A DNA stretch of 64,000 bases from a virus. Taxonomy: Duplodnaviria; Heunggongvirae; Uroviricota; Caudoviricetes. The stretch spans positions 59,364-123,363 of the IMG/VR virus record IMGVR_UViG_3300028048_000083. One strand, 5' to 3'. Positions 1-64,000 of this stretch are shown in pieces. Under the pieces are notes generated by a model. That model saw only the letters and a list, made by a program, of their open reading frames with translations, ran no database searches and was not told the DNA's origin. A program made the translations under genes and the position numbers. The number at the start of each line of letters is the position of its first letter. Positions within the stretch are counted from its first letter, which is position 1.

Positions 1-4
1 TGTA

Positions 5-613
5 ATGGGGGTCAAGAAAAAGACCGAATGGACGGAGTATAAGATACAACAGTGTCTGAGGAAGTTTTTCCTGTCGGAGTCAACAAAACGATATGAGTTA
101 TACAACTTGTATGTTTATGATTGGGAAAGTGACTACCTGACAATAACACGGTCAGGTATTGCCTATGAATGTGAAATCAAAATATCGAAGCAGGATTTCC
201 TGAACGACTCGAAAAAACACAACAAGCACGTAATTATAGCAGAGGGCAGATTGCCAAAGGGTCGTCCGAACTATTTCTACTATGCGGTTCCAGACGGGTT
301 GATATCCGTTGAAGATGTTCCAGAGCATGCTGGGCTTGTATATGTGACACCTTACGGCATACGAATAGTTAAAGAGGCGAAAAAACTCCATGACGGGAAA
401 TTCGACTATGAAGAAACCAAGCTGATGGACAAACTCTATTACAACTATGTGCATTATCGGGATTTGTACAAGGAAAGTGATATCACAGAGATGAAGAAGG
501 AAATAAAGTGGCTGAACAGGCAGATTATGGAATACGACGATATGCTTTCGGAAAGGGTGAACGAGATAGACGAACTGAAAATAATGCTTAAAAAACACGA
601 TATAGAATGCTGA
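5..613 (+). CDS. PD-(D/E)xK nuclease-like protein with C-terminal coiled coil (partial at window edge?)
   Basis: Motif ...VYDWESD...YECEIKIS fits the D...ExK pattern of PD-(D/E)xK nucleases. Lys/Glu-rich coiled-coil tail. Start lies at the window edge. Confidence 0.35.
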   Translation: MGVKKKTEWTEYKIQQCLRKFFLSESTKRYELYNLYVYDWESDYLTITRSGIAYECEIKISKQDFLNDSKKHNKHVIIAEGRLPKGRPNYFYYAVPDGLISVEDVPEHAGLVYVTPYGIRIVKEAKKLHDGKFDYEETKLMDKLYYNYVHYRDLYKESDITEMKKEIKWLNRQIMEYDDMLSERVNEIDELKIMLKKHDIEC

Positions 614-2487
614 ACATTAAAGATATTGAGGAAAGAAACCACGCTGAACCGCCAGAAGTCAAGGAAATAAGGGATAATATTATAAATTCATTCAAACGTC
701 TGGAATTTCAGGAAGGTCCTCATAAATATTATGTGCATAATGACGATGGGAGCGTTGTGGAATTGCCTAGTGTGTCAGCAATGACTCATCAATTCAAACC
801 AGAGTTTGAGACAGACTACCAGGCTGAAAAATATGCCTTGAAACATGCAATGGAAAAAGAGGCTGTATTGCGAATGTGGGAGGAAAACAATGTAAGAGCC
901 ACGAACAATGGAACTTCGACCCATCTCTACGGCGAAGGATTTATGCATTTCTTCATGGGTCACCCAGAAAAAATATCCCCCATAGTAAAACCCCAATACG
1001 AAAAAGGGTATCTGATACCTTATTCAAATAAACAGGAAGGTGTCCTGCAGTTTTACGAAGATTTGTTCACAATCGATTCAATATATCCAGTAATGCCAGA
1101 AGCTCAGGTTTATATGGGCATCAATCCGAATTATAGCGATATAATTCCGTATGCTGGAACATTCGACATGCTGTTTACGTACAAAGCACCTGACGGCAAA
1201 TGGAAACTGTTGCTATATGACTGGAAAGGTCTTCCGTTGGATACCCCAATATTAACAACCAAAGGTTTTAAAACAATGGGTACTCTAACCATTAACGATA
1301 TTGTATACGATAAGGATGGAAATGAGACCAGAATATTGCACATATCTGATATTCATAATAACCCTTGTATGAAAATCACATTTAATGATAATTACAGCAT
1401 TGTGTGTGATATTGACCACAGATGGTTAGTTAGTTCAAAAAAATGGGATAACGACAGAGTTATGACTACCAAAGAACTTCAAGAATACCTATCTGAGATT
1501 GGTGATAAATCAAAAAACAGCTATTATGCTGTCAGAATATCTAATAATAAACCGATTAGCAACACTAATCTGATTGAACTACCTATTGACCCGTATGTGT
1601 TTGGTGTGTGGCTTGGTGATGGGCATTCAAAAGCGGGCTATATTACAAACATGTATGATGGCATTTTCAATGAGATTGAAAAACGAGGTTATAAAGTAGG
1701 TAAAAATGTAAACGACGGTGTACATTGCGGGAAAGCAAAAACTAGATGTGTTTTTGGTTTATACACTAAACTGAAAAAATTAGGCGTATGTGGAAACAAA
1801 CACATTCCAGATTGTTATATTGTAAATTCAACCTATGAGCAAAGGCTTGATTTACTTAAAGGTATAATGGATACTGATGGGTATTATAATAAAACACGAA
1901 ATCGGTTCAGTATATCAACAACTAGAGAAAGCCAAGTTGAATTTGTGTGTAAATTATTAACAAGTTTAGGAATTAAACCTACGGTAATAAAAGCAAAAGG
2001 AAAATGTAACAATTGTAAAAAGAAAAAAATATTTGATAAATTTGATGTGTGCTTTTCAACCGATATTTATCCGTTTTTGGTAAGGCGTGTTGAAATTAAA
2101 CCAAGTAAAAAAAGTTATGATACGTGCAGAATTATATCATCAATTACCGCTTGTGATAGTGTACCGACAAGATGTATTGAAGTTGACAGTCCAACTCACA
2201 CATATTTAGCAGATAAAATGCTGTTGGTTACACATAACACCAACAAGTCGTTATATAAGGATTATTCCAGGGAATTTGGCAAAATGGCTTTGGAACCTTT
2301 TGACGACCTTTACGATGAGGATTACTCGTATTATATACTCCAATTGTCATGTTATTCTCTTTGTTTAATGCAGCTTGGGTATGAGATTGCGGACAGAAAA
2401 ATAATCTGGCTTAAAGAGGATGGTTCCTATGACAAAGTAAGTGTCCCAGATTTCACCTCCAGGGTTAGGGTCGCTTTACATAAATAA
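607..2487 (+). CDS. Intein-containing PD-(D/E)xK exonuclease-like protein (YqaJ/lambda-exo-like exteins)
   Basis: 626-aa ORF. N-extein ends ...LLLYDWKG (D-x-K). C-extein carries a YYILQLSCY motif resembling the QxQ/Y motif of lambda-exonuclease/RecB-family nucleases. Central 336 aa carry Hint and LAGLIDADG motifs. Confidence 0.5.
   Translation: MLNIKDIEERNHAEPPEVKEIRDNIINSFKRLEFQEGPHKYYVHNDDGSVVELPSVSAMTHQFKPEFETDYQAEKYALKHAMEKEAVLRMWEENNVRATNNGTSTHLYGEGFMHFFMGHPEKISPIVKPQYEKGYLIPYSNKQEGVLQFYEDLFTIDSIYPVMPEAQVYMGINPNYSDIIPYAGTFDMLFTYKAPDGKWKLLLYDWKGLPLDTPILTTKGFKTMGTLTINDIVYDKDGNETRILHISDIHNNPCMKITFNDNYSIVCDIDHRWLVSSKKWDNDRVMTTKELQEYLSEIGDKSKNSYYAVRISNNKPISNTNLIELPIDPYVFGVWLGDGHSKAGYITNMYDGIFNEIEKRGYKVGKNVNDGVHCGKAKTRCVFGLYTKLKKLGVCGNKHIPDCYIVNSTYEQRLDLLKGIMDTDGYYNKTRNRFSISTTRESQVEFVCKLLTSLGIKPTVIKAKGKCNNCKKKKIFDKFDVCFSTDIYPFLVRRVEIKPSKKSYDTCRIISSITACDSVPTRCIEVDSPTHTYLADKMLLVTHNTNKSLYKDYSREFGKMALEPFDDLYDEDYSYYILQLSCYSLCLMQLGYEIADRKIIWLKEDGSYDKVSVPDFTSRVRVALHK
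1228..2238 (+). mobile_element. Intein: Hint domain with LAGLIDADG homing endonuclease
   Basis: Block A-like GLPLDTPILTTKG. LAGLIDADG motifs VFGVWLGDGHS and LLKGIMDTDGYY. Terminal ...LLVTHN followed by +1 Thr (penultimate His, terminal Asn). The N-terminal boundary is approximate because there is no Cys/Ser at position 1. Confidence 0.65.
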
Positions 2488-2493
2488 AATAAA

Positions 2494-2524
2494 AAACGCA
2501 GCCGTTATTCGACTGCGTTTTTGC
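2494..2524 (+). terminator. Rho-independent terminator
   Basis: AACGCAGCCGTTATTCGACTGCGTT hairpin followed by TTTTTG, immediately after the stop of the 607-2487 gene. An A-run upstream makes it potentially bidirectional. Confidence 0.55.
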
Positions 2525-2546
2525 TGTATTGCCCGTTTAATGGAGG

Positions 2547-3383
2547 TTAATCCTCTTCATATTGGTAAAGGTTTCCGTCCTGGTACATGAAGTACATTGA
2601 ATACCTGTTGTTTTTGCGCAACAGCCAAACGCCGTTTTCATCAGTCATTATCCTGCAGTACTTTCTGTTAACCTGGGTCTTGACCAGAATATTGTCGGAC
2701 TGGTCGGTGATTGTGAAATACGTTATGCCTGTCCTTTCGTCCCTGTAAATGGTGTACACATAAGTATCGTCGGTACTTACGGCAACGACTGTGGTCGACG
2801 GGTACTTGTTGTTCACATAGACAACCACGTCATTGAACGGATATGCCCTGACATAGCTCCAGTATCCGTACCAGTACATGTTGTAGACAACCCAGTCATG
2901 GCATGGATGGTAATGCATACGGATTGGTCTGTGATGGTGTATCGGATGATGCATCGGCGGCATGGGGTGCATTCCATGTGGTGTATGATGTACGTGCGGT
3001 CTGCCATGCGGGGCATGAGATTTGGGTGCTGTTATCGGACTGTGGTGTTCAGGACGGCTATATGAGCCATTATTTTGGCTTCTGGGCGTGTTTCTGTCTT
3101 TTCTGGTAGGATTTGTTGTCACACTATGTGAACGCTCCTCAGAGCGCCTGTTTATGGACGAATTTTGACTTGAGCGTCTGGTTGGTGTATATACTGCCCC
3201 TGTGTTGCGTGACGATGGGCTGTAGCCGTTTCTGTTAGAAGATTGTCTTGGTGAGGCTGACGAAGACCTTGAAACGGAAACAGAGCCTCTTGATGAGGAC
3301 GATGAACGTGAAGATGTGTTTCTTTGGGCAAAACACACTGTCCCCAAGATGGTCAAAATTGCCAAAAAAACTATTTTTTTCAT
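2547..3383 (-). CDS. Secreted Ser/Arg-rich and His/Pro-rich protein
   Basis: Likely start at MKKIVFLAILTILGTVCFAQ (signal peptide). Then a low-complexity S/R-rich stretch and an HxH/P-rich stretch (HAPHGRPHVHHTPHGMHPMPPMHHPIHHH). C-terminal Tyr/Trp-rich globular part. Confidence 0.5.
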   Translation of the reverse strand: MKKIVFLAILTILGTVCFAQRNTSSRSSSSSRGSVSVSRSSSASPRQSSNRNGYSPSSRNTGAVYTPTRRSSQNSSINRRSEERSHSVTTNPTRKDRNTPRSQNNGSYSRPEHHSPITAPKSHAPHGRPHVHHTPHGMHPMPPMHHPIHHHRPIRMHYHPCHDWVVYNMYWYGYWSYVRAYPFNDVVVYVNNKYPSTTVVAVSTDDTYVYTIYRDERTGITYFTITDQSDNILVKTQVNRKYCRIMTDENGVWLLRKNNRYSMYFMYQDGNLYQYEED

Positions 3384-3441
3384 ATATAATTTTAATTTAA
3401 TTTGTTTATTCTCAATTATAAATATACAACATATTATAAAG

Positions 3442-3480
3442 AAAAACCCGAAAAACATCACTATTTTTCGGGCTGTTTTC
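3442..3480 (-). terminator. Rho-independent terminator
   Basis: CCCGAAAAA...TTTTTCGGG stem flanked by A/T runs, just downstream (minus sense) of the 3558-4145 gene. Confidence 0.45.
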
Positions 3481-3557
3481 GGAAAATTACCGTATCACAC
3501 AACAGTGTCAGGTTGTGAAATGGGGGTTGTGGTTTTCTTGACCGAGGCGCAATCACC

Positions 3558-4145
3558 TCAGTCCAATAAAACGGGTGGCAGGTTAGTGTGGTAACTCCAC
3601 ATTTTCTGTGCACGTGCCTGGATTGCGCCGTACAGTGTGCAGATGGTTGAACCAGCCTTCAATGCTGCTCTGTGCAATGACAGTTCCTCGCCGATGCTTT
3701 GGACAAAGGTATCCTCTGGTGCACAAACCGCCTTTGCTGTAACCTTGAATGTCTCGCAATAATCATATTCGACACATTCACCAAGCGGCTTTATTATGGT
3801 TCTGACTGGTATGATATCCCCAACTTGGGGAAGAAATTCCGTATCCTTACCACGGACATGTTTATAATATTTCCTGTTAAAAGCCAGTACCTTAGCTGTA
3901 CCACCAGGAAGAATGTAGTATTTGGCTACCACAGGTTCATTCATCGAATAGTTTGCGTTGGTGACTGTACACACAATCGGAAGGTATGTTCCGATAACAT
4001 TTTTAATGAATGACTGGTTAAACTGGAAGAACATTTCCTCGTAATGCCTCAGATTGACTTTCACAGTCATATCACAATAGACTGTGCTGTCTTCTGTACG
4101 GAATTTGGTATTTAAGACTTTGGCGTCAAAAAAATTTTTTTTCAT
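3558..4145 (-). CDS. hypothetical protein
   Basis: 195-aa ORF co-directional with its neighbours. No recognised motif. Confidence 0.45.
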   Translation of the reverse strand: MKKNFFDAKVLNTKFRTEDSTVYCDMTVKVNLRHYEEMFFQFNQSFIKNVIGTYLPIVCTVTNANYSMNEPVVAKYYILPGGTAKVLAFNRKYYKHVRGKDTEFLPQVGDIIPVRTIIKPLGECVEYDYCETFKVTAKAVCAPEDTFVQSIGEELSLHRAALKAGSTICTLYGAIQARAQKMWSYHTNLPPVLLD

Positions 4146-4166
4146 TTTAATTTCTTTTTAATGGTG

Positions 4167-5615
4167 TTAAAGTGTCATGTCGTCTGGTATGTTTTTTGCG
4201 TATTCAGTAAGCAGCTTGCTGATAAACTGCTCAGCATTGAAGTTGCAAGCCAGGAATTTAAGCATAGTCGGGTCATAGCCACTGATGAAGATACTGCCAT
4301 TGGCATCAACACGAACCGATTGGGGTGAGGTTCTGTTTCGTGAGTTGAGATTCCACCACACGAGTTTTGTCTTGATGCCGCGTTCACGCCATCTTTTCAT
4401 GGTTTCCTTGTTGGTTTCCTGGTATCCGCCGAAGTCAAATTCCATGTCGGACAACACAATCAGATATTCAGGGTACTCGGACTTAAGACCGCTCAGTATT
4501 TTCATGACCGCAGCAAAGTCAGTGTTACTGCAGTCACCAGTATACATTGAACGGATTTCCTTGTTATACTGATGTTCGTTGAGTTGTGGCAAAGATGTAA
4601 GATAATTATAGCTATACCTAGAACTACAGGAAGATTTGTCACCAAGGGTTATGAGATGGGGTTCGGAACTGAAAGTAATAACCTGATTCGGACAGTATGT
4701 GCTTGTTTTGGCAAGATAATGACCGATAGACAAAGCCTTACCCATGGCATCATCATTAAACATTGAACTTGACGTGTCGACAATCGGAATCCAGTTGCCG
4801 CTTATTTTCTCAATCTGGGAGAATGCCAAATCAGTGTCTATAGTGTTGGCTTTACGGTAGATGTCATATACCGTTGCTGTGGAGAAATTCATTTTCTTTT
4901 CACCCTTTTTGACAGAGTCAAGGTAAGCCTGGAAGCGGTCAGCCATGTCGGTTTTCTTGGCTTTGTTGGTGCCAGCGAAACGTGCCCAATATTTCAAAAG
5001 GGCTAAAGTGGGGATTTTGTCGAATTCGATTTCATCCTGTTCGCCTTGGGAAAGTTTGCTTTCCACTGTGGGGCATTTGACGAACTTGTTGTACTCTTGT
5101 TTCGTCATGCCAAGCAAGTTACGCATATGGCAAGCCATAAGGGTACTCTTGGCGACTTTGCCGTCTTTCTTCGCGACGTAATGCGGCATCCATTTTTTGG
5201 CCAGTTCGTTTCCGCTACGGCATTGGTCAAACAGGAACTTAAGCCAGTCTTCGTTGAATTCCTGACCTTTTGGCATTTCCCAAAGGTCATCAAAACGACC
5301 AGCAAAAGCCACAGCCTCAGGCGACAAACCGCTTTGGTACATAAGTACACGACCAAGGTCACGGTATTTCATGCCATGACGGGGGTCGCGCATGAACATT
5401 GCAAACAGTTTCTCAAGGTCACTGTTGCCGATTTTGACTTCATTGAGATGTTTTTGGTAATATTCAGCCTGGAAAATCAAATCAAGCAATTGGTTACCTG
5501 TACTTTTGTGTGTAAGGTCGCCGTTTTCGGTAAGCTTGTAATTGAAAAGTTCCGAAAGCTCGCTGTTGGAATGGTTTTTAACGGCATTTGCCAAACTATT
5601 GAAATCTATCTTCAT
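4167..5615 (-). CDS. vWA-domain protein (DUF2828-like)
   Basis: 482 aa. MIDAS-like IPIVDTSSSM motif. The overall layout resembles phage DUF2828 (TROVE-like plus vWA) proteins. Confidence 0.55.
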   Translation of the reverse strand: MKIDFNSLANAVKNHSNSELSELFNYKLTENGDLTHKSTGNQLLDLIFQAEYYQKHLNEVKIGNSDLEKLFAMFMRDPRHGMKYRDLGRVLMYQSGLSPEAVAFAGRFDDLWEMPKGQEFNEDWLKFLFDQCRSGNELAKKWMPHYVAKKDGKVAKSTLMACHMRNLLGMTKQEYNKFVKCPTVESKLSQGEQDEIEFDKIPTLALLKYWARFAGTNKAKKTDMADRFQAYLDSVKKGEKKMNFSTATVYDIYRKANTIDTDLAFSQIEKISGNWIPIVDTSSSMFNDDAMGKALSIGHYLAKTSTYCPNQVITFSSEPHLITLGDKSSCSSRYSYNYLTSLPQLNEHQYNKEIRSMYTGDCSNTDFAAVMKILSGLKSEYPEYLIVLSDMEFDFGGYQETNKETMKRWRERGIKTKLVWWNLNSRNRTSPQSVRVDANGSIFISGYDPTMLKFLACNFNAEQFISKLLTEYAKNIPDDMTL

Positions 5616-5641
5616 TGTTTTTTTGTGTTGAAAATTTATGT

Positions 5642-5678
5642 TATAACCGAAATTATTCTGTTTTTTCCAGGAAAACCA
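5642..5678 (-). promoter_or_regulatory. Conserved upstream motif (class B), instance
   Basis: Plus-strand TATAACCGAAATTATTCTGTTTTTTCCAGGAAAACC, lying upstream (minus sense) of the 4167-5615 gene. Confidence 0.4.
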
Positions 5679-5730
5679 AAAATTTTTAAAGGGGATGCGA
5701 TTACACCCCCTTTAAATGTAATCAGTTGTT

Positions 5731-6204
5731 TTAGAACGGGAGGTCATCGTCCGCTGTTGATTCTGGGACAGGCTCAGGTGTCGGGGCGGCTTTCTTTGGG
5801 GCAGCCTTTTTGGGGGCGGCTTCCTGTACAGGCTCCTGTGAGGGGACTGTTTGCATAGGTGCCGTCTGTGCATCCTGTGCGTCGTCATCGCGGCGTAATC
5901 CGCCGTAATATTGGACGTCGATTGCCCTGATATCCCTGCCAATCTCGTCATGACCTGTCTTCGTACTTGTGTAGGTACGGTCAGTTGGGGTACCGACCAC
6001 ATAGACATTGCTTCCCTTCTTAAGGGACTGGCACCATTTTTGGAGACCGCTGTCCCATACAGTGATACTATACCAATAAGTCACGTTTTCTGGGTCGTTG
6101 TATTCGTGGTTTGCCAGTCTGAATGTTGTGAATTGTCTGCCACTTGAAGTCGTCTTGACTTCTGGGTCATTACCAAGATGACCTGAAACAAAAATTGTTC
6201 TCAT
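5731..6204 (-). CDS. ssb: Single-stranded DNA-binding protein
   Basis: OB-fold-like N-terminus (MRTIFVSGHLGNDPEVKTT...), Pro/Ala/Lys-rich linker, and acidic tail ending DDDLPF. Confidence 0.85.
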   Translation of the reverse strand: MRTIFVSGHLGNDPEVKTTSSGRQFTTFRLANHEYNDPENVTYWYSITVWDSGLQKWCQSLKKGSNVYVVGTPTDRTYTSTKTGHDEIGRDIRAIDVQYYGGLRRDDDAQDAQTAPMQTVPSQEPVQEAAPKKAAPKKAAPTPEPVPESTADDDLPF

Positions 6205-7090
6205 TTTGAAATTTTTTTAATTGACTTATAATTTTAATTGACTTTGTTTGAAATTAGTGACCCCGACAGGACTCGAACCTGCAAGACCTTTCGGCACCTC
6301 TTTAGGAGAGAGGGACGCTTCCAGTTACGTGCTACGAGGCCAGTATATAAATTATCTAGTGTCGGCATACTCATATTAGTTGGCAAATAAACCGATTATT
6401 TCCATACCTTTCATGTGCTTTCAATTCCGTCAGGTTCCTTTCCATGTTCGAGCTTTCTATACCATCCAAAACACTTTTCGCTAACCTTATCCAATTCCAT
6501 GTGGTAGCATCTAACATAAACCATTGCCACAATTTTACCTGGTTTGTTATCTAGTTAAATGGTAAAATTGGCGATATTTATTAGTTTATCTCAACTATTT
6601 ACTCATGCTGAATACCCAACCTTTTACAGCCAGTTGAGCTATAGCTTTGTTTTTTAGTCAAACATACTCCTACTGGGTGAGTTGGATGGTATTAATAACC
6701 ATAGGGACGTTTCTGGACTTACCAGAGGTATGATGGTGTCTACTTACTTCCATTCACCATTAGTGCAATCCGACACAATCCGTTTATGGCTTTCACCAGT
6801 TTATGTTTCCTAAATACAGTTTCCTTACTATACTAAGGTGACTCGGTCTGTGGTTCTTACGGGACTTTGTCTTTTTGGTATTTTGTCTCTTGTTTACATA
6901 TCTACCTTAAAGTGAGACTACTTTACTTTTAAATCCAATTTTTACCATTGGACTTGTCCCGTAGTATTCCCTGTTTTGATATGGACAGGGAATTACCACT
7001 CGATAACTCGTTACCTTTTCTAACCTTTAGGGTTGTAGGATAACCGACACTAGACAAATTATTTCAAAGACCTGTTATTTAAACCTGTAA
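6205..7090. other. ORF-free ~880-bp region: candidate large structured ncRNA and/or replication origin
   Basis: No ORF of 60 aa or more in any frame across 886 bp, inside an otherwise gene-dense genome. Several local hairpins, e.g. CCCTGTtttgatatggACAGGG at 6969-6990, and a long-range stem CGGGAC(6862)/GTCCCG(6955). Flanked by ssb and the tRNA-like element. Confidence 0.3.
6258..6341 (-). tRNA. tRNA-like element, possible tRNA with CCU anticodon and long variable arm
   Basis: Read on the minus strand: acceptor GGCCUCG pairs with CGGGGUC (two G-U pairs), T-arm GCAGG-UUCGAGU-CCUGU, anticodon-like stem CCUCU/AGAGG with loop CUCCUAA, variable-arm hairpin GCC-GAAA-GGU. No encoded CCA. The D-arm is non-canonical, with 4 nt between acceptor and D-stem. 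Confidence 0.4.
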
Positions 7091-7465
7091 TTATTGATTA
7101 AGTTTATCAATAATCGAGGTTACGCTTTCGTTGACATCAATTCCAGCAAACGCCAGATTGGTGATTATAACTACCGTATTTCCGTTTGAGGATTTGTATA
7201 CCCTACTGATAATGTCGCTTGGTATGGCGATTTCATCGTTGTTTGTTACGGAATGAAGTATGATGAAATTACGGCTGTCGCCTATTTTTTTGATAATGTC
7301 GCTCGTTTTTTCATTTACCTCAAAAACTGTATCTTCTTTATCTTTAAGATAGATGGTGCTGTTTTTGGTGGTGTTAGAGTGGCTTGTAAAGCACACAATT
7401 TCATCAACGTTGAAACCAATCACTTCATTGGTGTCTTTCTTGTGCAGTATAATAAATTTGCTCAT
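7091..7465 (-). CDS. hypothetical protein
   Basis: 124-aa ORF. A GTTGTATATTTG promoter-like element (TAnnTTTG) lies immediately upstream. Confidence 0.5.
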   Translation of the reverse strand: MSKFIILHKKDTNEVIGFNVDEIVCFTSHSNTTKNSTIYLKDKEDTVFEVNEKTSDIIKKIGDSRNFIILHSVTNNDEIAIPSDIISRVYKSSNGNTVVIITNLAFAGIDVNESVTSIIDKLNQ

Positions 7466-7472
7466 TGTAATT

Positions 7473-7484
7473 CAAATATACAAC
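7473..7484 (-). promoter_or_regulatory. Bacteroidota-type -7 promoter element (TAnnTTTG)
   Basis: Minus-strand GTTGTATATTTG lies about 8 nt upstream of the ATG of the 7091-7465 gene. The same GTTGTATATT core recurs upstream of other minus-strand genes. Confidence 0.45.
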
Positions 7485-7530
7485 TTTTTTTGTTACTCAC
7501 AAAAAAATTTTTGCCAAAATAATACTAAAG

Positions 7531-7794
7531 TTAATTTTTGTAGACCATAAGCGAACCGTCACGGTTATAAAGAGGTGCAAGCAGTCCGTCTGATTCGGCT
7601 CCGCGCTGTACGGAATACATCACTTTTGTCTCTCTGTGATACACAATTCGCCAGTACTGGGTTTCTTCAATCACGACAAACATAGACGATGTGTTCTCCG
7701 TTTTATTGTTTTCAGTATATTCAATTGTGCGATAAGCGGGTGTGCATGATGCTAGCATAATCAAAGCTATGAATAAAAGACAGTATTTTTTCAT
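7531..7794 (-). CDS. Putative lipoprotein
   Basis: Likely start MKKYCLLFIALIMLASC, a signal peptide with a lipobox Cys. 88 aa. Confidence 0.5.
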   Translation of the reverse strand: MKKYCLLFIALIMLASCTPAYRTIEYTENNKTENTSSMFVVIEETQYWRIVYHRETKVMYSVQRGAESDGLLAPLYNRDGSLMVYKN

Positions 7795-7810
7795 TGTTAT
7801 TTGTTGTTTA

Positions 7811-8425
7811 TTATATAACCGTTTTTGTTGACTTTTTTCTTCGTTTTTCTTGCTTTTTTTCGGGAATCCAGTTAATGTCCATGGGCCATACTTCCAAGCC
7901 AGGTTCAAATTTGATATGGAATTTTTGGCATTCGTGTTTGTCCAATGTGAATTTTTTACCTTCAAAAGGTGTAATCTGTTTCATAATGACAATACCCATT
8001 TCAATGTCATTCACTGAATATATTGTCTTTACACATTGGTATTTGATAATAATGTCTGGCGAACCGTCTTTCGGTTTGATGCGCTGGTAGTAATATCTGC
8101 CTATCTTGAATTTGGTCTTAATCCTGTTTTTGGCTCGATGTTTGGTCAGGTATTTTGTCTGATATGTATTCTTGTTATCAGACAAAGACACGTTCTCTTC
8201 GACAGGTGAGGGAACTGGTGATGTTGACATGGTCTTTTTCTTGTGTTTTTTATTGTCAGCCATTACATATGCATTATATCCACCCGTAGTGTCAATCATG
8301 ATAGGATGACCACTTGTTACATAATATTTACCTGTAGTGTCAATCATGATAGGATGACCACTTGTTGACTCCATAACATTATTGTTTAATGTGGTTACAT
8401 ACAATTTGTTACTACTTGGATTCAA
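7811..8425 (-). CDS. hypothetical protein with internal tandem peptide repeat
   Basis: 204 aa. Two exact copies of a 33-nt unit (8296-8328 and 8343-8375) in the CDS encode TSGHPIMIDTTG twice. Basic C-terminal half. Confidence 0.5.
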   Translation of the reverse strand: MNPSSNKLYVTTLNNNVMESTSGHPIMIDTTGKYYVTSGHPIMIDTTGGYNAYVMADNKKHKKKTMSTSPVPSPVEENVSLSDNKNTYQTKYLTKHRAKNRIKTKFKIGRYYYQRIKPKDGSPDIIIKYQCVKTIYSVNDIEMGIVIMKQITPFEGKKFTLDKHECQKFHIKFEPGLEVWPMDINWIPEKKQEKRRKKSTKTVI

Positions 8426-9521
8426 TCATCTTAAGTTCACGGGAAGTCTGATTGTAGATGTCAACCAGTGCACGTTCCATGGTTTCACGGTTTTTCTCGC
8501 CAGCATCATGGATTTTGCGGACTTCTTTAAGCATTTCAATGAACTGCTTGTTGACGTCTTTGAGTGTCTCAAGTTCAACGATTGTCTGTTCACTTGCACG
8601 GGCTGTTTCCTCGGAATTGTAGCGCACGTTTTTGGCTGTAGCCTTCATCATGCGGTTGGTCGCACCTGAAACCATCTTTGTCGCATCGATTGCGCTTTTC
8701 TGTTTGTTAATCATGATGGCAAGCGCCAGTTCGTTTTTCCATAACGGCATAACCTGGTTGATTATGTTCTCGCATTTGTCGATGATGGCGTCGTTGTTGG
8801 CTTGAGCTGCCATGATATGGAACTGGTTGTTTGAAAGTATGTGCTCGGTAACTTCCAGGTCGGCGATTTTCTTGGATATTGCGTTGACCCAGTTCTGCAT
8901 GTTCTGCACATCCCACTGGCTGTTTTCAGGGTCGTTTTGCATTTCTTTGAGTTTTGCCTCATTTTCTTTCAGTTTGAGCTTAAGGGCAACAATAAGCTCC
9001 TTGAGACGGTCAATGCTGACGTCGTTGTTCCTGAACATCGATTCAAGTGTACTGTTGTCTTTTTTGGCTGTAATTTTGGCTGCGTCCATTTTGGCGCAGA
9101 TTTTCGAAACATTGTCCTGGATAGTGTCGGACTGGATAAGCACTTTGTCGACGGTCTTCACCAGGGAACGGAGAATTGGCATCGAGCGAAGGAACGCCTT
9201 GAACTTGTTGTTTGGGTCAAGGTCGCTGATGTCGACCATGTTCAGCTGAGCCAGGGTGTCGTTGACACAGGCGATAATCTCGTCGTTGTTTTTGGAACGT
9301 GCGGAAGAAAGAATACCTTCGCTTGACTGTGAAATTGTTGAATTGATTTCGCTGCCATACACCTGAAGTGTGGTTTTGTCGTTGATATCCACAGATTCGG
9401 CAATAGCAAGATAAGCCTGTTTTTCCTCGTCGCTGATGTTTGCGATATAGTTTTCATAATCCACACTGCGTTTAAGGCTCACCAGTGCGTTGTTGTTGTT
9501 GGTATTGTTATTTCCTTCCAT
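8412..9521 (-). CDS. TelA-like (toxic anion resistance family) coiled-coil protein, tentative
   Basis: 369 aa. Asn-rich N-terminus and long helical, coiled-coil-prone body. The similarity to the TelA/KlaA family is judged by eye only. Confidence 0.35.
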   Translation of the reverse strand: MEGNNNTNNNNALVSLKRSVDYENYIANISDEEKQAYLAIAESVDINDKTTLQVYGSEINSTISQSSEGILSSARSKNNDEIIACVNDTLAQLNMVDISDLDPNNKFKAFLRSMPILRSLVKTVDKVLIQSDTIQDNVSKICAKMDAAKITAKKDNSTLESMFRNNDVSIDRLKELIVALKLKLKENEAKLKEMQNDPENSQWDVQNMQNWVNAISKKIADLEVTEHILSNNQFHIMAAQANNDAIIDKCENIINQVMPLWKNELALAIMINKQKSAIDATKMVSGATNRMMKATAKNVRYNSEETARASEQTIVELETLKDVNKQFIEMLKEVRKIHDAGEKNRETMERALVDIYNQTSRELKMIESK

Positions 9522-9550
9522 TGTAAATTACTGTTTTCATTGATTTGGCA

Positions 9551-9590
9551 ATATAACCGAATTTTGTTCTTTTTTTCCGTGAAATCACAA
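9551..9590 (-). promoter_or_regulatory. Conserved upstream motif (class B), instance
   Basis: Plus-strand ATATAACCGAATTTTGTTCTTTTTTTCCGTGAAATCAC, about 30 nt upstream (minus sense) of the ATG at 9521. Confidence 0.45.
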
Positions 9591-9977
9591 AAATTTTCTG
9601 TACCAGCTGATAAGATACACGTGCTCGTCCTGTATATCCTCGATTTTCTCGGAAAGGTTGATAATCTCATACCCGTTATCCTTGAATATTTTGAGGATAT
9701 CGTTGATGTAAGGCGACATGTCCGACGGGAATGAATACACACACCTGTAATCGGTGAAAGTGTCGCCGTTTGCTGTAACCGAAGCCTTTTCGTGTATGAG
9801 TCTGTTGATTTTGTGCTGATGCATCTTAATCAGTTTGTCAACATTGGCATATTCACCGTAAGTCGCTTTGCAATATGCGACTTCGGCTGGCATCACAATC
9901 TCATCGACAGTGAATTTCGACTTAAGCCAAAATCTGACTTTATCCAGCCATGTTTGTGGTTTGTTTGTTTCTTCCAT
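9585..9977 (-). CDS. hypothetical protein
   Basis: The ORF-track entry 9585-10079 is trimmed to the internal start MEETNKPQ, which removes the overlap with the next gene. Confidence 0.4.
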   Translation of the reverse strand: MEETNKPQTWLDKVRFWLKSKFTVDEIVMPAEVAYCKATYGEYANVDKLIKMHQHKINRLIHEKASVTANGDTFTDYRCVYSFPSDMSPYINDILKIFKDNGYEIINLSEKIEDIQDEHVYLISWYRKFL

Positions 9978-9999
9978 AAAGCTAATTGGATTAAAAAAA

Positions 10000-10200
10000 C
10001 TACTCAAAAAGTGTTCTGTCAATCTCGAACGAGTGCGGGTAATATTTGTTTCCAGTGGTTTGGGACATTTCCTGAGCAACGTTGTAGGCTTTGGTAAATG
10101 TCATGAAAATCCGCATACCGCCTTCATCGTTCATTACGGGTTTGATTGTTCCTTTATCGTCCTTGTACAGGATAACATAAACTTCATTAAAATCCCCCAT
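10000..10200 (-). CDS. hypothetical small protein
   Basis: 66-aa ORF, co-directional and tightly spaced with its neighbours. Confidence 0.35.
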   Translation of the reverse strand: MGDFNEVYVILYKDDKGTIKPVMNDEGGMRIFMTFTKAYNVAQEMSQTTGNKYYPHSFEIDRTLFE

Positions 10201-10205
10201 GTTGT

Positions 10206-11633
10206 TTATTTTTTAAAATTGTAATATTGTTCAACCAACGCCTTAAGATAAGGATTATTATCCGCATCAGCATAAATTTGATATTTATAACGGATGTCAA
10301 GCAGAATTTGATTCATTTTTTCAGCATCCATATGTTCTGGAAGGGTTGACTCAGCAATAGCTTTGTCAAGTGCATCTTTCTTATTTTCGAGTTCCTTTAT
10401 AAGATATTCATACTCATACTTATGGTTACGAATATCAAGTAGGAAATCAGCGTCAATACCCTTGCGGTAAATCTGAACCTTGCCAGTCTGGGCGATTTCA
10501 AGACCCATATTAAGCAGACGGAAGCAGTGCATCACATTCTTGCTGTCGTAATTGTGACCAAGATTGCTCTCATAGCGAACCTGGCTGCGTTTCTGAACCC
10601 ACTCCTGATACTGGTGGTATTTATTGCAATGTTGGGTAAACCCATCCTTATTATAAGTCATAACACAGATTGGCTCCTCATTCTTCGGAATTGAAGAACA
10701 ACGCACAGTGTCACTCTTGTTGATGTCATTGACGATATACTTAACACCATCCTCTTCAATGATTTTTGCTGCAGTTAAAACTTTGGTATCCTCGTCATAG
10801 AAGTAGTAATCACCTTTGTTATCAACCTTGATTTCTTTATTATTCTTTACTTCATCCACAGGAATCTTGACACCGTAATCCTTTACAATGCCACGATATC
10901 CGATTGGTTTTTGGGTATTATCGAACCATTCTCGTATTTCATGATGGAATAAATCAAACACGTCGTCAACCACAAAATTGTAATATTTTTTATCGTTATA
11001 AAACTCGCAGAATTCTGTATATTTGTTGTGGTTATGTGCACCGAAATCGTAATATACACCGTAGCAGTCAGGCATGTTGTTGAGTGAAACAAGACCGCAG
11101 TACTTCTGTTCAAGACCACGGGCATCAAGCCACTCCTTCATACAGGCACTACCCTGTTTGTATGAAGTAAAACAGAAATCAAGCGGCTCCTTACGTTCTG
11201 TAATGGGCTGGACACACATCTTGTTATAACCACGAGCTCGTTTAATCTGGGCAATGGCATAGCCAATAAATGAATTGAAACAATCCTTGGTCACAAACTC
11301 CTGACGATGCTTTTTAAGCTCAGTGATAATCGGGTGTTCATAGATAACAAAACGGTCGTCAATGAAAAGGGATTCAAGGATATTTGGATTACTTGAAAGC
11401 AGAAGGGTCAGATACTTCTTAAGGGAGTACCATGTATTGTCATGTTTATCATCAGCAATCTCATCCTGGAAATCAAGTCCAAGTCCAAGTACCTGGTTGA
11501 TAGGCTCAAGGTACACACCACCATGGTCTTCGTCGGACTCAGGGGTGTTGGTGCCGTATGCTACGCTTCCGCGCACATATTCATACAGGAGCCATCCGTT
11601 ATTTCTTATATCGTCAAATGTGTATTTCTTCAT
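10206..11633 (-). CDS. Pol-beta superfamily nucleotidyltransferase (COG3541-like)
   Basis: N-terminal LYEYVRGSVAYGTNTPESDEDHGGVY matches the nucleotidyltransferase GS-x-AYG...SDxD signature. 475 aa. Confidence 0.6.
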   Translation of the reverse strand: MKKYTFDDIRNNGWLLYEYVRGSVAYGTNTPESDEDHGGVYLEPINQVLGLGLDFQDEIADDKHDNTWYSLKKYLTLLLSSNPNILESLFIDDRFVIYEHPIITELKKHRQEFVTKDCFNSFIGYAIAQIKRARGYNKMCVQPITERKEPLDFCFTSYKQGSACMKEWLDARGLEQKYCGLVSLNNMPDCYGVYYDFGAHNHNKYTEFCEFYNDKKYYNFVVDDVFDLFHHEIREWFDNTQKPIGYRGIVKDYGVKIPVDEVKNNKEIKVDNKGDYYFYDEDTKVLTAAKIIEEDGVKYIVNDINKSDTVRCSSIPKNEEPICVMTYNKDGFTQHCNKYHQYQEWVQKRSQVRYESNLGHNYDSKNVMHCFRLLNMGLEIAQTGKVQIYRKGIDADFLLDIRNHKYEYEYLIKELENKKDALDKAIAESTLPEHMDAEKMNQILLDIRYKYQIYADADNNPYLKALVEQYYNFKK

Positions 11634-11648
11634 AATCTATTTTATTGC

Positions 11649-11942
11649 TTATTGTTTATTGTAGCGTTTGACAATAGAGGTGAATTCATACGGTGAAATA
11701 TGTGGGTAATAACCGAATGACAGTTCACCTGTTTCACAATTTCTGAACATATACTCGTTGATAGAATAAGGGTGATTTTTGCGGTTGGTTTCATTGTCGG
11801 CAATCTTGCCTTCATAGATATAGATACCCTGGTGGATACCGTAATGGATTTCATATCTTTTACCAGCCTCCAATACCAAATTATCCCATCCTTTGATAGT
11901 CTCAGGAGTTTTGTCAAAAATTATGTCATCGCCAAATTTCAT
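11649..11942 (-). CDS. hypothetical protein
   Basis: 97-aa ORF with a class-B upstream motif at 11965-12000. Confidence 0.45.
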   Translation of the reverse strand: MKFGDDIIFDKTPETIKGWDNLVLEAGKRYEIHYGIHQGIYIYEGKIADNETNRKNHPYSINEYMFRNCETGELSFGYYPHISPYEFTSIVKRYNKQ

Positions 11943-12001
11943 ATTTCCGAATTTTTAATTTACTATATAACCAAATCAAGACAGTTTTTTCCACAAAAAA
12001 A

Positions 12002-12199
12002 TTAAATTTTTGCTGGACTACAGTCATTATCGTTATTCGTTGAAGACCTCCGTTCTCGGTTGGTGTCATGTTTCCACCTGACATGTATGTCGTCGTCTTC
12101 CATTGTCAGAAATCCATTATGGACGCCGTTGTTCCATAAAGCTTCACACACTTTAGGCAACGCATACGGTGCCACTCCAAAGTCGATATATTTATCCAT
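12002..12199 (-). CDS. hypothetical small protein
   Basis: 65-aa ORF. Confidence 0.3.
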   Translation of the reverse strand: MDKYIDFGVAPYALPKVCEALWNNGVHNGFLTMEDDDIHVRWKHDTNRERRSSTNNDNDCSPAKI

Positions 12200-12214
12200 A
12201 GTTTACTGAAAAAA

Positions 12215-12613
12215 TTAAACATTATAAAAATCAGACGGTCTTATATTTCCAATAAATTTATAATCTTTAGGCATATCTTCTCGGTTTCCGCTAACAATAT
12301 CATAAACATCACCATATTTAATATTTTGCGCAATAAACGTCACACGCATTGTAAAGGTAGAATGACCACAATTATTATATCCTTTACTGGAATAGAATCT
12401 TTTTAATGCGTTATAAGACAGTTCCTGTATGTCATCATCGCTCAAAGCTCTTCCTTCCCAGTCCGTTCTATCAACCTTTGAAAGTATAAATTCTTCTATA
12501 TTCCTATTATCAGCAATGATATCAAAATCCACAGAAAGAATTGGCTGATTCTTTATAAAATGTGATAATTGTGTTATCATATCAAGTGCCACATCTTTAT
12601 AATTTTCTAACAT
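12215..12613 (-). CDS. hypothetical protein
   Basis: 132-aa ORF. Confidence 0.45.
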   Translation of the reverse strand: MLENYKDVALDMITQLSHFIKNQPILSVDFDIIADNRNIEEFILSKVDRTDWEGRALSDDDIQELSYNALKRFYSSKGYNNCGHSTFTMRVTFIAQNIKYGDVYDIVSGNREDMPKDYKFIGNIRPSDFYNV

Positions 12614-12632
12614 TATGCTTTTTTATTTTTGA

Positions 12633-13424
12633 TTACATTGACAGTTTTTTGGAGAAAATCAAGTCTCTGATTCTCAAAATGTTAGTTGGGTCTATGTTAT
12701 TAAATACATTTTCAATCCACCATTCTTTCGATGGAGCCATCGGTGAAGGCTGTCTGAACTTGTTTTCTTCAATGAAGTTATCTACATATTCTTCATATGA
12801 CGGGTATTTTTTGGTGTCCCATACACGCTCGTCAGCAAGGAAACACACAACAGTGTTCATGCCATACAAGTCTTCCTCATAAAACACCGCATGAGGAATA
12901 TTTAACTGTATAAGTTCATGTATTGCATTAATCAAATCCACGGATGTACCAGCATCAAGGATAATCATGGTTTTATCCCTATGAGCCCAAGTGCTGTAGG
13001 CTTGCTTGTAATCCACTGAAAAAGTCTTAACCATTTCACCGTAATCCACCACAGCATGTAGTGACTGTATACCTTTCTGCATCGGGTTAAGTTGCCTCAA
13101 TACCATTGAATACATGCGGTATCTCATTGGCTGCAGGTCAAAATAATCGACTGGCGTGTTTTGAAAACGTTGTGTGGTTTTTATTTTGCTGCGTATGTCT
13201 ATTATTTCCTCGCTAAGATATTTGTTTTCACGCCGTAGCAGACCAATACGTTGAGCAATGGTCTTGATGAGTTCTTTCGAATCGGGTGTGTTTTTTATAA
13301 AATAACTGATAAGCTGTTTTTCAAACTTGATTGCATTTTGGACATCGACAACCCTTTTTTTGCATTCAGCCAACTTTTTGGCGTATTCCGAATGTTGATG
13401 ATTTATAGCCATAATATATTTCAA
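12633..13424 (-). CDS. hypothetical protein
   Basis: 263-aa ORF. No recognised motif. Confidence 0.5.
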   Translation of the reverse strand: MKYIMAINHQHSEYAKKLAECKKRVVDVQNAIKFEKQLISYFIKNTPDSKELIKTIAQRIGLLRRENKYLSEEIIDIRSKIKTTQRFQNTPVDYFDLQPMRYRMYSMVLRQLNPMQKGIQSLHAVVDYGEMVKTFSVDYKQAYSTWAHRDKTMIILDAGTSVDLINAIHELIQLNIPHAVFYEEDLYGMNTVVCFLADERVWDTKKYPSYEEYVDNFIEENKFRQPSPMAPSKEWWIENVFNNIDPTNILRIRDLIFSKKLSM

Positions 13425-13432
13425 TTAAAGTT

Positions 13433-13876
13433 TTATTCAGTACACAGGTAAATGTTGTTATGTCCGATTACGGCTTTGTTGAGGTAATGTATGCCAGTGT
13501 TGTCGGACTTGTATACCCATTTATGCGGGCTGTATATTTCAAGCTCACAATATTTGGCAACGACTTCGGAAATCGTATCAGAAAAGAACAGTGCGTCCTC
13601 AAAACACAGTGTGTTGTTTTCAACCCTGCACTCCTCCATGAATTCCAGGCTCATGTCAGGAACATATTTCTCGCCATCCTGTGAGATTATCGACATGAGG
13701 GTTTGCTTGTTGCCTTTATAATAATAAAGACAGTGGTTATAAAACTGTGGATTGTTAATGACATAATCCATGAAATCGTCAAGGTTGTCAAACCCAACAC
13801 AGAATTTGAATGCAGGTGACGAAAACCAGTTTTTGATTTTTTCTAATATTTTCATGATTATTTTATTTTGCCGCAA
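13433..13876 (-). CDS. hypothetical protein
   Basis: 147-aa ORF. Confidence 0.45.
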   Translation of the reverse strand: MRQNKIIMKILEKIKNWFSSPAFKFCVGFDNLDDFMDYVINNPQFYNHCLYYYKGNKQTLMSIISQDGEKYVPDMSLEFMEECRVENNTLCFEDALFFSDTISEVVAKYCELEIYSPHKWVYKSDNTGIHYLNKAVIGHNNIYLCTE

Positions 13877-14151
13877 TATAATACTGTACTGTCATTGGTG
13901 TCGGAAACTATTATGTATCGCGAAAACCTGTCTGGTGTGTCCTTGTATCTGTTGTATAATTCAGAATAAGTTTCTTTCCATTGACCATGTTCCACCCCAG
14001 TTTCACAATGAAGTTCGTCGAACTTACTGTTTACAACATGTATGTTAACCGTTTTTACATTGGTGTTTAGGAAATATTTGCCGATGTCGGGAAAACGGTA
14101 TCCACCCATACTGTATCCAAGAATCGTCCGTTCAAACTGTTTACTGGTCAT
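13858..14151 (-). CDS. hypothetical protein
   Basis: The ORF-track entry 13858-14190 is trimmed to the internal Met (MTSKQFERTILGYSMGG...). Confidence 0.4.
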   Translation of the reverse strand: MTSKQFERTILGYSMGGYRFPDIGKYFLNTNVKTVNIHVVNSKFDELHCETGVEHGQWKETYSELYNRYKDTPDRFSRYIIVSDTNDSTVLYCGKIK

Positions 14152-14572
14152 TTGGGTTAAAGGGTTTCCATTGGGCGTCAAAATCCACACTGAAGTGGCT
14201 TTTGTCTATTCCGTCAAGAGTGACAACAAATGCGATGGTTGAGCCGTTCTTTACACAGTCGACCGCCATTGATTCGCTCTTAAGTATCAATACTGCAATA
14301 TCAATACTTACTGGAGGGATAAAAAACCTGTTGTCATAACGGTTTTCGACTGGCTGCTGGTAATAACCGTATTTCGAAAAACTTGACTGTTCCTCAGTTG
14401 TATAGTATTCGTCCATGTCGCTTACTACGAGGACAACGTAATGTTTGCGTGTTTTTGAATCCTTGAAAGACTTCAGCACAGCATTGGTGAACATGTCTTC
14501 ATCAAATACGGACACACACTTCTGATAGGCGTCGAAATCCTCAGTGATATATTGTCTCATTATTTTTTCCAT
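14141..14572 (-). CDS. hypothetical protein
   Basis: 143-aa ORF. GTTGTATATTTTTT promoter-like element upstream (plus coordinates ~14627-14640). Confidence 0.45.
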   Translation of the reverse strand: MEKIMRQYITEDFDAYQKCVSVFDEDMFTNAVLKSFKDSKTRKHYVVLVVSDMDEYYTTEEQSSFSKYGYYQQPVENRYDNRFFIPPVSIDIAVLILKSESMAVDCVKNGSTIAFVVTLDGIDKSHFSVDFDAQWKPFNPNDQ

Positions 14573-14687
14573 GACGATATAACCATAATTGTTTCAATTT
14601 TTCCTCAAAAAAAGATTTTTTTACATAAAAAATATACAACTTTTTTCTCAGTTGTGAAAATATTTATATTATAATAAAACCTTTTGA

Positions 14688-15116
14688 ATGCTCGAAAACA
14701 TCCCTAAAGTATACACACACGGTGTTATTGGACAAGGCGAACAAATAACAAAAGCGTTCGAAAAACTAGGTGTCGACAATCCGACACACTATAAATTCAA
14801 CGACCCCTGGGTCTTGTATTATGCAGACAGAAACTCCCACGTTGCAATGGTTGAACCAAACACTGACTTGTATTATTCAATCGTTTCAAGCAATGAATGG
14901 AAAGAACTTAAAATCAAACAACCGAAAAAAACGCATAGTTTCCTAATTACTGTTAGAGAAGGCGCAAGTTCCTGTGAAGGATGCCATGCCGCCAACAAAT
15001 GTTCGCCAGAACAAAAATGCAAATGCCAGTTAGCTGCATTGCTAAATGAGTTAACAAAATGTAATGAACTAACTGGCAAGATTTTGGAAATAAAGGAAAT
15101 TAATACATCTCCTTGA
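14688..15116 (+). CDS. hypothetical Cys-rich protein (lone plus-strand gene)
   Basis: 142 aa with a C-terminal CEGCHAANKCSPEQKCKCQ cluster. Converges on, and overlaps by 17 nt, the minus-strand ThyX-like gene. Confidence 0.4.
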   Translation: MLENIPKVYTHGVIGQGEQITKAFEKLGVDNPTHYKFNDPWVLYYADRNSHVAMVEPNTDLYYSIVSSNEWKELKIKQPKKTHSFLITVREGASSCEGCHAANKCSPEQKCKCQLAALLNELTKCNELTGKILEIKEINTSP

Positions 15117-16038
15117 TTTTGTTTGCAACAATCTCACATTCTGGGTCAGCGTGGGAATCACAACGCCGCCAGAAGAAATTCTGCCATGCGTCGTCAAATC
15201 CGCAAAGCCTCAATTCAGCCTTGGCACTTAGTGGGAAAAGACGTTTCAGCTGTTGCGGTTGCAACCCCTCGTTTGCCATAATAAGATAGTTGTCTTCGTC
15301 ATCGGACATGCGCTGAAGAAACATCCATTCCGTACAGCGTTTGTCAAACTCCTCGTCACTAATGGAATCATTGGACAAATATGTCTCATCTTCATTTTCC
15401 CATGCCTTAAAAGTCTCTTCGCTAATCCAGTATGGTTTAATGAATGTCAATTCATTGTTGTATTTGTTTTTGCTGTAGTTGCAGAATCTGGTCGATTCGC
15501 AGATTGACGACAGTGTTATATGCGTTCTGTTGTCGTCAGTGCACCCACGGCTCATCCACATGGTAAAGGTGCGGCGTCTGTCATGTAGTTCTGTTGGCTC
15601 ACACCAGAAATCGCGAACATCATCCAACCAATTCGCATCATAGCCATGTTCCCACGCTTCCTTGTCAGTAGCGTAAGAACCTTGCATAATCACGCGCATA
15701 TTTGTGGTAATATACCAATTGCCGCCAAATTTGGAATGAGTCCATATTGTATTCTTGTGAACACCGTATTTTTCATATCTCCCAAACAACCTGCTGTCAA
15801 TTAGTCTTAATTCCATGTATGCTGTGCTTGGAATCTTAAGATACACTGTACCGAATTCCAATGGACGGGTGTGTCCGTTTTTCAAAAGCACCTGTTCAAC
15901 AAATTCTTTAGGTGGCATTTTCATTTTGTCAGCATCGGTCTGATAACAGATTCTGGCTGCGGATGCTATGGCACTATAAATCCCTTCTATTCCTGGCTCT
16001 TGAATATACTCTTCTACCTTATTATCTACTAGTTTCAT
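15100..16038 (-). CDS. thyX: ThyX-like FAD-dependent thymidylate synthase (divergent)
   Basis: LLKNGHTRPLEFGTVYLKI resembles ThyX HGHETPFEH. The C-terminal NFFWRRCDSHADPECEIVA resembles ThyX RADSHAQWEI. The RHRxxxS motif is degenerate (RTHITLSSICESTRF). Confidence 0.6.
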   Translation of the reverse strand: MKLVDNKVEEYIQEPGIEGIYSAIASAARICYQTDADKMKMPPKEFVEQVLLKNGHTRPLEFGTVYLKIPSTAYMELRLIDSRLFGRYEKYGVHKNTIWTHSKFGGNWYITTNMRVIMQGSYATDKEAWEHGYDANWLDDVRDFWCEPTELHDRRRTFTMWMSRGCTDDNRTHITLSSICESTRFCNYSKNKYNNELTFIKPYWISEETFKAWENEDETYLSNDSISDEEFDKRCTEWMFLQRMSDDEDNYLIMANEGLQPQQLKRLFPLSAKAELRLCGFDDAWQNFFWRRCDSHADPECEIVANKIKEMY

Positions 16039-16052
16039 AATATTAGTTTGTT

Positions 16053-16754
16053 TTATTCAATACACAGTTTAATTTTTGGTTCCAAATCAACTTTAACAAT
16101 TTTTTCCAAAGTATCACTATGAAATATTGGCATGACATATATTTTGACGCCATCAGCAACATCAAAAACCGTAATATGACTGTTATCCTTGTATTTAAAG
16201 GTACAACTATCACAGCCAAACTGTTTCATGACTATGGATACCAATCCAATATATTTTGGATTAAACAACACATCTTTGATTTGAATTGCAGTTTCTGTTT
16301 TGTCAAACCATCCGTCGTGATAGGGGGAGTATACATAATTTTCGTTGATACCGTCACCTTGGCAGACAGGGCATGTGTCGTTAACTGAATAACTTTGACC
16401 ATTCGTTGACACATATTCAAAATCCACGGTTCCACTTCCACCACAGTCTTTACATCTATGCAAATCACCATGGTCGACGTCAATTTTTTGAAGGGCTTCA
16501 TTCAAACTGAAAACTGATATTTGGTCTATCTGTTGGTCTAAAGTCTCTTCCTGTTCCTTGACAGTGTTTAGATAATTCTTGGTTGACATGTTTATCTGAT
16601 GGTCAACTTCAACACAATCCCTGTTAAGTACAATCATGGTATGGGCTTCAGTCGCACACACAAACCCCTGTTCCAGAAACGGCTCCTGGAAATATTTGTT
16701 ATGTGATTCACTGTTACAAAACAACTTTAATACATTGACATTTATCATATTCAA
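16053..16754 (-). CDS. Zinc-finger protein (DnaJ-like CxxCxGxG repeats)
   Basis: CKDCGGSGT and CPVCQGDGI motifs. 233 aa. Confidence 0.45.
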   Translation of the reverse strand: MNMINVNVLKLFCNSESHNKYFQEPFLEQGFVCATEAHTMIVLNRDCVEVDHQINMSTKNYLNTVKEQEETLDQQIDQISVFSLNEALQKIDVDHGDLHRCKDCGGSGTVDFEYVSTNGQSYSVNDTCPVCQGDGINENYVYSPYHDGWFDKTETAIQIKDVLFNPKYIGLVSIVMKQFGCDSCTFKYKDNSHITVFDVADGVKIYVMPIFHSDTLEKIVKVDLEPKIKLCIE

Positions 16755-17258
16755 TCAATATCCACTTTGTACACTAAAAAAATCGTTCTGCCCATTGTAA
16801 CTATATCCGACCACATGAACGGATTTGGTATCACCTTGGGTTTCAATCTCAAACTCAACCTCACCAGAAAAATCCTTGATTATGGTTGCACACCACGGAC
16901 GCTCAAGTGCCCGTTTCTGGTCTTCCGTACTAAGTTTGTCCCATTCAAATACGCCCACTTGACCGCTGTCGGCACAGAATTCACCCAAAATGTTCTTTTT
17001 CCATTCTTCTTTGAATTTGTTGAATTCTTCGCGCATAGCCTTTTTTTCATCTTTGGTCTTGCCCGTAAAGTTATAATCGTTGAAAAATTTGAAATAATGT
17101 TCATTCCATTCTTCATATTTTTTGTTCTCTTCCAGCTTGCCTGGATAGACCATGCATGACCAGTCGCCGTAAATTGTACTCCTTTGCATTGCACAACTGT
17201 TTTTACTGTTTTTAATGTAGCATGGGTCTGTAATTACAATATCACCTGAAAATTTCAT
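16755..17258 (-). CDS. hypothetical protein
   Basis: 167-aa ORF. Confidence 0.45.
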   Translation of the reverse strand: MKFSGDIVITDPCYIKNSKNSCAMQRSTIYGDWSCMVYPGKLEENKKYEEWNEHYFKFFNDYNFTGKTKDEKKAMREEFNKFKEEWKKNILGEFCADSGQVGVFEWDKLSTEDQKRALERPWCATIIKDFSGEVEFEIETQGDTKSVHVVGYSYNGQNDFFSVQSGY

Positions 17259-17262
17259 AATC

Positions 17263-17580
17263 CTAAAGTATTTCGTTTATATAAATTATTACAATACCGA
17301 GTTTTTCAGCAATTTTTTTCTCAATCATAGAACCATGGGAATCTTGCCAATCGTGCGTAAAAAAGATTGCATCACATTCCCATAAAGTATCTATGCAAAT
17401 ATCCATACTGTCAGCCCAGCTCATGTCGTCTGGACACAGGTCTGTTGGTATGATAACTTCAGCATCTGGATATTTTGATTGCACCATTTTTTTGGCTTTC
17501 TCAAATTTCTTCCTGTATTCAGGCACTGAAAGTCCAGTGATTTTGCCACCGATGTATATTTTCTTGAATTTTTTTTCCAT
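17263..17580 (-). CDS. DUF4406-like protein (nucleoside 2-deoxyribosyltransferase-like fold)
   Basis: N-terminal KIYIGGKITG and DAIFFTHDWQDSHGSMIE resemble the DUF4406 / nucleoside 2-deoxyribosyltransferase-like family. Confidence 0.5.
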   Translation of the reverse strand: MEKKFKKIYIGGKITGLSVPEYRKKFEKAKKMVQSKYPDAEVIIPTDLCPDDMSWADSMDICIDTLWECDAIFFTHDWQDSHGSMIEKKIAEKLGIVIIYINEIL

Positions 17581-17582
17581 AA

Positions 17583-18098
17583 TTATAGTCTCCCTTCAGC
17601 GATAGTATATAAACATATGCAATAGCATGAATTGTCAGACAAGTCATAGTATGTCTCGACGTTGAATACGCCTTCAATGCAGTACCCGATGGTCATATCA
17701 CCGTTTTTGTAGCTTGTCACATACCCATGTGTTTCCATTTGTTCAAAGCACGATTCCAGTAGTCCCCTTGCAATTTTTTTCAGTTCTTCTGCCGACCTGT
17801 TTCCACAAAAATCGTAATCCGAAACTTCACGTGAAATAACCTTTAATGCGGATGCCAGCGAATCAAAATCGATATAAGACAAACTTGCCTCGATTGCTTC
17901 GTTCTCTAATGCTTTATTGCGTTTATATGTAGGGTGTGTGCTGTAAAACGTTGTGTGTTTGACATAGTTATCACAATCTGGACATTTGATATAATTGTCT
18001 GGGTTAATTTCATTTACAGTGTATTCAAATACACATCCGCATTCGGGACATATGGTTGTAAATGATTTTTGTTTTCCGTGTTTATAGATTATCGCCAT
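17583..18098 (-). CDS. Zinc-ribbon protein
   Basis: CPECGCVFEY...CPDCDNYVKH Cys pairs. 171 aa. Confidence 0.45.
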   Translation of the reverse strand: MAIIYKHGKQKSFTTICPECGCVFEYTVNEINPDNYIKCPDCDNYVKHTTFYSTHPTYKRNKALENEAIEASLSYIDFDSLASALKVISREVSDYDFCGNRSAEELKKIARGLLESCFEQMETHGYVTSYKNGDMTIGYCIEGVFNVETYYDLSDNSCYCICLYTIAEGRL

Positions 18099-18354
18099 TT
18101 TGGTTGTTGTTTAATGTTATATAAACAGTGTCCGCCTTAAGAGGACGATTGATGTAGATAGTATCGGTTTGGTAAACGGTATCAGTTATCGTAACCGTGT
18201 CAATTATGACTTGTGGGTCAACGTTAGTTGGTTCAGGGTCATGTTTGACCAGGATGAAAATTATCAACAACAGAAACGCTATGGCACAAATCTTCCATGC
18301 GGCGCTTTCAGCATCACTCATTATTACCATAAAGCTCACTATTGGTTTGGTCAA
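18082..18354 (-). CDS. small membrane protein
   Basis: Hydrophobic segment ICAIAFLLLIIFILV. 90 aa. Confidence 0.4.
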   Translation of the reverse strand: MTKPIVSFMVIMSDAESAAWKICAIAFLLLIIFILVKHDPEPTNVDPQVIIDTVTITDTVYQTDTIYINRPLKADTVYITLNNNQNGDNL

Positions 18355-18468
18355 TAACGAAGGTTTCCTTTTGTGTCTGCAAGACAGTGCTTTTAGTCAG
18401 GAAAACTATTGAAATAATAGCAAAAATCAAGCCAGCTATTAAACCAGTTGTATTCATAAGCCAGGATT

Positions 18469-18771
18469 TTATATCATACTGTTTATTTTTCCGACAAGCG
18501 TCTCTTCGGATATAGCACCGACACTCTTATCTGCGATTTCTTTGTTTTTGACATACATAAACGTCGGTACGCTGCGTATTTTGTACTGGGTTGCAAGCTC
18601 TGGGCTCTCATCAACGTCAACATCAATGATTTTGACCTTGCCTGCAAATTTTTCTGCTACATTATTGATGATGGGTTCCATTATTCTACAAGGAGTACAC
18701 CACGTACTAGAAAATTTAACAATGACCACATTGTTATTTTCTAGAATTTTATTAAAATCTTTTAAATTCAT
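18469..18771 (-). CDS. trxA: Thioredoxin
   Basis: WCTPC active-site motif in a 100-aa thioredoxin-fold sequence (KFSSTWCTPCRIMEPI...VPTFMYVKN). Confidence 0.85.
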   Translation of the reverse strand: MNLKDFNKILENNNVVIVKFSSTWCTPCRIMEPIINNVAEKFAGKVKIIDVDVDESPELATQYKIRSVPTFMYVKNKEIADKSVGAISEETLVGKINSMI

Positions 18772-19687
18772 TTTTTATAGTTTTTATTAATTTTATAATA
18801 TTATGAAATATTTTAATACCATTTAGTTCGTTATATTTTTCATTTTTCGAATAATAATATAAATTTATCTTATGTGATTCACATAAAACACTTTTAACTA
18901 AATCCCTATCTTGTCTAATTTTAAAATTCTTATCATCATTCTTATATCTAAACGGAGTAAAATGTTGTTCACCTTGACATTCAATAGCAGCATTATAATC
19001 TGGTAAATAAAAATCTAAAGGCATTTCTTTTTTATAAACCAGCCATGAAAATTTTTTTTGCCTTTCAAATTTAATTCCATTTTTATTTAATACACTTTCT
19101 ACTTCTTTTTCTAATGAACTTTCTTTGCAATGAGTACATCCCCAGCGGTAATGATTATCTGGTGTTTGCCAAAACTCTCCGTGTTCTGGACAGATAATAC
19201 AAACTTTTGTGTGAGCATTAACATATTCTACTTTTGAATAATCATATTTACCATTATGTATACTATTAGCTTTAAGTATAAAGTCATTTATTGTATGTTT
19301 CTCTGTATTAGAACACTTAATACATCCTTTCCCTTTTAAATGGTCCTTTGGCGTTTGCCAAAACTCACCATGTTCTGGACATATTATGCATACCTTTGTG
19401 TGGTTGTTTATATAATTAACTTTTGAATAATCGTATTTATCACCGTGTACTTTGCATGCTTTTTCTATAAATTCTTCTTTATTTAATCTACAAACCCCAC
19501 CACACTTACTACAACCAATACCTTGTAAGTGACTTGATGGTACTTGCCAAAATTCACCATGTTCTGGGCATATTATACATACTTTTGTATAACTATTAAT
19601 ATATTCAACCTTAGAATAGTCATACTTGTCGCCGTGGACTTTTTTTGCTTTTTCTATAAATTCTTCTCTTGTCAGTTTTTTACCCAT
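18752..19687 (-). CDS. Triple Zn-ribbon repeat protein with C-terminal PD-(D/E)xK (Vsr/DUF559-like) nuclease domain
   Basis: Three tandem ~55-aa repeats (EFIEKA.KVHGDKYDYSKV.YIN..TKVCIICPEHGEFWQ.P..HL.G.GC.KC). The C-terminal LDFYLPDYNAAIECQGEQH motif is typical of small PD-(D/E)xK endonuclease domains, as in homing endonucleases. Confidence 0.5.
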   Translation of the reverse strand: MGKKLTREEFIEKAKKVHGDKYDYSKVEYINSYTKVCIICPEHGEFWQVPSSHLQGIGCSKCGGVCRLNKEEFIEKACKVHGDKYDYSKVNYINNHTKVCIICPEHGEFWQTPKDHLKGKGCIKCSNTEKHTINDFILKANSIHNGKYDYSKVEYVNAHTKVCIICPEHGEFWQTPDNHYRWGCTHCKESSLEKEVESVLNKNGIKFERQKKFSWLVYKKEMPLDFYLPDYNAAIECQGEQHFTPFRYKNDDKNFKIRQDRDLVKSVLCESHKINLYYYSKNEKYNELNGIKIFHNIIKLIKTIKNEFKRF

Positions 19688-19853
19688 ATTACTTAACCAT
19701 TTATATAAATAAATAGTAAGTAATATCTGTTTCGTGATTAAAAATTATCTTTTTTTTCACCAGGGAGCTCCGAATTTAACAACCACTACTGGGTTGCTGT
19801 CCAAAATTTCATTAAATTCCTTTAATTCCATTGTATGTTTGGTTTTGAATTTA

Positions 19854-20168
19854 TTATTTTTTCTTCCTATTCCCGTGTTTCACGTTAGGGGATTTTTTCT
19901 TTTTCCTTACGCATTTATGCTTGGTGCGCGGCGCATTGTCATACTGTTCCTTTTCGGAAGCTTTTAAAAGTTCCATGAACTTTTTTTGGTCTTCCTCGGA
20001 CATGTTATCATAAAGTTCACTGAATCCGCTTAACTGCATACCAATCCTGGTTTCAATTTCAGTAAGCTTCTGGTTTGCGAAATTCAACAGTTCTTCACTT
20101 TTCTTGTACCCCTTTTTAAGCTTGATTGGGGGTTTTGCCTCATTACTATTCATTGTACTGTTTTCCAT
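19854..20168 (-). CDS. hypothetical basic protein
   Basis: 104 aa with a Lys/Arg-rich C-terminus. Confidence 0.4.
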   Translation of the reverse strand: MENSTMNSNEAKPPIKLKKGYKKSEELLNFANQKLTEIETRIGMQLSGFSELYDNMSEEDQKKFMELLKASEKEQYDNAPRTKHKCVRKKKKSPNVKHGNRKKK

Positions 20169-20217
20169 ACTTCGGTTTATATTGTGTTATATGTATTTTT
20201 AATATACAGAATTTTTT

Positions 20218-20517
20218 TCATTTTATCGAAACTTTCTGATTCGCGGAGTCATTGTCGCAACACGGTCTGCTCTTAAGCAGATTTGTCAAATCGTTGATAG
20301 CCTCGTTCTTTGTTTTGTATTGGTTGATATGGAATGAGGGTGCACCTTCAATGGAAGCATTCAGATAATATATCGGTTCTGCTGGTATTTCGCGACCGAA
20401 TGGATAGTGGTCAAAACCTAAAAAAGATTCAACTGAAAAAGAGATTATTTTATTGATATTGTACCAAGTATCGCCGTCGTCTTTGGCGAAAAAATCTTTA
20501 TTAATCCAAACTAACAT
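20218..20517 (-). CDS. hypothetical protein
   Basis: 99-aa ORF. Confidence 0.4.
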   Translation of the reverse strand: MLVWINKDFFAKDDGDTWYNINKIISFSVESFLGFDHYPFGREIPAEPIYYLNASIEGAPSFHINQYKTKNEAINDLTNLLKSRPCCDNDSANQKVSIK

Positions 20518-20801
20518 ATTTTAATTGATTTTACTGTTTTGCCGCCACCAGCTGGTCTACTTGAAACGAATTTTTCAAAAACATTGTGTATTTCCAAACG
20601 TTTTGAATAGTCTTCCTTTACAAAAACAATTGTATCACCATGGGTTGTTTTTCCACCTATCTTCACAAATGTATCCCCAGTAATATTGTCTACCTCCTTA
20701 TAGCAGTTAATTGATATAAACGCGTTATAGTTATATATAATTAGTTTACCTGATACTGTAAAAGTATCCCTATCAACCCATGTTAGGTTTTGTTTTTCCA
20801 T
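20511..20801 (-). CDS. hypothetical protein
   Basis: 96-aa ORF. Confidence 0.4.
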   Translation of the reverse strand: MEKQNLTWVDRDTFTVSGKLIIYNYNAFISINCYKEVDNITGDTFVKIGGKTTHGDTIVFVKEDYSKRLEIHNVFEKFVSSRPAGGGKTVKSIKIC

Positions 20802-21856
20802 TACCCGCCAATTTTTTCGATTCTGAAGGTATCACAAAACATACAGTCAACATCCCCGTTACTGAAATGGTAATCCATTTCATTAGGTACAAGGTTGTTG
20901 TATAGTTTATAGACTAAAGCGTAATACGGTCCCTGCACGCACATCAGCTCACTGTTGGTAACAGTCAGGCTAAACGGCTTCGGGTGTTCATGGCGGGCAT
21001 AGAAAGTAAAGTGTTTACGGTTTCTGGCATTTGAGAAAAAGTTATATCCATCCAACGTATATATTTTAACATGCACATCTATACCGATAGAACTTCTGCA
21101 CATTTCAGGAAAATGTTCAAGTTTATCGTAATCACCGTATGATGTCATATCCGAAAGTTCAATCGTAATCTCATCGGCATTGATTGAATTGATTTCATAC
21201 GGAAAATTGAAGTAGCAACCCATAAGGTCAAGTATCTTATAAACCATATAAGTCTCTACAGTGAAAACCCTGGACGGATTCAGCTGTCCGAAGAAAACCT
21301 GTCTGAAATATTTGCTGTTAATCACAAGAGGGTTGTCCGTGAACTTTTTGATGAATTCGTCATAAGTCGCGCTGTTGAACATGATGTTTTTGTCAACGTA
21401 ATTCATAGCCTGAAAGTTGGCTTTACACAAGTCAATCGACACAAGGGTCTTACCGATGTTACCCTCATGGAAAATATTCTTGGACTTTTGCTTGTATTCG
21501 TTTTTGTTGACACCGTAACGGTTCATGTCCATTTGGTTGAACTTTATATAAGCCTCGTTTTCTTTCACTGCGTTGATGACAGTGTTGCGTATGTCCAAAA
21601 ACCCTTCAACAAATGATTGCGGATTACCATCAAATTGTTCTTCAATCAAAAGGCAGAGTTTGTTCCATTTTTCAATCGTATTAAAAACCTTATCATAGTT
21701 TTCTATGTGATAGAAAAAAAGTTTTTCGTTTACGACTGGCATTGGCAACCTGTGCTCGTTCACAAACCTTGTAGCCATTGGGAATGTCCACAAATCTTTG
21801 TAAACGGTGTTAGAGTCAATACAATTTTTAATCTGTTTTATATTATCAGTATTCAT
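20801..21856 (-). CDS. hypothetical protein
   Basis: 351-aa ORF. No recognised motif. Confidence 0.5.
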   Translation of the reverse strand: MNTDNIKQIKNCIDSNTVYKDLWTFPMATRFVNEHRLPMPVVNEKLFFYHIENYDKVFNTIEKWNKLCLLIEEQFDGNPQSFVEGFLDIRNTVINAVKENEAYIKFNQMDMNRYGVNKNEYKQKSKNIFHEGNIGKTLVSIDLCKANFQAMNYVDKNIMFNSATYDEFIKKFTDNPLVINSKYFRQVFFGQLNPSRVFTVETYMVYKILDLMGCYFNFPYEINSINADEITIELSDMTSYGDYDKLEHFPEMCRSSIGIDVHVKIYTLDGYNFFSNARNRKHFTFYARHEHPKPFSLTVTNSELMCVQGPYYALVYKLYNNLVPNEMDYHFSNGDVDCMFCDTFRIEKIGG

Positions 21857-21877
21857 TATCCAACCGTCGGCGGGAAA

Positions 21878-21897
21878 CCCGTGAATTTATTCACGGG
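21878..21897. promoter_or_regulatory. Perfect palindrome CCCGTGAATTTATTCACGGG
   Basis: 20-bp inverted repeat in the 236-bp intergenic region. It shares a GAATT(T/C)ATTC core with a second palindrome at 22067-22086. Confidence 0.4.
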
Positions 21898-21950
21898 AGG
21901 GATAGCCGACTTGTATCCCCTCTTTGATTAATATACAGCTTATTTTTAAC

Positions 21951-21986
21951 TATAACCAAAATAAACGCACTTTTTCTTTAAAAGCC
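21951..21986 (-). promoter_or_regulatory. Conserved upstream motif (class B variant), instance
   Basis: Plus-strand TATAACCAAAATAAACGCACTTTTTCTTTAAAAGCC, upstream (minus sense) of the 20801-21856 gene. Confidence 0.35.
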
Positions 21987-22066
21987 ACAAAAACTTTTCT
22001 CACTTTTACAAACAACGTGATATTTAAAACCCGATATAGCTAGTTAGCTTGTTCGGTCTTGCAAGC

Positions 22067-22086
22067 CACCGAATTCATTCGGTGGT
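22067..22086. promoter_or_regulatory. Perfect palindrome CCACCGAATTCATTCGGTGG
   Basis: 20-bp inverted repeat just past the stop of the 22093-22326 gene. Candidate operator or transcript-end hairpin. Confidence 0.4.
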
Positions 22087-22092
22087 AGTTGA

Positions 22093-22326
22093 CTAGATTG
22101 TTGAAATGTTTATTTTTTCAAAATTTACAACTACAGTCACTATGTTCCTGTATCCGCTTACTCTGAGACTGTCTCTGATATCGTCAGCAGTCTGTTGGTC
22201 ATTGTATAAGTTGGAATCGAGAACATTTTTAAACCAATCTATACCGTTGCCGCTGATTTTGCAGAAACTGTTGTCCTCAGGGTTATGGATTACATACCGA
22301 ACGCCACTTTGTTTCATAAGATGCAT
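22093..22326 (-). CDS. hypothetical protein
   Basis: 77-aa ORF. Confidence 0.4.
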   Translation of the reverse strand: MHLMKQSGVRYVIHNPEDNSFCKISGNGIDWFKNVLDSNLYNDQQTADDIRDSLRVSGYRNIVTVVVNFEKINISTI

Positions 22327-22462
22327 TTGTTTAATTTGTTATTTAATATTTAACCATTTCTTCAAGTGCTTCATCATAAAAAACCTCGAAGCTATCCGAA
22401 AGACAACTATTTAATTTCCTTCTGTTTATTATAACCGAATTTAACTCGTTTTTTCCTTGTGT

Positions 22463-23281
22463 TTACCTGACAGGAATTGCACCAATACTGTCAAAACGTT
22501 CCCTACCATCCTCATTGGTTAGTTGGAAACCATCAAAGGCTTTCCAATAATGACGTGTGTAAGTAGCTGGAATATTTGGATTTGTACGTTCTCCAGTGTA
22601 TTCAAATTCCTCTTCAACACGGTAAATGAACCGACCGAATTTCTTTCCATCCTCATAATCGTTCCAATCAACACCAGTCATTTCCTTAAGGAGGTTAATC
22701 TGCTCGTCTGCGTTCAGGCTTTCAAGTTGCTTGTGTGAAATTCTAGCCTGAGCTGCCTGTTGCTTTGAGTTACGGATACAGTCAATCTGCCTGTAAAGGA
22801 ACCAGGCAAACACATCATTATATGTAGGTAGATTCCAACACTTACAGTCAAACTGATATAGTGGCATATCAACAATAGTATCAATAGTTTGATGTGTAGG
22901 GATATATTTAATCGCGTGTTGAGTCATTAGATTATTGAACTTTGCCGTTGCCAAAGATGCAATAATCGAAAGCATTTTGGTAAGTCTGTAACCGAAGAAT
23001 GATTCAGTGTTCTCATTCTCGAAGTCTGTAATGACCAGTGAAATCTCATCTGACTGGACATAACCGAATTTGGCACCTTCCACTTTGGAACATACGTATT
23101 TGGCTGTCTCATTCATCATATCAATGAAATTATCGTCAAACGGTTTCTCAAACTTGTTCTTAATCATGGTTGAAAAAGAACGACCATCTAAGAAAACTAA
23201 AACATAACTTTTCGGCATTAACTTATAATCGGTCAAGCCACGGAAATACTCCATTCTGTCTTTTAATGTGTTAAATCTCAT
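22463..23281 (-). CDS. Thg1-like protein (tRNA-His guanylyltransferase family, 3'-5' polymerase)
   Basis: YVLVFLDGRSFSTMIKNKFEKPFDDNF resembles Thg1 VVRIDGKGFHKFTKKHGFEKPND. GYVQSDEISLV resembles Thg1 AYGQSDEYSFV, the second catalytic carboxylate motif. 272 aa. Confidence 0.8.
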   Translation of the reverse strand: MRFNTLKDRMEYFRGLTDYKLMPKSYVLVFLDGRSFSTMIKNKFEKPFDDNFIDMMNETAKYVCSKVEGAKFGYVQSDEISLVITDFENENTESFFGYRLTKMLSIIASLATAKFNNLMTQHAIKYIPTHQTIDTIVDMPLYQFDCKCWNLPTYNDVFAWFLYRQIDCIRNSKQQAAQARISHKQLESLNADEQINLLKEMTGVDWNDYEDGKKFGRFIYRVEEEFEYTGERTNPNIPATYTRHYWKAFDGFQLTNEDGRERFDSIGAIPVR

Positions 23282-23484
23282 ATTCTGTATCCTTTAATGT
23301 CTGTATAATTTTTGTCGGGGTTTATGTCAAAAGCGCAAAACCATTCACTCCAGTTGGCGTCACTGTATTTTTCAAGGAATCTGGCATATTCTTCACATTT
23401 GGATTTGTCGTGGAAGTATATTATGTGTGCATGTGACGTCAAGGGGTACCATCTTCCTCCGAACTTATACATGATTTTGTACAT
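23278..23484 (-). CDS. hypothetical small protein
   Basis: 68-aa ORF. Confidence 0.35.
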   Translation of the reverse strand: MYKIMYKFGGRWYPLTSHAHIIYFHDKSKCEEYARFLEKYSDANWSEWFCAFDINPDKNYTDIKGYRI

Positions 23485-23953
23485 TCCAGTATTTGTTAAA
23501 TATGGTTATTCCGTCAACATTGCCATATTTGCCAGGCTTAATGTACATGTAACAATCTGTCTCGCTTACAAGCTCGTCTATCATGGTCGGGTGTTTTTTA
23601 CACACGTCCTGGAATATCATGTTGACTTGTTTCTTTTGCCATGAACGAACAACACGGGTAATGCCGATATGGTTGTTGATGAACATACCCAAGTCATCCA
23701 GTTTGTACCATAACCGAAGAAGTAACTGGGTTAAGTTAGGTTTAGATGGGTTGATGTATTTACGGTAATTGCCGAGCCAACACAACCATGACCCGTCCCA
23801 AAGTGAAAAAAAGTCTGTACGGTAGCACCCGTACTTCTCTTTCCCAGCAACAGTTATATGGCATTTGTTCAACCTTATGTTAAGTTCACGGATGGCATCA
23901 TTCAACTCATCACCCCATTCCAGGAACCATTCATCACCCCATATGTGCATCAT
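23465..23953 (-). CDS. hypothetical protein
   Basis: 162-aa ORF. Confidence 0.45.
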   Translation of the reverse strand: MMHIWGDEWFLEWGDELNDAIRELNIRLNKCHITVAGKEKYGCYRTDFFSLWDGSWLCWLGNYRKYINPSKPNLTQLLLRLWYKLDDLGMFINNHIGITRVVRSWQKKQVNMIFQDVCKKHPTMIDELVSETDCYMYIKPGKYGNVDGITIFNKYWNVQNHV

Positions 23954-23962
23954 ATCTGAAGT

Positions 23963-24829
23963 TTAATATATTATTTCATCTGTTTTTAAATCCCTTAGCA
24001 ACCCTTCGTCGTCAATGTAGAAGCACTTGTGGCAGTCAATGCAAATGTTGCTGTTGTATACGGCAGGTGCGTCTATTACCCAGGTGTTCCAGGTGTGCTC
24101 CTCAATATTATGGTCAAAAACCTGTTTTAACTGTTGTGTATGTCCGAATATTTGTACATAAGGGGTAGGGGGAGCCATAAAAAATTCATGGCAGTCACTC
24201 CAAACAATTGACCCGCATTCGCAATGCCCTCCACGATAAAATCCTATATCGTTTAGGGCATATCTGAATTTGAAATCCCCTTTGTTGAACATGTCGGTTA
24301 ACGTTTTGCATATGGTTTCGGCACTGGTGGATAACACGTTATAATTCTCAATCAGTTTGTTTCTCTCAATCCATTCATTCTGGACGCCAGCGTGTGAAAA
24401 CAGGAATACCCTGTCACTGGCTGGTGTTGCTTCTGAATCCGTTAGCTGGTACATTTTACCAGGTATTGTTGCCATGTCGATTATTTTGAACAATTCATGG
24501 TTTGATGTGAATATGTCAAACAATTTGTTGCTATATTTAACATCAAACCTGTTGGCTGATACGTTCCATCTGTCATTCACACTACGGCGATAATACGACA
24601 AATCGTGATTGCCAATGAGCAATGTTACTTTATCCGAATGGGACTTGGCGAATTCCACAATTTCCTCAAAGTTATTGATTGAGTCTAAGTAACTGATGCC
24701 TTCATATTCATAAGGGTCATGGTAATCCCCTAAAAAGACAATCTTTTCACATTCGTCCACAAATGGGAGGATGTCTTTCCAAAACTGCCTGCCATGTACG
24801 TCTGGCACTAAAAGTATTTTTTTCTCCAT
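23963..24829 (-). CDS. Metallophosphoesterase (calcineurin-like phosphatase)
   Basis: VPDVHGR...FLGDYHD...GNHD signature motifs. 288 aa. Confidence 0.8.
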   Translation of the reverse strand: MEKKILLVPDVHGRQFWKDILPFVDECEKIVFLGDYHDPYEYEGISYLDSINNFEEIVEFAKSHSDKVTLLIGNHDLSYYRRSVNDRWNVSANRFDVKYSNKLFDIFTSNHELFKIIDMATIPGKMYQLTDSEATPASDRVFLFSHAGVQNEWIERNKLIENYNVLSTSAETICKTLTDMFNKGDFKFRYALNDIGFYRGGHCECGSIVWSDCHEFFMAPPTPYVQIFGHTQQLKQVFDHNIEEHTWNTWVIDAPAVYNSNICIDCHKCFYIDDEGLLRDLKTDEIIY

Positions 24830-24831
24830 AT

Positions 24832-25164
24832 TCAGTCTCCAATAATTTCCATAGGGACAAAGACATCATATCCGTCGTTGTCTTCAAAATGATTAATCAA
24901 TTCTTCATAACGATGTCCAAATTTGTATCGTTCATAGACAAATTTGCCGTCTCCCCATTTTGCTTCATCTGCATTTATGCATTCGCCCTCATAGACCTTT
25001 CCAAAGACAAGTTCTGACTTCGGAATAACTCTCACTATATTAGGAGAAACACCTTCTCCATACATAGCACAACCATAACAATCATCCGTCATACCCATCA
25101 GATTACAATGTCCGCCATCAGGATGCCCCATATATATTCCATTATCTTTAATAACTTCAATCAT
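24832..25164 (-). CDS. hypothetical protein
   Basis: 110-aa ORF. Confidence 0.4.
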   Translation of the reverse strand: MIEVIKDNGIYMGHPDGGHCNLMGMTDDCYGCAMYGEGVSPNIVRVIPKSELVFGKVYEGECINADEAKWGDGKFVYERYKFGHRYEELINHFEDNDGYDVFVPMEIIGD

Positions 25165-25624
25165 TATGCGCAGTGTTTAAAATGCCAATAGCTTTATAGC
25201 ATTCGCATGTAGTTAAACCATGCCTGTTGTCGCAATATACAAAATGTCTCATCTGTTCCTCCAGCATGTCCCTGTCATCATCGAGTATGGCATATGACTC
25301 CAAAGGTTCATGGTCTTTTTCGTAATCGTCAATCCACGCTTTAATTTCCTCGCCCCTTATACGGCTTGCGCAGTATGGTGTGACACTGGTGATTTTATAA
25401 TTGAACCCGCATTCCTCAAGTCTTTTTTGTGTTTCACTAACATTACCACGCCATGAAGACGAGAGTACAACCTCTGCACCAGTTTCTTCGATAATGTAGT
25501 TAAGGAACACTACAGCCCGTTCATCAATAAACTGGTCAGAATCAAACTTTTTGGATTTTATACGATATACAGCATAATCCTCGGAATTCATAATGCCGTC
25601 GATATCAAGAAACAATGCCTTCAT
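25157..25624 (-). CDS. HAD-superfamily phosphatase-like protein
   Basis: N-terminal ALFLDIDGIMN (HAD motif I, DxDG). Size is similar to the phosphatase domain of polynucleotide kinase-phosphatases. Confidence 0.5.
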   Translation of the reverse strand: MKALFLDIDGIMNSEDYAVYRIKSKKFDSDQFIDERAVVFLNYIIEETGAEVVLSSSWRGNVSETQKRLEECGFNYKITSVTPYCASRIRGEEIKAWIDDYEKDHEPLESYAILDDDRDMLEEQMRHFVYCDNRHGLTTCECYKAIGILNTAHND

Positions 25625-25633
25625 ATGTGTTTG

Positions 25634-25903
25634 TTAATATATAAGGAGTTCATATCCTAAAGATTCTATGTAATCCCCGATTTCTGATATACTAAAATCA
25701 CTCAAGTCTCGATGATAGTATTTCCCAATTTCCCTGTTTCTCTCATTCTCTTTAAAAAACGTAGCTCTTTCATACTCATCCATGGACAACAGGATATCTT
25801 CAAGACACACGTTTACGTGTTCAACGCCATCCTGTTCCAGTTTCTGCTTTTCATATAGCGGAAGCGTATCGATAATTTTTTTCAGGCTGATTAATGTATT
25901 CAT
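25634..25903 (-). CDS. hypothetical protein
   Basis: The ORF-track entry is trimmed to the internal Met (MNTLISLKK...) so that the conserved upstream motifs at 25907-25949 lie outside the CDS. Confidence 0.4.
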   Translation of the reverse strand: MNTLISLKKIIDTLPLYEKQKLEQDGVEHVNVCLEDILLSMDEYERATFFKENERNREIGKYYHRDLSDFSISEIGDYIESLGYELLIY

Positions 25904-25971
25904 GACTATATAACCGTTTTTATGATGTTTTTTCATTATTAATATACAGAAATTTCGTGAACTTGGTAAAA

Positions 25972-26592
25972 TCACCACCAGAGATGGAGAAAATATTTTG
26001 CAAACAAATCCAGACCGTTTTGTACTTTGACGTTTTCGTGTTCCAAAATTTCACGACGTTTATCCAATAGTTCCTGGTCATAGTTTTTGCCGTGCACAAT
26101 ATCATAATTGCCGTCTGGACGTTTCCTTTCCTTGTAATAACCAACCCAGTCAATACCCAATGACTCATCAAGTTCATCGTCGTATTTGTCATAGTTGACT
26201 ATATAGTCAAAAGCATAAATCATCTGGTCGATTGCGTCAAGCCAGTCTTCAAATTTATCAAACTCTGGAGGGTAGCCATTAACAACTTTCTTGAATTCGA
26301 CAAGCCTCGGCAATATGTATTTGGCAATAGTCTTGTCAAGGTTCCACAATTCGGTATCGTCAAACCCGCGCTCGATGCGTTGAGTTTTGTATTTGGCAAG
26401 CCTTTCAACCTGTTTTGCCTGGTCGTTTGTCTGCCAGTAATAATCGTCAAACGCTTCGATACAACTTCCGTTGCAGTTTGGAACGTTTATAGGGTCTACA
26501 GCATTAGCGGATTTCAATACCAAGTTCTTTAATTTAGCGTATTTGTTACGCTCTTTGTTTCGTTCACGGCTTCTTTTGTTCATAAGATTCAA
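25972..26592 (-). CDS. hypothetical protein
   Basis: 206-aa ORF with a basic N-terminus. Confidence 0.45.
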   Translation of the reverse strand: MNLMNKRSRERNKERNKYAKLKNLVLKSANAVDPINVPNCNGSCIEAFDDYYWQTNDQAKQVERLAKYKTQRIERGFDDTELWNLDKTIAKYILPRLVEFKKVVNGYPPEFDKFEDWLDAIDQMIYAFDYIVNYDKYDDELDESLGIDWVGYYKERKRPDGNYDIVHGKNYDQELLDKRREILEHENVKVQNGLDLFAKYFLHLWW

Positions 26593-26602
26593 ATCAGTTT
26601 AA

Positions 26603-26917
26603 CTAAAGTGTATTGTAATTAATGTTTAATGGTACGAAATTGTCTTGTATTTCCGCCTCTTCAATATAAGGACCTTCGAATTTGAAAAGTTCAAGTTGAT
26701 GGTTATACACGTTATCTTTAAGATATTTCAAAAGTTCTTCTAATTCAGGCAAGTTTTTTTCAGCATTAACCTTATCCGTATACCATTTACTGGTCTCCGT
26801 GTACCAGTGTTCCCATTCGCAGGTGTCAGCGTTATTATAGCACAAGGTTGCTCTGTATATTTTCATTATCAAGATTTTTAAGCTGGTTAATAATATTACA
26901 TCTGGTTGCCATATCAT
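26603..26917 (-). CDS. hypothetical protein
   Basis: 104-aa ORF. Confidence 0.4.
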   Translation of the reverse strand: MIWQPDVILLTSLKILIMKIYRATLCYNNADTCEWEHWYTETSKWYTDKVNAEKNLPELEELLKYLKDNVYNHQLELFKFEGPYIEEAEIQDNFVPLNINYNTL

Positions 26918-27840
26918 TTGTTTTTAATCGGAAGTTTTTTGACAAATCTTCTTATATCCTCAATGTCGTTAATTTCGTCAACAACGTCCTGGATTCCTGT
27001 AGCCAGTTCGGATAGCATTGTTTTGAGCTCATCTGTTGATAATTTCACAATATCATTCAAACAGTCTAGGTCTACATAATCGTCCAAGTTGGTCTTGTCT
27101 GTTTGAATACCTTGTTTGAGTTTTTCAGTTCTTTTTATAAAATAATCATGAATGTAGTTCAAGTCATATCCCTTCAGATTTTCTTTGTATTCTGGATATA
27201 TATCGGACAGTGCGGTATTCAACGCCTCATCAAAAAGCTCCTTTCCGTAGTTTTCTTCAGGTATAAACAAGCAAAACTTGTGAAATGTAGCAATTGTGTC
27301 ATGTAAGCTTGCAACATTATTCGTGTGAATCATTGGATAATATCTGCTGCCGAGTTGAGAATAAATCTGAATTGAAGTTTTTTCAACTCGAAATTCTGAA
27401 CAAATCCTGTTTATGCGTTCGACATTGCAGAATGCATATTCATCATTAAGCAAAACTGTATAAACTGGATGGTTTGGCAAATCAAGTGTGTTGTTGATAA
27501 TATCCACGTCAGTAAACTCCAATCCCTCAACTGGTATACAGTTATGGAAACTGATGAAAGCATAACCGTTTATCCGAAACAGTTTATACTCAACACCGCT
27601 TTCGGTGTAATATATGATGTTTGTTCCGAAAACATTTTCAAAACATTCTTTAATTTGTTCTTCACTAGCCTTGGTAATCCCAAGTATATGATACGCGCTG
27701 TCATATTTCATATGTCCAATGTCGTCTTTCCCACCTGTAAAGAACAACATGTCTTCTGGAAACTGTACTTCGACGCTGTCAGCGTCTTTGGGATTTAAAC
27801 TATAGTGTCCAAATTTCAATAAAGTTTTTTTCGTTTTCAT
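26914..27840 (-). CDS. hypothetical protein
   Basis: 308-aa ORF. Confidence 0.5.
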   Translation of the reverse strand: MKTKKTLLKFGHYSLNPKDADSVEVQFPEDMLFFTGGKDDIGHMKYDSAYHILGITKASEEQIKECFENVFGTNIIYYTESGVEYKLFRINGYAFISFHNCIPVEGLEFTDVDIINNTLDLPNHPVYTVLLNDEYAFCNVERINRICSEFRVEKTSIQIYSQLGSRYYPMIHTNNVASLHDTIATFHKFCLFIPEENYGKELFDEALNTALSDIYPEYKENLKGYDLNYIHDYFIKRTEKLKQGIQTDKTNLDDYVDLDCLNDIVKLSTDELKTMLSELATGIQDVVDEINDIEDIRRFVKKLPIKNK

Positions 27841-28460
27841 TGCCCGTCTTTTTTAACAACTTCAAAACTATAAGCATACATGTAAGGATTCTCATCCCAG
27901 AAATATTTTCCATTAAGCTTTTTAATAAGACTTTCAAACGCTTCTTTGGCAGTTGGAAACCATTGCCTACTGGTGCATTTTGGCGTATGTATATCAAACG
28001 CATATTTCGGACGACCGTTTTCCTCCTGCACTTTATCAATGAAAATACCCTCTCTCATACAGTCTTCCTCACTAATATCCTGTAAACGCTCAATCTTTAC
28101 ATTAGTTATTTTAATAAAATATTGCATATATTGCCCCTGAACAAACATTTTATTTGACCAGCCAGGTAAAGTACTGACAGGAAAATAACCTTTTTGCTTT
28201 TTACCATCAATAACTTTTGTTGTGTATATCAGGTCTTGTGGTTCTAAACCAACAATATCTTTATAAGGCTGGGCTATACCAACAACATCATCTACATGGT
28301 ATTTAGGCTTAACGAATTCACCAGTCCAGCACAAGTCTTGATTCTCATCTTCACAAAAGATTTTCTTGGCAAGTCTTCTGGTCATTGTCTTGGTTCCGTT
28401 AAGAACAGCCTGTTCAAGACCATATTTGTCATTAAACATCATTTTCTTAATATCAGCCAT
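27837..28460 (-). CDS. ASCH-domain-like protein, tentative
   Basis: N-terminal MMFNDKYGLEQAVLNGTKTMTRRLAKK resembles the start of ASCH/PUA-like domains. Confidence 0.35.
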   Translation of the reverse strand: MADIKKMMFNDKYGLEQAVLNGTKTMTRRLAKKIFCEDENQDLCWTGEFVKPKYHVDDVVGIAQPYKDIVGLEPQDLIYTTKVIDGKKQKGYFPVSTLPGWSNKMFVQGQYMQYFIKITNVKIERLQDISEEDCMREGIFIDKVQEENGRPKYAFDIHTPKCTSRQWFPTAKEAFESLIKKLNGKYFWDENPYMYAYSFEVVKKDGQ

Positions 28461-29373
28461 TGTTCTTGTGTTTTAAGATATTATTTTTAATATTGAACCA
28501 CGCATGATTCATCATATAAGGTATGTTTTTGTCATTGCAGCCATATAAACCACATGAGTAAAAATCATGGCACTCAAGCACCCATGTTCCGTTTTTGGTA
28601 ACAGCAACATCAAGGGTATAAGCCTCTGGTGCCTCAGTGTACTGGTCAATGAATTGATAGATTCTCTCAGTCTTAGGAAATGCAAATGGGTCACCAGAAT
28701 AATTCTTTACATCAATACCCTTTCCCTTATACACAAATACACGCCATTCTGACTCAATATCTTCCAACATTGTTGATACCTGGCAATTGGTAAATGCTTC
28801 GAATGACCTATGGTGGAAAATCTTATGCACTTGGTAACCATTATGCATTCTGGCTTCCAAAGTCATGTCTTTATTATATAAATCAGGAATCACATCATAG
28901 AAACCGTTGCGTTCATCTTTAATAGTATCAAGTGACTTAACAAAGAAACGATTAGAGTTTTTATCATTCAACGGTAAATGCATGTTTACATAGCCAAAGT
29001 AATTGTAAACATCTTCACCAGACATAAGATTACGACATATTCTACCTGAATACATTTCAGGCATCAATTGTTCAGGCACGTTAATAGGTTTCGGAAAGTA
29101 ATCAGTACCAAACACCTGCTTAGCAAATTCCTTTACAAATTCAACACTACCGACTGGAGTGATGTCTGTAACATCTGATGCATCTTCATTTTCAAATGAC
29201 TTATGTGTATCAACAAATCTTTTAATGTTTTCCAATAAACAAAAGTCAATATCCATTGTCGACTGTTGTGAACCGCCATATAGCCAACTGTAATATTCAA
29301 TGAGTTCAATCAAAGTTTTTGAAAAATCATGAATAACTCGTCCATGATTGTCTATTTGTATCAAAAATTTCAT
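28453..29373 (-). CDS. ATP-grasp domain protein
   Basis: RFFVKSLDT..., EWRVFVYKGKGIDV... and YTLDVAVTKNGTWVLECHDFYSCGLYG resemble the ATP-grasp K/E/N motif order. Confidence 0.45.
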   Translation of the reverse strand: MKFLIQIDNHGRVIHDFSKTLIELIEYYSWLYGGSQQSTMDIDFCLLENIKRFVDTHKSFENEDASDVTDITPVGSVEFVKEFAKQVFGTDYFPKPINVPEQLMPEMYSGRICRNLMSGEDVYNYFGYVNMHLPLNDKNSNRFFVKSLDTIKDERNGFYDVIPDLYNKDMTLEARMHNGYQVHKIFHHRSFEAFTNCQVSTMLEDIESEWRVFVYKGKGIDVKNYSGDPFAFPKTERIYQFIDQYTEAPEAYTLDVAVTKNGTWVLECHDFYSCGLYGCNDKNIPYMMNHAWFNIKNNILKHKNNG

Positions 29374-29395
29374 TATATTTTACAATATTGTGTTA

Positions 29396-29644
29396 TTAAA
29401 ATTCTTCTAATTTAATATAATAAACATATTTTTTGTCTGGGCGTTGATTTGGATGACAAGGGAATGCTCCAGCACTGGAAACGCATTTCCTGCAAATATC
29501 CCACCATATACATTTGGTACACTCTTCCTCACCACCTGTTCCTTCAACACATTTAACTTTCATTTTAGGCACATTGTCTTCAGTCAACAGAAACACCTCG
29601 TTAATACTTGGGCATGTCCATTCAGTTTTAATATCATATGTCAT
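29396..29644 (-). CDS. hypothetical Cys-rich small protein
   Basis: 82 aa with multiple Cys. Confidence 0.4.
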   Translation of the reverse strand: MTYDIKTEWTCPSINEVFLLTEDNVPKMKVKCVEGTGGEEECTKCIWWDICRKCVSSAGAFPCHPNQRPDKKYVYYIKLEEF

Positions 29645-29816
29645 ATTCAGGATTCCTTTCCAGATATATTTTTAACTTTTTGTCAAGTTCAGCATTAACT
29701 CCATAAGTATACCAAAGTGTTTCACTTAATTCATTAAAAGTTTTACAATGATATTTCTTCAAATAGTTATTGAGTTCGTCAAAATTACTAATTAACACAT
29801 TTCCGTCACTGTACAT
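29634..29816 (-). CDS. hypothetical small protein
   Basis: 60-aa ORF. Confidence 0.3.
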   Translation of the reverse strand: MYSDGNVLISNFDELNNYLKKYHCKTFNELSETLWYTYGVNAELDKKLKIYLERNPEYDI

Positions 29817-29817
29817 A

Positions 29818-30210
29818 TTAATTTAAATTAATTGAATAACCAACAATTGTCAATTTTTCATTTTGTTTGTCATAATAACCCTGAGGCTCTATACTAAAGT
29901 GTTTGTTTTCCATTTCTTGGGTATTTATAGCTTCAGTCAAAATTCTACCTTTCGGTATTTCCGTATGTATAGTGCAATCAGCGGTGAATGAATCATCTTC
30001 TTTACGTTCTATATGGTCAAGTGTACCGACTGCATCTTCCAACAGGAATGGATTAATATCAGTGCCTCTGTCCATATGTACCAATTTAGTCTCTGTATTA
30101 GACATATATTCCTTTATAGCCTTATCCAGCACTTCTGGGGATATTATGGTACCATTTCCGTTAATACAGGGTTCAGATACCTTACAAGTTAGTTTAATTT
30201 TATCTTCCAT
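29818..30210 (-). CDS. hypothetical protein
   Basis: 130-aa ORF. Confidence 0.4.
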   Translation of the reverse strand: MEDKIKLTCKVSEPCINGNGTIISPEVLDKAIKEYMSNTETKLVHMDRGTDINPFLLEDAVGTLDHIERKEDDSFTADCTIHTEIPKGRILTEAINTQEMENKHFSIEPQGYYDKQNEKLTIVGYSINLN

Positions 30211-30212
30211 AT

Positions 30213-31160
30213 TTATTGTTCAAAAGTCTTTATATATACTTCCTTGATTGCCATACACCCTTCATCGTTTAGTTTACGGGTTCCGATTCCAGCAAAGTTC
30301 TTTGTTAAAACAGGGGTATCGCTTCTCTCCCATTTTCCGTCGCTGTATCTGCCCCAAACACATTTATCCTGGTCATAGAAATTGACAATTTTTCCTGCGT
30401 CAATAGCCATCTGGACAGCCCATCCAGTCCCGCCGTCAACAACTTTGTTCTTAAAACAGCCAATAGCAAAAACTTCATCTGAATTTTTTACTTGCATCCA
30501 GTTTCTGGCTAAAAGGTTCATGTATTTGTAAGGCTGCCTGTGGAGCGTCTCATTTGCCTTTAGAACGTGTTTCTTGCCTTCCTCGAACTCTTCCTCACTA
30601 ATCTCGTGATTGCCGTTCTCCGTGCGTTTTCCGTGCCAATAATGCTCTGAAACCACACCGTATTGACCACCGATTTCGCCCCACACGGTATCACTGCCGA
30701 CAGCGCCGCCAGAATGGTTGACATATGTACCTTCATAATTGAGCATCTGACAGAAAATCTCATGCCATTCCTCGGAGAAACAGATATTGTTGGGTACAGG
30801 GTATGCAGTGAACATTTCAACCATTTCACCCCCAGTGTAACCGTTAAGTGTCTTCTCGTTTATCTTGTTCCGATAGGCGACTTTAAACAGCTTGTCTGGC
30901 ATTGACCTGGCTACCTTGTACAGGGTCTGTATATTGGAGATAATGTCTTTTTCGGATATGGTTCTGTACCCCTTGATTCTGAGGTCTTTTGTTGCCAATG
31001 CATATGAATTCCCCTGAAGACCTTCCCCTATTCCGTAAACAGCCCCGAACTTTTCTTTGGCTACTTTAGCTGAGCCAGCGCCATGTCTGCCCTCTGGATT
31101 GCTGCCGAAGACAAATATGGTGTTATTGTTCGGTTCGATTTCACCTTGATAAAATTTCAT
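30213..31160 (-). CDS. SLOG/DprA-LOG-like Rossmann-fold protein, tentative
   Basis: N-terminal IFVFGSNPEGRHGAGSAKVA and internal NHSGGAVGSDTVWG resemble the glycine-rich and GGAxGxD motifs of SLOG (DprA/LOG/YpsA) nucleotide-processing domains. Confidence 0.3.
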   Translation of the reverse strand: MKFYQGEIEPNNNTIFVFGSNPEGRHGAGSAKVAKEKFGAVYGIGEGLQGNSYALATKDLRIKGYRTISEKDIISNIQTLYKVARSMPDKLFKVAYRNKINEKTLNGYTGGEMVEMFTAYPVPNNICFSEEWHEIFCQMLNYEGTYVNHSGGAVGSDTVWGEIGGQYGVVSEHYWHGKRTENGNHEISEEEFEEGKKHVLKANETLHRQPYKYMNLLARNWMQVKNSDEVFAIGCFKNKVVDGGTGWAVQMAIDAGKIVNFYDQDKCVWGRYSDGKWERSDTPVLTKNFAGIGTRKLNDEGCMAIKEVYIKTFEQ

Positions 31161-31172
31161 ATTCTATTGTTC

Positions 31173-31388
31173 TTAGATTATATAACCAATCAACAAGCCA
31201 CAGAGGATACAACCCAATCCCATCGAAACCAGCAATATGGTTATGTTGGTGTAGAGCGTCGGGGATATGCATTTCTTGGTTGAACGTTCATATTCCGATA
31301 TAATCGCCGATATTTTAGCCCGAATGATTGTTGCAATTATGAAGCACACAAGTGACAACAGGGTTATTATAAAATTAACCATAATCAA
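31173..31388 (-). CDS. small membrane protein
   Basis: 71 aa with two hydrophobic helices. Confidence 0.35.
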   Translation of the reverse strand: MIMVNFIITLLSLVCFIIATIIRAKISAIISEYERSTKKCISPTLYTNITILLVSMGLGCILCGLLIGYII

Positions 31389-31826
31389 TCAGTTTTTAGG
31401 GTTATTAATTTCGTTTAGAATTTTCTTCACATTAGTTTTAAGGTCTGCTGTTCTGTCTTTGTATTCATTCACAAGCCGCTCCAGGTCTTCTGTTCCGATT
31501 TCATTTTTGACAATCGCGCTTTTATATTGTGTTGCCAACAGAAAAGCCATAATTCCATTAGGCAATGGGTTGAAAATGTTGTCCCAACAATCCTGTGAGT
31601 TGTATTTGCACCCATCAAGAGATTCATTCATGCAACCTTTACACTTGTCGTCAAACTTGGATTTCATCCATGGTTCCAGTTTGCTGACATCCACCGACAA
31701 CCTGGACGGGTCTTTCGGAAAATCCTCCAGATATTCGTTTTTGTCTAGATAATATCCGTTGAACAGTTTACGGATACGCCTTTTACAGTTTCTTAAACTA
31801 GTGAAAAAATCCATAATAAATATCAA
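31389..31826 (-). CDS. hypothetical protein
   Basis: 145-aa ORF. Confidence 0.45.
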   Translation of the reverse strand: MIFIMDFFTSLRNCKRRIRKLFNGYYLDKNEYLEDFPKDPSRLSVDVSKLEPWMKSKFDDKCKGCMNESLDGCKYNSQDCWDNIFNPLPNGIMAFLLATQYKSAIVKNEIGTEDLERLVNEYKDRTADLKTNVKKILNEINNPKN

Positions 31827-31858
31827 TTGTGTTTTAAATACAGGCTTTCATATACATT

Positions 31859-32194
31859 TTAGACTATTTTTATCTGTTTTTTGGTAACATCTGGTTTTGG
31901 GTGTGGCACTTCATCAAATTTCAGTTCATCCAAAGCATCATATATCTTTTTGATATTTGAAATTGATTGCCTATTTGTGCACCAAAGGGTTTCAGTTATT
32001 GAGTCACTGCCACTAACTTTATATCTGATATGCAATTCTCCAATCAAAAGGTTTCCAACCCTTACACTTGGGTCAAAGAACACATTTGCTATTTCTGGCG
32101 TTATTTCAACCAATTCCTGGGCATCATAAGTCTTTAAATCATCGCCATCATATAATTTAATTATCGTGTCTAACAGTATGTACTTTGATTTCAT
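31859..32194 (-). CDS. hypothetical protein
   Basis: 111-aa ORF. Confidence 0.4.
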   Translation of the reverse strand: MKSKYILLDTIIKLYDGDDLKTYDAQELVEITPEIANVFFDPSVRVGNLLIGELHIRYKVSGSDSITETLWCTNRQSISNIKKIYDALDELKFDEVPHPKPDVTKKQIKIV

Positions 32195-32634
32195 AGTTCA
32201 CGTTTTGATTGTCTGTCAATATCCCTCTCTTTAATATCCCTGCGCTTGTCGTATGTTTTTTTGCCACTGGCAATAGCAACCACCACTTTGCACAAGTTTC
32301 TCTCATTGATGAAAAGCTTATATGGCACAACAGTCATTCCCTTGATTTTAACCTGCTCATATATTTTCTTCAATTCACTTTTGTTCAAGAGCAGTTTCCT
32401 GTCCCTGTTGTAATCCTTGGCTGTATACGTGTCGTGTTCACGTTTTGGAGTCACAACCGAATTTTTAAGAAACAGTTCATTTCCAACAAAATGACAATAA
32501 GATTCAGAAATGTTGACACGTCCATCTCTGATTGCGCTGATTTCCGCGCCATTCAACACAATGCCAGCAACATATGTGTCCTTGAACTCATAGTTGAAAC
32601 TTGCCTTTTTGTTTGTAATTTCAAATCTTTTCAT
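32191..32634 (-). CDS. smpB: SsrA-binding protein SmpB homolog
   Basis: NKKASFNYEFKDTYVAGIVLNGAEISAIRDGRVNISESY...NRDRKLLLNKSELKKI...KGMTVVPYKLFINERNLCKVVVAIASGKKTYDKRRDIKERD matches the SmpB family end to end. Confidence 0.85.
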   Translation of the reverse strand: MKRFEITNKKASFNYEFKDTYVAGIVLNGAEISAIRDGRVNISESYCHFVGNELFLKNSVVTPKREHDTYTAKDYNRDRKLLLNKSELKKIYEQVKIKGMTVVPYKLFINERNLCKVVVAIASGKKTYDKRRDIKERDIDRQSKREL

Positions 32635-33037
32635 CTTTTATCTGATATGTCTTTAACCACACCGAAACCGTCTTTCACGCAATTAATCACTAACTGTGCT
32701 GCGGCATATATTGGATATTCACTGTAGCATACATATGGAGTACTGTCAGGGGCTTCCTGGTATTGGGCAAAATAAAACGGCGCATCTTTCCAGAAAATCA
32801 ACCCCTTGTATTCAGGGTGCCATTCGATTAGTTTATACTGTAGTTCCGATAGTGTATATGTAGGTGTAAACGGATAATTCATTTGCTCAGCCAACGACTT
32901 GTCTTCAGAGACATATTCTGTTCCGTCGATATCGATTATCCAGTATTTGTTGTCACCCATGGGAACACCGCTATCAACGAATTTCTGCATCCATTTCTTA
33001 TTCAGGAAATCTTGTTCTATTTTATCCGATAATCTTA
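32631..33037 (-). CDS. hypothetical protein
   Basis: Trimmed to the internal Met (MLRLSDK...). A class-B motif lies upstream at 33064-33092. Confidence 0.4.
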
Positions 33038-33098
33038 ACATAACACAGCTTATTATATTACAATAACCGAAATTGTGCAACTTTTTCCACGATTCCTG

Positions 33099-33548
33099 TT
33101 AATTGATAAACATAGGTTCAGGCACAAAACCAGGAGATTTTGAACCGTCATCGTATTCCAATAGCTCACAGCCAATAATCCTGAATAGAATTCTATTCAA
33201 AGTTTCCTCGGTACAATCTCCATCACCAAGGTCTTTTCCGCGAGTCCAATCTTCCAATGGTTTAAAATATCTATTTGAACATTCCCCGCAAATCCAGTTA
33301 TTTTTAACTGTAATAAAATATTCGTGCTTTTCGGTAAATAGTATTAGTTTATACCTTTTATCCTCTCTAGTTGATTTAAGGATAGCAACCCTTGAATTCC
33401 TATCTCCATTGAACATACAACAAATTTGTTCAAAAGGTGTTTTGAAAATTGGGAAATCGGTAATGAATTCATCAACCGTTCCTTCTCTCCACCCTTCCTT
33501 GTAGGTGTCAATTATCCAACCCGAATCAATTCTTTCTTGTATTGTCAT
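33099..33548 (-). CDS. hypothetical protein
   Basis: 149-aa ORF. Confidence 0.45.
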   Translation of the reverse strand: MTIQERIDSGWIIDTYKEGWREGTVDEFITDFPIFKTPFEQICCMFNGDRNSRVAILKSTREDKRYKLILFTEKHEYFITVKNNWICGECSNRYFKPLEDWTRGKDLGDGDCTEETLNRILFRIIGCELLEYDDGSKSPGFVPEPMFIN

Positions 33549-33549
33549 G

Positions 33550-34014
33550 TTATATTACTTTTAATTTATGTCTATATTCACTAATTATTTCATTCAATAT
33601 AATGGAGTCGGAAGCGTAATAACAGTCATTTTCCACATATTCGCTACCTTTAGGTATAGTACATTTTACTGCCACAAGCCTCATATAAGAACGAGAGGCA
33701 TATTCATATAGTTGCCATAAGGCTGTTTCTTCATTTTTATATGAATGAAACGCTTCATGTACCTCATAGAAATAACACCTATGCATAGCATCATATCCAA
33801 CACTAAAACCAAGACCTAACTCTGGTTTACGTTGATATGTTCTGCCAATAACATATTCGAAATTCTGATATAGTGATTTCAACACTTCGTTATTATCTTC
33901 TGCGATTGTATATGTATAACTTTTTAGTATTTTATAACAAGTTATATCTTTTTCCGCAATTTTAATAGCCTTTTCTGGCATTTGGTGTGGTTCTAATATT
34001 AAGCACATAATCAA
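33550..34014 (-). CDS. hypothetical protein
   Basis: 154-aa ORF. Confidence 0.45.
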   Translation of the reverse strand: MIMCLILEPHQMPEKAIKIAEKDITCYKILKSYTYTIAEDNNEVLKSLYQNFEYVIGRTYQRKPELGLGFSVGYDAMHRCYFYEVHEAFHSYKNEETALWQLYEYASRSYMRLVAVKCTIPKGSEYVENDCYYASDSIILNEIISEYRHKLKVI

Positions 34015-34326
34015 TTATCAAAATTTATGGTTTTCAAAATGACGCCCCAAAACACAGGGTTGGCATTACCGTCAGTCGGCTGGGTCAAAAGTTCATGCTG
34101 GAGGTTTTTCAAAAACTCGTATTGTTCTTGTGTTACTTCTATTTTCATAATAATCAACGCAAGGAAACCACGAAATCTTCAGTTTCGTGGAGGAATTGCG
34201 GTGCTTCCTTTTTAATTCTTATTTCTAATATACAACTTTTTTTAAAAAATCTTCAAATTTTTAGTCACTTTTCAATTCTACTGACTATTTATATATGTAC
34301 TTTCCTTTAAGGAAACCAATTTCGAT

Positions 34327-35496
34327 ATGAGTATAAGGACTTATAACATACAACTCTCAGGCGAACAGTCGTTCGTGAACCATTGGTTCAATCTCTTGTC
34401 AACGACAAGAGATGCATATAACCGTTGTTCACAACTGATTGTTGAGAACGATATTCCTCTCAGTTTGAAAGTGGTTCATAACCAGTGTTATAATATCCTT
34501 CGCTCAGAATACCCATCACTACCGTCACAGACGGTGATACGCGTTCAACGAGAGGTGCTGGCTGCATTCAAGTCCAAGAAATCCAACAAGCACAAGGGTT
34601 CTGCTCCACAGAAACATAATTTGTCAATGACGTTGGACAAACGCATGTACTCTAACTTCACTCGTGACGGCATATCCCTTGTGAGTGAGGTCAGCAACAA
34701 GCGTAAACGCTTGTCCTTCACACCATATCCTAAGATTGCGGAGATGTTTGCCACATCTGTGGCAAAAGACCCTACCATCTTCTGGAGGAATGACGGACTG
34801 TGGCTGTCAATACCGTTTGAATTTAACGGATGTATGCCTGAAAGCATATATGCCATAGGTGTGGACCTTGGCATGAAGAGGTTCTTCGTAACATCGGAAG
34901 GCAAGGCTTTCACTGACAAGGAGTATCTTGGACGTAGGCGAAAGATAAGGCATCTTAAGAAGAAACTACAGTCCAAGGGAACGAGGAGTGCCAAGAAGCG
35001 CCTCAAGAAGGTTTCAAGGAAAGAACATAACATGTCAAAGAACTATTGTCATCAGGCGTGCAACGCCCTCATAAGGTCGACAAAGGCAAGCTTTGTCGTG
35101 ATGGAGGATTTGGCAAAGATAAAGAAGAACACAAGCCGAAGCAAGGAAGGGCACAAGAGGAAGAGACACAACAACGCCATATCACAGGTGCCGTTCCATA
35201 TGTTTAAGCAGATATTGACGTACAAGGCAACGCTTGCTGGAAAGCAGGTGGTATCGGTTTCGCCATTCAATACAAGTCAGTGTGACAGCAGGACAGGTCT
35301 CAAGGAAGGAAAACGACAGGGCTGTCGTTTCTATACCGAAGACGGATACCTGTTGGATGCCGACTGGAACGCAGCAGTCAATATAGCTCAGAAGAGCAAA
35401 CACCCACTCTCAAAATCAGTGTTGCCGTTGCACGGCAAACTTGAGTTCCTGAGTGGCAGGGCATCGTCAACTGCCCAATCGTATCAAGACCTTTAA
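34327..35496 (+). CDS. tnpB: TnpB (IS605/IS1341-family OrfB; RNA-guided nuclease family)
   Basis: RuvC-I-like IGVDLGMKRFF, RuvC-II-like VVMEDL, C-terminal zinc-finger region NTSQCDSRTG...GCRFYT, and RuvC-III DADWNAAVNIAQK. No IS200-type tnpA is adjacent. Confidence 0.85.
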   Translation: MSIRTYNIQLSGEQSFVNHWFNLLSTTRDAYNRCSQLIVENDIPLSLKVVHNQCYNILRSEYPSLPSQTVIRVQREVLAAFKSKKSNKHKGSAPQKHNLSMTLDKRMYSNFTRDGISLVSEVSNKRKRLSFTPYPKIAEMFATSVAKDPTIFWRNDGLWLSIPFEFNGCMPESIYAIGVDLGMKRFFVTSEGKAFTDKEYLGRRRKIRHLKKKLQSKGTRSAKKRLKKVSRKEHNMSKNYCHQACNALIRSTKASFVVMEDLAKIKKNTSRSKEGHKRKRHNNAISQVPFHMFKQILTYKATLAGKQVVSVSPFNTSQCDSRTGLKEGKRQGCRFYTEDGYLLDADWNAAVNIAQKSKHPLSKSVLPLHGKLEFLSGRASSTAQSYQDL

Positions 35497-35580
35497 GTCT
35501 TAGGTACAAGCCCACAAATCTTTAGTTTGTGGGTAGTTGACAATTCTATCTTAGTTCTATCTTAGTTCTATGTTCACTTT
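35497..35580 (+). mobile_element. Putative right end / omega-RNA scaffold region of the tnpB element
   Basis: Directly after the stop codon: hairpin GCCCACAAATCTTTAGTTTGTGGGT followed by tandem TCTATCTTAGT x2 (+ partial). The exact element boundary is not determinable by eye. Confidence 0.3.
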
Positions 35581-35791
35581 TTTTAAGCATTATAACACAA
35601 CAATCGTAGTTCGTGTTATATAAAAGTGTTCTGTCTGTAACTTTATACATCTGTTTATCAATGCATATATTTTCATTGACATTTGGAACCACGTCACTTG
35701 TGGTTACAAGAACTTGTTCAATGTCATTCGAATCATCGCATTGGCAATAGAAATGAAGCCTCATATTATGAATATACAAAAAAATAACCAA
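35546..35791 (-). CDS. hypothetical protein
   Basis: 81-aa ORF. Confidence 0.35.
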   Translation of the reverse strand: MVIFLYIHNMRLHFYCQCDDSNDIEQVLVTTSDVVPNVNENICIDKQMYKVTDRTLLYNTNYDCCVIMLKKSEHRTKIELR

Positions 35792-35797
35792 AATGCA

Positions 35798-36127
35798 TTA
35801 ATAAAACCAATAACAATTAATATGGTCTTCAATTGCTGGGGAACTGTCAATATGTGACCGTTCATACCTTGACATGAACTGTTGAATTTCACGAAGGTTT
35901 TTCTTGTCCAAGGTTATGAATTTCAGGTAGCACGAATGCGGACCACTATCAACTTTAATGACAGCCCAAGAATCTGACATCAAATGGTGGTCGACACAGA
36001 CATCGCCATACTTATGGAATATGACGTCAAGATGCCGTGCAACCGCTTTTTTTATCCTTGAATCAATGAAAGCCTTTAATCTTGTATATGGGTTTATTTT
36101 GGATAAAAAACATTTAATTTTCTTCAT
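35798..36127 (-). CDS. hypothetical protein
   Basis: 109-aa ORF. Confidence 0.4.
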   Translation of the reverse strand: MKKIKCFLSKINPYTRLKAFIDSRIKKAVARHLDVIFHKYGDVCVDHHLMSDSWAVIKVDSGPHSCYLKFITLDKKNLREIQQFMSRYERSHIDSSPAIEDHINCYWFY

Positions 36128-36241
36128 ATGTCATATACATTTAGTTCCATTGGTTGTCATTTTTTTCTTTGTACTTGAAATAGCCGTACATTAATGCGGC
36201 GCCGATAATCATTCCTACAATCATAATCATGTGTTTTTAAG

Positions 36242-36553
36242 TTATTTATCAAATTTAATTGAAAGATTCAATTTGTCTTCTGTTTCAACTGCGGTCAAGG
36301 ATTTGTTCCATATAAGGATGGTGTCACCAACAATTTCAGTATGAGTGACTATTTTCCATACATGGTTTAAGGATACCTTGTTTTTTGATGAAGTTTCCTT
36401 TTCAACCTTATGAATCGGAACCATCCCGTTTTCCTGGACAATCATGCAGTTTGTATCAATAGGTATGTCCACTGGGCTTGCTATTGTGACTACATAACCG
36501 TTACCAATAACACATTGGCGGTTTGTTACTTGATATTCATTAAACGGACTCAT
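36242..36553 (-). CDS. hypothetical protein
   Basis: 103-aa ORF. Confidence 0.4.
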   Translation of the reverse strand: MSPFNEYQVTNRQCVIGNGYVVTIASPVDIPIDTNCMIVQENGMVPIHKVEKETSSKNKVSLNHVWKIVTHTEIVGDTILIWNKSLTAVETEDKLNLSIKFDK

Positions 36554-36561
36554 TATCAGTT

Positions 36562-36954
36562 TTATTTACCGTAATAAAACCATTGAGGTGTTACCACCAC
36601 AGCGACATAGGCATCATCGCATCCCTTAATACAGTCGCCAAAAACATCACTTTGAAACCTAAATCCTCTGTCATACGTGCCGTCACCGTCGTAAGGGCGT
36701 TCCCCGATATCAGCCTTTTTAAGCCACCCCCACACAAAATCGGTTATCTCTTTTTTATCCATTGTGTAGGGAAACCATGATACTTCATCTGAAGTTTGTT
36801 TACTGTCATTCCAGTAAATAAACATCCTTAGACCATATTCTTCGTCTTTAATTACCCTGTATCCGTAATACTTGGTATGGTTTTCATCAGCCAAATCAAA
36901 GCATTTGACTAAATTGTCCTTTCCGTTGAGATAGATACTCATTTTACCGTTCAT
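36562..36954 (-). CDS. hypothetical protein
   Basis: 130-aa ORF. Confidence 0.45.
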   Translation of the reverse strand: MNGKMSIYLNGKDNLVKCFDLADENHTKYYGYRVIKDEEYGLRMFIYWNDSKQTSDEVSWFPYTMDKKEITDFVWGWLKKADIGERPYDGDGTYDRGFRFQSDVFGDCIKGCDDAYVAVVVTPQWFYYGK

Positions 36955-36962
36955 AATCCATA

Positions 36963-37310
36963 TTATATTTTAAGTGATTGGTGCTTGATGAAATTGTCAA
37001 CGCTTAAATAAACAGCGTTGTTGTTGATAACCAAATCGTTCCCACACCAAGTGTACTGCCCTAAAATGTTCATAAGGTCATGAAGCTGGAATTCAGTAAG
37101 GGTGACTGGTTCTTCAATTCCGTTAATCAAATATTTCTCTGTCCTGTTTCGGTAAAAGGCAACTGAATCGGACACATGTTTTTCAACATCCCACACCTGG
37201 TCTACCTTCTCAAACAGATTCCTGTAATGTGTTTCAATACAATCCCACCCGTATTGGGTCAGTTCAACCCATACTGAGTCGTTCAGATTCATTTTTATTT
37301 CAAGAGACAT
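36963..37310 (-). CDS. hypothetical protein
   Basis: 115-aa ORF. Confidence 0.4.
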   Translation of the reverse strand: MSLEIKMNLNDSVWVELTQYGWDCIETHYRNLFEKVDQVWDVEKHVSDSVAFYRNRTEKYLINGIEEPVTLTEFQLHDLMNILGQYTWCGNDLVINNNAVYLSVDNFIKHQSLKI

Positions 37311-37315
37311 AGCTT

Positions 37316-38251
37316 TTAAAACAATTCAAATTTAACAAGCGCGTCAGTTAGCTTATCCAGGTCGCAACTCCAATGGCTTTTGTTATATGAGGCGTAATAG
37401 TCATTTACCTTGTAATCCTCGATTTCGCAACAATCCGCCCGAATTCCCTTGTATGTCAGGAAAGGAATTGCTGGATAAAGTATTGTCAGTAATTTGTCAA
37501 ATTCGTCAAACTCACACGGTTTATCGCCACCGACCGAACGTTCGTGACCGTCATATGACCATTCAGTGCCACCAGTTATCCACGGTTCACCATATAAAAA
37601 GTTGCCTTTGACACAAAAACCGACTTGGTTGGCAGCACTATAGACATAAGCTCTTGTACGTTCAGCACTGTCAGCTTTATATGCATTCCAGATTTCACGG
37701 TGTTTGCTTTCAACCAAAATATCACACTCAATATCCAGACTATTGGCAATTTTGGCTGAAGCCACCGCTTTTATTTTCTCCACATCGACAGGTTCAAAAA
37801 TACAGGTTTCTATTGTGGATTTTGCACTGCGAGTCGGATTGGCGAATGACCTTATCATGTCGTTTTTGATACACAGTTCGCGGTTATCGTCAAAATCTAT
37901 AATGGTGAATTTGTACGAACTATCGTGTAACATGCAATGATAGCGGTTGACCAAAGTGTATATCAGATTAGCCAAATCATTGTTAGTCAAACACAAGCAA
38001 TCGACATATACCGTGGCTTTTTCTGGTTTGTACGAAAACCATATGCTGTCGTCATATGAACGCTCATAATTTGCTGTAAAAACAGCATCTCTAAGACGTT
38101 TTTCAAGTTTTTTAATTGAACAATCATATGTACTATCCAAATTCAAGTATTCAGCCTCTTCTTTTTTCTGAAGCTTTTCACTAACCAAACGCTTGAAAAG
38201 CGTGGTTTTACCACTGCCTGGCAATCCATGAGCAATCAAAAACTTTTTCAT
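37316..38251 (-). CDS. P-loop kinase (polynucleotide kinase-like), tentative
   Basis: N-terminal Walker A LIAHGLPGSGKTTLFKRL, like T4 Pnk-type 5'-kinases. 311 aa, with a class-B motif upstream at 38279-38314. Confidence 0.5.
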   Translation of the reverse strand: MKKFLIAHGLPGSGKTTLFKRLVSEKLQKKEEAEYLNLDSTYDCSIKKLEKRLRDAVFTANYERSYDDSIWFSYKPEKATVYVDCLCLTNNDLANLIYTLVNRYHCMLHDSSYKFTIIDFDDNRELCIKNDMIRSFANPTRSAKSTIETCIFEPVDVEKIKAVASAKIANSLDIECDILVESKHREIWNAYKADSAERTRAYVYSAANQVGFCVKGNFLYGEPWITGGTEWSYDGHERSVGGDKPCEFDEFDKLLTILYPAIPFLTYKGIRADCCEIEDYKVNDYYASYNKSHWSCDLDKLTDALVKFELF

Positions 38252-38278
38252 GTTATATACATTTAATGCTTTAACAAA

Positions 38279-38314
38279 GATATAACCGTATCTTAGTTAT
38301 TTTTTCCGCAAAAA
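38279..38314 (-). promoter_or_regulatory. Conserved upstream motif (class B), instance
   Basis: Plus-strand GATATAACCGTATCTTAGTTATTTTTTCCGCAAAAA. Confidence 0.4.
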
Positions 38315-38324
38315 TATTCAAAAA

Positions 38325-38657
38325 TTACGTAATACGGATTAGTCCATCATCCTTTACGTTCTCTGTGTCGTTTGTATAGTAACTTACTGGAGTCTTGTGT
38401 ATGAAACTAACATGATAGTCATTTGCCGACAAAATTTCTTTTCCGTGTTCCTGTGTGGTAACAAATTGATAACATGTGTATCCTTCAACAGTTCCTGTTT
38501 TAACTTCACCATTACTGTCGTTATAAGTAATGATATCACCGTCAACTCCTTCATCGTGATTTGTATTCAAATTCCACAGAACCCCGTCTCTAACTTCCCA
38601 ACGACAAAAATCACTTAATTCATAAACATTGTCTTTGACTTTGATTTTATTTTTCAT
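38325..38657 (-). CDS. hypothetical protein
   Basis: 110-aa ORF. Confidence 0.4.
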   Translation of the reverse strand: MKNKIKVKDNVYELSDFCRWEVRDGVLWNLNTNHDEGVDGDIITYNDSNGEVKTGTVEGYTCYQFVTTQEHGKEILSANDYHVSFIHKTPVSYYTNDTENVKDDGLIRIT

Positions 38658-38855
38658 CCTTTATAATCTTATTATTAATTATTTTTAAAATAACATACCT
38701 ATTTGGCTCATTATATATAGGGTGTTCTTTGATAATATTTTCTTTGATTAATTCAAGTTCAAGTGTTTCGTTACTTTCAGCAACAACACATGCGTCATAT
38801 TGGTCGTATAATTGATAATCCTTCATGTATTCTACCTGTTTAGTGTAAATATGTT

Positions 38856-39083
38856 TTAATTTTCTATTTTAACCTTGTCAAATGGACATTTTTTCCCTGG
38901 ATAATTACAGGTGAAACAAAGCCCATCACCAAAGAATCCCCAATGTCTGCAGTTATTGTATATGTAATCACGCTTTTTCTTATTTTGCACCTCAGACGGT
39001 TTAAACCCATCTAATGAATAACCACATAGGTACAATCGTTTACCATTCAATGTGCCAGCTTTTAACTTTGAATTAATTGACAT
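38856..39083 (-). CDS. hypothetical Cys-rich protein
   Basis: Trimmed to the internal Met (MSINSKLKAG...) to resolve the 188-nt overlap with the 39073-39420 gene. C-terminal CRHWGFFGDGLCFTCNYPGKKCP. Confidence 0.35.
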   Translation of the reverse strand: MSINSKLKAGTLNGKRLYLCGYSLDGFKPSEVQNKKKRDYIYNNCRHWGFFGDGLCFTCNYPGKKCPFDKVKIEN

Positions 39084-39420
39084 CTTTATAAAATTCATCA
39101 ACCATTGCCTGGGCATCTTTGTTAAATTGGCAAACAAGCTTTGTAAGGTCAAAATCATCATAAAATATCTCAACTTTAGGCTCCAATAGATACGCTGGTA
39201 CCACCTGTTCTCCAACGATGAATGATTTGTGCTCTTTAATAAATTGTTCTTTTGCCTCATTTAACAAATTTAATACTTTGGCTTTTATTGTTTCTCTGGT
39301 TGGCGTATCGTTATGTTCATAAAGAAATTCTTCAACTATTGAATTGAGATGTTCATTAAATGTCGTCGCCAAACGAATGTTCTGAACGGAATCTAGTGTT
39401 TTTTCATTGAAATGTATCAT
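39073..39420 (-). CDS. hypothetical protein
   Basis: 115-aa ORF. Confidence 0.4.
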   Translation of the reverse strand: MIHFNEKTLDSVQNIRLATTFNEHLNSIVEEFLYEHNDTPTRETIKAKVLNLLNEAKEQFIKEHKSFIVGEQVVPAYLLEPKVEIFYDDFDLTKLVCQFNKDAQAMVDEFYKDVN

Positions 39421-39947
39421 TATATAGACCTATATTCTCCATAATGTTCGAGTGAACCGAATGAAAACAATGCCTGCTTGGTGTTTTTGTCGAACACTGT
39501 TATAGCCAACAGCCCTTGGCAACCGCTGTAATAGGAGATAACCCTTACCTCATCATCCCAATGATTGTTTGCATAATCGCATACAATATCAATAAAGGGT
39601 GTGGTAATTGGATATGCAACAGGTTCGCCTTGGGCATTGTAGCCGTGCTTGCACTCCAGTCTGCCGTTTTTGCTGCCGAAATATGTAAGTATTCCGCTTC
39701 CGTTTATTAGTGCGTGTTCATATCTGATGGACAAGTTCATGTTTTCGTTGGCATGATATGAACGATAGTTTTCCTTTGTGATTTTGTTTTCATACTCATC
39801 CTCATCAAACGCCGCCATCCAGCGCATCACATTTCCTAACGTATCATTGCAAGCTTGTATTTCGATATGATTGTCTGAATTGTCTTCGGCAGTGTTTTGA
39901 AGGAAATCATCCTGAACTTTGGTGATTTCTTTGTTTAATTTTTCCAT
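39420..39947 (-). CDS. hypothetical protein
   Basis: 175-aa ORF. Confidence 0.45.
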   Translation of the reverse strand: MEKLNKEITKVQDDFLQNTAEDNSDNHIEIQACNDTLGNVMRWMAAFDEDEYENKITKENYRSYHANENMNLSIRYEHALINGSGILTYFGSKNGRLECKHGYNAQGEPVAYPITTPFIDIVCDYANNHWDDEVRVISYYSGCQGLLAITVFDKNTKQALFSFGSLEHYGEYRSI

Positions 39948-39959
39948 AAAAATTCAATT

Positions 39960-40424
39960 TTATTTGTCTCTATTTAAAAGTTTGTTAATATATTCAATGT
40001 TTTTCTTTTTTTCATCCAATTCGCTTTCAAGTTTTTTTTGGATTTGCGTTAGCACAAAATCGTTTGGATATTTGACACATTCCGCAATTTTGTGTACAAA
40101 TTCGTCAAATTTACTTTCGATTTGTTCTTTTCGGTGGCTGTCAAACATAATACAGTCATAGGTAATATCACTTTCCGTTGGCTGGTTGGATGGAAAAGCA
40201 TAAAAAGCATAAAGCCAAGGAATGTGGTCTTCATCCACCGAATAATCCGCATAAAAAATCACAGTGTCTGTATTCTTGAAAGAGTTTGTCTCTGAATATT
40301 CGGTTAAAACCTGCTGGTACTTCTCCATGTCAATGACATATGGTATATTGTATTTAAGTCCAGTGTCAAGAATGTCCTCCATGTACTCATTCTGGTAACT
40401 GTTTGTCGCTGCATCGTATTTCAT
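39960..40424 (-). CDS. hypothetical protein
   Basis: 154-aa ORF. Confidence 0.45.
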   Translation of the reverse strand: MKYDAATNSYQNEYMEDILDTGLKYNIPYVIDMEKYQQVLTEYSETNSFKNTDTVIFYADYSVDEDHIPWLYAFYAFPSNQPTESDITYDCIMFDSHRKEQIESKFDEFVHKIAECVKYPNDFVLTQIQKKLESELDEKKKNIEYINKLLNRDK

Positions 40425-40612
40425 GTTAAATCAATTGGTTTTAGTTGGTTAAAATCATATTTCTTTCGGAATTCTTCAATTTCCTCTGGCGTGAGAACCT
40501 TTATGTTGTTATCCTCGTCTATAAACATATAGGATTCCCCGTAAACAAGGGTATTACGCAGAACCTGTTCACAGATATCCTGTGCTTTCATTTCAATTTC
40601 AAGGTCAGTCAT
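40421..40612 (-). CDS. hypothetical small protein
   Basis: 63-aa ORF. Confidence 0.35.
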   Translation of the reverse strand: MTDLEIEMKAQDICEQVLRNTLVYGESYMFIDEDNNIKVLTPEEIEEFRKKYDFNQLKPIDLT

Positions 40613-40618
40613 AACGTT

Positions 40619-40918
40619 TCAGATTTCTTCACTTATTACGATGGCTCCTTGTATCCATATGCGTTTACCGTCAAGGTCGAAGAACACCTGGTTGTCCGCA
40701 CCGTCGTCACGTATGTCGAATTTGCCTTTGTATGTCCTGATGGTGTCTCCGTTATAGCTGTATACCGTCAATGTACGGTTGAGACCGCCACCCCAGTCAC
40801 TGCCAATGCTTTTTATTTCACGTTTGCAGCTTTGTGGACCAAAAGCAAAAAACGCAAAAGCCAAACCAACGATAATAAGTATAACCACAAAAATGCCAAA
40901 AAATGTTCTTTTTTTCAT
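40619..40918 (-). CDS. membrane-anchored protein
   Basis: N-terminal TM segment FFGIFVVILIIVGLAFAFFAF. 99 aa. Confidence 0.45.
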   Translation of the reverse strand: MKKRTFFGIFVVILIIVGLAFAFFAFGPQSCKREIKSIGSDWGGGLNRTLTVYSYNGDTIRTYKGKFDIRDDGADNQVFFDLDGKRIWIQGAIVISEEI

Positions 40919-41454
40919 ATTCTAAAATATTTTCCGTAATTAAAATTCAATTTGTCTTTAATCCTATAATATCTGGACTTGATTGTACTTTCGGGCATCC
41001 CAAACATTTTGGAAATCTCCTTGAATGTGTATTCGTCGATAGCGACAAGATTCACCAAAGTACGTTCCTCTTCAGTCAGACAGCGCATGATTTTCAGAAT
41101 CAAGTCCTGTTTCTCATAATCGGTAGCCAAATCAAAATCGTCGCTTAATTCAGGAAGGAATTCACTCTCTATTGGAAGATACCGATACTTCATGTCCTTC
41201 TTGTAGCGGTTAATGATTTGCCTCATAATTATCCTGTGCATCCATCCCTCAAAGGTTCCGTCACCCCTGTATTTTTTGATATTGGCAAATATTGACACGA
41301 AACCTTCAACCAACACATCCTGGGCAATGTCATCGTCAGCCGAATATCGTCGGCATAAAGCATAAAACTTAGGACTGTACTTGTCATATAAGGCTCGTTG
41401 CATTGAAGGGTTGTTGTTTCGGCACCCTTCTATAATGTTGTCTATATTATCCAT
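40915..41454 (-). CDS. RNA polymerase sigma factor, sigma-70 family (ECF-like)
   Basis: Region 2-like LYDKYSPKFYALCRRYSADDDIAQDVLVEGFVSIFANIKKY and region 4-like LTEEERTLVNLVAIDEYTFKEISKMFGMPESTIKSRYYRIKDKL. 179 aa. Confidence 0.85.
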   Translation of the reverse strand: MDNIDNIIEGCRNNNPSMQRALYDKYSPKFYALCRRYSADDDIAQDVLVEGFVSIFANIKKYRGDGTFEGWMHRIIMRQIINRYKKDMKYRYLPIESEFLPELSDDFDLATDYEKQDLILKIMRCLTEEERTLVNLVAIDEYTFKEISKMFGMPESTIKSRYYRIKDKLNFNYGKYFRI

Positions 41455-41463
41455 AAATCAAAC

Positions 41464-41733
41464 TTAAAGCGATTTCCAAACCACAACGCTATCAAAACTA
41501 CAAGAGTCATAATACACAACGCGCAATTCCGTGTTGCCTCGATACACATCGATTGCCTGGGGTTCTTTATTGTAAGCTGAAATAACCCACAAAATGATAG
41601 CCAAGCCGACCAGATTGAACAGGAAACTCCATATCATGATTATGATTGGAATGTTTTGGCTTTTGAATGACAGCAAATATCCCAAGCACCCGATGCATAT
41701 GAAACTTATCGCTATAAACAAAAGTATTGTCAT
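41464..41733 (-). CDS. small membrane protein (possible anti-sigma/regulatory partner)
   Basis: Two TM helices. Overlaps the next gene by 4 nt and lies 9 nt upstream of the sigma factor gene. Confidence 0.35.
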   Translation of the reverse strand: MTILLFIAISFICIGCLGYLLSFKSQNIPIIIMIWSFLFNLVGLAIILWVISAYNKEPQAIDVYRGNTELRVVYYDSCSFDSVVVWKSL

Positions 41734-42050
41734 TTGGCGTCGTAATATATCATGTTTTCCACAGAGTATTCACCATAGTTTTGATGGTAATCGCTGTTCA
41801 ATTTCTTGCACCTTTTCTCGGCTTCCTTTTTTGTATGCCCACGGCTCCATATGCAGTCAAAGTACCCGTTCCTGTATCTGACAATCCCCCACACAGGGGC
41901 TTTATCCATGTCAATGTCCAGTAATGTGGTAGGATTGCCGTTGGCTGTTTTGGGGTTCTGGATATCAGTTTCCGTCTCCTTCTCCTTGTTGGATGACCCG
42001 AACAAGAAACCGACTATAAAACTAATGACTATTAATAATAAAATATGCAT
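41730..42050 (-). CDS. membrane-anchored protein
   Basis: N-terminal TM segment MHILLLIVISFIVGFLFG. 106 aa. Confidence 0.4.
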   Translation of the reverse strand: MHILLLIVISFIVGFLFGSSNKEKETETDIQNPKTANGNPTTLLDIDMDKAPVWGIVRYRNGYFDCIWSRGHTKKEAEKRCKKLNSDYHQNYGEYSVENMIYYDAK

Positions 42051-42062
42051 GGCTTTTTTTTA

Positions 42063-43367
42063 TCAATTGGTAGAGTTTTTCATGGGGTTGGCGCAAAAGC
42101 CTATTCTTTTTTCAACCTTCTTGAGTATACTAGCACCGCCTACGGGATTACTGGAATATGAATATGGTCTATCGTCTTCAGCCTCAGGGGTATCATAACA
42201 ATAATTCATCCCAAACTCATCTTCATTAGTATCGCGTAATGGGTTGGTTTTTTCAGTAACATTGAAATTGACCGTTATGTAATCTGGAGTCAGGTTTCTG
42301 TAGTATAAGATAAGGTCTTTGGTTTCCTGGTTTGCAATTGAAGATACGTTCATCCATTCATTGTCAATGTTTTTAGTATCAATATACAATCCATATTCTT
42401 TATTGTATTTCAAATCCTCAACTTTGAAAATACAGTCGCCCAAACGAGTCCATCCCTTAGGCTGGAATAATTCACAACGAATACATTTATTCGAAAACGG
42501 TGTATAATAAAACTTACTCACAAGTCTGTCACCATTGGTGAACATTAAATTAAGAGAGCCTTGCCTTTCTTCGTTGTAACCGATATTCAAATCGTCAAAG
42601 GTGTCAATAAGGCTGTATCCATTGTTAAGTTCAAACACAAGACTGCGCAGGCAATCATAGTTCAAAGCGTTTACATAAGCAAACAAAGTTATCTTGTCAA
42701 TACTCTCAATGCATTTTTCGGTATTGATATTGTCGTGCATGTACTCGGTAATATCATCATATTTCGGTTCAGAGAACGAAAAACTGTAGTGAAAACGACC
42801 AGGTCTGTTGTATATGTATTGCGACAAGTTCGAAACGCTGTTGCAGGTTATGATAAACATCTTCTTGGTCATGTTGATGCCGTCAAAAGTGGACAGCATT
42901 TCATTTTGCTCACTCCCGCGTTTCTCATCATGTACAAACATTTTCTCAAATTCATCAAACAGGAAAACACATTCCTGGCTAATCTGTGTCATAAATGTTG
43001 GTAAAGACGGGTGATAGAAATTCACGTTGATTACAGGATAGCCAGCGTTTATCATGTTGATACACATTTGCTTGGCGAATAAAGTTTTACCATTGCCCTT
43101 GTTACCCACAAGCATGATACCTAAGCTGCGGTTGAACTCCTTGTAGGTCTTCATACACTTGGCGATTTTGTTCTGGTCACTGCCATAGACTTTTCCGTTG
43201 ATTTCAGGTCTGGTTGTCTTTACTACGAAAGGACCATTGTCATCCACCATAAACTGGTAAAAGTCAGGTTCAAACTGGTCGTAAACCTCAATGTTTTCGC
43301 CATATACTCTGTATTTGCCTTCTGTCTTTATTATTTGCATAGTTCTATTTTTTTTTTCTATTAACAT
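42063..43367 (-). CDS. AAA+ ATPase
   Basis: Walker A LGIMLVGNKGNGKTLFAKQM and Walker B CVFLFDEFEKM. 434 aa. Confidence 0.7.
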   Translation of the reverse strand: MLIEKKNRTMQIIKTEGKYRVYGENIEVYDQFEPDFYQFMVDDNGPFVVKTTRPEINGKVYGSDQNKIAKCMKTYKEFNRSLGIMLVGNKGNGKTLFAKQMCINMINAGYPVINVNFYHPSLPTFMTQISQECVFLFDEFEKMFVHDEKRGSEQNEMLSTFDGINMTKKMFIITCNSVSNLSQYIYNRPGRFHYSFSFSEPKYDDITEYMHDNINTEKCIESIDKITLFAYVNALNYDCLRSLVFELNNGYSLIDTFDDLNIGYNEERQGSLNLMFTNGDRLVSKFYYTPFSNKCIRCELFQPKGWTRLGDCIFKVEDLKYNKEYGLYIDTKNIDNEWMNVSSIANQETKDLILYYRNLTPDYITVNFNVTEKTNPLRDTNEDEFGMNYCYDTPEAEDDRPYSYSSNPVGGASILKKVEKRIGFCANPMKNSTN

Positions 43368-43400
43368 TAATATACAAATTTTATACGTAACACATAAAAT

Positions 43401-43811
43401 TTATTTGCCTGGTTTCAGTTTCATGTCATATTTGATTGCATCGTAGAGTTTGGACGGTGTTGTAACGTTCATTGTTTTTCCGTCAGAAAACGTTATTTCA
43501 CATGGTTTTACGGAATCATCTTTGATGCTGAAGTGCTTTGATTTGCCAAAATTACATTCCCACATCCACCAATTGATTAAATCAACCGCATATTCTGACG
43601 CATAGTCAGGTGTGTCAAAATCTTCGGCTATCGCGTTTACAAGGCTGTCGAATAAATTGCCATACGGCGGTTCATACGAAGTCGAATATATGTAATCCCT
43701 TTCACAGCCAGCATTGGTATATGCATTGGAGACTTCTTCACCAAACCGCTTGACGGTCTCATAATATGACTTCATTGAATTAATCAGTCCAACAAATGTT
43801 TTCCTCTTCAT
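43401..43811 (-). CDS. hypothetical protein
   Basis: 136-aa ORF. Confidence 0.4.
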   Translation of the reverse strand: MKRKTFVGLINSMKSYYETVKRFGEEVSNAYTNAGCERDYIYSTSYEPPYGNLFDSLVNAIAEDFDTPDYASEYAVDLINWWMWECNFGKSKHFSIKDDSVKPCEITFSDGKTMNVTTPSKLYDAIKYDMKLKPGK

Positions 43812-43974
43812 GTTATTCGTTGTTACGGTTAGCGTGTTTGATATTCAAAGTCCACCACTTGTCCTGGAATTTGTGCATTGTACGGCGGAGAGCCAGTTTT
43901 GCAAGTTTCTCTTCTCTTTTGATTTGCTTGGGGGGTTTCTTTTTTGCTATATTTTCCATAATCTGTGTTGTTTA

Positions 43975-44208
43975 TTAATTTTTGAGTTTTGATAAATTTC
44001 CGAATTTTGACAGCAGCATATTCTCCATCTCGTCGTCTGAAATTGTCGGCTGTTGTTTGTATTCATTAAAATACGATTCGCGCGATGCTTGACCTACAAG
44101 CACTTTGGCTGGTTTTGACACTTTGAATGAGGAAATGCGTTCCTTTTCACACAAGGGACAGCAGTTTTCGGTATAAACCAAATGGTGTTTTTCACATGTT
44201 TTTTTCAT
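43975..44208 (-). CDS. small zinc-binding protein
   Basis: CEKHH...CCPLCEK. 77 aa. Confidence 0.35.
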   Translation of the reverse strand: MKKTCEKHHLVYTENCCPLCEKERISSFKVSKPAKVLVGQASRESYFNEYKQQPTISDDEMENMLLSKFGNLSKLKN

Positions 44209-44218
44209 AATTCAAGTG

Positions 44219-44596
44219 TTATAAACATTTCAATGACTTTAAATATGAATTCAAATATGAAAGTATGTTTTCCCTTCCGTCTGGATTGGATGAATGGCAT
44301 TCGAATTTCGGTAACGGCATGTTGTATTTCATACAAGTCTCAACCAAGACTTTCGCACAGTCAAGTCCAGTCTTTTCCTCACCCAAATCGTGGTCGAAGC
44401 AAACCAGCGCGGGAAACAGTTCCGCAGGGTCGTCCATAACCTTTGACATCCAGTCACAGAATTTTTCATATGTTTTAATCCACACGACCACAGGTTCACC
44501 TTTAAAATCGTGTGAGTTTTTCTGTATCACTGGATACCAGTCGTAACTGAAAGGATTCCTCCTGTCATCTAACCATATAACCAAATTGTTGAACAT
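44219..44596 (-). CDS. hypothetical protein
   Basis: 125-aa ORF with a class-B motif upstream at 44604-44640. Confidence 0.45.
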   Translation of the reverse strand: MFNNLVIWLDDRRNPFSYDWYPVIQKNSHDFKGEPVVVWIKTYEKFCDWMSKVMDDPAELFPALVCFDHDLGEEKTGLDCAKVLVETCMKYNMPLPKFECHSSNPDGRENILSYLNSYLKSLKCL

Positions 44597-44639
44597 ATGC
44601 CTTTATAACCGAAATATGTCTGTTTTTTCTGTGATTTTG

Positions 44640-45668
44640 TCATTTAATTGGTATCAGTGTTTCGGAATCAACATCCAATTGTCTGCAATTGTATTTAACA
44701 GCCTCCCTTGATGCGTTGGCATAACAATATATACAGAAATGCGGACAAGTGTTGTATGCCCCTATATCTTTGCTTAACATGCACCCACATTCCTTCCGTT
44801 GTCCTCTGTCTTTCCACCAATTGGTTGATACTTTATCGATAGACAATAACCCGCCATAATTCAGAAAATTCAAAAAGGAAATATCATCGGCTGCAATTTT
44901 CTTGAATTGCTCACTGTCAATACACCTGTTATGCTGGATGTCATATTGTTCAAGGTTGAACTTTTCGCCACAGGTAGCCAGTTCAATCTCCCAGCCATCC
45001 TCTTTCCATTTGTCGCGTAGAGCGGCTATTCTGGACGCTATGGCATTCATCAGGTCTGGGGTGTATTCACTGTCCAGTATCGTTTCGTTGGTGAAACCGT
45101 TGCCGTATTTTAATAGGTTGGTTTGGACTTTTTTGTAGCAGTTGATGTCAACAAAACTGAAAACAAGTTTGTTTGTATACCCCTTTATTTTGTTTCCAAT
45201 GTTTTCAATCCTGCCGATGAGTTCATCCTGGTTCATCGGCATAAGCGGGTCAAACCGCCAGATTACCCTGTCGGCCCCTACAGTATTCGACAAGTTGATA
45301 AATGTCTCAATACGCTTGTCAAGCGGCGGCAAATTCGGTTCAAACCCCTCTTTTTCATAGTCGTTCAAAGTGTATTGGAAATATGTGTGTATACCCTGCT
45401 CGTCAAGTTCCTTTTGGAAATCTATGATTTTCTTGTGGGGATTCTTTGTCCAGAACACAATACCTTTCACTTTCTCATATGATATATATTGAGGTATGTT
45501 GGTATAAGGGTTGTTCCATACAGAATAGCCTGCTTTCCAACGGTTCATGAACCAGTTGAAATGAAAAGCGGGAATATCGGTGGAACGGCTGACGGACAAT
45601 ATGACAGGTGCTATAGCATCAACTGTATTGCCGTTCGGTAGTGTGAGTTTAACTTTTTCGTGTGCCAT
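44640..45668 (-). CDS. DUF1848-like protein with C-terminal Cys cluster, tentative
   Basis: 342 aa with C-terminal ECGCMLSKDIGAYNTCPHFCIYCYAN, suggesting an Fe-S or metal site. The similarity to DUF1848 is judged by eye. Confidence 0.35.
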   Translation of the reverse strand: MAHEKVKLTLPNGNTVDAIAPVILSVSRSTDIPAFHFNWFMNRWKAGYSVWNNPYTNIPQYISYEKVKGIVFWTKNPHKKIIDFQKELDEQGIHTYFQYTLNDYEKEGFEPNLPPLDKRIETFINLSNTVGADRVIWRFDPLMPMNQDELIGRIENIGNKIKGYTNKLVFSFVDINCYKKVQTNLLKYGNGFTNETILDSEYTPDLMNAIASRIAALRDKWKEDGWEIELATCGEKFNLEQYDIQHNRCIDSEQFKKIAADDISFLNFLNYGGLLSIDKVSTNWWKDRGQRKECGCMLSKDIGAYNTCPHFCIYCYANASREAVKYNCRQLDVDSETLIPIK

Positions 45669-45683
45669 ATAATAACAATAATT

Positions 45684-45896
45684 TTATTCAATTTCTTTGA
45701 AGACCTGTGCATCTCCTGCTGGCACATCACCATAGTCAGTAACATAATAACGCTTATGGGTTTCGTTATCTTTCATTTCAATACGTATTTTTCTGACAAC
45801 TCCTGAAACAATGTTGCCAGTTTCGGAATCTTTGAAACAAATCATATCGCCAGGTGAGAAATTGAGAAAACCTTTTACGTTATATTCAAATACCAT
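45684..45896 (-). CDS. hypothetical small protein
   Basis: 70-aa ORF. Confidence 0.35.
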   Translation of the reverse strand: MVFEYNVKGFLNFSPGDMICFKDSETGNIVSGVVRKIRIEMKDNETHKRYYVTDYGDVPAGDAQVFKEIE

Positions 45897-46099
45897 AGTT
45901 ATTGTGCATTTTAGTTATCATAGTCATCAAAATCTTCAGGATGGTAAGTATATTGCATTGAAAAGCATAACCACCCTGCCAGTATTCGCCATTCACTTAT
46001 ATCAAAAAACGGTAATACATGAAATTCCCATATAGGATTCTGTATTGTAAAATGAATACTTAAATGTTTTGTTAAGTAAAAATCTTTTTTCATGTTGTT

Positions 46100-46309
46100 T
46101 TAATAATAAAAGTGGAATAGTGATTTAAGGTTATCGAATTTCTCGTCTTTGTCAATCGGTTCAATGGTTCCGTCTTCGTTGGCTTTGACTACCATCCAAC
46201 CAACGAGTTCATTTGTGCTGTCGTCAATCAGGGCTGACACTTTGCACTTTTCGGCGAATCCAAAGCATTCGGTTAACTGGTCAATGATTGGTTTTAATTC
46301 TATTTTCAT
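46100..46309 (-). CDS. hypothetical small protein
   Basis: 69-aa ORF. Confidence 0.35.
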   Translation of the reverse strand: MKIELKPIIDQLTECFGFAEKCKVSALIDDSTNELVGWMVVKANEDGTIEPIDKDEKFDNLKSLFHFYY

Positions 46310-46311
46310 AA

Positions 46312-46746
46312 TTAAATTTTAATTTTTCTTGTTTTGTTTGGAATTAGAAATTTATTAAATTTGGTCTTGACATAAAATTCCAGTTCTTTATCTGTTGCAA
46401 AGTAAAATTTTTGCGTACTGCCGTCAAGAAAATGTATCGTCAAGCAAGGCGCATTGTACCATTTGTTGTCTTTGAACAATATGTGTTTGTTGGTACAATC
46501 CTCAATGTACTCAGGAGTGCCAAAAAATGTATGTGCATATGTCCAAATATCGTTTTTAGCTTTATATATCGGAAACAAGCCACCGCCAAAAAACGAAAAA
46601 TATCTGTCCCTTTCAGCAATCTCTGGCTGCACTTCACCGAATACTGGCTGGTATTTCTCACCTTTAGGTATCAATGAAACTTTTTCACACAATGAAAGTT
46701 TTGAAACAGTAAGATGTGAAATATTATTATAAAGTGTTTCGTTCAT
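46312..46746 (-). CDS. hypothetical protein
   Basis: 144-aa ORF. Confidence 0.45.
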   Translation of the reverse strand: MNETLYNNISHLTVSKLSLCEKVSLIPKGEKYQPVFGEVQPEIAERDRYFSFFGGGLFPIYKAKNDIWTYAHTFFGTPEYIEDCTNKHILFKDNKWYNAPCLTIHFLDGSTQKFYFATDKELEFYVKTKFNKFLIPNKTRKIKI

Positions 46747-46754
46747 TCGTTTGT

Positions 46755-47477
46755 TTATTTGGCTTTCAGTTTGGCTAGTTCAGCTTCAAGCACTTTGAGT
46801 CTTTTCTCTTTAGCCAGCTCCTTTTCCCTCAATTCAACCTTGTTGTCAACATATTTGATGACAATCTTGTATATCCTGTTCTCTACGGAATCATCGTCTT
46901 CAACCCCTTTATGTTCATAAACAAAATAATTGTCTTCATAACCAGACCATTTTTGTTCAAAGGTACCGACACCAAACCGCTTTTCAGGTTGTTTGAAATA
47001 CACACAGAGTTCTTCAGGTGTCTTACCAAACAACTCGTGCCCATCCAAACCTTCCTCTACCTTGATTTCTTTTGGTATAAAGTCCTCATCTTTGACACAT
47101 TGGTCGAACATCACAGTAAGCTGTTGTTTGTTGTAAAAGTGCCCGTATACATAGTGAACACTCTCAATTACAGCATTTTTTATCTTATTCCTGTTCATGG
47201 TCTGATTGTTTAGTCGGTCAATTTCAGCAGCAATAAGTGCTCCAGCTTTTACCAATTCCCGTATACGGTTGTCTGGAGTTGGCTTGTACCAGTCAAGTGA
47301 CCAGTCCTCTGGCCATCCAACATAGTCAAGTCGTTTTCCCCTGTATGGGTAAGCGTAGCAAGCAGCAGCGTGGGCTAATTCGCCGTTAATGTGTTCATTG
47401 TCATGTTCAACATTCCAACCTTCAACTTCAATCTGACGTTTTCTTTCGTCAGCAATCAATTCTACACCTGTTTTCAT
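46755..47477 (-). CDS. hypothetical protein with C-terminal coiled coil
   Basis: 240 aa with a coiled-coil tail (KELAKEKRLKVLEAELAKLKAK). Confidence 0.45.
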   Translation of the reverse strand: MKTGVELIADERKRQIEVEGWNVEHDNEHINGELAHAAACYAYPYRGKRLDYVGWPEDWSLDWYKPTPDNRIRELVKAGALIAAEIDRLNNQTMNRNKIKNAVIESVHYVYGHFYNKQQLTVMFDQCVKDEDFIPKEIKVEEGLDGHELFGKTPEELCVYFKQPEKRFGVGTFEQKWSGYEDNYFVYEHKGVEDDDSVENRIYKIVIKYVDNKVELREKELAKEKRLKVLEAELAKLKAK

Positions 47478-47479
47478 AT

Positions 47480-47686
47480 TTAAAAATTTAATTCAATTTC
47501 AATTCCGCTGTATGTGTCATAGGCTTCATACACTTCCTTCCCTCGCCAGTCATATGTGTCCCAGTCTTCCAGTTCCATATTATTCACAATCTTACTGATT
47601 TCCTTTGACAGTTCAGCATCGGTAACGTCATCGGAACACGGGATTTCCACAGTAGTGAACAGTTTTTTTACAATATTGATTTCCAT
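47480..47686 (-). CDS. hypothetical small protein
   Basis: 68-aa ORF. Confidence 0.35.
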   Translation of the reverse strand: MEINIVKKLFTTVEIPCSDDVTDAELSKEISKIVNNMELEDWDTYDWRGKEVYEAYDTYSGIEIELNF

Positions 47687-47695
47687 ATTATTAAC

Positions 47696-47971
47696 TTAAA
47701 AATTTTTCTCTAAATGGACTGTTGTCCAAAGTATGGTTACTCTATCAATCCTGCATTGTCCGTTGACAATAAACTTGTCGTTAAAATATACACTCAGCCT
47801 TTCCACCACCTCATCACGCGTATATTCGTGTTTGTCAAAATAAAAGGTACATTCCTCATTGTTGTCTTTATTGCTATAGAACGACAAGCCGTCTTCATGG
47901 TCAGAATACGGGAAAACCTTGAACAACCCCTTTACACCTTCAATTGCGTCATGTAAACTAATTTCGTGCAT
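47696..47971 (-). CDS. hypothetical protein
   Basis: 91-aa ORF. Confidence 0.4.
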   Translation of the reverse strand: MHEISLHDAIEGVKGLFKVFPYSDHEDGLSFYSNKDNNEECTFYFDKHEYTRDEVVERLSVYFNDKFIVNGQCRIDRVTILWTTVHLEKNF

Positions 47972-48252
47972 TATGCTAAATTTTCAGTATTCTCAAACAA
48001 ATTGCTTCTTATCCTGCCTTTGACTCGACCGTTCACTTCTGTCAGCCAGTCCGAATATGTTTTGGCAGTTGTGTACCAGTAGTCAATCACATTGCAGAAT
48101 TCATATCGCGGATTGATTTCCGAAGTCTTGTCTGAATAGGCATACTGGTCACCGACAATGTCAAGTATTGTGATTTTGTGCCCTTCACAATTAACCAGGA
48201 TATCTCCCTTTTCATATAATGGGTCATAAAAACCGCCAATGTTATTTTCCAT
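47971..48252 (-). CDS. hypothetical protein
   Basis: 93-aa ORF. Confidence 0.4.
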   Translation of the reverse strand: MENNIGGFYDPLYEKGDILVNCEGHKITILDIVGDQYAYSDKTSEINPRYEFCNVIDYWYTTAKTYSDWLTEVNGRVKGRIRSNLFENTENLA

Positions 48253-48313
48253 AATAGCTTTTTTGGTTTAATCTTTCACTTAAGCCGTTAATTATAATAT
48301 ACAAAAATTTTCG

Positions 48314-49108
48314 TTATTCAACGGGTTTTGGACAAAGTTTCACCAACTCGCTTCTCAAATTGTTGAATTTTTCCTGGTACTTCTCCTTATAATAGTCCCA
48401 TGTGGGGGTTTCAGCGCTTTTTATTTCCCACCACAAATCGTTGGCACACGAATAGTCATATATCTTGCCAGTCTGTGCAATCTGTATTGCAAACATGTAG
48501 ATGCGCATTGAGTGCCACAATGATTTTTGTCCAATCCTTAAGTCATAGTCTTTTTCAACTGTCAGCTTTTTCTTGGCTTTTACCCACGAATTACTGCAGA
48601 CAGCCGATACCGATTCGCGCAGTTTCCATTTGTCAAGTTTGAAATACTCTTGGTACATGCCTTTCGAATCACCTTTCAGGGTCGGTGAAAAAATACACTC
48701 TAAGGCGGCTATGTCGTGTTTTTCAATTTGTGCAATGAAGTCTTTCTCACACACAAACTGATAGTCTACGTTGGCAAATTTATCTTTATATTCGAAAATA
48801 TGTCTTGGATATTGCGACAGCAAATTATAAAAACTGTCGGGTACCACCACTAAATAGTCAGTATCTGAAACGCCTTTTTCATAAGTACCATACACACGAG
48901 ACCCACGGGCAACAGCGAACAAATATGTGGTGCTTTCAAGCTTATTGACCAATTCTGTTTCATATTTGTCAACATATTCATCCAGAATACTTTTCAATAC
49001 TGGAGTGACGTAACTGTTTTCATGTATATAAGGGCTTGCTGCATTTTTGTTATACAATTCCCTTAGGACATCTACCTGTTCCTTCAAGATTTCATATTTG
49101 TTTTTCAT
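48314..49108 (-). CDS. Pol-beta superfamily nucleotidyltransferase (COG3541-like), second copy
   Basis: YLFAVARGSRVYGTYEKGVSDTDYLVVVP matches the GS-x-YG...SDxD nucleotidyltransferase motif. Paralogous in motif to the 10206-11633 gene. Confidence 0.6.
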   Translation of the reverse strand: MKNKYEILKEQVDVLRELYNKNAASPYIHENSYVTPVLKSILDEYVDKYETELVNKLESTTYLFAVARGSRVYGTYEKGVSDTDYLVVVPDSFYNLLSQYPRHIFEYKDKFANVDYQFVCEKDFIAQIEKHDIAALECIFSPTLKGDSKGMYQEYFKLDKWKLRESVSAVCSNSWVKAKKKLTVEKDYDLRIGQKSLWHSMRIYMFAIQIAQTGKIYDYSCANDLWWEIKSAETPTWDYYKEKYQEKFNNLRSELVKLCPKPVE

Positions 49109-49112
49109 GATA

Positions 49113-49150
49113 ATATAACCAATTTCCGCCTGTTTTTTTCCTGAAAATTC
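49113..49150 (-). promoter_or_regulatory. Conserved upstream motif (class B), instance
   Basis: Plus-strand ATATAACCAATTTCCGCCTGTTTTTTTCCTGAAAATTC. Confidence 0.4.
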
Positions 49151-49451
49151 AAAGATTGTTAATCATCCAGTCGTGAAGCTTCTCGTTCAGCCGTTTTTCC
49201 TCGTCAGTTAAGTTTCCGTTTTTGTCTGGATAGTGGTAATGGGTGTAATAGTAAAGCTTGTTAAACAGTTTTTCACACTGTTTTTTGTCTTCTTTGGTTA
49301 TGATATGGTATATAATACTGGAAACCAAAGCGTGACATTTAACCTTTTTGGCAAGTGTCTTCTGACTAACAGCCGTAAAATCATAAGCACCGCCTAATCG
49401 GTTGGTCAAGTCATAAAGCTTCCATAGCATTTCAGTCTGCCATTTTGTCAT
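49149..49451 (-). CDS. hypothetical protein
   Basis: 100-aa ORF. Confidence 0.4.
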   Translation of the reverse strand: MTKWQTEMLWKLYDLTNRLGGAYDFTAVSQKTLAKKVKCHALVSSIIYHIITKEDKKQCEKLFNKLYYYTHYHYPDKNGNLTDEEKRLNEKLHDWMINNL

Positions 49452-49475
49452 ATGTTCGCGTTGTATAATTTGATT

Positions 49476-50153
49476 TCATAGTTCAATATCTTCTCGGCAA
49501 GGTTTTGTGATTTTGTTAAGTGAATAGACAACAAGTTCATCAAAATCACGAATGTCTTCATCTTTATTTTCCATTTCACTTAGTTTATAACCCAAATCAA
49601 ATGACGTACACGCATAGTGTTCAAGCATATCAGCCAGTTTACCCTTGAATACCATCAATCTATGATAATCATTTCTGCCTCTGTATTTATCCTCATTAAT
49701 AAGTGTGTCAACATCAAGATTTTTGGAAAATTTTATTTTCCGATAAACTTCGTCAATTGGCCAATGACCATCTGTCGGTTGCATAATCAAATGATGTTCT
49801 TTCTTAATCCTATCCTTGATTTCCTCGAAGGCATCTGCCTGTGCTTGTGCCTTGATACGGATTAAAGGGTCTGTTGTTGTAAGTGCAACCATATTTTTGT
49901 ATTTCCCAGTGTTTGCTAAAGCAGTTATTAAATTTTCGGCAAACTGTTCATACAAACTAAAGGCATATTGGACGGCGTCGGCTTTTGTGATTACATTCTC
50001 GTTGTTGTATAGTTCTTCATTTATGTCTTTCTCAGCCTGCTCATATCCGTATATGTAAGCCTGTCTTAATCCGTCTTCATCGGTAACTACCCCTGTTCTG
50101 ATTTCACTTGGCTCAGGAAACTCTTCAAAAGCCCTTTGTTCTGATTTTTTCAT
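49476..50153 (-). CDS. hypothetical protein
   Basis: 225-aa ORF. Confidence 0.45.
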   Translation of the reverse strand: MKKSEQRAFEEFPEPSEIRTGVVTDEDGLRQAYIYGYEQAEKDINEELYNNENVITKADAVQYAFSLYEQFAENLITALANTGKYKNMVALTTTDPLIRIKAQAQADAFEEIKDRIKKEHHLIMQPTDGHWPIDEVYRKIKFSKNLDVDTLINEDKYRGRNDYHRLMVFKGKLADMLEHYACTSFDLGYKLSEMENKDEDIRDFDELVVYSLNKITKPCREDIEL

Positions 50154-50171
50154 TTTAGTTCAAATTATATG

Positions 50172-50573
50172 TTAAACCAAATTTTCAAGACAATACTTTA
50201 TAGCTGCTTCGCAGGCTTGTTCTTTTTTATCTTTATTATCATTCAATCTTATTTCCGTACAAGGAATTGATAACTTAAAAATAATAGCGGAATAAGTCCA
50301 TTTACTATTATCAAATTGCGGAGGAGCAATTATATCAAGATTATGAACTTCCCTCAACCACTTCATTGCCATTTGGAGAGTTGGGGCACTGCAGTTAAAA
50401 ATTCCATCTTCTTTATTGAATTCGTCCCATTGTGAGTTAGTGTGACCCACATCAAAGGATAACTCATGTTCTCTATTAGTTTCGAAATATGCTCTATATG
50501 TCGACCAATTAAACCCTTTTTCTTTTAATAGTTTTGCTGTATTATATGATACATAATCCTCAAATAAATCCAT
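50172..50573 (-). CDS. hypothetical protein, paralog of 51457-51882
   Basis: Shares LAKLLKEKGFNW, MKWLREVHNL and EAAIKYCLENL with the 51457-51882 product. Confidence 0.5.
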   Translation of the reverse strand: MDLFEDYVSYNTAKLLKEKGFNWSTYRAYFETNREHELSFDVGHTNSQWDEFNKEDGIFNCSAPTLQMAMKWLREVHNLDIIAPPQFDNSKWTYSAIIFKLSIPCTEIRLNDNKDKKEQACEAAIKYCLENLV

Positions 50574-50574
50574 A

Positions 50575-51201
50575 TCAAATCATGTTAAGTGATTTTATAT
50601 ATTCATCCCATTCCTTATTCCTTTTCTCTCGAATAACTCTAGTGTCCTTATGCCATTGGAGAAGTTTTGGACAGTTCATGTGGTAGTGTTTCTCGCAATT
50701 GTCAACACAAGCCATATCAGTCCAAACCCGTTCGATACAAGTACCGTTGCGGCAAGGCATAGCGTCTTGTATCTGTTTATCAACCTCTTTGAAAAACTCT
50801 TGATACTCTCTGTCCACTCGTTTTATTTTTTTGTCTCTTGCGATTTCTGCTTTCCTAAAATTGTCATCTAAAACATCTTTCATGTTGTATTTCAACCAAA
50901 AAGGGTCAAGACTCGGTGGAACATCTTCAAAAGTTTCATCTGAACTGTCACCCTCGTCTTCCGCTTCAACAAGTTCCATTTTGTCCCAATCAGTCTTTAC
51001 ATGTTCAATATAACGGAGAAAATCTTCAACCGCATCCATAAATCCAAACGAAACTGTACTGTATCCATCTCCGTTTACACTGTTTGTTGCTCTGATGTCC
51101 CAGACTTGCCCGTCAAAACCGTTGTTTGCAATGTCAATTTCAACGTTCATGTCATAACGGTACAGGCACAAAATAAGCTTAAAGTAATCTTTACTCGTCA
51201 T
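50575..51201 (-). CDS. hypothetical protein
   Basis: 208-aa ORF. Confidence 0.45.
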   Translation of the reverse strand: MTSKDYFKLILCLYRYDMNVEIDIANNGFDGQVWDIRATNSVNGDGYSTVSFGFMDAVEDFLRYIEHVKTDWDKMELVEAEDEGDSSDETFEDVPPSLDPFWLKYNMKDVLDDNFRKAEIARDKKIKRVDREYQEFFKEVDKQIQDAMPCRNGTCIERVWTDMACVDNCEKHYHMNCPKLLQWHKDTRVIREKRNKEWDEYIKSLNMI

Positions 51202-51451
51202 CTTCTTTTTTCTTTTTCAAATAATCAAAATCCAAATTAAGTGTGTTCCAGACGTATTTCATGAACCAGTCTGGAAAACGCTTATAGATTATTATGTCAA
51301 TCCTGAAAATCCACCACATGAAAATAAGTGTAGGCATTGAATAACATACATCCAAAGTAAGACTGGGAAGTAGATACAAGTATCCCCAGTGTTTCATTGT
51401 CAAGAATTTGATTTCAATTGGAAATTTCTTTTTCCGATTTGAGTGTTCCAT
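51191..51451 (-). CDS. small membrane protein
   Basis: 86 aa with hydrophobic helices. Confidence 0.35.
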   Translation of the reverse strand: MEHSNRKKKFPIEIKFLTMKHWGYLYLLPSLTLDVCYSMPTLIFMWWIFRIDIIIYKRFPDWFMKYVWNTLNLDFDYLKKKKEDDE

Positions 51452-51456
51452 ATGTT

Positions 51457-51882
51457 TTACTTAATCAATTTGGTTAAACAGAATTTGATTGCTTCCTCAA
51501 CAGCCTCCTCGTAGGTATTTTTCTCGATAATGCCATCCATTGGTACTGTCGGAACATACTCTTTAGTAACATTTATGACATCGAAATCATACCAAATCTC
51601 CCCATTGGCATAATCGCCACAATTGATTTCTATGAAAAGACCGTGAACTTCCCTGAGCCACTTCATCACTACAGCAAGGCTGACATGCGGCAACCCGTCT
51701 GTTATCGTCGCACTGCTAAACGGAATGTCTGGGTCGTAATCTGGGTTTGGTTTCTCAATATGATACTGTTGAACCCAAACATCCCTGTCCTGCCAGTCTT
51801 CAAAGGGATTGGATTCCCAGTCAAAACCTTTCTCGTAGAGCAGTTTTGCCAATTCAAAATTAGCATACACTTCTTTGCACAT
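51457..51882 (-). CDS. hypothetical protein, paralog of 50172-50573
   Basis: LAKLLYEKGFDW, MKWLREVHGL, EEAIKFCLTKL. Confidence 0.5.
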   Translation of the reverse strand: MCKEVYANFELAKLLYEKGFDWESNPFEDWQDRDVWVQQYHIEKPNPDYDPDIPFSSATITDGLPHVSLAVVMKWLREVHGLFIEINCGDYANGEIWYDFDVINVTKEYVPTVPMDGIIEKNTYEEAVEEAIKFCLTKLIK

Positions 51883-51900
51883 ACTTAAATTTTATATATT

Positions 51901-52125
51901 TTAAAAAACAATCCAGTCAGTGATTTTTATGTCTTGTACATATAAACCGTTTACACCGTCATGGCTTTTAATGAACTCCGCTAGTTCTTTGGCTTTATCC
52001 TCCGAACTGCATATACTGTTAAGTTCATGCGAACCGTTAGTATAAATGGTTTCCACCGTCCATACAATGCCGATTTTGTTCCCTACTTCATTTTCCATCC
52101 CGAAGTTTTTATTCTTTTCAAACAT
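51901..52125 (-). CDS. hypothetical small protein
   Basis: 74-aa ORF. Confidence 0.35.
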   Translation of the reverse strand: MFEKNKNFGMENEVGNKIGIVWTVETIYTNGSHELNSICSSEDKAKELAEFIKSHDGVNGLYVQDIKITDWIVF

Positions 52126-52477
52126 TTTTGGCCAAGGGTGTATTGTAATTAAGGTGCCTGATATTCTCCAAATCTTCTGGAGGTATTTCGTTTCTCAGTT
52201 TTACATAAAAATCTTCCATAGCCTGTTCCGACTGGAAACAAACCAGAGCATCAATAACTTCATCAAAACAATGCACAATGCCAGCCTCAGTCAATTCTCT
52301 GTCAGCAACGCCGATTTCATTATTAGACCATTCAAATGTCCACAAATTGCAACTGTAATTAGTCTTCAGTTTGTCTTTAATCAAGGAAATTCTTTCGTCC
52401 TTTTTCAGATTGAAATATTCTTCCCTTCCATCGGATTTACCGATATACTCTTTTAACCTGTCAGTATATGATGACAT
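52118..52477 (-). CDS. hypothetical protein
   Basis: 119-aa ORF. Confidence 0.4.
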   Translation of the reverse strand: MSSYTDRLKEYIGKSDGREEYFNLKKDERISLIKDKLKTNYSCNLWTFEWSNNEIGVADRELTEAGIVHCFDEVIDALVCFQSEQAMEDFYVKLRNEIPPEDLENIRHLNYNTPLAKNV

Positions 52478-52482
52478 ACGGC

Positions 52483-53421
52483 TTACTTTATGTTCTCAAT
52501 CATTTCGATATTATCCATGTACCACTTGTGGAAATTGTGGTATTCAACATCACCGACTTCATTAACCACATTACGAAGGTCATCGTAGTCACAATGCTTG
52601 ATTTTGACAATGATGCGGTTACCGCGCGGGTCTTTGATTGGGACGACAGGTCTTGCAACAATGCCTTCTTCGATAAAATCAGGATTGTCAGCATTAGGAA
52701 CCTTGGTTTTGAAGCCTTCAATCACCATTTTCTCAGCTTCATCGATAGTCATTTGACCAAGATAAGGGACAACATCCAAACCGAGATTGCCACAGTATTC
52801 GTCCAACATATTGATTGGAATCCACCAACCCTGCTGGTAGATATCAAATACACTGAAACGGTTATTCTCCTTGTCATAGTTGCCGCCGCATTTCTGGATT
52901 TTCTTTCCGAAAAACTCGCCATAGATGTATACAGGAACCTCTTCCAGCTGCACACCATAGAAATTGCCGTTCTCTTTGAAGTCAACCTCATTGATGTTTG
53001 CGATAGGTTCACCACACTCAGCCCAATAATACTGAATCTGGTTTTTGTCATTCAGAACTGGGGTGAAACGGGCACTCTCTGGCGGAAACATTTCAGTCAG
53101 GATTGGTTTGATTCGTTCAATAACCTGGTCAAGCATGGCTTTCTGACCCGTTCCGACAATATCAGCGTTATCAGTCTTGCCGCCACAGAAACATTCGCCT
53201 GTTGATGGAAGATAGATAATTTTCGAATTGGTTCCATCCAGTTTCGAAAAACAGTCGAATTTCAAATCCTTAATATATTCCATGTAATCGTCGGAGAAAC
53301 AACCCATTATAATTTTGTTTTGGAATTTAGCCCAAATCTTGTTCGGAAGTTCCACCTTGTTAAGGTTTTTGTAACGACGGTACAAGGTGTTGATTTTTTG
53401 ATATGTAAGAGTTTTTTGCAT
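52483..53421 (-). CDS. ATP-dependent RNA ligase (Rnl2-like)
   Basis: Nucleotidyltransferase motif I FSKLDGTN (KxDGxN), motif IV EGIVARP, motif V IVKIKH. 312 aa. Confidence 0.75.
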   Translation of the reverse strand: MQKTLTYQKINTLYRRYKNLNKVELPNKIWAKFQNKIIMGCFSDDYMEYIKDLKFDCFSKLDGTNSKIIYLPSTGECFCGGKTDNADIVGTGQKAMLDQVIERIKPILTEMFPPESARFTPVLNDKNQIQYYWAECGEPIANINEVDFKENGNFYGVQLEEVPVYIYGEFFGKKIQKCGGNYDKENNRFSVFDIYQQGWWIPINMLDEYCGNLGLDVVPYLGQMTIDEAEKMVIEGFKTKVPNADNPDFIEEGIVARPVVPIKDPRGNRIIVKIKHCDYDDLRNVVNEVGDVEYHNFHKWYMDNIEMIENIK

Positions 53422-53565
53422 AATTAATTTGTTTTGATTTATAAATGAAATTGCATATTTTTTTCCTTGAACAACTATGCTTTTACTTTGAAAAGCTTTT
53501 CAACCGCTTTCTTGGTGTTGGTGGGGTTCATCGCATTGGTAACCTCCTTGCTCCATCGGTTTTTG

Positions 53566-53766
53566 TTACCTTGGTATTTCATTATTCTCTTTTTTTGTTC
53601 TATATACTTCTTTGCATAAATCGTCTATTTTCCCACAAAGTGCCGATAAAGGCTCATATGACGTGCAATAAAGTTTCCTGCTCAAAATTATGTGCCCAAG
53701 CAAGACGGTTTCCTGACGTGTCAGTTCAAGCACATACTTTTTACTGTCTTTTGTATTGGAACACAT
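53566..53766 (-). CDS. hypothetical small protein
   Basis: The ORF-track entry 53566-53961 is trimmed to the internal Met (MCSNTKDSKK...). The upstream part is low-complexity and overlaps the next gene. Confidence 0.3.
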   Translation of the reverse strand: MCSNTKDSKKYVLELTRQETVLLGHIILSRKLYCTSYEPLSALCGKIDDLCKEVYRTKKENNEIPR

Positions 53767-53773
53767 GGTTTTT

Positions 53774-54064
53774 TTAAATTTCAGTGTTGTCGTCTTCATA
53801 CTGTTCATGAAGCCAGATGAGAAAGTCATATCTTCCACCGAAAGTGTCCGTCTCTGGCCACCAGTGGTCATGTTCCTCAAGGGCGCCGAATTCAAGCGCG
53901 TTGTCAAGAGTGAACTTTGGGAACACATCGCGCGGGTCTTTGCCGATATACTCCTTGACATAAGGGGTCAAAGTGAATTTGTTACTGTGCCTCTGGGCAT
54001 ACTTCTTGTAATTGTCAACCAAAATGTTGATGGCTTCTCGTCTTGTCATTTTCTTGTTTTCCAT
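53774..54064 (-). CDS. hypothetical protein
   Basis: 96-aa ORF. Confidence 0.45.
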   Translation of the reverse strand: MENKKMTRREAINILVDNYKKYAQRHSNKFTLTPYVKEYIGKDPRDVFPKFTLDNALEFGALEEHDHWWPETDTFGGRYDFLIWLHEQYEDDNTEI

Positions 54065-54218
54065 TTTTATTTGTTGTTTTTACTGTTTACATTAAGACTG
54101 GAGTCACGGATGAAGTCAAAATCTTCAAGCATCTCTTGAGAACAAGTGTACTTTTCCATTTCGTTTCAGTTTAAATTATGATTTATGTTTACTGTTAATA
54201 TACAACTTTTTTTTGAAG

Positions 54219-54255
54219 ATATAACCGAAAACATTCGGTTTTTTCAACAAAAATG
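54219..54255 (-). promoter_or_regulatory. Conserved upstream motif (class B), instance
   Basis: Plus-strand GATATAACCGAAAACATTCGGTTTTTTCAACAAAAATGG, with an internal hairpin AACCGAA..TTCGGTT. Confidence 0.4.
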
Positions 54256-54267
54256 GAGGGAATTTTT

Positions 54268-55209
54268 TCAACCCTCCAGTTTTATGTATTTTGAAAATAT
54301 GCCCTCGGAAACCTTTTTGTATTGCTGTTCTTTTCTCTTTGCAACATTCCTTTCAAACTTCTTATATTGGCTGTTTCTACCGACCAAATGATTATGATAT
54401 TGCGGGAAATTGGATATACACCATTGTACAAGAAACCCCAGGGTTTCAAATTCAACTAATCTTCTACCTGTTATTTCACTATCAACATACCACATTTTTG
54501 TTTCATCATCCTGAAATAAGAATATCAAATTTCTGGCACTGGGACCATAAAAAATAACTTGATATTGTTGGTCTCCCCAATGGTATATTTGTATACCGCT
54601 GGCTTGGAATAATACCGCACAATCGCCATATCCACTCTTTTCAGCAACACTGGCATCGTCGGCATCAAAAGCAAAATCATACCCCGCACCATACTTGTAG
54701 TTTGTTGTACCAATACCTGGGGTATAAGCTAAATTGTCTATATCGACACCATAACTAAATCCCTCTTTATACAGTCCAGGTATATTGCTGCTACTAGTCA
54801 TATGAACAAGCCATTCGTTATGTACTTCTCTTCTAAAATCAGCCACACAGAATAAAGGTTCGTCAGTATCACCCTGATAGCTTACATATTGAATGAAATC
54901 CTCACAAAATGGCTTTAAATCGGTCTCGAAATATTCAGATAACGCTTCTGCCATTTCATAATCATCCCATTGGAGTATATCTTCAGGAACTTTATCTTGT
55001 TCAATCATCTGTTCAATCGTTTCATAAGCATTTTTGTTGTTTTCCAGATAATCACGGAACAGCCATGGTAGTTTGCAAGCACATTCCCACGCTTTTTCAG
55101 CATCGTCCATGGCAAGAAATTTCTTCAATGGAACCATGTAGTCTTTGTCAAGATACTCGTTCAATGCCTTCTTTACAATACTGGCTATGTGTTTTTCGTT
55201 GATATTCAT
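54268..55209 (-). CDS. hypothetical protein
   Basis: 313-aa ORF, the last gene of the long minus-strand block. Confidence 0.5.
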   Translation of the reverse strand: MNINEKHIASIVKKALNEYLDKDYMVPLKKFLAMDDAEKAWECACKLPWLFRDYLENNKNAYETIEQMIEQDKVPEDILQWDDYEMAEALSEYFETDLKPFCEDFIQYVSYQGDTDEPLFCVADFRREVHNEWLVHMTSSSNIPGLYKEGFSYGVDIDNLAYTPGIGTTNYKYGAGYDFAFDADDASVAEKSGYGDCAVLFQASGIQIYHWGDQQYQVIFYGPSARNLIFLFQDDETKMWYVDSEITGRRLVEFETLGFLVQWCISNFPQYHNHLVGRNSQYKKFERNVAKRKEQQYKKVSEGIFSKYIKLEG

Positions 55210-55434
55210 AATAAAGAGTCACTAAAGTCAAATATACAATAAATAGTCGAGTCCATGCAAAAAATTTCGCTTTATAAGGTCCTTAAGCTTAAGGATGAAA
55301 AAGAAAATATAAATTTAATTTTTATATTTTCTTTTTTACTTATACCTAAAGTATATTATAATATAAGGGACCTTTAGCGTACACACGCACATTTTATATT
55401 TAGCCACTATTTATATTAAAATACTTGCATACAA
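55210..55434. promoter_or_regulatory. Strand-switch region with palindromes (divergent promoters/operators)
   Basis: TCCTTAAGCTTAAGGA palindrome, AAAGAAAATATAAATTTAATTTTTATATTTTCTTT inverted repeat, and AAGGTCCTT / AAGGGACCTT half-sites, lying between the minus block and the plus cassette. Confidence 0.5.
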
Positions 55435-56214
55435 ATGGACAACGAAAAAAACACGATACTTAGCGAGGTTTACAAATACTACACAAACACCAGGAACTAC
55501 CTTAACGAAAGCCTCAATGAAGACGGATATTGTGTCACTGTCGACGACCAAATGTTCAATGACATACTTGACATGATAAACACAGGCACGTATAGTGAAA
55601 CAGAGCCAGGGCATATTCTCATTCCAACCGAAGGAGGTTACACGCTCCATATCACACCGAACAGTGGCATATACCTTGACGATGAAAGAGGCAATGAAAT
55701 GGAAGTCAACATTGACCAGCAGAAACTCAACCAAATAATGAACACCATTGCATCAAGGGACTACAAACAAGTTTCTGAGAACAGGAACAACCCGTTCACC
55801 AACGTGGAACAAGACCCTGAATCTGGCTTCATCAAATTTACCAAAAAGGGCAACGTTTCTGACGACGATGCCAAAAAAGCGATGAGAACGGCAGTCAACA
55901 AATCCAAAGAAAGACACAATGCCAAGCGTCAGGAAACAACCCCGTCTTCAATAAAAGACAAGAGAAACGACCCAGAATACATGGGAAAAGTCCACGGCTA
56001 TTGGAACAAAAGGCGCGACAACATGGCAGAACCCCACGGATATGGCACAAGCGGCACTCTGTCAATGTTCAAGGAAAGTACAGACGAAGCCGACATGTAT
56101 GACCCAGCAGCGGACAAGCCAGACACGACAGTCTACCCACCAAAGGGTCTTGGCATCAACGAAGCCAGACTGAACAAAATCATATCAAGAATAATCAAAA
56201 ACAAATTCAGATAA
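55435..56214 (+). CDS. hypothetical protein
   Basis: 259-aa ORF, the first gene of the plus-strand cassette. Confidence 0.5.
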   Translation: MDNEKNTILSEVYKYYTNTRNYLNESLNEDGYCVTVDDQMFNDILDMINTGTYSETEPGHILIPTEGGYTLHITPNSGIYLDDERGNEMEVNIDQQKLNQIMNTIASRDYKQVSENRNNPFTNVEQDPESGFIKFTKKGNVSDDDAKKAMRTAVNKSKERHNAKRQETTPSSIKDKRNDPEYMGKVHGYWNKRRDNMAEPHGYGTSGTLSMFKESTDEADMYDPAADKPDTTVYPPKGLGINEARLNKIISRIIKNKFR

Positions 56215-56216
56215 AA

Positions 56217-56612
56217 ATGAGCAAAAATATCAGGACTTTAAACGAAGCGCAACTGTGCGACTTGGTAACCAATATCACCAAACAATGTCTTATGGAATCA
56301 ATGGGTCTCGACCCAGAAAGCGGCGAAGACGAATATGGAATGGAGCAGGATTATTTCAATTCACCTGACAATGTTGCTGACAGTCACGGTTCAGATGTAC
56401 CAGACGAGGAATTCTATGACGATTTCTTTGACAACCCAGCTGAAGAGGCTTTTGGCAATGACACCGACAGTGAACTTGATTCATATGACGACGGTGGATA
56501 TGACACATTGCTTGAAAACAAGGAAAAGGAAGACCTTGCCGAAAAACAGGAAAAACTTTTCACTTTTATCACTGAAAATTGGGATAACCACGCTAATAAC
56601 CTTATTAAATAA
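56217..56612 (+). CDS. Highly acidic protein (possible DNA mimic/anti-restriction)
   Basis: 131 aa, very rich in Asp/Glu (DSHGSDVPDEEFYDDFFDNPAEEAFGNDTDSELDSYDDGGYD). Its N-terminus resembles that of the next gene. Confidence 0.45.
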   Translation: MSKNIRTLNEAQLCDLVTNITKQCLMESMGLDPESGEDEYGMEQDYFNSPDNVADSHGSDVPDEEFYDDFFDNPAEEAFGNDTDSELDSYDDGGYDTLLENKEKEDLAEKQEKLFTFITENWDNHANNLIK

Positions 56613-56627
56613 AAAACGTTATAGAAA

Positions 56628-56894
56628 ATGAAAAAAGTAATAAAACTGACTGAGGCAAACCTCAAGAACATGATTAGAGAGGCTGTCGTTGAAGCGGTCA
56701 ACGGCGGTTGGGAAGTCGACGACAACGAAGCTAGGAAGGCTTATGAATTTGCAGCCGACACCCTGGGTAAAGAAACAATTGACAGTGCTATAATAAGAGC
56801 AATGTCAGACAATACGCTTGCCGAGATACTGGCATACGTTTTCCGTATGTATGATTTCAGAGAATGGGATGAATACAAACAAAACAATTATTAA
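56628..56894 (+). CDS. hypothetical protein
   Basis: 88-aa ORF. The N-terminal IKLTEANLKNMIRE is similar to IRTLNEAQLCDLV of the upstream gene. Confidence 0.45.
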   Translation: MKKVIKLTEANLKNMIREAVVEAVNGGWEVDDNEARKAYEFAADTLGKETIDSAIIRAMSDNTLAEILAYVFRMYDFREWDEYKQNNY

Positions 56895-56924
56895 AACAAT
56901 AAACTTAAAACAACATAAACAGGT

Positions 56925-56958
56925 TAAGCGGACAATATGAAAATATGCCCGCTTTTTT
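56925..56958. terminator. Bidirectional rho-independent terminator
   Basis: AAGCGG...CCGCTT stem followed by TTTTTT on plus, with A-rich sequence upstream. Located between the convergent plus cassette and minus genes. Confidence 0.5.
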
Positions 56959-56981
56959 AAAATGTGTATGTAGTTAAAGTA

Positions 56982-57221
56982 TCACATTATCACCACACGT
57001 TTTTGTTTGGTTTCATTTTTTGCCTTTTCTGGAATTTTGACAAGTGCTCCGATTCTGAAATGGTTGTCATCAATTAAGAAAATCTCGTGTTTAATGAGGT
57101 TTTCATATCCGTAGTCACTGATTATCTCATTGAGAAACATGGTTATTTCAGCATCCGCGTTGGTAGTCCCGAAATATGATAGTAAACCACTTGTACGGTA
57201 TTTCACTATTACTTTTTCCAT
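56982..57221 (-). CDS. hypothetical protein
   Basis: 79-aa ORF. Confidence 0.4.
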   Translation of the reverse strand: MEKVIVKYRTSGLLSYFGTTNADAEITMFLNEIISDYGYENLIKHEIFLIDDNHFRIGALVKIPEKAKNETKQKRVVIM

Positions 57222-57229
57222 GATGGTAG

Positions 57230-57421
57230 TTAACAGTTTATCTTGATTGCACAGTTTTGTTCTACCAGTTCAATGAGTTCATCCATGGTCACATCCATTT
57301 CTTCGAATACTGGGGAGTAGTCGCCCCTGGTTGTTATGTCATCAAACCTTTGGCTGGCTTTTCTGTCGTTTTCGAACATCAGCTTGTCAAACCAGTAGTT
57401 TTTTGAAACCTTTACTTTCAT
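57230..57421 (-). CDS. hypothetical small protein
   Basis: 63-aa ORF. Confidence 0.35.
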   Translation of the reverse strand: MKVKVSKNYWFDKLMFENDRKASQRFDDITTRGDYSPVFEEMDVTMDELIELVEQNCAIKINC

Positions 57422-57430
57422 GCTGGCAGA

Positions 57431-58222
57431 TTACTTGATATTGATAAACGGTATTGAATTTCCCATCATGTAGGTAGGCAAAGTACCGTTCCATTTCTGC
57501 ACAGCCTCATATTCCACAAGTTTCGGGTTGTTGGCAAGGGAGTTGGCTTTGATTCGCATGGCTTCAGCTTCAGCTTCGGCTGCAATCTTTGTCTGTTTTG
57601 CCTTTTCCTCAACCTGGATAGTGACATTCTTGGCTTTCAATGCAGCCTGTTCAGCGACCTGTTTTTCCTTAATGGCTGTTTCGAAAGCATCGTCAAAATC
57701 GATATCAACAAGCTGGAACTGAATGTTGGTGAAATATCTGTTGTCCAGTGTCTGTCTCAATACCTCTTCAATATTCCTGCGTACAGCGTCGCGGTTTTCC
57801 ACAATCTGGGTTGCGGCGAAATTGCCAAAAGCCTCTTTCATTGCCGAGCGGATATAAGGTACAACGATACGGTTATGATAATCATCGCCGACGTTTTTCA
57901 TGAGCTGGCTGACATTTTCCTGAACCAGGTCGTAGTTGATGGTGTAGTCAACGACAGAGGTTTGCACGTCACGGGTGTATGAGTTTTCCTGACCGTCGAA
58001 TTTTTTCTGTTGGATGTTGACTTTCTTCACCTTCTGCACAAAAGGCAGTTTCATGTGGAGACCGTCGTTGATTACACTGTCGCTCATTTTGCCGAATGTG
58101 CTGAGTACACCTCTTTCAGTGGATTTGACTGTGTAGAAAGTTGAGGATAGCACCACAAGTGCAAGCAGTCCAAGCACACACCATAGAATAGTTTTCGTTC
58201 TGTTCATTTCGTTCTGTTTCAT
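57431..58222 (-). CDS. SPFH/band-7 (prohibitin/HflC-like) membrane protein
   Basis: N-terminal TM segment, then an SPFH-like body (YTVKSTERGVLSTFGKMSD...) and an Ala/Glu-rich coiled coil (AEQAALKAKNVTIQVEEKAKQTKIAAEAEAEAMRIKA). Confidence 0.8.
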   Translation of the reverse strand: MKQNEMNRTKTILWCVLGLLALVVLSSTFYTVKSTERGVLSTFGKMSDSVINDGLHMKLPFVQKVKKVNIQQKKFDGQENSYTRDVQTSVVDYTINYDLVQENVSQLMKNVGDDYHNRIVVPYIRSAMKEAFGNFAATQIVENRDAVRRNIEEVLRQTLDNRYFTNIQFQLVDIDFDDAFETAIKEKQVAEQAALKAKNVTIQVEEKAKQTKIAAEAEAEAMRIKANSLANNPKLVEYEAVQKWNGTLPTYMMGNSIPFINIK

Positions 58223-58249
58223 TTTTATTTTAATTTATTTAAATATTAA

Positions 58250-58714
58250 TTAGTTAATTTCATACTTCTGATTTACATTTTCGTTAAGTGTCTCGAATAT
58301 CTGGTTTATTGTACTAATCTCCTTTGCTGAATATTGTATTGTGCGTTCGAGTTCGGTTTTTCGTGTCCTGAGCAATCTTGATATTTTTTCAATACGCTCG
58401 TTTTTGTATTGCTGCTCATTCAGCCAAGGAGTCACCCAAAAATAGATTGTTCCGTATGATTTATATGAGTACACCTGCATTTCAAGTTTACCGTCGTCGT
58501 ATTTGTATATTGCAGCGTTTTCCAACTCATAGTTGTCTTTGTTTATTTTTTCCGTACTGAGATAGTGCTCAAGTTCATTGGCAATGTACTGTACGGAATT
58601 AATCATATCTAGATTCATGGTTTTAAGCAAGTCACAATTCCAATCAATGGACTTGTTGTATGCTTCAACAAATTGTTCTATGTCCTCTTGTTTATTGGGA
58701 TTTTTGTCTTCCAT
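58250..58714 (-). CDS. hypothetical protein
   Basis: 154-aa ORF. Confidence 0.45.
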   Translation of the reverse strand: MEDKNPNKQEDIEQFVEAYNKSIDWNCDLLKTMNLDMINSVQYIANELEHYLSTEKINKDNYELENAAIYKYDDGKLEMQVYSYKSYGTIYFWVTPWLNEQQYKNERIEKISRLLRTRKTELERTIQYSAKEISTINQIFETLNENVNQKYEIN

Positions 58715-58717
58715 ATC

Positions 58718-58912
58718 TTATAAAATTGTTTGGGTTATGTTTTTGGATTCTTCTTCTGTCAGGAACACGAGGTCGTCACAAAGTATCGTTTCGTGGTTTC
58801 TCAAATAGACACAAACAACATCGTCGAAATAACAAGGGTTGCCAACGTGGTCTATGTCATTACAGTCGACAACCGCTATCACTTCACCAAAGTTATATAG
58901 TTTTACTTTCAT
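58718..58912 (-). CDS. hypothetical small protein
   Basis: 64-aa ORF. Confidence 0.35.
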   Translation of the reverse strand: MKVKLYNFGEVIAVVDCNDIDHVGNPCYFDDVVCVYLRNHETILCDDLVFLTEEESKNITQTIL

Positions 58913-58969
58913 TTCAATTTAGTTTTAATAACTGAACGAATGTTAAGGATTTCATCTATGTATTTTAGA

Positions 58970-59173
58970 TTAATACAATTTGCTGATACCTTCCCATCCC
59001 TCAACATCAAATGTCTTTCCACATGCCGCACAGGTGACGTAAGGAGATTTGGTACCGCTGATATCCGTGTACCATCTAATGTCACCCTTTTCCAATTCAA
59101 GTCTTGATTTGCAGCATGGGCAAATTCCAGTTACAGTTATTTCGTGGCGTTCAAGAATCTTCATATATAACAT
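58970..59173 (-). CDS. zinc-ribbon small protein
   Basis: Trimmed to the internal Met. CPCCKSRLE...CAACGKTF. Confidence 0.4.
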   Translation of the reverse strand: MLYMKILERHEITVTGICPCCKSRLELEKGDIRWYTDISGTKSPYVTCAACGKTFDVEGWEGISKLY

Positions 59174-59190
59174 TTTTGGATTTAACAAAC

Positions 59191-59226
59191 ATATAACCGA
59201 AAACAGCGAATTTTTTCCGTAAAATT
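59191..59226 (-). promoter_or_regulatory. Conserved upstream motif (class B), instance
   Basis: Plus-strand ATATAACCGAAAACAGCGAATTTTTTCCGTAAAATT. Confidence 0.45.
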
Positions 59227-59236
59227 TCACAATTAT

Positions 59237-59425
59237 TCAGTCAACCCATAGCCAATCCAGGAATTTCAGCCACATAGACAGTAAAAAAGGCATTGTATAT
59301 CCAAACAGGATATATTCAAAACCCCAGAGGAAAGGTATTTCGACTATTATAAACGGTACCAACATTATTCCAATGATGATTCCTGCTAGCAGTTTAATGA
59401 CATTAATCAGTCTGTTTTTCATTTT
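59237..59425 (-). CDS. small membrane protein
   Basis: Trimmed to MKNRLINVIKLLAGIIIGIMLVPFIIVEIPFLWGF.... Confidence 0.35.
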   Translation of the reverse strand, partial: KMKNRLINVIKLLAGIIIGIMLVPFIIVEIPFLWGFEYILFGYTMPFLLSMWLKFLDWLWVD

Positions 59426-59618
59426 AAATTTCAAACAAGTTTTCAATCGCAACACAACCAACGACCTTGTCAACAAAACAACATTCAGTGCCGCACATAG
59501 TGTAAGGTTCGCTTGTGATGGTAACTTCAATTGGTTCGCATCCAGGTTTCCCCTTTCCGTCCAGATATGATGCATACAAGACTATCTTACCTACCTTGAT
59601 ATTTTCTTTTCTAATCAT
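59424..59618 (-). CDS. hypothetical small protein
   Basis: 64-aa ORF. Confidence 0.35.
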   Translation of the reverse strand: MIRKENIKVGKIVLYASYLDGKGKPGCEPIEVTITSEPYTMCGTECCFVDKVVGCVAIENLFEI

Positions 59619-59626
59619 TTGTTGTA

Positions 59627-60193
59627 TTATTTAAATTCCTCGATTTTGATTCTATGTGAACACCAATAGGTTTCATCACCACCCTCATATCCTTCCTTGA
59701 TAATTTCCTCGGTGGCGGGGTTACGAACCAGGACATTTATGACGGCAATACCTTCTTTTTTGTACAAGGTCAAGTCAATACCCTTGGCAAAATTAACACA
59801 GTCACCGTTTTTGATATCACGTGAAATTACGGAATTTTTCAACCAGGAACTATGATGTTGATTGACCCACTCATACACACATTCAGCCCTTTCTGATATT
59901 ACGGTGCCGACCGTCCGCAATACCGCGTGGTAAGTTTCAACAAAGCCGCTTATAATGTTAGTGAACGTGTTGTACTGGTCAAGGACATTTGCATTTTTGT
60001 TATCGTAATCATAATGCACATATCCGTTGCCGTTGTTCAGACTATACGGTATGTCAGCGCAACTGTGTGTCGGGTCACACACAAGCTTGCCTACCAGCTC
60101 AAGGTTTTCGTTGGCATATACTATGACTTCGTATCCGTCCTTGCACACAAGTCTGTCGCCAATATTTATTTCAATTCCGTTGTCGTCTTTCAT
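59627..60193 (-). CDS. hypothetical protein
   Basis: Trimmed to MKDDNGIE, so that the class-B motif at 60221-60256 lies upstream. Confidence 0.45.
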   Translation of the reverse strand: MKDDNGIEINIGDRLVCKDGYEVIVYANENLELVGKLVCDPTHSCADIPYSLNNGNGYVHYDYDNKNANVLDQYNTFTNIISGFVETYHAVLRTVGTVISERAECVYEWVNQHHSSWLKNSVISRDIKNGDCVNFAKGIDLTLYKKEGIAVINVLVRNPATEEIIKEGYEGGDETYWCSHRIKIEEFK

Positions 60194-60220
60194 TGTTCTT
60201 TGTTTTTTTTTTAACATCAA

Positions 60221-60256
60221 GATAACCAAAAACAATGGATTTTTTCCGTAAAATAT
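60221..60256 (-). promoter_or_regulatory. Conserved upstream motif (class B), instance
   Basis: Plus-strand GATAACCAAAAACAATGGATTTTTTCCGTAAAATAT. Confidence 0.4.
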
Positions 60257-60257
60257 T

Positions 60258-60473
60258 TTAATTTATTTTGTTTTGTTTGACATATTCCCAGGAAATTTCT
60301 TCCTCAGTGTGTTTATTTACTTTGAAAGCTGTCACATCCTGGTAAGATTGACCAGCCATTTCACGGGCAATTCTCTTACATTCACCCAAGTCATCAAAAA
60401 GTCCAACTAACCAAGGTTTGCCTTGGAAGTCAGTACCATCTTTGTGTCTGTATGCAATACTGTACATTGTCAT
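60258..60473 (-). CDS. hypothetical small protein
   Basis: 71-aa ORF. Confidence 0.35.
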   Translation of the reverse strand: MTMYSIAYRHKDGTDFQGKPWLVGLFDDLGECKRIAREMAGQSYQDVTAFKVNKHTEEEISWEYVKQNKIN

Positions 60474-60829
60474 TTCATTTTTTTGGTGCGATGCTTTACT
60501 GCGGTTTCAGGCCATGTTTCAGCAATGTTTTCAGCTAGTGATATCCAGTCGAATTTGCCGTCATACATGGATGTAGCCATACCAGCCCCTCTATCACAAC
60601 TGTACCCGTTATAGGAGAGATAGTTCACCAGTAAGGTATTCTCATATTTGTTTTTCACTATAAGAGCCAGCATAACGTATTCCTTTCCATCTTTTTTGTA
60701 CGAAGGGCGTAAAATACGTTTCACATTAGACGGTATTTTGGTGTACATGAATTTCTCTTTGTCACATTCCAATTTTTCGTATAGTTCTTTGTCAGACATC
60801 ATATCGCGGCATATAAGGGTTGTTCTCAA
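60470..60829 (-). CDS. hypothetical protein
   Basis: 119-aa ORF. Confidence 0.4.
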   Translation of the reverse strand: MRTTLICRDMMSDKELYEKLECDKEKFMYTKIPSNVKRILRPSYKKDGKEYVMLALIVKNKYENTLLVNYLSYNGYSCDRGAGMATSMYDGKFDWISLAENIAETWPETAVKHRTKKMK

Positions 60830-60863
60830 TGTATCGTTTAATCAAATCTTCATTCATAACATA

Positions 60864-61136
60864 TTAATTCGTTTTACATTTAAACATGGGGTCGACCTCA
60901 ACATATTCCAGGTAGTTGTTCATTACGTCACTATAAGTCGGCAAATCAATAGCCATATTCTTCCCGATACTGGCTATAACATGTTTTGCAAACCAATCCC
61001 AGGTGTCAGCTACAGCCTGATGGTACCCTTCCTCATAACCTTTCGTGTAACCAGTCCTCGCTGATACAGCCTCGTCGGAAGTCCCCTTGTAGGCTTTTCT
61101 TGCACCATCTGTAATTAAAATTTCTCTGCGTGTCAT
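60864..61136 (-). CDS. hypothetical protein
   Basis: 90-aa ORF. Confidence 0.4.
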   Translation of the reverse strand: MTRREILITDGARKAYKGTSDEAVSARTGYTKGYEEGYHQAVADTWDWFAKHVIASIGKNMAIDLPTYSDVMNNYLEYVEVDPMFKCKTN

Positions 61137-61153
61137 GTCTATTAATTTCCTTT

Positions 61154-61579
61154 CTATTTTATATTGTACATACCTTCTGGCGCTTCAAGGGCAAGGCCCT
61201 TTCCAATCAGTCCACGGTAGTCGAAATGATGTGCGTTGAGCCAATCAATAGATTCGCATGTTTCAAAAAAATAAGTTACATCATCACTGGCAATAATACT
61301 TTCTTTTAAACTAATATATTCAAGTACTTCAATCCCAGTCATACTTGACATCGGACGGAGATATGGTTTGATATTCTCCAGTGTGAAACCATCATTGATA
61401 TCGTCTTCAACCATGTTCATGATTGGCACAGGACCATAATCACCAAGCATCGCTTCGATGTTTGCGGATGTTAATAACATATCTTCCTCATGACCCATGA
61501 ACGAAGTGTGTACCATGACACCATAAGGTAGTCTGGCACAGAGGTCAGTCAATAACAGTTGTTCATCATTTGTCTCCAT
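61154..61579 (-). CDS. hypothetical protein
   Basis: 141-aa ORF. Confidence 0.45.
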   Translation of the reverse strand: METNDEQLLLTDLCARLPYGVMVHTSFMGHEEDMLLTSANIEAMLGDYGPVPIMNMVEDDINDGFTLENIKPYLRPMSSMTGIEVLEYISLKESIIASDDVTYFFETCESIDWLNAHHFDYRGLIGKGLALEAPEGMYNIK

Positions 61580-61603
61580 TTAGCTATTCCTTTATGTTCA
61601 TTA

Positions 61604-61798
61604 TTACAGTTTTATTTTCTTAGGCTTGTTGTTGTCAGGCTTTTCCATGTATACCCAAATTTCATCTCTTTTATCCACGTTAACCATTGATACGATTCTC
61701 CAACCTTTATCAATTAATTTAGTGATTTCCACTTTTGTAATCGCGTACTGAAAAGTATCGGTAGTGCTTGCTATTTTAATACATTTGTTCACTTCCAT
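61604..61798 (-). CDS. hypothetical small protein
   Basis: 64-aa ORF. Confidence 0.35.
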   Translation of the reverse strand: MEVNKCIKIASTTDTFQYAITKVEITKLIDKGWRIVSMVNVDKRDEIWVYMEKPDNNKPKKIKL

Positions 61799-62097
61799 AG
61801 TTTAAGCCTATTATCAATCCAATTTTGTAATGACCCGTTTTCCCTGTCGCCTTGTTTCCTGTTCCAATAATCTGGACAATAGCAATCACCAGCAACGGTT
61901 TGGTATGGGCGTTCATCTCCATTATGCGCCCAGCAGTTTCCTTCGCCGAGTTTCTCAAGGACACCTTTCGGTGTTACAATCCAGCTTCTGTTTTTAGTTG
62001 CCTGATACCACCAACAGTTTATGCAATATCCGTGATTCATAATGTGATTTTTTTCATTGGAGAGATTGATACACAAATATTCCAGACTCTCAATCAA
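61789..62097 (-). CDS. hypothetical Cys/Trp-rich protein
   Basis: CINCWWYQ...NCWAHNGDERPYQTVAGDCYCPDYW. 102 aa. Confidence 0.4.
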   Translation of the reverse strand: MIESLEYLCINLSNEKNHIMNHGYCINCWWYQATKNRSWIVTPKGVLEKLGEGNCWAHNGDERPYQTVAGDCYCPDYWNRKQGDRENGSLQNWIDNRLKLWK

Positions 62098-62407
62098 ATT
62101 TTACCGACCAATCACCGACCTCGAAATTCGGTTTCCAGTTGTCATTATTCTCACAATCTTTTTTTATGTCACAAGGAATTTGTTCCACTATGTTTTTAAG
62201 CCAGGCGATAATATCTTCCTTGTTGTCATATGGTACAAACGCCTCAAGATAATCAATCGCAATATTCAACATTTTCGTGTTGTTAACCTCGTTCAATTCT
62301 GGATGTTTATAATTGATAAAATTCACCAGTTGTTTGTTGTCTGGGTTTTGCTCTTTTATTGTTTTGAGTGTCTCAAGAGCGTCTTTATATTTTGCTTTAT
62401 AGTCCAT
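62090..62407 (-). CDS. hypothetical protein
   Basis: 105-aa ORF. Confidence 0.4.
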   Translation of the reverse strand: MDYKAKYKDALETLKTIKEQNPDNKQLVNFINYKHPELNEVNNTKMLNIAIDYLEAFVPYDNKEDIIAWLKNIVEQIPCDIKKDCENNDNWKPNFEVGDWSVKFD

Positions 62408-62428
62408 ATTATTTAATTCTGAATTAAA

Positions 62429-62776
62429 TTACCAACAGATACTGTATTGGTAAGGGTGCACACTTAGGCAGTTTATACTATCGCCGTAAATCGGGTAATA
62501 TCCACCGCAAGCCGTTCTTGATGTTTTCGAATCCTTATAGTCAATTAAATAGATTATCATACCCATCACCAGTTCCTCCGTCCTTTCGTCAATGAAAACC
62601 CTTATCCTGTCTGGACGTAAGGTTTCTTTGTTATACAGTTCGGTATAGCCTGGATGTGATTTTTCAGCCTCTTTCAGAATAAGCTCGGTGTCAAATATTG
62701 TGGCAACTTCACAACTATAGGTCTTGCCCATATATTCAAAACAGCCATTCTCGATTTTTATTTCCTCTTGTTTCAT
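62429..62776 (-). CDS. hypothetical protein
   Basis: 115-aa ORF with a class-B motif at 62804-62843. Confidence 0.45.
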   Translation of the reverse strand: MKQEEIKIENGCFEYMGKTYSCEVATIFDTELILKEAEKSHPGYTELYNKETLRPDRIRVFIDERTEELVMGMIIYLIDYKDSKTSRTACGGYYPIYGDSINCLSVHPYQYSICW

Positions 62777-62803
62777 AATTTAATTTTTTTGCATTAATTC
62801 ATA

Positions 62804-62843
62804 CATATAACCGAAAACAACGGTTTTTTTCCGTAAAAACCGT
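62804..62843 (-). promoter_or_regulatory. Conserved upstream motif (class B), best instance
   Basis: Plus-strand CATATAACCGAAAACAACGGTTTTTTTCCGTAAAAACCG. The minus strand reads TTTTACGGAAAAAAACCGTTGTTTTCGGTTATATG, about 25 nt before the ATG. Confidence 0.45.
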
Positions 62844-62848
62844 TTATA

Positions 62849-63055
62849 TTATATGCTCCAAATACCGCCACCAGGGTATTTTTTCCTGAAATCTTCAGTT
62901 GTTTTGCATTCGTCGACCACTTCACCGATACAATTCACCACTTCGTGGGTGTCAGGTATATATGTATATTCAGGGGGTATTGAATCAAAACCGAATAGGT
63001 ATTCCTCGAATTCGTCTGAGAAAAGTTCATCTAATGTCTCTGGTATCAAAATCAT
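62849..63055 (-). CDS. hypothetical small protein
   Basis: 68-aa ORF. Confidence 0.35.
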   Translation of the reverse strand: MILIPETLDELFSDEFEEYLFGFDSIPPEYTYIPDTHEVVNCIGEVVDECKTTEDFRKKYPGGGIWSI

Positions 63056-63164
63056 GTTTAAATCAAGTTTTTAAGACAATATGTTATTGTTGATTCACAA
63101 GCTTGTCCAAATGGCGTCATATCTATCAATCATCCTCTAAAAAATGAATCATAACCGTGATAGG

Positions 63165-63299
63165 TCAGAAAGCTATACATACCGCATCAACAAATGAATC
63201 TAGAAAACCATCATTGTCATACAATATCCCCAACTTATCACAAATCATTATTCCTAACAATACATATACAATGAATAACAAACTAATTAATACTATCAT
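63165..63299 (-). CDS. small membrane protein
   Basis: Trimmed to the internal Met (MIVLISLLFIVYVLLGIMI...). Confidence 0.3.
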   Translation of the reverse strand: MIVLISLLFIVYVLLGIMICDKLGILYDNDGFLDSFVDAVCIAF

Positions 63300-63303
63300 C
63301 GTC

Positions 63304-63645
63304 TTATTTTTCTTTGGAGAACAATTTACTGTAATGCCAGGGTACATACACAGGTTTCTTACCTTCAATATGGCAATACCACAAAATATCAAAGCGATGT
63401 TTGTTTCCGCACCAGACAACATACTTGTTTTTCATCCAGTTGCTTAGCACTTTTATCACTTTAAGCTCATGAATCTCCCCGCATTTACTGCAGCCTATTG
63501 TTATGGTGTCTGGACAAAATTCCAGATTGTCTTTAATTCGCATAACAAGTGCGAATACGCCGACAACAATCAAACCAATAGCAACGCCAATAATTTCAAC
63601 CAGGGCAAGAATACCAATCATTTTAAATACAAAATTTATTGTCAT
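63304..63645 (-). CDS. membrane-anchored Cys-rich protein
   Basis: N-terminal TM segment IGILALVEIIGVAIGLIVVGVFALV, then CSKCGE...WCGNKH. 113 aa. Confidence 0.45.
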   Translation of the reverse strand: MTINFVFKMIGILALVEIIGVAIGLIVVGVFALVMRIKDNLEFCPDTITIGCSKCGEIHELKVIKVLSNWMKNKYVVWCGNKHRFDILWYCHIEGKKPVYVPWHYSKLFSKEK

Positions 63646-64000
63646 GCCAATTTTGTTTTATTTTAAACACCCGTTTTCCAAACCCAGTTCGCACAGACGA
63701 CGGCTTTGTTTAATTGTTGTGTAATAGTTTTTCATATTCACCAATTAAATACTTATACCTATGTGAATCCATACATTTTCTGTGCTCTTCATATGTCGGA
63801 GCCACTTTAAACATGTAGTCTGGATAGAGAAAAGAAAACCGTACACGAAAACTTATGAAAATCTATGATTCCCAAGTTTCCGCTTCTTGTTTCAACGAGT
63901 CACTGCTTCTTAGGTCAGGCTCTGCCTGACGGTCGTCCACTGTTGGGCTCTCCACAAGCGTGAATTCGGGTCTACGGAACCCTATTATTCTTTTCCCCTC

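Follow-up and report, generated by a model that had tools for sequence, protein, structure and literature searches.

The class 3 route of protein splicing has been known since 2009. Inteins of this class carry a non-nucleophilic residue at position 1, a triplet formed by Trp at block B position 12, Cys at block F position 4 and Thr at block G position 5 (WCT), and Ser or Thr, rarely Cys, at the +1 position (Tori 2010, PMC2807308); the DnaB intein of mycobacteriophage Bethlehem is their prototype (PMC2807308). Characterised class 3 inteins begin with Pro or Ala (PMC2807308, PMC7664689). As grafting the WCT triplet alone into a class 1 intein does not lead to splicing by the class 3 route (PMC7664689), the class 3 signature is best regarded as necessary but not sufficient. 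In mycobacteriophages, class 3 inteins are found at the PD-(D/E)XK motif of RecB/Cas4-like nucleases, including the 'RecB' intein of cluster C1 (Kelley 2016, PMC5050341), and a survey of actinophages reported 138 inteins in Cas4 exonucleases, all assigned to class 3 with LAGLIDADG endonucleases and located at motif III, 'EFKT' (bioRxiv 10.1101/2025.01.02.630785). The literature thus already contains class 3 inteins in motif III of Cas4/RecB-like exonucleases from phages, and the intein described here is an ordinary further example that brings no new chemistry.

The 64,000-nucleotide stretch of DNA analysed here (the window) encodes on its forward strand a 626-residue intein-containing RecB/Cas4-like PD-(D/E)xK nuclease precursor (nt 607-2487, stop codon 2485-2487), the ATG of which overlaps the stop of an upstream open reading frame (5-613). 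The precursor is composed of an N-extein of 207 residues (nt 607-1227), an intein of 337 residues or 1011 nt (Gly1 to Asn337, nt 1228-2238, residues 208-544 of the open reading frame) and a C-extein of 82 residues (nt 2239-2484), all on the same strand. The boundaries come from three independent metagenomic contigs (L001, L002 and L003) that are 95-98% identical to the window at the nucleotide level, are collinear with the N-extein DNA up to nt 1227, and differ by the absence of exactly 1011 nt. Their intein-free junction reads ...GACTGGAA(A/G)|AC(C/A)AACAAG..., encoding DWK|TNK, and a single placement of the insert, from Gly1 to Thr-His-Asn followed by Thr+1, reproduces this sequence. The empty sites therefore fix the boundaries uniquely and make position 1 a Gly; moving the boundary to bring a Cys or Ser to position 1 is excluded, because these alleles allow only DWK|G...N|TNK. 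In L003 the empty site spans ...GACTGGAAG|ACCAACAAG..., a junction also given as ...CTATATGACTGGAAG|ACCAACAAGTCGTTA...; AAG|ACC, AAA|ACA and AAA|ACC are the junction variants, which differ synonymously. The original prediction had placed an insert of 336 residues after DWK, right at the (D/E)xK motif, with Gly or Leu as its first residue. The site and the absence of a nucleophile at residue 1 are exactly as it proposed, while the length is one residue greater and the choice falls on Gly, not Leu. It had also suggested drawing the boundaries from profile alignments, but the Hint and intein models of Pfam and NCBIfam gave no significant match to the insert and were unusable for this purpose; the empty-site alleles took their place.

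Comparison with intein-free alleles also bore out the expectation that the joined exteins restore a continuous nuclease motif, DWKTNK. The predicted 289-residue spliced product differs from the intein-free allele P0001 by a single residue (A86V). A 337-codon open frame would arise by chance with a probability of about 1e-13 at the base composition of the insert, and the other two forward frames of the insert contain 18 and 57 stops. Public metagenome assemblies contain the identical 626-residue protein, and the same allele was recovered in at least four independent assemblies.

The exteins together form a nuclease whose conserved motifs are divided by the intein. Motif I (His106, nt 922-924), motif II (GTFD, Asp187, nt 1165-1167) and the beginning of motif III (Asp205-Trp-Lys207, nt 1219-1227) lie in the N-extein, the insertion point falls between Lys207, the -1 residue, and the Thr of motif III, and the C-extein completes motif III as DWK-T-N-K with Thr+1 (nt 2239-2241) and supplies motif IV, QLSCY (Gln and Tyr, nt 2341-2355), of the RecB-type QhxxY form. 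The motif columns H106, D187, D205, K207, Q242 and Y246 are invariant in 63 intein-free orthologs. No Pfam family matched the extein above threshold; PHROG 298, annotated as 'exonuclease', matched at E 2.5e-22, and Foldseek returned the restriction-endonuclease-like folds of MGME1 (E 2.8e-5), AdnAB, ACE1 (Cas4 family), Exo5, AddB and SSO0001. The MGME1, AdnAB/AddB, Cas4 and Exo5 nuclease domains share the fold and motifs I-IV, including QhxxY, with the window extein at 10-18% identity and TM 0.26-0.46, although the extein lacks the Cys cluster of the Cas4/AddB type. By sequence motifs and modelled fold, the host gene encodes a phage DNA-repair nuclease of the RecB/Cas4/MGME1-like PD-(D/E)xK type. 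Cas4 sensu stricto was rejected because the four-Cys Fe-S cluster is absent, the spliced nuclease having only two Cys, both in QLSCYSLC; as there is no Cys cluster, we file the nuclease as RecB-like rather than Cas4. The PD-(D/E)xK assignment of the original prediction stands, and with it the quoted flanks LLLYDWK and TNK...YYILQLSCY, but its lambda-exo/YqaJ label does not: no Pfam YqaJ match was obtained at E <= 1, nor any in the 63 orthologs, and no entry described as lambda exonuclease was among the top 50 Foldseek PDB matches of the extein. An intein-containing RecB-like exonuclease is the appropriate annotation for the gene, in place of a 626-residue hypothetical protein.

The insert opens with the block A sequence GLPLDTPILTTKG, which contains GLPLDTPILT and has Gly1 (nt 1228-1230) where a Cys, Ser or Thr nucleophile would otherwise stand. 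Block B contains DHRW, with Asp61 (B7), His64 (B10, nt 1417-1419) and Trp66 (B12, nt 1423-1425); block F is PTRCIEVDSPTHTYLA, with Cys316 (F4, nt 2173-2175) in TRCIEVD; and block G ends in VTHN, with Thr335 (G5), His336 and Asn337 (nt 2230-2238) preceding Thr+1. Trp66, Cys316 and Thr335 make up a full WCT triplet that aligns column for column with those of 6BS8 and 6RIX, and the block B His, the C-terminal His-Asn and a Thr at +1 are all in place. In phmmer searches the best PDB sequence matches were these same class 3 inteins, M. smegmatis DnaBi1 (6BS8, E 4.8e-16) and M. chimaera DnaB1 (6RIX, E 1.9e-15; also 6RIY), the closest solved structures by sequence, with blocks A, B, F and G aligned and HRW paired with HQW, RCIEVD with RCVEVD, and VTHN with PTHN. 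Intein-bearing terminase PHROGs were matched at E 9e-37; class 3 DnaB inteins and terminase inteins are the nearest relatives in the PDB and PHROG collections. The DnaB inteins share H-x-W, R-C-[IV]-E-V-D, T-H-N and a Lys at -1 with the window intein, but they occupy the helicase P-loop (GK|S/T) and their first residue is Ala or Pro. As mini-inteins, 6BS8 and 6RIX have no endonuclease, whereas the window intein keeps its own, begins with Gly and sits in a nuclease motif.

The same residues are conserved well beyond this allele. Across 75 aligned inteins of 44-56% identity there is no variation at G1, D61, H64, W66, C316, T335, H336 or N337, and the Gly1-Leu2 pair is strictly invariant. Among 125 related inteins from a library of 1.84 billion proteins, the THN end is found in 120, the +1 residue is Thr in 92 and Ser in 31, residue 1 is Gly in 81, Ala in 25 and Pro in nine, and the block F Cys is present in every relative examined (125/125). 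Gly1 follows DxK in nearly all of the nuclease-hosted inteins listed. An intein can start with Gly because class 3 inteins begin splicing from an internal Cys.

The original prediction had read the missing nucleophile as a sign either of an unusual class of splicing chemistry or of an intein that no longer splices. The first of these readings is the right one, but the chemistry is that of the established class 3 (PMC2807308), whose diagnostic triplet, here Trp66, Cys316 and Thr335, had been overlooked. A degenerate intein, having lost its N-terminal nucleophile and left the nuclease permanently split as a pseudogene in the making, would account for Gly at residue 1 and has a precedent in Arsp-FB24 Arth_1007, the sole Gly1 intein that we found discussed in the literature, which is an inactive pseudogene (PMC3196547). 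Arth_1007, however, lacks both Cys F4 and His B10, which the window intein has, together with W66, T335, H336, N337 and Thr+1, residues that are invariant in the 75 relatives, and Gly1 is the rule for the inteins of this family that follow DxK (81/125). The 1881-nt precursor frame is intact in AT-rich DNA, and its recurrence in the independent assemblies likewise speaks against decay. Selection on the exteins points the same way: extein dN/dS is 0.014 against L003 (16 synonymous and one non-synonymous change) and 0.05 against L002, pairwise values that are not assignable to the window's own branch, and the window extein differs from other intein-plus alleles by eight synonymous and no non-synonymous changes. 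Such strong purifying selection on the extein makes it almost certain that the intein splices, and we regard permanent loss of splicing as very improbable. We found no splicing or DNA cleavage experiments on any Gly1 member in the literature.

Splicing by some other route, with a direct, class 2-like attack at the N-terminal junction by the +1 residue or with Cys316 serving only a structural role, would be compatible with the absence of an N-terminal nucleophile, which class 2 inteins also lack (PMC2807308). Class 2, however, is confined to archaeal KlbA proteins as far as has been found and has no WCT triplet (PMC2807308, PMC3196547). The window intein has all three residues of the triplet, its nearest relatives by sequence are inteins proven to be class 3, and Thr+1 is typical of class 3, with the 92 Thr and 31 Ser counted above, making this route very improbable.

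The original prediction of an intein with a LAGLIDADG homing endonuclease was borne out by Pfam, PHROG and PDB matches and by the predicted fold. The N-terminal Hint half (intein residues about 1-70, nt 1228-1440) aligned with 6BS8/6RIX over residues 2-69 in the phmmer alignment and the C-terminal half (residues 296-337, nt 2113-2238) over residues 303-337, and between them lies the endonuclease domain (residues about 101-295, nt 1528-2112), placed by Pfam matches, model helices and fold matches. Pfam LAGLIDADG_3 (E 8e-6, 26.5 bits against a cut-off of 22.5) and Hom_end (E 1.3e-4, 22.4 bits against 21.1) were detected. The first LAGLIDADG helix is PYVFGVWLGDG (nt 1591-1623, Asp131), which runs into VWLGDGHS, the site of the predicted LGDGHS, and the second is YEQRLDLLKGIMDTDG (nt 1834-1881, Asp217), at the predicted IMDTDGYY; all other motifs quoted in the original prediction, GLPLDTPILT and the terminal HN (here within THN) followed by Thr, are also present. 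In the AF2 model of the intein (pLDDT 95, pTM 0.92), helix 122-131 ends in D131-G132 and helix 203-217 in D217-G218. D217 and G218 are invariant and D131 nearly invariant in the 75 relatives, and together with fold matches to I-DmoI, PI-SceI and PI-PfuI this gives the architecture of a two-motif LAGLIDADG monomer, in which each helix closes with a catalytic acidic residue and the core is alpha-beta-beta-alpha-beta-beta-alpha. A six-frame search of the window revealed no second intein of the same family, and a ThyX-like open reading frame (15100-16038) was rejected as a second interrupted gene because it bears no intein signature.

Both Hint halves go undetected by Pfam and NCBIfam, standard profile libraries that see the LAGLIDADG core only, and the Hint assignment consequently rests on PDB sequence matches and the predicted fold. 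It is this silence that would favour an insert that is no intein at all but an independent domain, derived from an in-frame fusion of a free-standing endonuclease. Foldseek nevertheless matched the intein model over its full length to PI-SceI (E 8e-18), the TliVMA intein and PI-PfuI, and also to class 3 DnaB mini-inteins (TMt 0.77-0.85), I-DmoI and the hedgehog autoprocessing domain. Solved inteins align with each of the two Hint halves, and the insert splits an invariant DxK|T motif that is contiguous in 63/63 aligned intein-free orthologs, leaving a fused domain next to impossible. Neither of the two outcomes that were to count against the original prediction, a Cys or Ser at position 1 or an insert without a Hint fold, was encountered. 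PI-SceI (VMA1), TliVMA, PhoVMA and PI-PfuI share the two-domain fold with the window intein (TMq 0.65-0.72, E down to 8e-18), but are class 1 inteins with a Cys1 nucleophile and only 11-16% identity to it. Judged by its sequence and modelled structure, the insert is a bifunctional intein composed of a Hint domain and a LAGLIDADG homing endonuclease.

Taking the sequence signatures, the model and the analogy to characterised inteins together, we consider it highly probable that the window gene encodes a RecB/Cas4/MGME1-like nuclease precursor with a class 3 intein in motif III that splices by the class 3 route and probably homes. In the proposed pathway, Cys316 (block F position 4), with help from block B (His64 and Trp66) and block G (Thr335), would attack the Lys207-Gly208 peptide bond to form a block-F branched thioester. 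The side chain of Thr+1 would then receive the N-extein, giving a standard branched ester, cyclisation of Asn337 would release the intein, and an O-to-N acyl shift would create a native Lys-Thr bond, yielding an active 289-residue nuclease. During co-infection, the LAGLIDADG endonuclease of the excised intein probably cleaves alleles that lack the intein, L003 among them, at the ...GACTGGAAG|ACCAACAAG... site, upon which the intein would be copied in. Homing of this kind would account for the presence of both intein-plus and intein-minus alleles among phages that are nearly identical.

The intein has a patchy distribution, being missing from extein relatives of 84-100% identity but present in P0241, whose exteins are only 70-76% identical at the amino acid level. 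The GC content of the intein is 32.6% versus 38-40% in the exteins. Synonymous sites are saturated in the comparison with P0241, and dN is 0.154-0.17 in the three intein parts, lower than the 0.22-0.24 of the exteins, a sign of constraint on the intein and its endonuclease. No co-conversion tract from a P0241-like donor was seen, the extein flanks matching intein-free alleles and not P0241. An intein that splices but whose endonuclease is dead, kept as an immobile passenger because precise deletion is rare, would fit the similar divergence of intein (78% identity) and exteins (70-76%) from P0241, as vertical descent over that interval would allow. The catalytic Asp residues of the two LAGLIDADG motifs and their flanking Gly are conserved, however, the dN of the endonuclease domain in the saturated P0241 comparison (0.154) is as low as that of the Hint parts, and plus and minus alleles occur together in phages that are 95-98% identical. 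Loss of endonuclease activity is thus unlikely, and we favour a mobile, splicing-competent intein.

The nearest known counterparts are the actinobacteriophage Cas4/RecB inteins, which have in common with the window intein a (D/E)xK|T site, a Hint domain split around a canonical LAGLIDADG endonuclease, the WCT triplet, the THN end, Thr+1, and plus/minus polymorphism among close phages. Amino acid identity is only 31-37% over a matched region that includes the intein and adjoining extein residues. Mycobacterium phage Traft412 gp72 and Streptomyces phage Frankenweenie gp79 share the DxK|GL...THN|T arrangement and its Gly-Leu start, whereas Sauce gp210 (cluster C1) has Ser at the aligned position 1. 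A megablast search with the Sauce gp210 gene recovered the known C1 polymorphism only. Unlike actinobacteriophage Cas4, the window extein belongs to a different, Fe-S-less RecB-like branch with two Cys only, and its host phage is large, unannotated and known from metagenomes. The gene extends the class 3 intein at nuclease motif III beyond actinobacteriophages to a large uncultured phage.

Relatives of the window intein are abundant in metagenomes, where they number in the thousands. A broader reading, in which the Gly1 inteins at DxK|T form a very large, unsurveyed class 3 clade outside the actinophages, with an activating role for Gly1 or a redox switch, appears improbable. Under it, Gly1 might never vary because it strains or activates the Lys-Gly scissile bond in a manner of its own. 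Alternatively, the essential, oxidisable Cys316 in an intein with 13 Cys might make splicing respond to redox state or other conditions and so set the time at which a phage recombination nuclease becomes active, by analogy to a proposal for mycobacterial DnaBi1. The intein-plus allele and the three empty-site alleles constitute a natural matched set suited to tests of Gly1 class 3 splicing and of homing in phage populations.

None of 50,697 phage records was matched by window positions 1-6000 in a megablast search, and tblastn with an ATPase gene found relatives of at most 37% identity, in unrelated phages only. The nearest annotated relative of the extein comes from human faeces or a Bacteroidales metagenome-assembled genome, and the host of the intein, a large uncultured phage, is probably one of the gut or of Bacteroidales.

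The window carries a plus-strand ORF at 607-2487 encoding a 626-aa precursor, as the original prediction described, and every motif quoted for it was found. The insert lies on the same strand at nt 1228-2238 (ORF residues Gly208 to Asn544), is 337 rather than 336 residues long, and is flanked by an N-extein of 207 aa and a C-extein of 82 aa. When the joined flanks (289 aa) were used as a query against 5.8 billion proteins, we recovered an intein-free protein, P0001, that equals the joined exteins except for A86V, together with more than 100 further orthologs, mostly of about 284-318 aa. We also compared three intein-free contigs, drawn from different samples (L001, L002, and L003), with the window at the DNA level. 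They are 95-98% identical to it in nucleotide sequence and syntenic with it through a glucosaminidase, the 202/203-aa ORF, and the nuclease, followed on the opposite strand by a 278-aa ORF, a 218-aa ORF, a 482-aa DUF7788 protein, and SSB. Against these contigs, window positions 606-1227 and 2236-8471 form two abutting blocks with a 3-nt overlap, indicating an exact 1011-nt insertion in the window. The empty site reads ...CTATATGACTGGAA(G/A) followed, across the insertion point, by AC(C/A)AACAAGTCG..., encoding LYDWK/TNKS (slash, insertion point), the continuous motif that joining of the exteins restores. As Lys differs from Asn and Gly from Thr, the insert can be placed in one way only, beginning with Gly, ending in Thr-His-Asn, and followed by Thr at +1. 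The empty-site alleles thus settle the proposed "Gly or Leu" first residue in favour of Gly. GC content is 32.6% in the insert and 39.8% and 38.2% in the exteins. One synonymous base at the insertion point separates each empty allele from the window (AAG/ACC in L003, 744-749; AAA/ACA in L002, 2508-2513; AAA/ACC in the window, 1225-1227 and 2239-2241), with the next-nearest differences between the window flanks and the intein-free alleles 79-109 nt from this point. These differences could reflect chance (dS 0.10-0.17) or homing-site variants affecting endonuclease recognition.

The host protein is a RecB-like (MGME1/Cas4-related) PD-(D/E)xK nuclease. The spliced protein matches PHROG 298 'exonuclease' (E 2.5e-22), and its residues His106, Asp187, Asp205, Lys207, Gln242, and Tyr246, which are invariant in the orthologs, correspond to RecB-family motifs I, II, III ((D/E)xK), and IV (QhxxY). 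An AlphaFold2 model of P0001 (pLDDT 95.2) was matched by Foldseek to MGME1 (E 2.8e-5), the AdnAB and AddB nuclease domains, Exo5, and the Cas4-family proteins ACE1 and SSO0001. No entry described as lambda exonuclease was among the top 50 of these matches, and no Pfam family scored above threshold for the spliced protein or for 63 orthologs, so that the lambda-exo/YqaJ-like label originally proposed was not upheld. The spliced nuclease contains only two Cys and therefore lacks the Cas4/AddB iron-sulfur cluster, which also rules out Cas4 proper. The intein parts motif III Lys207 from the next Thr, which is nearly invariant (at least 90%), and from an invariant Asn; judging by what is established for PD-(D/E)xK enzymes, the precursor is expected to have no activity before splicing.

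Pfam matches to the insert, LAGLIDADG_3 (E 8e-6) and Hom_end (E 1.3e-4), both better than the curated cut-offs, covered the endonuclease core only, and the Hint halves had no match among Pfam or NCBIfam profiles. In PHROGs, the insert matched the intein-bearing part of large terminase families (phrog_36964, E 9e-37). The closest PDB sequences were two structurally characterised class 3 inteins, Mycobacterium smegmatis DnaBi1 (6BS8, E 4.8e-16) and M. chimaera DnaB1 (6RIX, E 1.9e-15), each aligning in two pieces with intein residues 2-69 and 303-337, the pattern expected of a Hint domain split by an endonuclease. An AlphaFold2 model of the intein built with 75 sequences (pLDDT 95.0, pTM 0.92) was searched against the PDB with Foldseek. 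This revealed full-length matches to PI-SceI (E 8e-18, TMq 0.70), the TliVMA and PhoVMA inteins, and PI-PfuI, as well as matches to class 3 DnaB mini-inteins (TMt 0.77-0.85) and a hedgehog autoprocessing domain, with I-DmoI matching the endonuclease domain. These sequence matches and the predicted fold refute the alternative that the insert is an independent fused domain. The intein contains 13 Cys against two in the spliced nuclease, and its endonuclease domain bears the CxxC-like pairs KGKCNNCKK and HCGKAKTRC; the CNNC position retains a single Cys in the alignment consensus, so this pair is not family-wide.

Class 3 inteins are defined by four features (Tori et al., PMC2807308). The window intein has His64-Arg-Trp66 at B10-B12, Thr-Arg-Cys316-Ile-Glu-Val-Asp with Cys at F4, and Thr335-His336-Asn337 followed by Thr, and in the phmmer alignments to 6BS8 and 6RIX they fall exactly opposite HQW, RCVEVD, and PTHN. 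In an alignment of the window intein with 74 relatives only 44-56% identical, G1, L2, T6, D61, H64, W66, C316, T335, H336, and N337 are invariant, as are G132, D217, and G218 of the LAGLIDADG motifs, with D131 at least 90% conserved. Scanning a library of 1.84 billion representative proteins in full with HMMER yielded 16,927 matches to the extein or intein. The best 150 proteins contained 125 full-length inteins, of which 120 terminate in THN; 92 are followed by T at +1, 31 by S, and two by C, and 81 begin with G, 25 with A, and nine with P. Among the matches listed, Gly1 comes after DxK, the nuclease site, and Ala or Pro1 in most cases after P-loop-like ..GK or in other settings within long multi-intein proteins. 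Gly1 is therefore the norm of this site-specific lineage rather than an anomaly, and the intein is of a known kind, class 3, with no pointer to new chemistry.

Selection was assessed on both parts of the gene. Extein dN/dS was 0.014 for the window versus L003 (16 synonymous and one non-synonymous change) and 0.05 versus L002, and comparison of the exteins with four other intein-plus assemblies gave eight synonymous and no non-synonymous changes, which is not expected had a non-splicing insert inactivated the gene. Relative to P0241, a 75%-identical intein-plus ortholog against which synonymous sites are saturated, dN was 0.156 for the N-terminal Hint part, 0.154 for the endonuclease, and 0.170 for the C-terminal Hint part, with higher values in the exteins (0.24 and 0.22), so that the splicing and endonuclease parts are both under purifying selection. 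An open frame of 337 codons at the insert's composition has a chance of about 1e-13. A 626-aa protein identical to the window's lies on a 123-kb contig, and P0384, of the same length and 90%-identity cluster, occurs in several public assemblies, on contigs as long as 245.6 kb. Intein-free alleles exist in phages 95-98% identical to the window, and the closest intein-bearing ortholog beyond the window's 90%-identity cluster has exteins only 70-76% identical. Such patchiness is what a homing element produces; no co-conversion tract from a P0241-like donor was seen. Taken together, it is very likely that the insert is a splicing-competent class 3 intein. The original interpretation was largely right, but without leading to anything new. 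By analogy with the class 3 literature, Cys316 would attack the Lys207-Gly208 bond to give a block-F branched thioester, the N-extein would then pass to Thr+1, and cyclisation of Asn337 and an O-N shift would yield DWK-TNK. The released LAGLIDADG enzyme would probably cut empty sites in co-infection.

Kelley et al. 2016 (PMC5050341) described 40 inteins in the Cas4/RecB-like exonuclease of cluster C1 mycobacteriophages, which all occupy one insertion point within the PD-(D/E)XK motif, were analysed among class 3, and group with TerL1-d terminase inteins; Tori & Perler 2011 is the source given for the C1 nuclease intein in their table. Efficient splicing has been reported for the MP-Catera Gp206 class 3 intein (PMC3196547). 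C1 phages share the presence/absence polymorphism of the window's phage, with intein-free alleles (e.g. Bxz1, Cali) matching the flanks at 99% identity, and in many of the GenBank records of Mycobacterium phage Sauce (L005) and 202 further C1-type mycobacteriophages the intein-containing nuclease carries the label 'HNH endonuclease' or 'hypothetical protein'. From the table citation, C1 gene numbering, and the membership of Catera, which we take to be a C1 phage, we infer that Gp206 carries the C1 nuclease intein. A 2025 preprint (10.1101/2025.01.02.630785) reports 138 Cas4-exonuclease inteins in actinophages at RecB motif III ('EFKT') and makes the case for switching between this site and the terminase nucleotide-binding site, in agreement with the PHROG match of the window intein to terminase families. 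Among annotated phages, tblastn showed the window's arrangement also in Traft412 gp72 ('Cas4 family exonuclease'; VVDYK/GLDLDT...HIW...ACIGVD...PTHN/TG) and Frankenweenie gp79 (LVDWK/GLALDT...HLW...QCIKVD...VTHN/TT), whereas Sauce gp210 has Ser at the position aligned with Gly1. The arrangement, site, class, and even Gly1 are thus already in public, partly annotated data. The window intein is only 31-37% identical to annotated actinophage examples. Megablast of window 1-6000 against 50,697 phage records gave no match, and the extein has its relatives in human faecal and in Bacteroidales-associated metagenomes. What is new is modest: a large unannotated phage host, a RecB-like extein branch without an Fe-S cluster, a diverged intein, and numerous metagenomic relatives.

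Upstream, a 202-aa plus-strand ORF (5-613) runs 7 nt into the nuclease gene, its stop overlapping the nuclease start. Its product, for which Pfam gave no match, resembles PHROG 2776 (of unknown function, E 1e-29) and also PHROG 5429 'DNA repair protein' (E 3.5e-12), and may work together with the nuclease. An indel polymorphism lies just upstream of the nuclease gene, where L001 and L002 (1347-1888) have about 540 nt with an extra 140-aa ORF lacking a Pfam match, and the window (482-605) and L003 have 124 nt instead, with a different C-terminus of the 202-aa ORF. At 34327-35493 (+), a 389-aa TnpB/IS605 OrfB-like ORF (Pfam Cas12f1-like_TNB, E 4.4e-15; OrfB_IS605, E 3.3e-7; PHROG 506 'transposase', E 1.7e-41) is opposite in strand to almost all neighbours, in a 2-kb bin whose GC (0.409) and GC skew are unlike the surroundings, and is probably an IS-like insertion. 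The only tRNA within the 64 kb, tRNA-Arg (anticodon CCT; 6257-6341, -), adjoins the SSB gene (5731-6204, -). A divergent ThyX-like ORF (15100-16038, -; Pfam Thy1, E 5e-18) matches only profile positions 60-183, at residues 157-310, with its N-terminal 150 aa outside the match and no intein signature found in it; RNA ligase, nucleotidyltransferase, TelA-like, and DUF7788 proteins are also encoded. The intein-plus allele occurs on L009 (ENA ERZ28612959 scaffold_31, 245,598 bp) and on a 123,363-bp contig. The window probably comes from a phage with a genome larger than 120 kb, which would be of jumbo size if the 245-kb scaffold is all phage.

What the first reader, a model, noticed from the sequence alone, without database searches (positions are those of the whole stretch)
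5642..62843. A ~36-40-nt motif repeated at least 14 times upstream of minus-strand genes: candidate phage-specific promoter class
Reading the plus strand, the string TATAACCGAAAAC..(5-10 nt)..TTTTTTCCGTAAAA recurs, with small variations. The plus-strand starts of the copies are about 5642, 9551, 11965, 21951, 22428, 25907, 33064, 38279, 44604, 49113, 54219, 59191, 60221 and 62804. Every copy lies in a short intergenic spacer 20-60 nt upstream (in minus sense) of a start codon. On the transcribed strand it reads TTTTACGGAAAAAAA-N-TGTTTTCGGTTATATG. Some copies include a small hairpin (AACCGAAAACAACGGTT, AACCGAAAACATTCGGTT). The motif is distinct from the host-like TTGTATATTTG (-7 TAnnTTTG) elements also present at 7473, ~14630, ~34228, ~54197 and ~25938. 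The window also encodes its own ECF-like sigma factor (40915-41454), so a plausible inference is that this motif is the promoter class read by the phage sigma factor (middle or late genes). Alternatively, the hairpin could make it an RNA processing or translation-control site.
Basis: seen in the sequence. Interest (0 to 1): 0.7.

Follow-up and report, generated by a model that had tools for sequence, protein, structure and literature searches.

The report
Phage-specific promoter motif, rumen jumbo phage
A rigidly spaced two-box DNA signal sits in front of at least 16 gene cassettes in this uncultured rumen Bacteroidota jumbo phage and its relatives; it is almost certainly a phage-specific promoter class, but which protein reads it (the phage's own ECF-type sigma factor is the leading candidate) is not settled.

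Summary
All 14 reported copies exist. Two further strong copies (around 7820 and 14584) and two weak ones were missed.

On the minus strand the consensus is TT-R-n-GGAAAAAA-N8-W-TT-Y-GGTTATA. GAAAAA-N13-GGTTAT (up to 1 mismatch) gives 16 matches against 1.3 expected, all on the minus strand. Fourteen of 16 lie in the 8.5% of the window that is non-coding.

Across 65 unique sites in this phage and its relatives:
- the spacing is exact in 61 of 66 pattern matches;
- the base 13 nt after the first G of GGTTAT is a purine in 59 of 65;
- start codons sit either exactly there (5 sites, leaderless) or 24-40 nt downstream (32 sites), and never at 17-23.

The copies share no RNA structure. The boxes are conserved at orthologous positions in relatives with 44-86% protein identity, and they invert together with an inverted gene block.

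So this is a promoter class. It is distinct from the host-like TTGTATATT class that is also present.

The link to the sigma factor is plausible: the protein is ECF-type, the motif has GGAA/GTT-like boxes, and a host-like promoter lies upstream of the sigma operon. It is not proven. Motif-bearing relatives showed no orthologue in the parts sampled.

This is a new member of a known kind, of moderate interest.

The parts
62800..62836 (-). Promoter-like site: GGTTATA box at 62806-62812, GGAAAAAA box at 62825-62832, predicted start at 62800. Drives the 115-aa gene 62429-62776. The -35-like box lies inside a local hairpin.
   Evidence: 43.0 bits
60215..60251 (-). Promoter-like site (first G of GGTTAT at 60227). 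Drives gene 59627-60193/60217.
   Evidence: 38.6 bits
59186..59222 (-). Promoter-like site (first G at 59198). Drives the 67-aa gene 58970-59173.
   Evidence: 43.3 bits
54214..54250 (-). Promoter-like site (first G at 54226). A terminator-like hairpin lies just upstream (54255-54277). A host-like TGTATATT box follows in tandem at 54197-54204. Drives a 30-aa ORF, then gene 53774-54064.
   Evidence: (43.3 bits)
53434..53470 (-). Weak or degenerate member (GGAAAAAAA...TTTCATTTATAA), 25 nt upstream of the RNA ligase gene 52483-53421.
   Evidence: 11.8 bits
49108..49145 (-). Promoter-like site with a 14-nt spacer (first G at 49120). The ATG of the nucleotidyltransferase gene 48314-49108 lies exactly at the predicted start (leaderless candidate).
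   Evidence: (23.6 bits)
44598..44634 (-). Promoter-like site (first G at 44610) at the head of the gene run 44596 to 40915 that ends in the sigma gene. An orthologous copy is at L021:6197.
   Evidence: (34.2 bits)
38275..38311 (-). Promoter-like site (first G at 38287). Drives the 311-aa P-loop protein gene 37316-38251. Both boxes are invariant at the orthologous sites L021:13553 and L242:6422.
   Evidence: (40.1 bits)
33056..33092 (-). Promoter-like site (first G at 33068). Drives gene 32631-33041.
   Evidence: 30.7 bits
29829..29864 (-). Possible variant with a 12-nt spacer, inside the 3' end of gene 29818-30210 and 25 nt upstream of the ATG at 29816.
25903..25939 (-). Promoter-like site (first G at 25915). 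An ATG lies exactly at the predicted start, 25903 (leaderless candidate). A host-like TGTATATT box sits immediately upstream at 25941-25948.
   Evidence: (32.2 bits)
22424..22460 (-). Promoter-like site (first G at 22436). The next minus-strand ORF (22093-22326) starts 110 nt downstream.
   Evidence: (34.0 bits)
21945..21981 (-). Promoter-like site (first G at 21957), followed by a host-like TGTATATT box at 21930-21937. A 101-nt leader precedes gene 20801-21856.
   Evidence: (32.8 bits)
14572..14608 (-). The ATG at 14572 lies exactly at the predicted start (leaderless candidate). A host-like box lies upstream at 14631-14638.
   Evidence: (38.7 bits)
11960..11996 (-). Promoter-like site (first G at 11972). 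Drives gene 11649-11942.
   Evidence: 38.1 bits
9546..9582 (-). Promoter-like site (first G at 9558). Drives the TelA-like gene 8412-9521. The corresponding block in L326 has a copy at 1802.
   Evidence: (40.9 bits)
7808..7844 (-). It overlaps the 3' end of gene 7811-8374 and drives gene 7531-7794.
   Evidence: (28.2 bits)
5636..5672 (-). Promoter-like site (first G at 5648). A terminator-like hairpin lies upstream at 5688-5713. Drives the Ro/TROVE-like gene 4167-5615. An orthologous copy is at L326:6694.
   Evidence: (40.5 bits)
40915..41454 (-). ECF-type sigma factor gene (179 aa; Sigma70_r2 plus Sigma70_r4_2). Candidate reader of the motif.
   Evidence: (TIGR02937, 83.6 bits against a 42.9 cut-off)
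43369..43376 (-). Host-like -7 box (TTTGTATATTAA) upstream of the AAA-ATPase gene (42063-43367) in the operon that contains the sigma gene. Candidate early promoter for sigma expression.

Best explanation
The motif is a promoter class specific to a clade of rumen or ruminant-gut Bacteroidota jumbo phages. Read on the coding strand it is T(-36) T/C R n GGAAAAAA(-32 to -25), an 8-nt variable spacer, W TT Y GGTTATA(-16 to -6), and a purine start 7 nt after the last conserved T of GGTTAT. It restarts transcription in front of cassettes of small accessory and nucleic-acid-metabolism genes, sometimes directly after a terminator-like hairpin. It gives either leaderless mRNAs or leaders of about 12-28 nt.

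Inferred mechanism: host core RNA polymerase carries a phage-encoded specificity subunit. In this phage that subunit is most likely the ECF-type sigma at 40915-41454. Region 4 would read the GGAAAAAA box and region 2 the GGTTATA box. The sigma itself would first be made from a host-sigmaA-like promoter (TTGTATATT class, at 43376) and then reinforced from the motif copy at 44610.

Shown: the motif, its geometry, its placement and its conservation.
For: Promoter nature:
- 16 of 16 strong copies are on the coding strand, against 1.26 expected on both strands together.
- 14 of 16 lie in the 8.5% of the window that is non-coding.
- It is the top spaced dyad in an unbiased count.
- The spacer is exactly 13 nt in 61 of 66 pattern matches across the phages examined.
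- In 65 unique sites, position +13 from the first G of GGTTAT is a purine in 59, while neighbouring positions show no such bias.
- Start codons lie exactly at that position in 5 sites, at 24-40 nt in 32 sites, and never at 17-23 nt. This is the pattern expected if transcription starts there.
- 57 of 65 sites have a co-oriented ORF start within 200 nt.
- There is no shared RNA structure.
- Both boxes are invariant, while spacer and flanks diverge, at orthologous sites in L021 and L242 and in the 378-kb contig L326.
- The copy just left of the window is on the plus strand and drives plus-strand genes. A block that is inverted relative to L326 carries inverted motifs.
- In 854 kb around matches in cellular genomes, only one locus held a second hit, and no locus held a cluster like those in the phage contigs.

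Distinct from host promoters: a second class, aaaaaGTTGTATATT(TG), fits the Bacteroidota TTTG-N19-21-TAnnTTTG type. It resembles promoters on Bacteroidales contigs.

Sigma link:
- The gene is an ECF-type sigma with both DNA-reading regions.
- The best solved relatives are M. tuberculosis SigE, E. coli sigmaE and B. subtilis SigW. From my own knowledge, their promoters are GGAAC-like plus (C)GT(T/C)-like boxes with a rigid spacer. This motif reads GGAAA-N16-GTT.
- The phage contigs with a sigma orthologue carry the motif: L021 (48% identity) has 4 copies and L242 (52%) has 2.
- A host-like box precedes the AAA-ATPase/sigma operon in the window and in L242.
Against: No transcript, binding or timing data exist.

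The sigma orthologue looks restricted. Only 2 clusters were found by the word-indexed search. Only 11 representatives score E<=1e-30, the best full-length ones at about 40% identity. One of these, when examined, was a chromosomal Bacteroidota ECF sigma.

In contrast, the motif is abundant in related jumbo-phage contigs. IMG/VR 3300031760_000001 (245 kb) has at least 13 copies, and L326 has 4 copies in 20 kb. No orthologue was seen in the sampled DNA of these contigs, nor by peptide-pattern scans of IMG/VR. These genomes were only partly sampled.

A close relative of the 245-kb phage encodes a different 226-aa sigma70-family protein. That protein could equally be a reader.

The -35-like box lacks the AAC typical of ECF promoters, and the -10-like box lacks CGT.

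The sigma gene lies downstream of a motif copy (44610). This fits autoregulation, but it would also fit the sigma simply being one of the motif-driven genes.
Confidence: 0.45

Rival explanations
1. It is a phage-specific promoter, but another phage factor reads it. Candidates are a different phage sigma (such as the 226-aa sigma70-family protein seen in a jumbo relative), a MotA/AsiA-type activator that redirects host sigmaA to a box centred near -29, or a phage-encoded RNA polymerase. The ECF sigma in the window would then serve another gene set.
For: The motif is spread over a broad jumbo-phage clade. The ECF sigma orthologue was found on only three phage contigs. L320 carries a different sigma-like gene. 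The GGAAAAAA box lies at -32 to -25, where T4 MotA boxes sit (from my own knowledge). About a third of sites have TTTG at -37 to -34, like the host -33 element. Several sites are in tandem with, or overlap, host-like boxes.
Against: No homologue of the 226-aa sigma occurs in the window or in any other fetched locus. No RNA polymerase-like or MotA-like gene was identified. The -10-like box does not resemble the host TAnnTTTG element. The other genomes were only partly sampled, so absence of the ECF sigma there is not shown.
Confidence: 0.33
2. It is a promoter read entirely by host machinery, through an alternative host sigma factor (an ECF-type sigma, or the reader of the non-canonical 'PM2' promoters of Bacteroides). 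Several phages of the same hosts would be exploiting it.
For: The closest relatives of the phage sigma are chromosomal Bacteroidales ECF sigmas at about 40-44% identity. B. thetaiotaomicron has a second promoter type with elements near -10 and -30 (PMC7366714). Those are the same positions as the two boxes here.
Against: In 854 kb of DNA around 120 exact matches in cellular genomes, no locus showed clustering like that in the phage contigs. About 125 kb around seven host sigma homologues held no hit, even at low score. In the stored (truncated) B. thetaiotaomicron TSS-upstream table, GGTTATA occurs 9 times over three conditions, and the one instance shown was far upstream of the TSS; the two boxes together were not searched for. 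The PM2 consensus sequence could not be retrieved, so this rival is not fully tested.
Confidence: 0.1
3. It is not a promoter. It would instead be an operator for a phage DNA-binding regulator, or an RNA-level signal (processing or translation control) in polycistronic transcripts.
For: Two or three copies contain small hairpins. Some copies sit only 12 nt from an ATG. A few copies lie in tandem with host-like promoter boxes, where an operator could act.
Against: There is no consensus structure or covariation over 15 copies. The two boxes are neither palindromic nor direct repeats. The distance to the ATG ranges from 12 to over 100 nt, which argues against a translational operator. A purine at a fixed +13 and the gap at 17-23 nt are features of a start site. 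Some copies directly follow terminator-like hairpins.
Confidence: 0.07
4. It is a chance pattern or a small mobile repeat with no regulatory role.
For: The sequence is A+T-rich and of low complexity.
Against: 0 of 100 shuffles reach the observed count. The strand bias is complete. The boxes are conserved at orthologous positions while the 8-11-nt spacer and the flanks differ between copies, unlike copies of a mobile element.
Confidence: 0.02

Closest known systems
Late promoters of Salmonella phage 7-11, read by the phage sigma SaPh711_gp47 (consensus GTAAtg-N16-aCTA). Related case: phiEco32 gp36 promoters (tAATGTAtA). Source: PMC8948821.
   Same: A phage-encoded sigma70-family protein joins host core polymerase and reads a bipartite, rigidly spaced consensus unlike the host's. 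The consensus is repeated upstream of phage gene clusters, with starts 6-9 nt downstream of the -10-like element.
   Different: That case is experimentally proven. It involves 8 promoters upstream of late genes in a ~90-kb enterobacterial podovirus.
Bacillus phage SPO1 cascade: host sigmaA early promoters, then gp28 middle promoters, then gp33/34 late promoters (from my own knowledge; see also PMC13401047, listed).
   Same: Host-type promoters and a separate phage-sigma promoter class coexist in one genome. A sigma gene is expressed early from a host-type promoter.
   Different: The host phylum and the consensus sequences differ. No temporal data exist here.
ECF sigma promoters, such as M. tuberculosis SigE/SigH and S. 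coelicolor SigR (GGAA[C/T]-N16-18-GTT), E. coli sigmaE and B. subtilis SigW (from my own knowledge; these proteins are the closest solved relatives).
   Same: There is a high-information -35-like box beginning GGAA and a -10-like box containing GTT. The spacer is very rigid. A copy lies upstream of the sigma's own operon.
   Different: The conserved C of AAC is replaced by an A-run. The -10-like box is GGTTATA rather than CGT. The two boxes are about 2 nt closer together. No anti-sigma factor was identified.
Phage T4 middle promoters (a MotA box near -30 plus a host-type -10 element, with AsiA). From my own knowledge.
   Same: A phage-specific box centred near -29 replaces the host -35/-33 element. 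Many genes have tandem early and phage-specific promoters.
   Different: Here the -10-like box is also non-host. No MotA or AsiA homologue was identified.
Bacteroidota housekeeping sigmaA promoter (TTTG at -33, TAnnTTTG at -7). Sources: PMC7366714; Bayley et al. 2000, as cited in PMC13472631.
   Same: The phylum is the same. Short A-rich leaders without a Shine-Dalgarno sequence follow. Some copies carry TTTG just upstream of the GGAAAAAA box.
   Different: No TAnnTTTG element lies at the right distance, and the spacing is incompatible (14 nt rather than 19-21). The window contains a separate class (TTGTATATT) that does fit the host type.

Membership tests
sigma70-family-dependent bacterial or phage promoter | Two conserved blocks with fixed spacing, upstream of genes and co-oriented with them | tested here: met
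   Spacer is exact in 61 of 66 matches. All 16 strong window copies are on the coding strand. 57 of 65 sites have a co-oriented ORF start within 200 nt.
sigma70-family-dependent bacterial or phage promoter | Transcription starts about 7 nt downstream of the -10 element, usually at a purine | tested here: inconclusive
   Indirect evidence only: a purine in 59 of 65 sites at +13 from the first G, ATG exactly there in 5 sites, and no ATG at 17-23 nt. No 5'-end data exist.
sigma70-family-dependent bacterial or phage promoter | Holoenzyme binds and initiates at the site | not testable with these tools
   Needs in vitro transcription or ChIP.
ECF-sigma-type promoter | -35 element with a conserved GGAAC/AAC core | tested here: not met
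   The consensus is GGAAAAAA. C is absent at all A positions in 65 sites. Only the GGAA part matches.
ECF-sigma-type promoter | -10 element with a CGT/GTT core and a rigid 16-17-nt spacer | tested here: inconclusive
   Y-GGTTATA contains GTT 16 nt after GGAAA, and the spacing is rigid. The canonical CGT is not present.
ECF-sigma-type promoter | A cognate ECF sigma is encoded and preceded by its own promoter (autoregulation) | tested here: inconclusive
   An ECF-type sigma is present. A motif copy lies 3.2 kb upstream in the same gene run, and the same arrangement holds in L021. Co-transcription is not shown.
Bacteroidota sigmaA promoter (-33 TTTG / -7 TAnnTTTG) | TAnnTTTG centred near -7 and TTTG 19-21 nt upstream of it | tested here: not met
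   The -10-like box is GGTTATA. A TTYG lies just 5' of it, but only 14 nt from the upstream TTTG-like element.
Structured RNA element (processing or translation control) | Conserved secondary structure with covariation | tested here: not met
   RNAalifold predicts 0 pairs over 15 copies. No Rfam match.

The most novel reading that the evidence does not exclude
A whole clade of roughly 250-400-kb jumbo phages of ruminant-gut Bacteroidota shares one high-information promoter class. That class produces both leaderless and short-leader mRNAs. It is read by a specificity factor not yet identified: either a host ECF sigma captured by one sub-lineage, or a clade-wide sigma or polymerase of a new type. 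This would be the first defined non-sigmaA promoter system for Bacteroidota phages.
Probability: 0.3. Interest if true: 0.6.

Novelty: new member of a known kind. Interest (0 to 1): 0.45.

Why it matters
Very little is known about how phages of Bacteroidota, the dominant gut and rumen phylum, programme transcription. The host's own promoters are already atypical.

A sharply defined, easily searchable promoter consensus has several uses:
- It marks transcription units in otherwise unannotatable jumbo-phage genomes.
- It gives a candidate sigma/promoter pair that is directly testable in vitro.
- It predicts leaderless mRNAs in a phylum where about 3.7% of B. thetaiotaomicron 5' UTRs were reported as shorter than 10 nt (PMC7366714).
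- It could supply orthogonal expression parts for Bacteroides or Prevotella engineering.

It is nevertheless an instance of a familiar strategy, phage-specific promoters, and not a new principle.

Tried and rejected
1. Close relatives among deposited phages: none found by DNA search. By protein, the sigma has only 20-32% matches, in crAss-like phages and Bacteroides phage SJC03. A 40-kb stretch of SJC03 (23% G+C) has no motif.
2. IMG/VR contigs with 28-33% sigma relatives: no motif. This is uninformative, because the sigmas are too diverged.
3. Metagenome contigs with sigma relatives at 44% identity or less: no motif. Those at 40-44% turned out to be Bacteroidales chromosomal contigs with canonical TAnnTTTG promoters. 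A de novo dyad search in the 37-40% phage-like loci found nothing usable.
5. B. thetaiotaomicron 'PM2' promoter: the consensus appears only in a figure. The supplementary tables gave no matching sequences. Left untested.
6. Link to dCas12f-sigmaE RNA-guided transcription (PMC13472631): considered because the window holds a TnpB-like gene. Rejected as an explanation. The TnpB gene is 5.4 kb from the sigma gene and on the other strand, it matches ordinary TnpB models, and that system needs no promoter motif.
7. Retrieving the sigma neighbourhood in IMG/VR through the conserved AAA-ATPase: no hits.
8. Searching for any sigma in sampled parts of motif-rich IMG/VR contigs: none among 85 ORFs (25 of the 30 matched families were shown) and none by profile search.
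9. Canonical sigma70 promoters and intrinsic terminators: not enriched in 36-56 kb.
10. The left 17.5 kb of the window's own 81.5-kb contig could not be fetched.

Full report
**What the window is.** The window is 64 kb at about 38% G+C. Nearly all genes are on the minus strand. It has no close relative among deposited phages.

The annotated products are non-structural. They are:
- a Ro/TROVE-like RNA-binding protein;
- SSB;
- TelA;
- two nucleotidyltransferases;
- RNA ligase;
- a Thg1-like tRNA-His guanylyltransferase;
- a phosphoesterase;
- HNH and LAGLIDADG endonucleases;
- AAA ATPases;
- DUF1848;
- a TnpB insertion;
- one ECF-type sigma factor.

Exact-protein look-ups place the window on an 81.5-kb ENA contig. 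Orthologous blocks with 44-86% protein identity occur on contigs of 139 kb and 378 kb. Homologues of two flanking or related genes lie on contigs of 250-400 kb from bovine or ruminant samples. The phage therefore belongs to a clade of ruminant-gut jumbo phages.

Three observations point to a Bacteroidota host:
- start codons lack Shine-Dalgarno sequences and are preceded by A-rich leaders;
- promoter-like sites of the TTTG-N19-TAnnTTTG type are present;
- the sigma's nearest relatives are chromosomal Bacteroidales ECF sigmas.

**The observation.** All 14 reported copies are real.

- GAAAAA-N13-GGTTAT (up to 1 mismatch) has 16 matches, all on the minus strand, against 1.26 expected. No shuffle out of 100 reaches 16.
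- A weight matrix separates 16 sites (at least 23.6 bits) from everything else (14.7 bits or less).
- An unbiased dyad count ranks this motif first on the minus strand.
- Fourteen of 16 cores are in the 8.5% of the window that my ORF calls leave non-coding. The other two sit at gene boundaries.

**Anatomy.** I pooled 65 unique sites from the window and related contigs. I number positions so that the 13th base after the first G of GGTTAT is +1. The consensus is then:
- T(-36), T/C(-35), R(-34), n;
- G(-32) G A A A A A A(-25);
- eight unconserved bases;
- W(-16) T T Y(-13);
- G(-12) G T T A T A(-6).

The distance between GAAAAA and GGTTAT is exactly 13 nt in 61 of 66 pattern matches.

Position +1 is a purine in 59 of 65 sites (A 34, G 25). 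Its neighbours show no such bias.

The first ATG that opens an ORF lies exactly at +1 in five sites. Three are in the window (49108, 25903, 14572). It lies 24-40 nt from the first G in 32 sites and never at 17-23 nt. This bimodal pattern is what one expects if RNA starts at +1. The message is then either leaderless or has a leader long enough for Bacteroidota-type initiation; the most common 5' UTR length in B. thetaiotaomicron is 23 nt (PMC7366714).

The 15 equally spaced window copies share no secondary structure: RNAalifold predicts 0 pairs. In two cases (5688-5713 and 54255-54277) a G+C-rich hairpin plus a T-run lies immediately upstream of the motif. That looks like a terminator followed by a restart.

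**Comparative evidence.**
- The phage contig L021 (sigma 48% identical) has four copies on the gene strand, two of them at syntenic positions.
- L242 (sigma 52% identical) has two copies.
- In a three-way alignment of the region upstream of the orthologous P-loop gene, both boxes are invariant while the spacer and flanks differ.
- L326, from a 378-kb contig collinear with window 5-10200, has copies in front of the Ro-like gene, the TelA block and the glucosaminidase block.
- In L326 all these genes are on one strand. In the window's phage the Ro/TelA block is inverted relative to the glucosaminidase block, and the motifs are inverted with it. The copy in front of the glucosaminidase gene, about 0.8 kb left of the window, is on the plus strand.
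- Three more copies lie just right of the window.
- Pattern scans of IMG/VR recovered further motif-rich contigs. These include a 245-kb contig with at least 13 copies, always co-oriented with the next ORF.
- These contigs share a few genes with the window's relatives. The two gene families queried each list a 44,136-bp contig, which suggests that both families belong to the same jumbo-phage assemblage.
- Cellular genomes gave only scattered hits.

**Why this is a promoter.** The following features together fit a promoter for a sigma70-family holoenzyme and leave little room for chance, a mobile repeat, an operator or an RNA signal:
- strand and intergenic placement;
- two non-symmetric, high-information boxes at a rigid distance;
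- a purine 7 nt after the -10-like hexamer;
- the start-codon distance pattern;
- position directly after terminator-like hairpins at two sites;
- box-only conservation at orthologous sites;
- co-inversion with genes.

I put the promoter reading at about 0.85-0.9.

**A second promoter class.** TGTATATT occurs 23 times against 5 expected. Twelve minus-strand copies are intergenic, with the context aaaaa(g)TTGTATATT(tg/aa) and a TTTG/TTTC about 19-22 nt upstream. Two copies are perfect TAnnTTTG boxes. The class resembles promoters on Bacteroidales chromosomal contigs, such as aaatttgTATCTTTGcag. I read it as the host-sigmaA-type (early) class; that assignment is inferred.

Four of these copies are in tandem with the main motif (14638, 21937, 25948, 54204). 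In three relatives a TTGTATATTTG box sits inside the main motif's spacer. One copy (43376) precedes the AAA-ATPase gene that heads the run ending in the sigma gene, and L242 has a similar box there.

**Who reads the main motif.**

In favour of the sigma at 40915-41454:
- It is a bona fide ECF-type protein with regions 2 and 4.
- Its best solved relatives are M. tuberculosis SigE, E. coli sigmaE and SigW.
- ECF promoters are known for high information content and an inflexible spacer, with GGAA(C/T) and (C)GT(T/C) cores (from my own knowledge). The motif reads GGAAA-N16-GTT.
- All phage contigs found with an orthologue carry the motif.
- The gene can be reached from a host-type promoter and also from a motif copy (44610). 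That would give an early-on, self-reinforcing circuit.

Against it:
- The orthologue looks rare.
- Its nearest neighbours are host chromosomal ECF sigmas whose loci lack the motif.
- The motif is widespread in related jumbo phages, where neither profile searches of the sampled DNA nor peptide-pattern scans of IMG/VR found an orthologue.
- L320, a relative of the 245-kb phage with 89% identity in one protein, encodes a different 226-aa sigma70-family protein. That protein has no homologue in the window.

All those other genomes were only partly sampled, so the negative evidence is weak. I therefore give about 0.45 to the full statement (promoter plus this sigma), about 0.33 to another phage-encoded reader, and about 0.1 to a host alternative sigma.

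**Temporal class.** Motif-driven genes in the window and its relatives are accessory, RNA-repair, DNA-metabolism and one glucosaminidase gene. In the sampled structural-looking blocks of relatives, no copy was seen. Together with the tandem arrangement with host-like boxes, this fits a 'middle'-type class better than a late one. That is inference only.

**Novelty.** Full-text searches found no description of this motif, or of a sigma/promoter pair in Bacteroidota phages. The closest proven analogue is phage 7-11, whose sigma reads GTAAtg-N16-aCTA. The finding is a new member of a known kind. It is well defined, immediately testable and useful for annotation, but it is not a new principle.

Noticed in passing
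window 3421-55238, minus strand. Intergenic copies end at 3428, 7482, 14638, 20208, 21937, 25948, 34234, 35778, 43376, 48303, 54204 and 55238.: A second over-represented promoter-like class, aaaaa(g)TTGTATATT(tg/aa): 23 copies against 5 expected. It resembles the Bacteroidota sigmaA -7 box with TTTG about 19-22 nt upstream. Four copies are in tandem with the main motif. It is also the only class seen in 20 kb of the jumbo relative L320.
   Followed up: partly
window 6518-7090 (minus strand), next to tRNA-Arg(CCT) 6257-6341 and the Ro/TROVE-like gene 4167-5615: A 573-nt ORF-free stretch folds better than all shuffles (z = -3.46). It contains a tRNA-like D-arm string (GCUAUAGCUCAACUGGCU). There is no Rfam match. 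It may be a Y-RNA-like (YrlA-type) partner of the Ro-like protein.
   Followed up: partly
window 34327-35496 (+): A TnpB-family gene (guided_TnpB, 145 bits; OrfB_IS605 plus Cas12f1-like TNB domain) lies on the opposite strand to its neighbours. It is probably an IS200/IS605-type insertion. It is not adjacent to the sigma gene, so it is unlikely to be a dCas12f-sigmaE system.
   Followed up: partly
window 607-2487 (+): A 626-aa exonuclease-like protein carries a LAGLIDADG/Hint-type insert of about 340 aa. The orthologue in the 378-kb relative is 287 aa and lacks the insert. This points to an intein or homing-endonuclease polymorphism.
   Followed up: partly
window 1-10200 compared with L326: The Ro-like/SSB/TelA block is inverted relative to the glucosaminidase block when compared with the collinear 378-kb relative. 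The promoter motifs follow the genes.
   Followed up: yes
window 10206-11633, 22463-23281, 23963-24829, 48314-49108, 52483-53421, 4167-5615: An unusually rich RNA-repair or tRNA-maintenance gene set: two nucleotidyltransferases, Thg1-like tRNA-His guanylyltransferase, a phosphoesterase, RNA ligase and a Ro-like protein.
   Followed up: no
window 5688-5713, 54255-54277, 62819-62844 (minus strand): G+C-rich hairpins followed by T-runs lie directly upstream of the main motif at 5648 and 54226. At 62812 the hairpin overlaps the -35-like box. These look like terminator-promoter junctions. The generic terminator scan did not flag them.
   Followed up: partly
L021:14563, L189:3179, L174:2256: Composite sites in relatives where a host-like TTGTATATTTG box sits inside the spacer of the main motif (GGAAAAAAAGTTGTATATTTGGTTATA). 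This would place two predicted start sites within a few bases of each other.
   Followed up: no
L168:306-878 (IMG/VR 3300031760_000001): The 245-kb motif-bearing jumbo phage encodes a translation initiation factor IF3 homologue (IF3_C 9.7e-23, IF3_N 3.8e-12).
   Followed up: no
L007:3686-4243: In another motif-bearing phage contig, a copy of the motif drives an HNH homing-endonuclease gene that is oriented against its neighbours. This suggests that mobile genes carry or acquire this promoter.
   Followed up: no
window 40915-41454 compared with L243-L247 and L328: The nearest relatives of the phage sigma (39-44% identity) are chromosomal Bacteroidales ECF sigmas next to T9SS-type (CHU_C, Por_Secre_tail) genes. 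The phage gene therefore looks like a host capture.
   Followed up: partly
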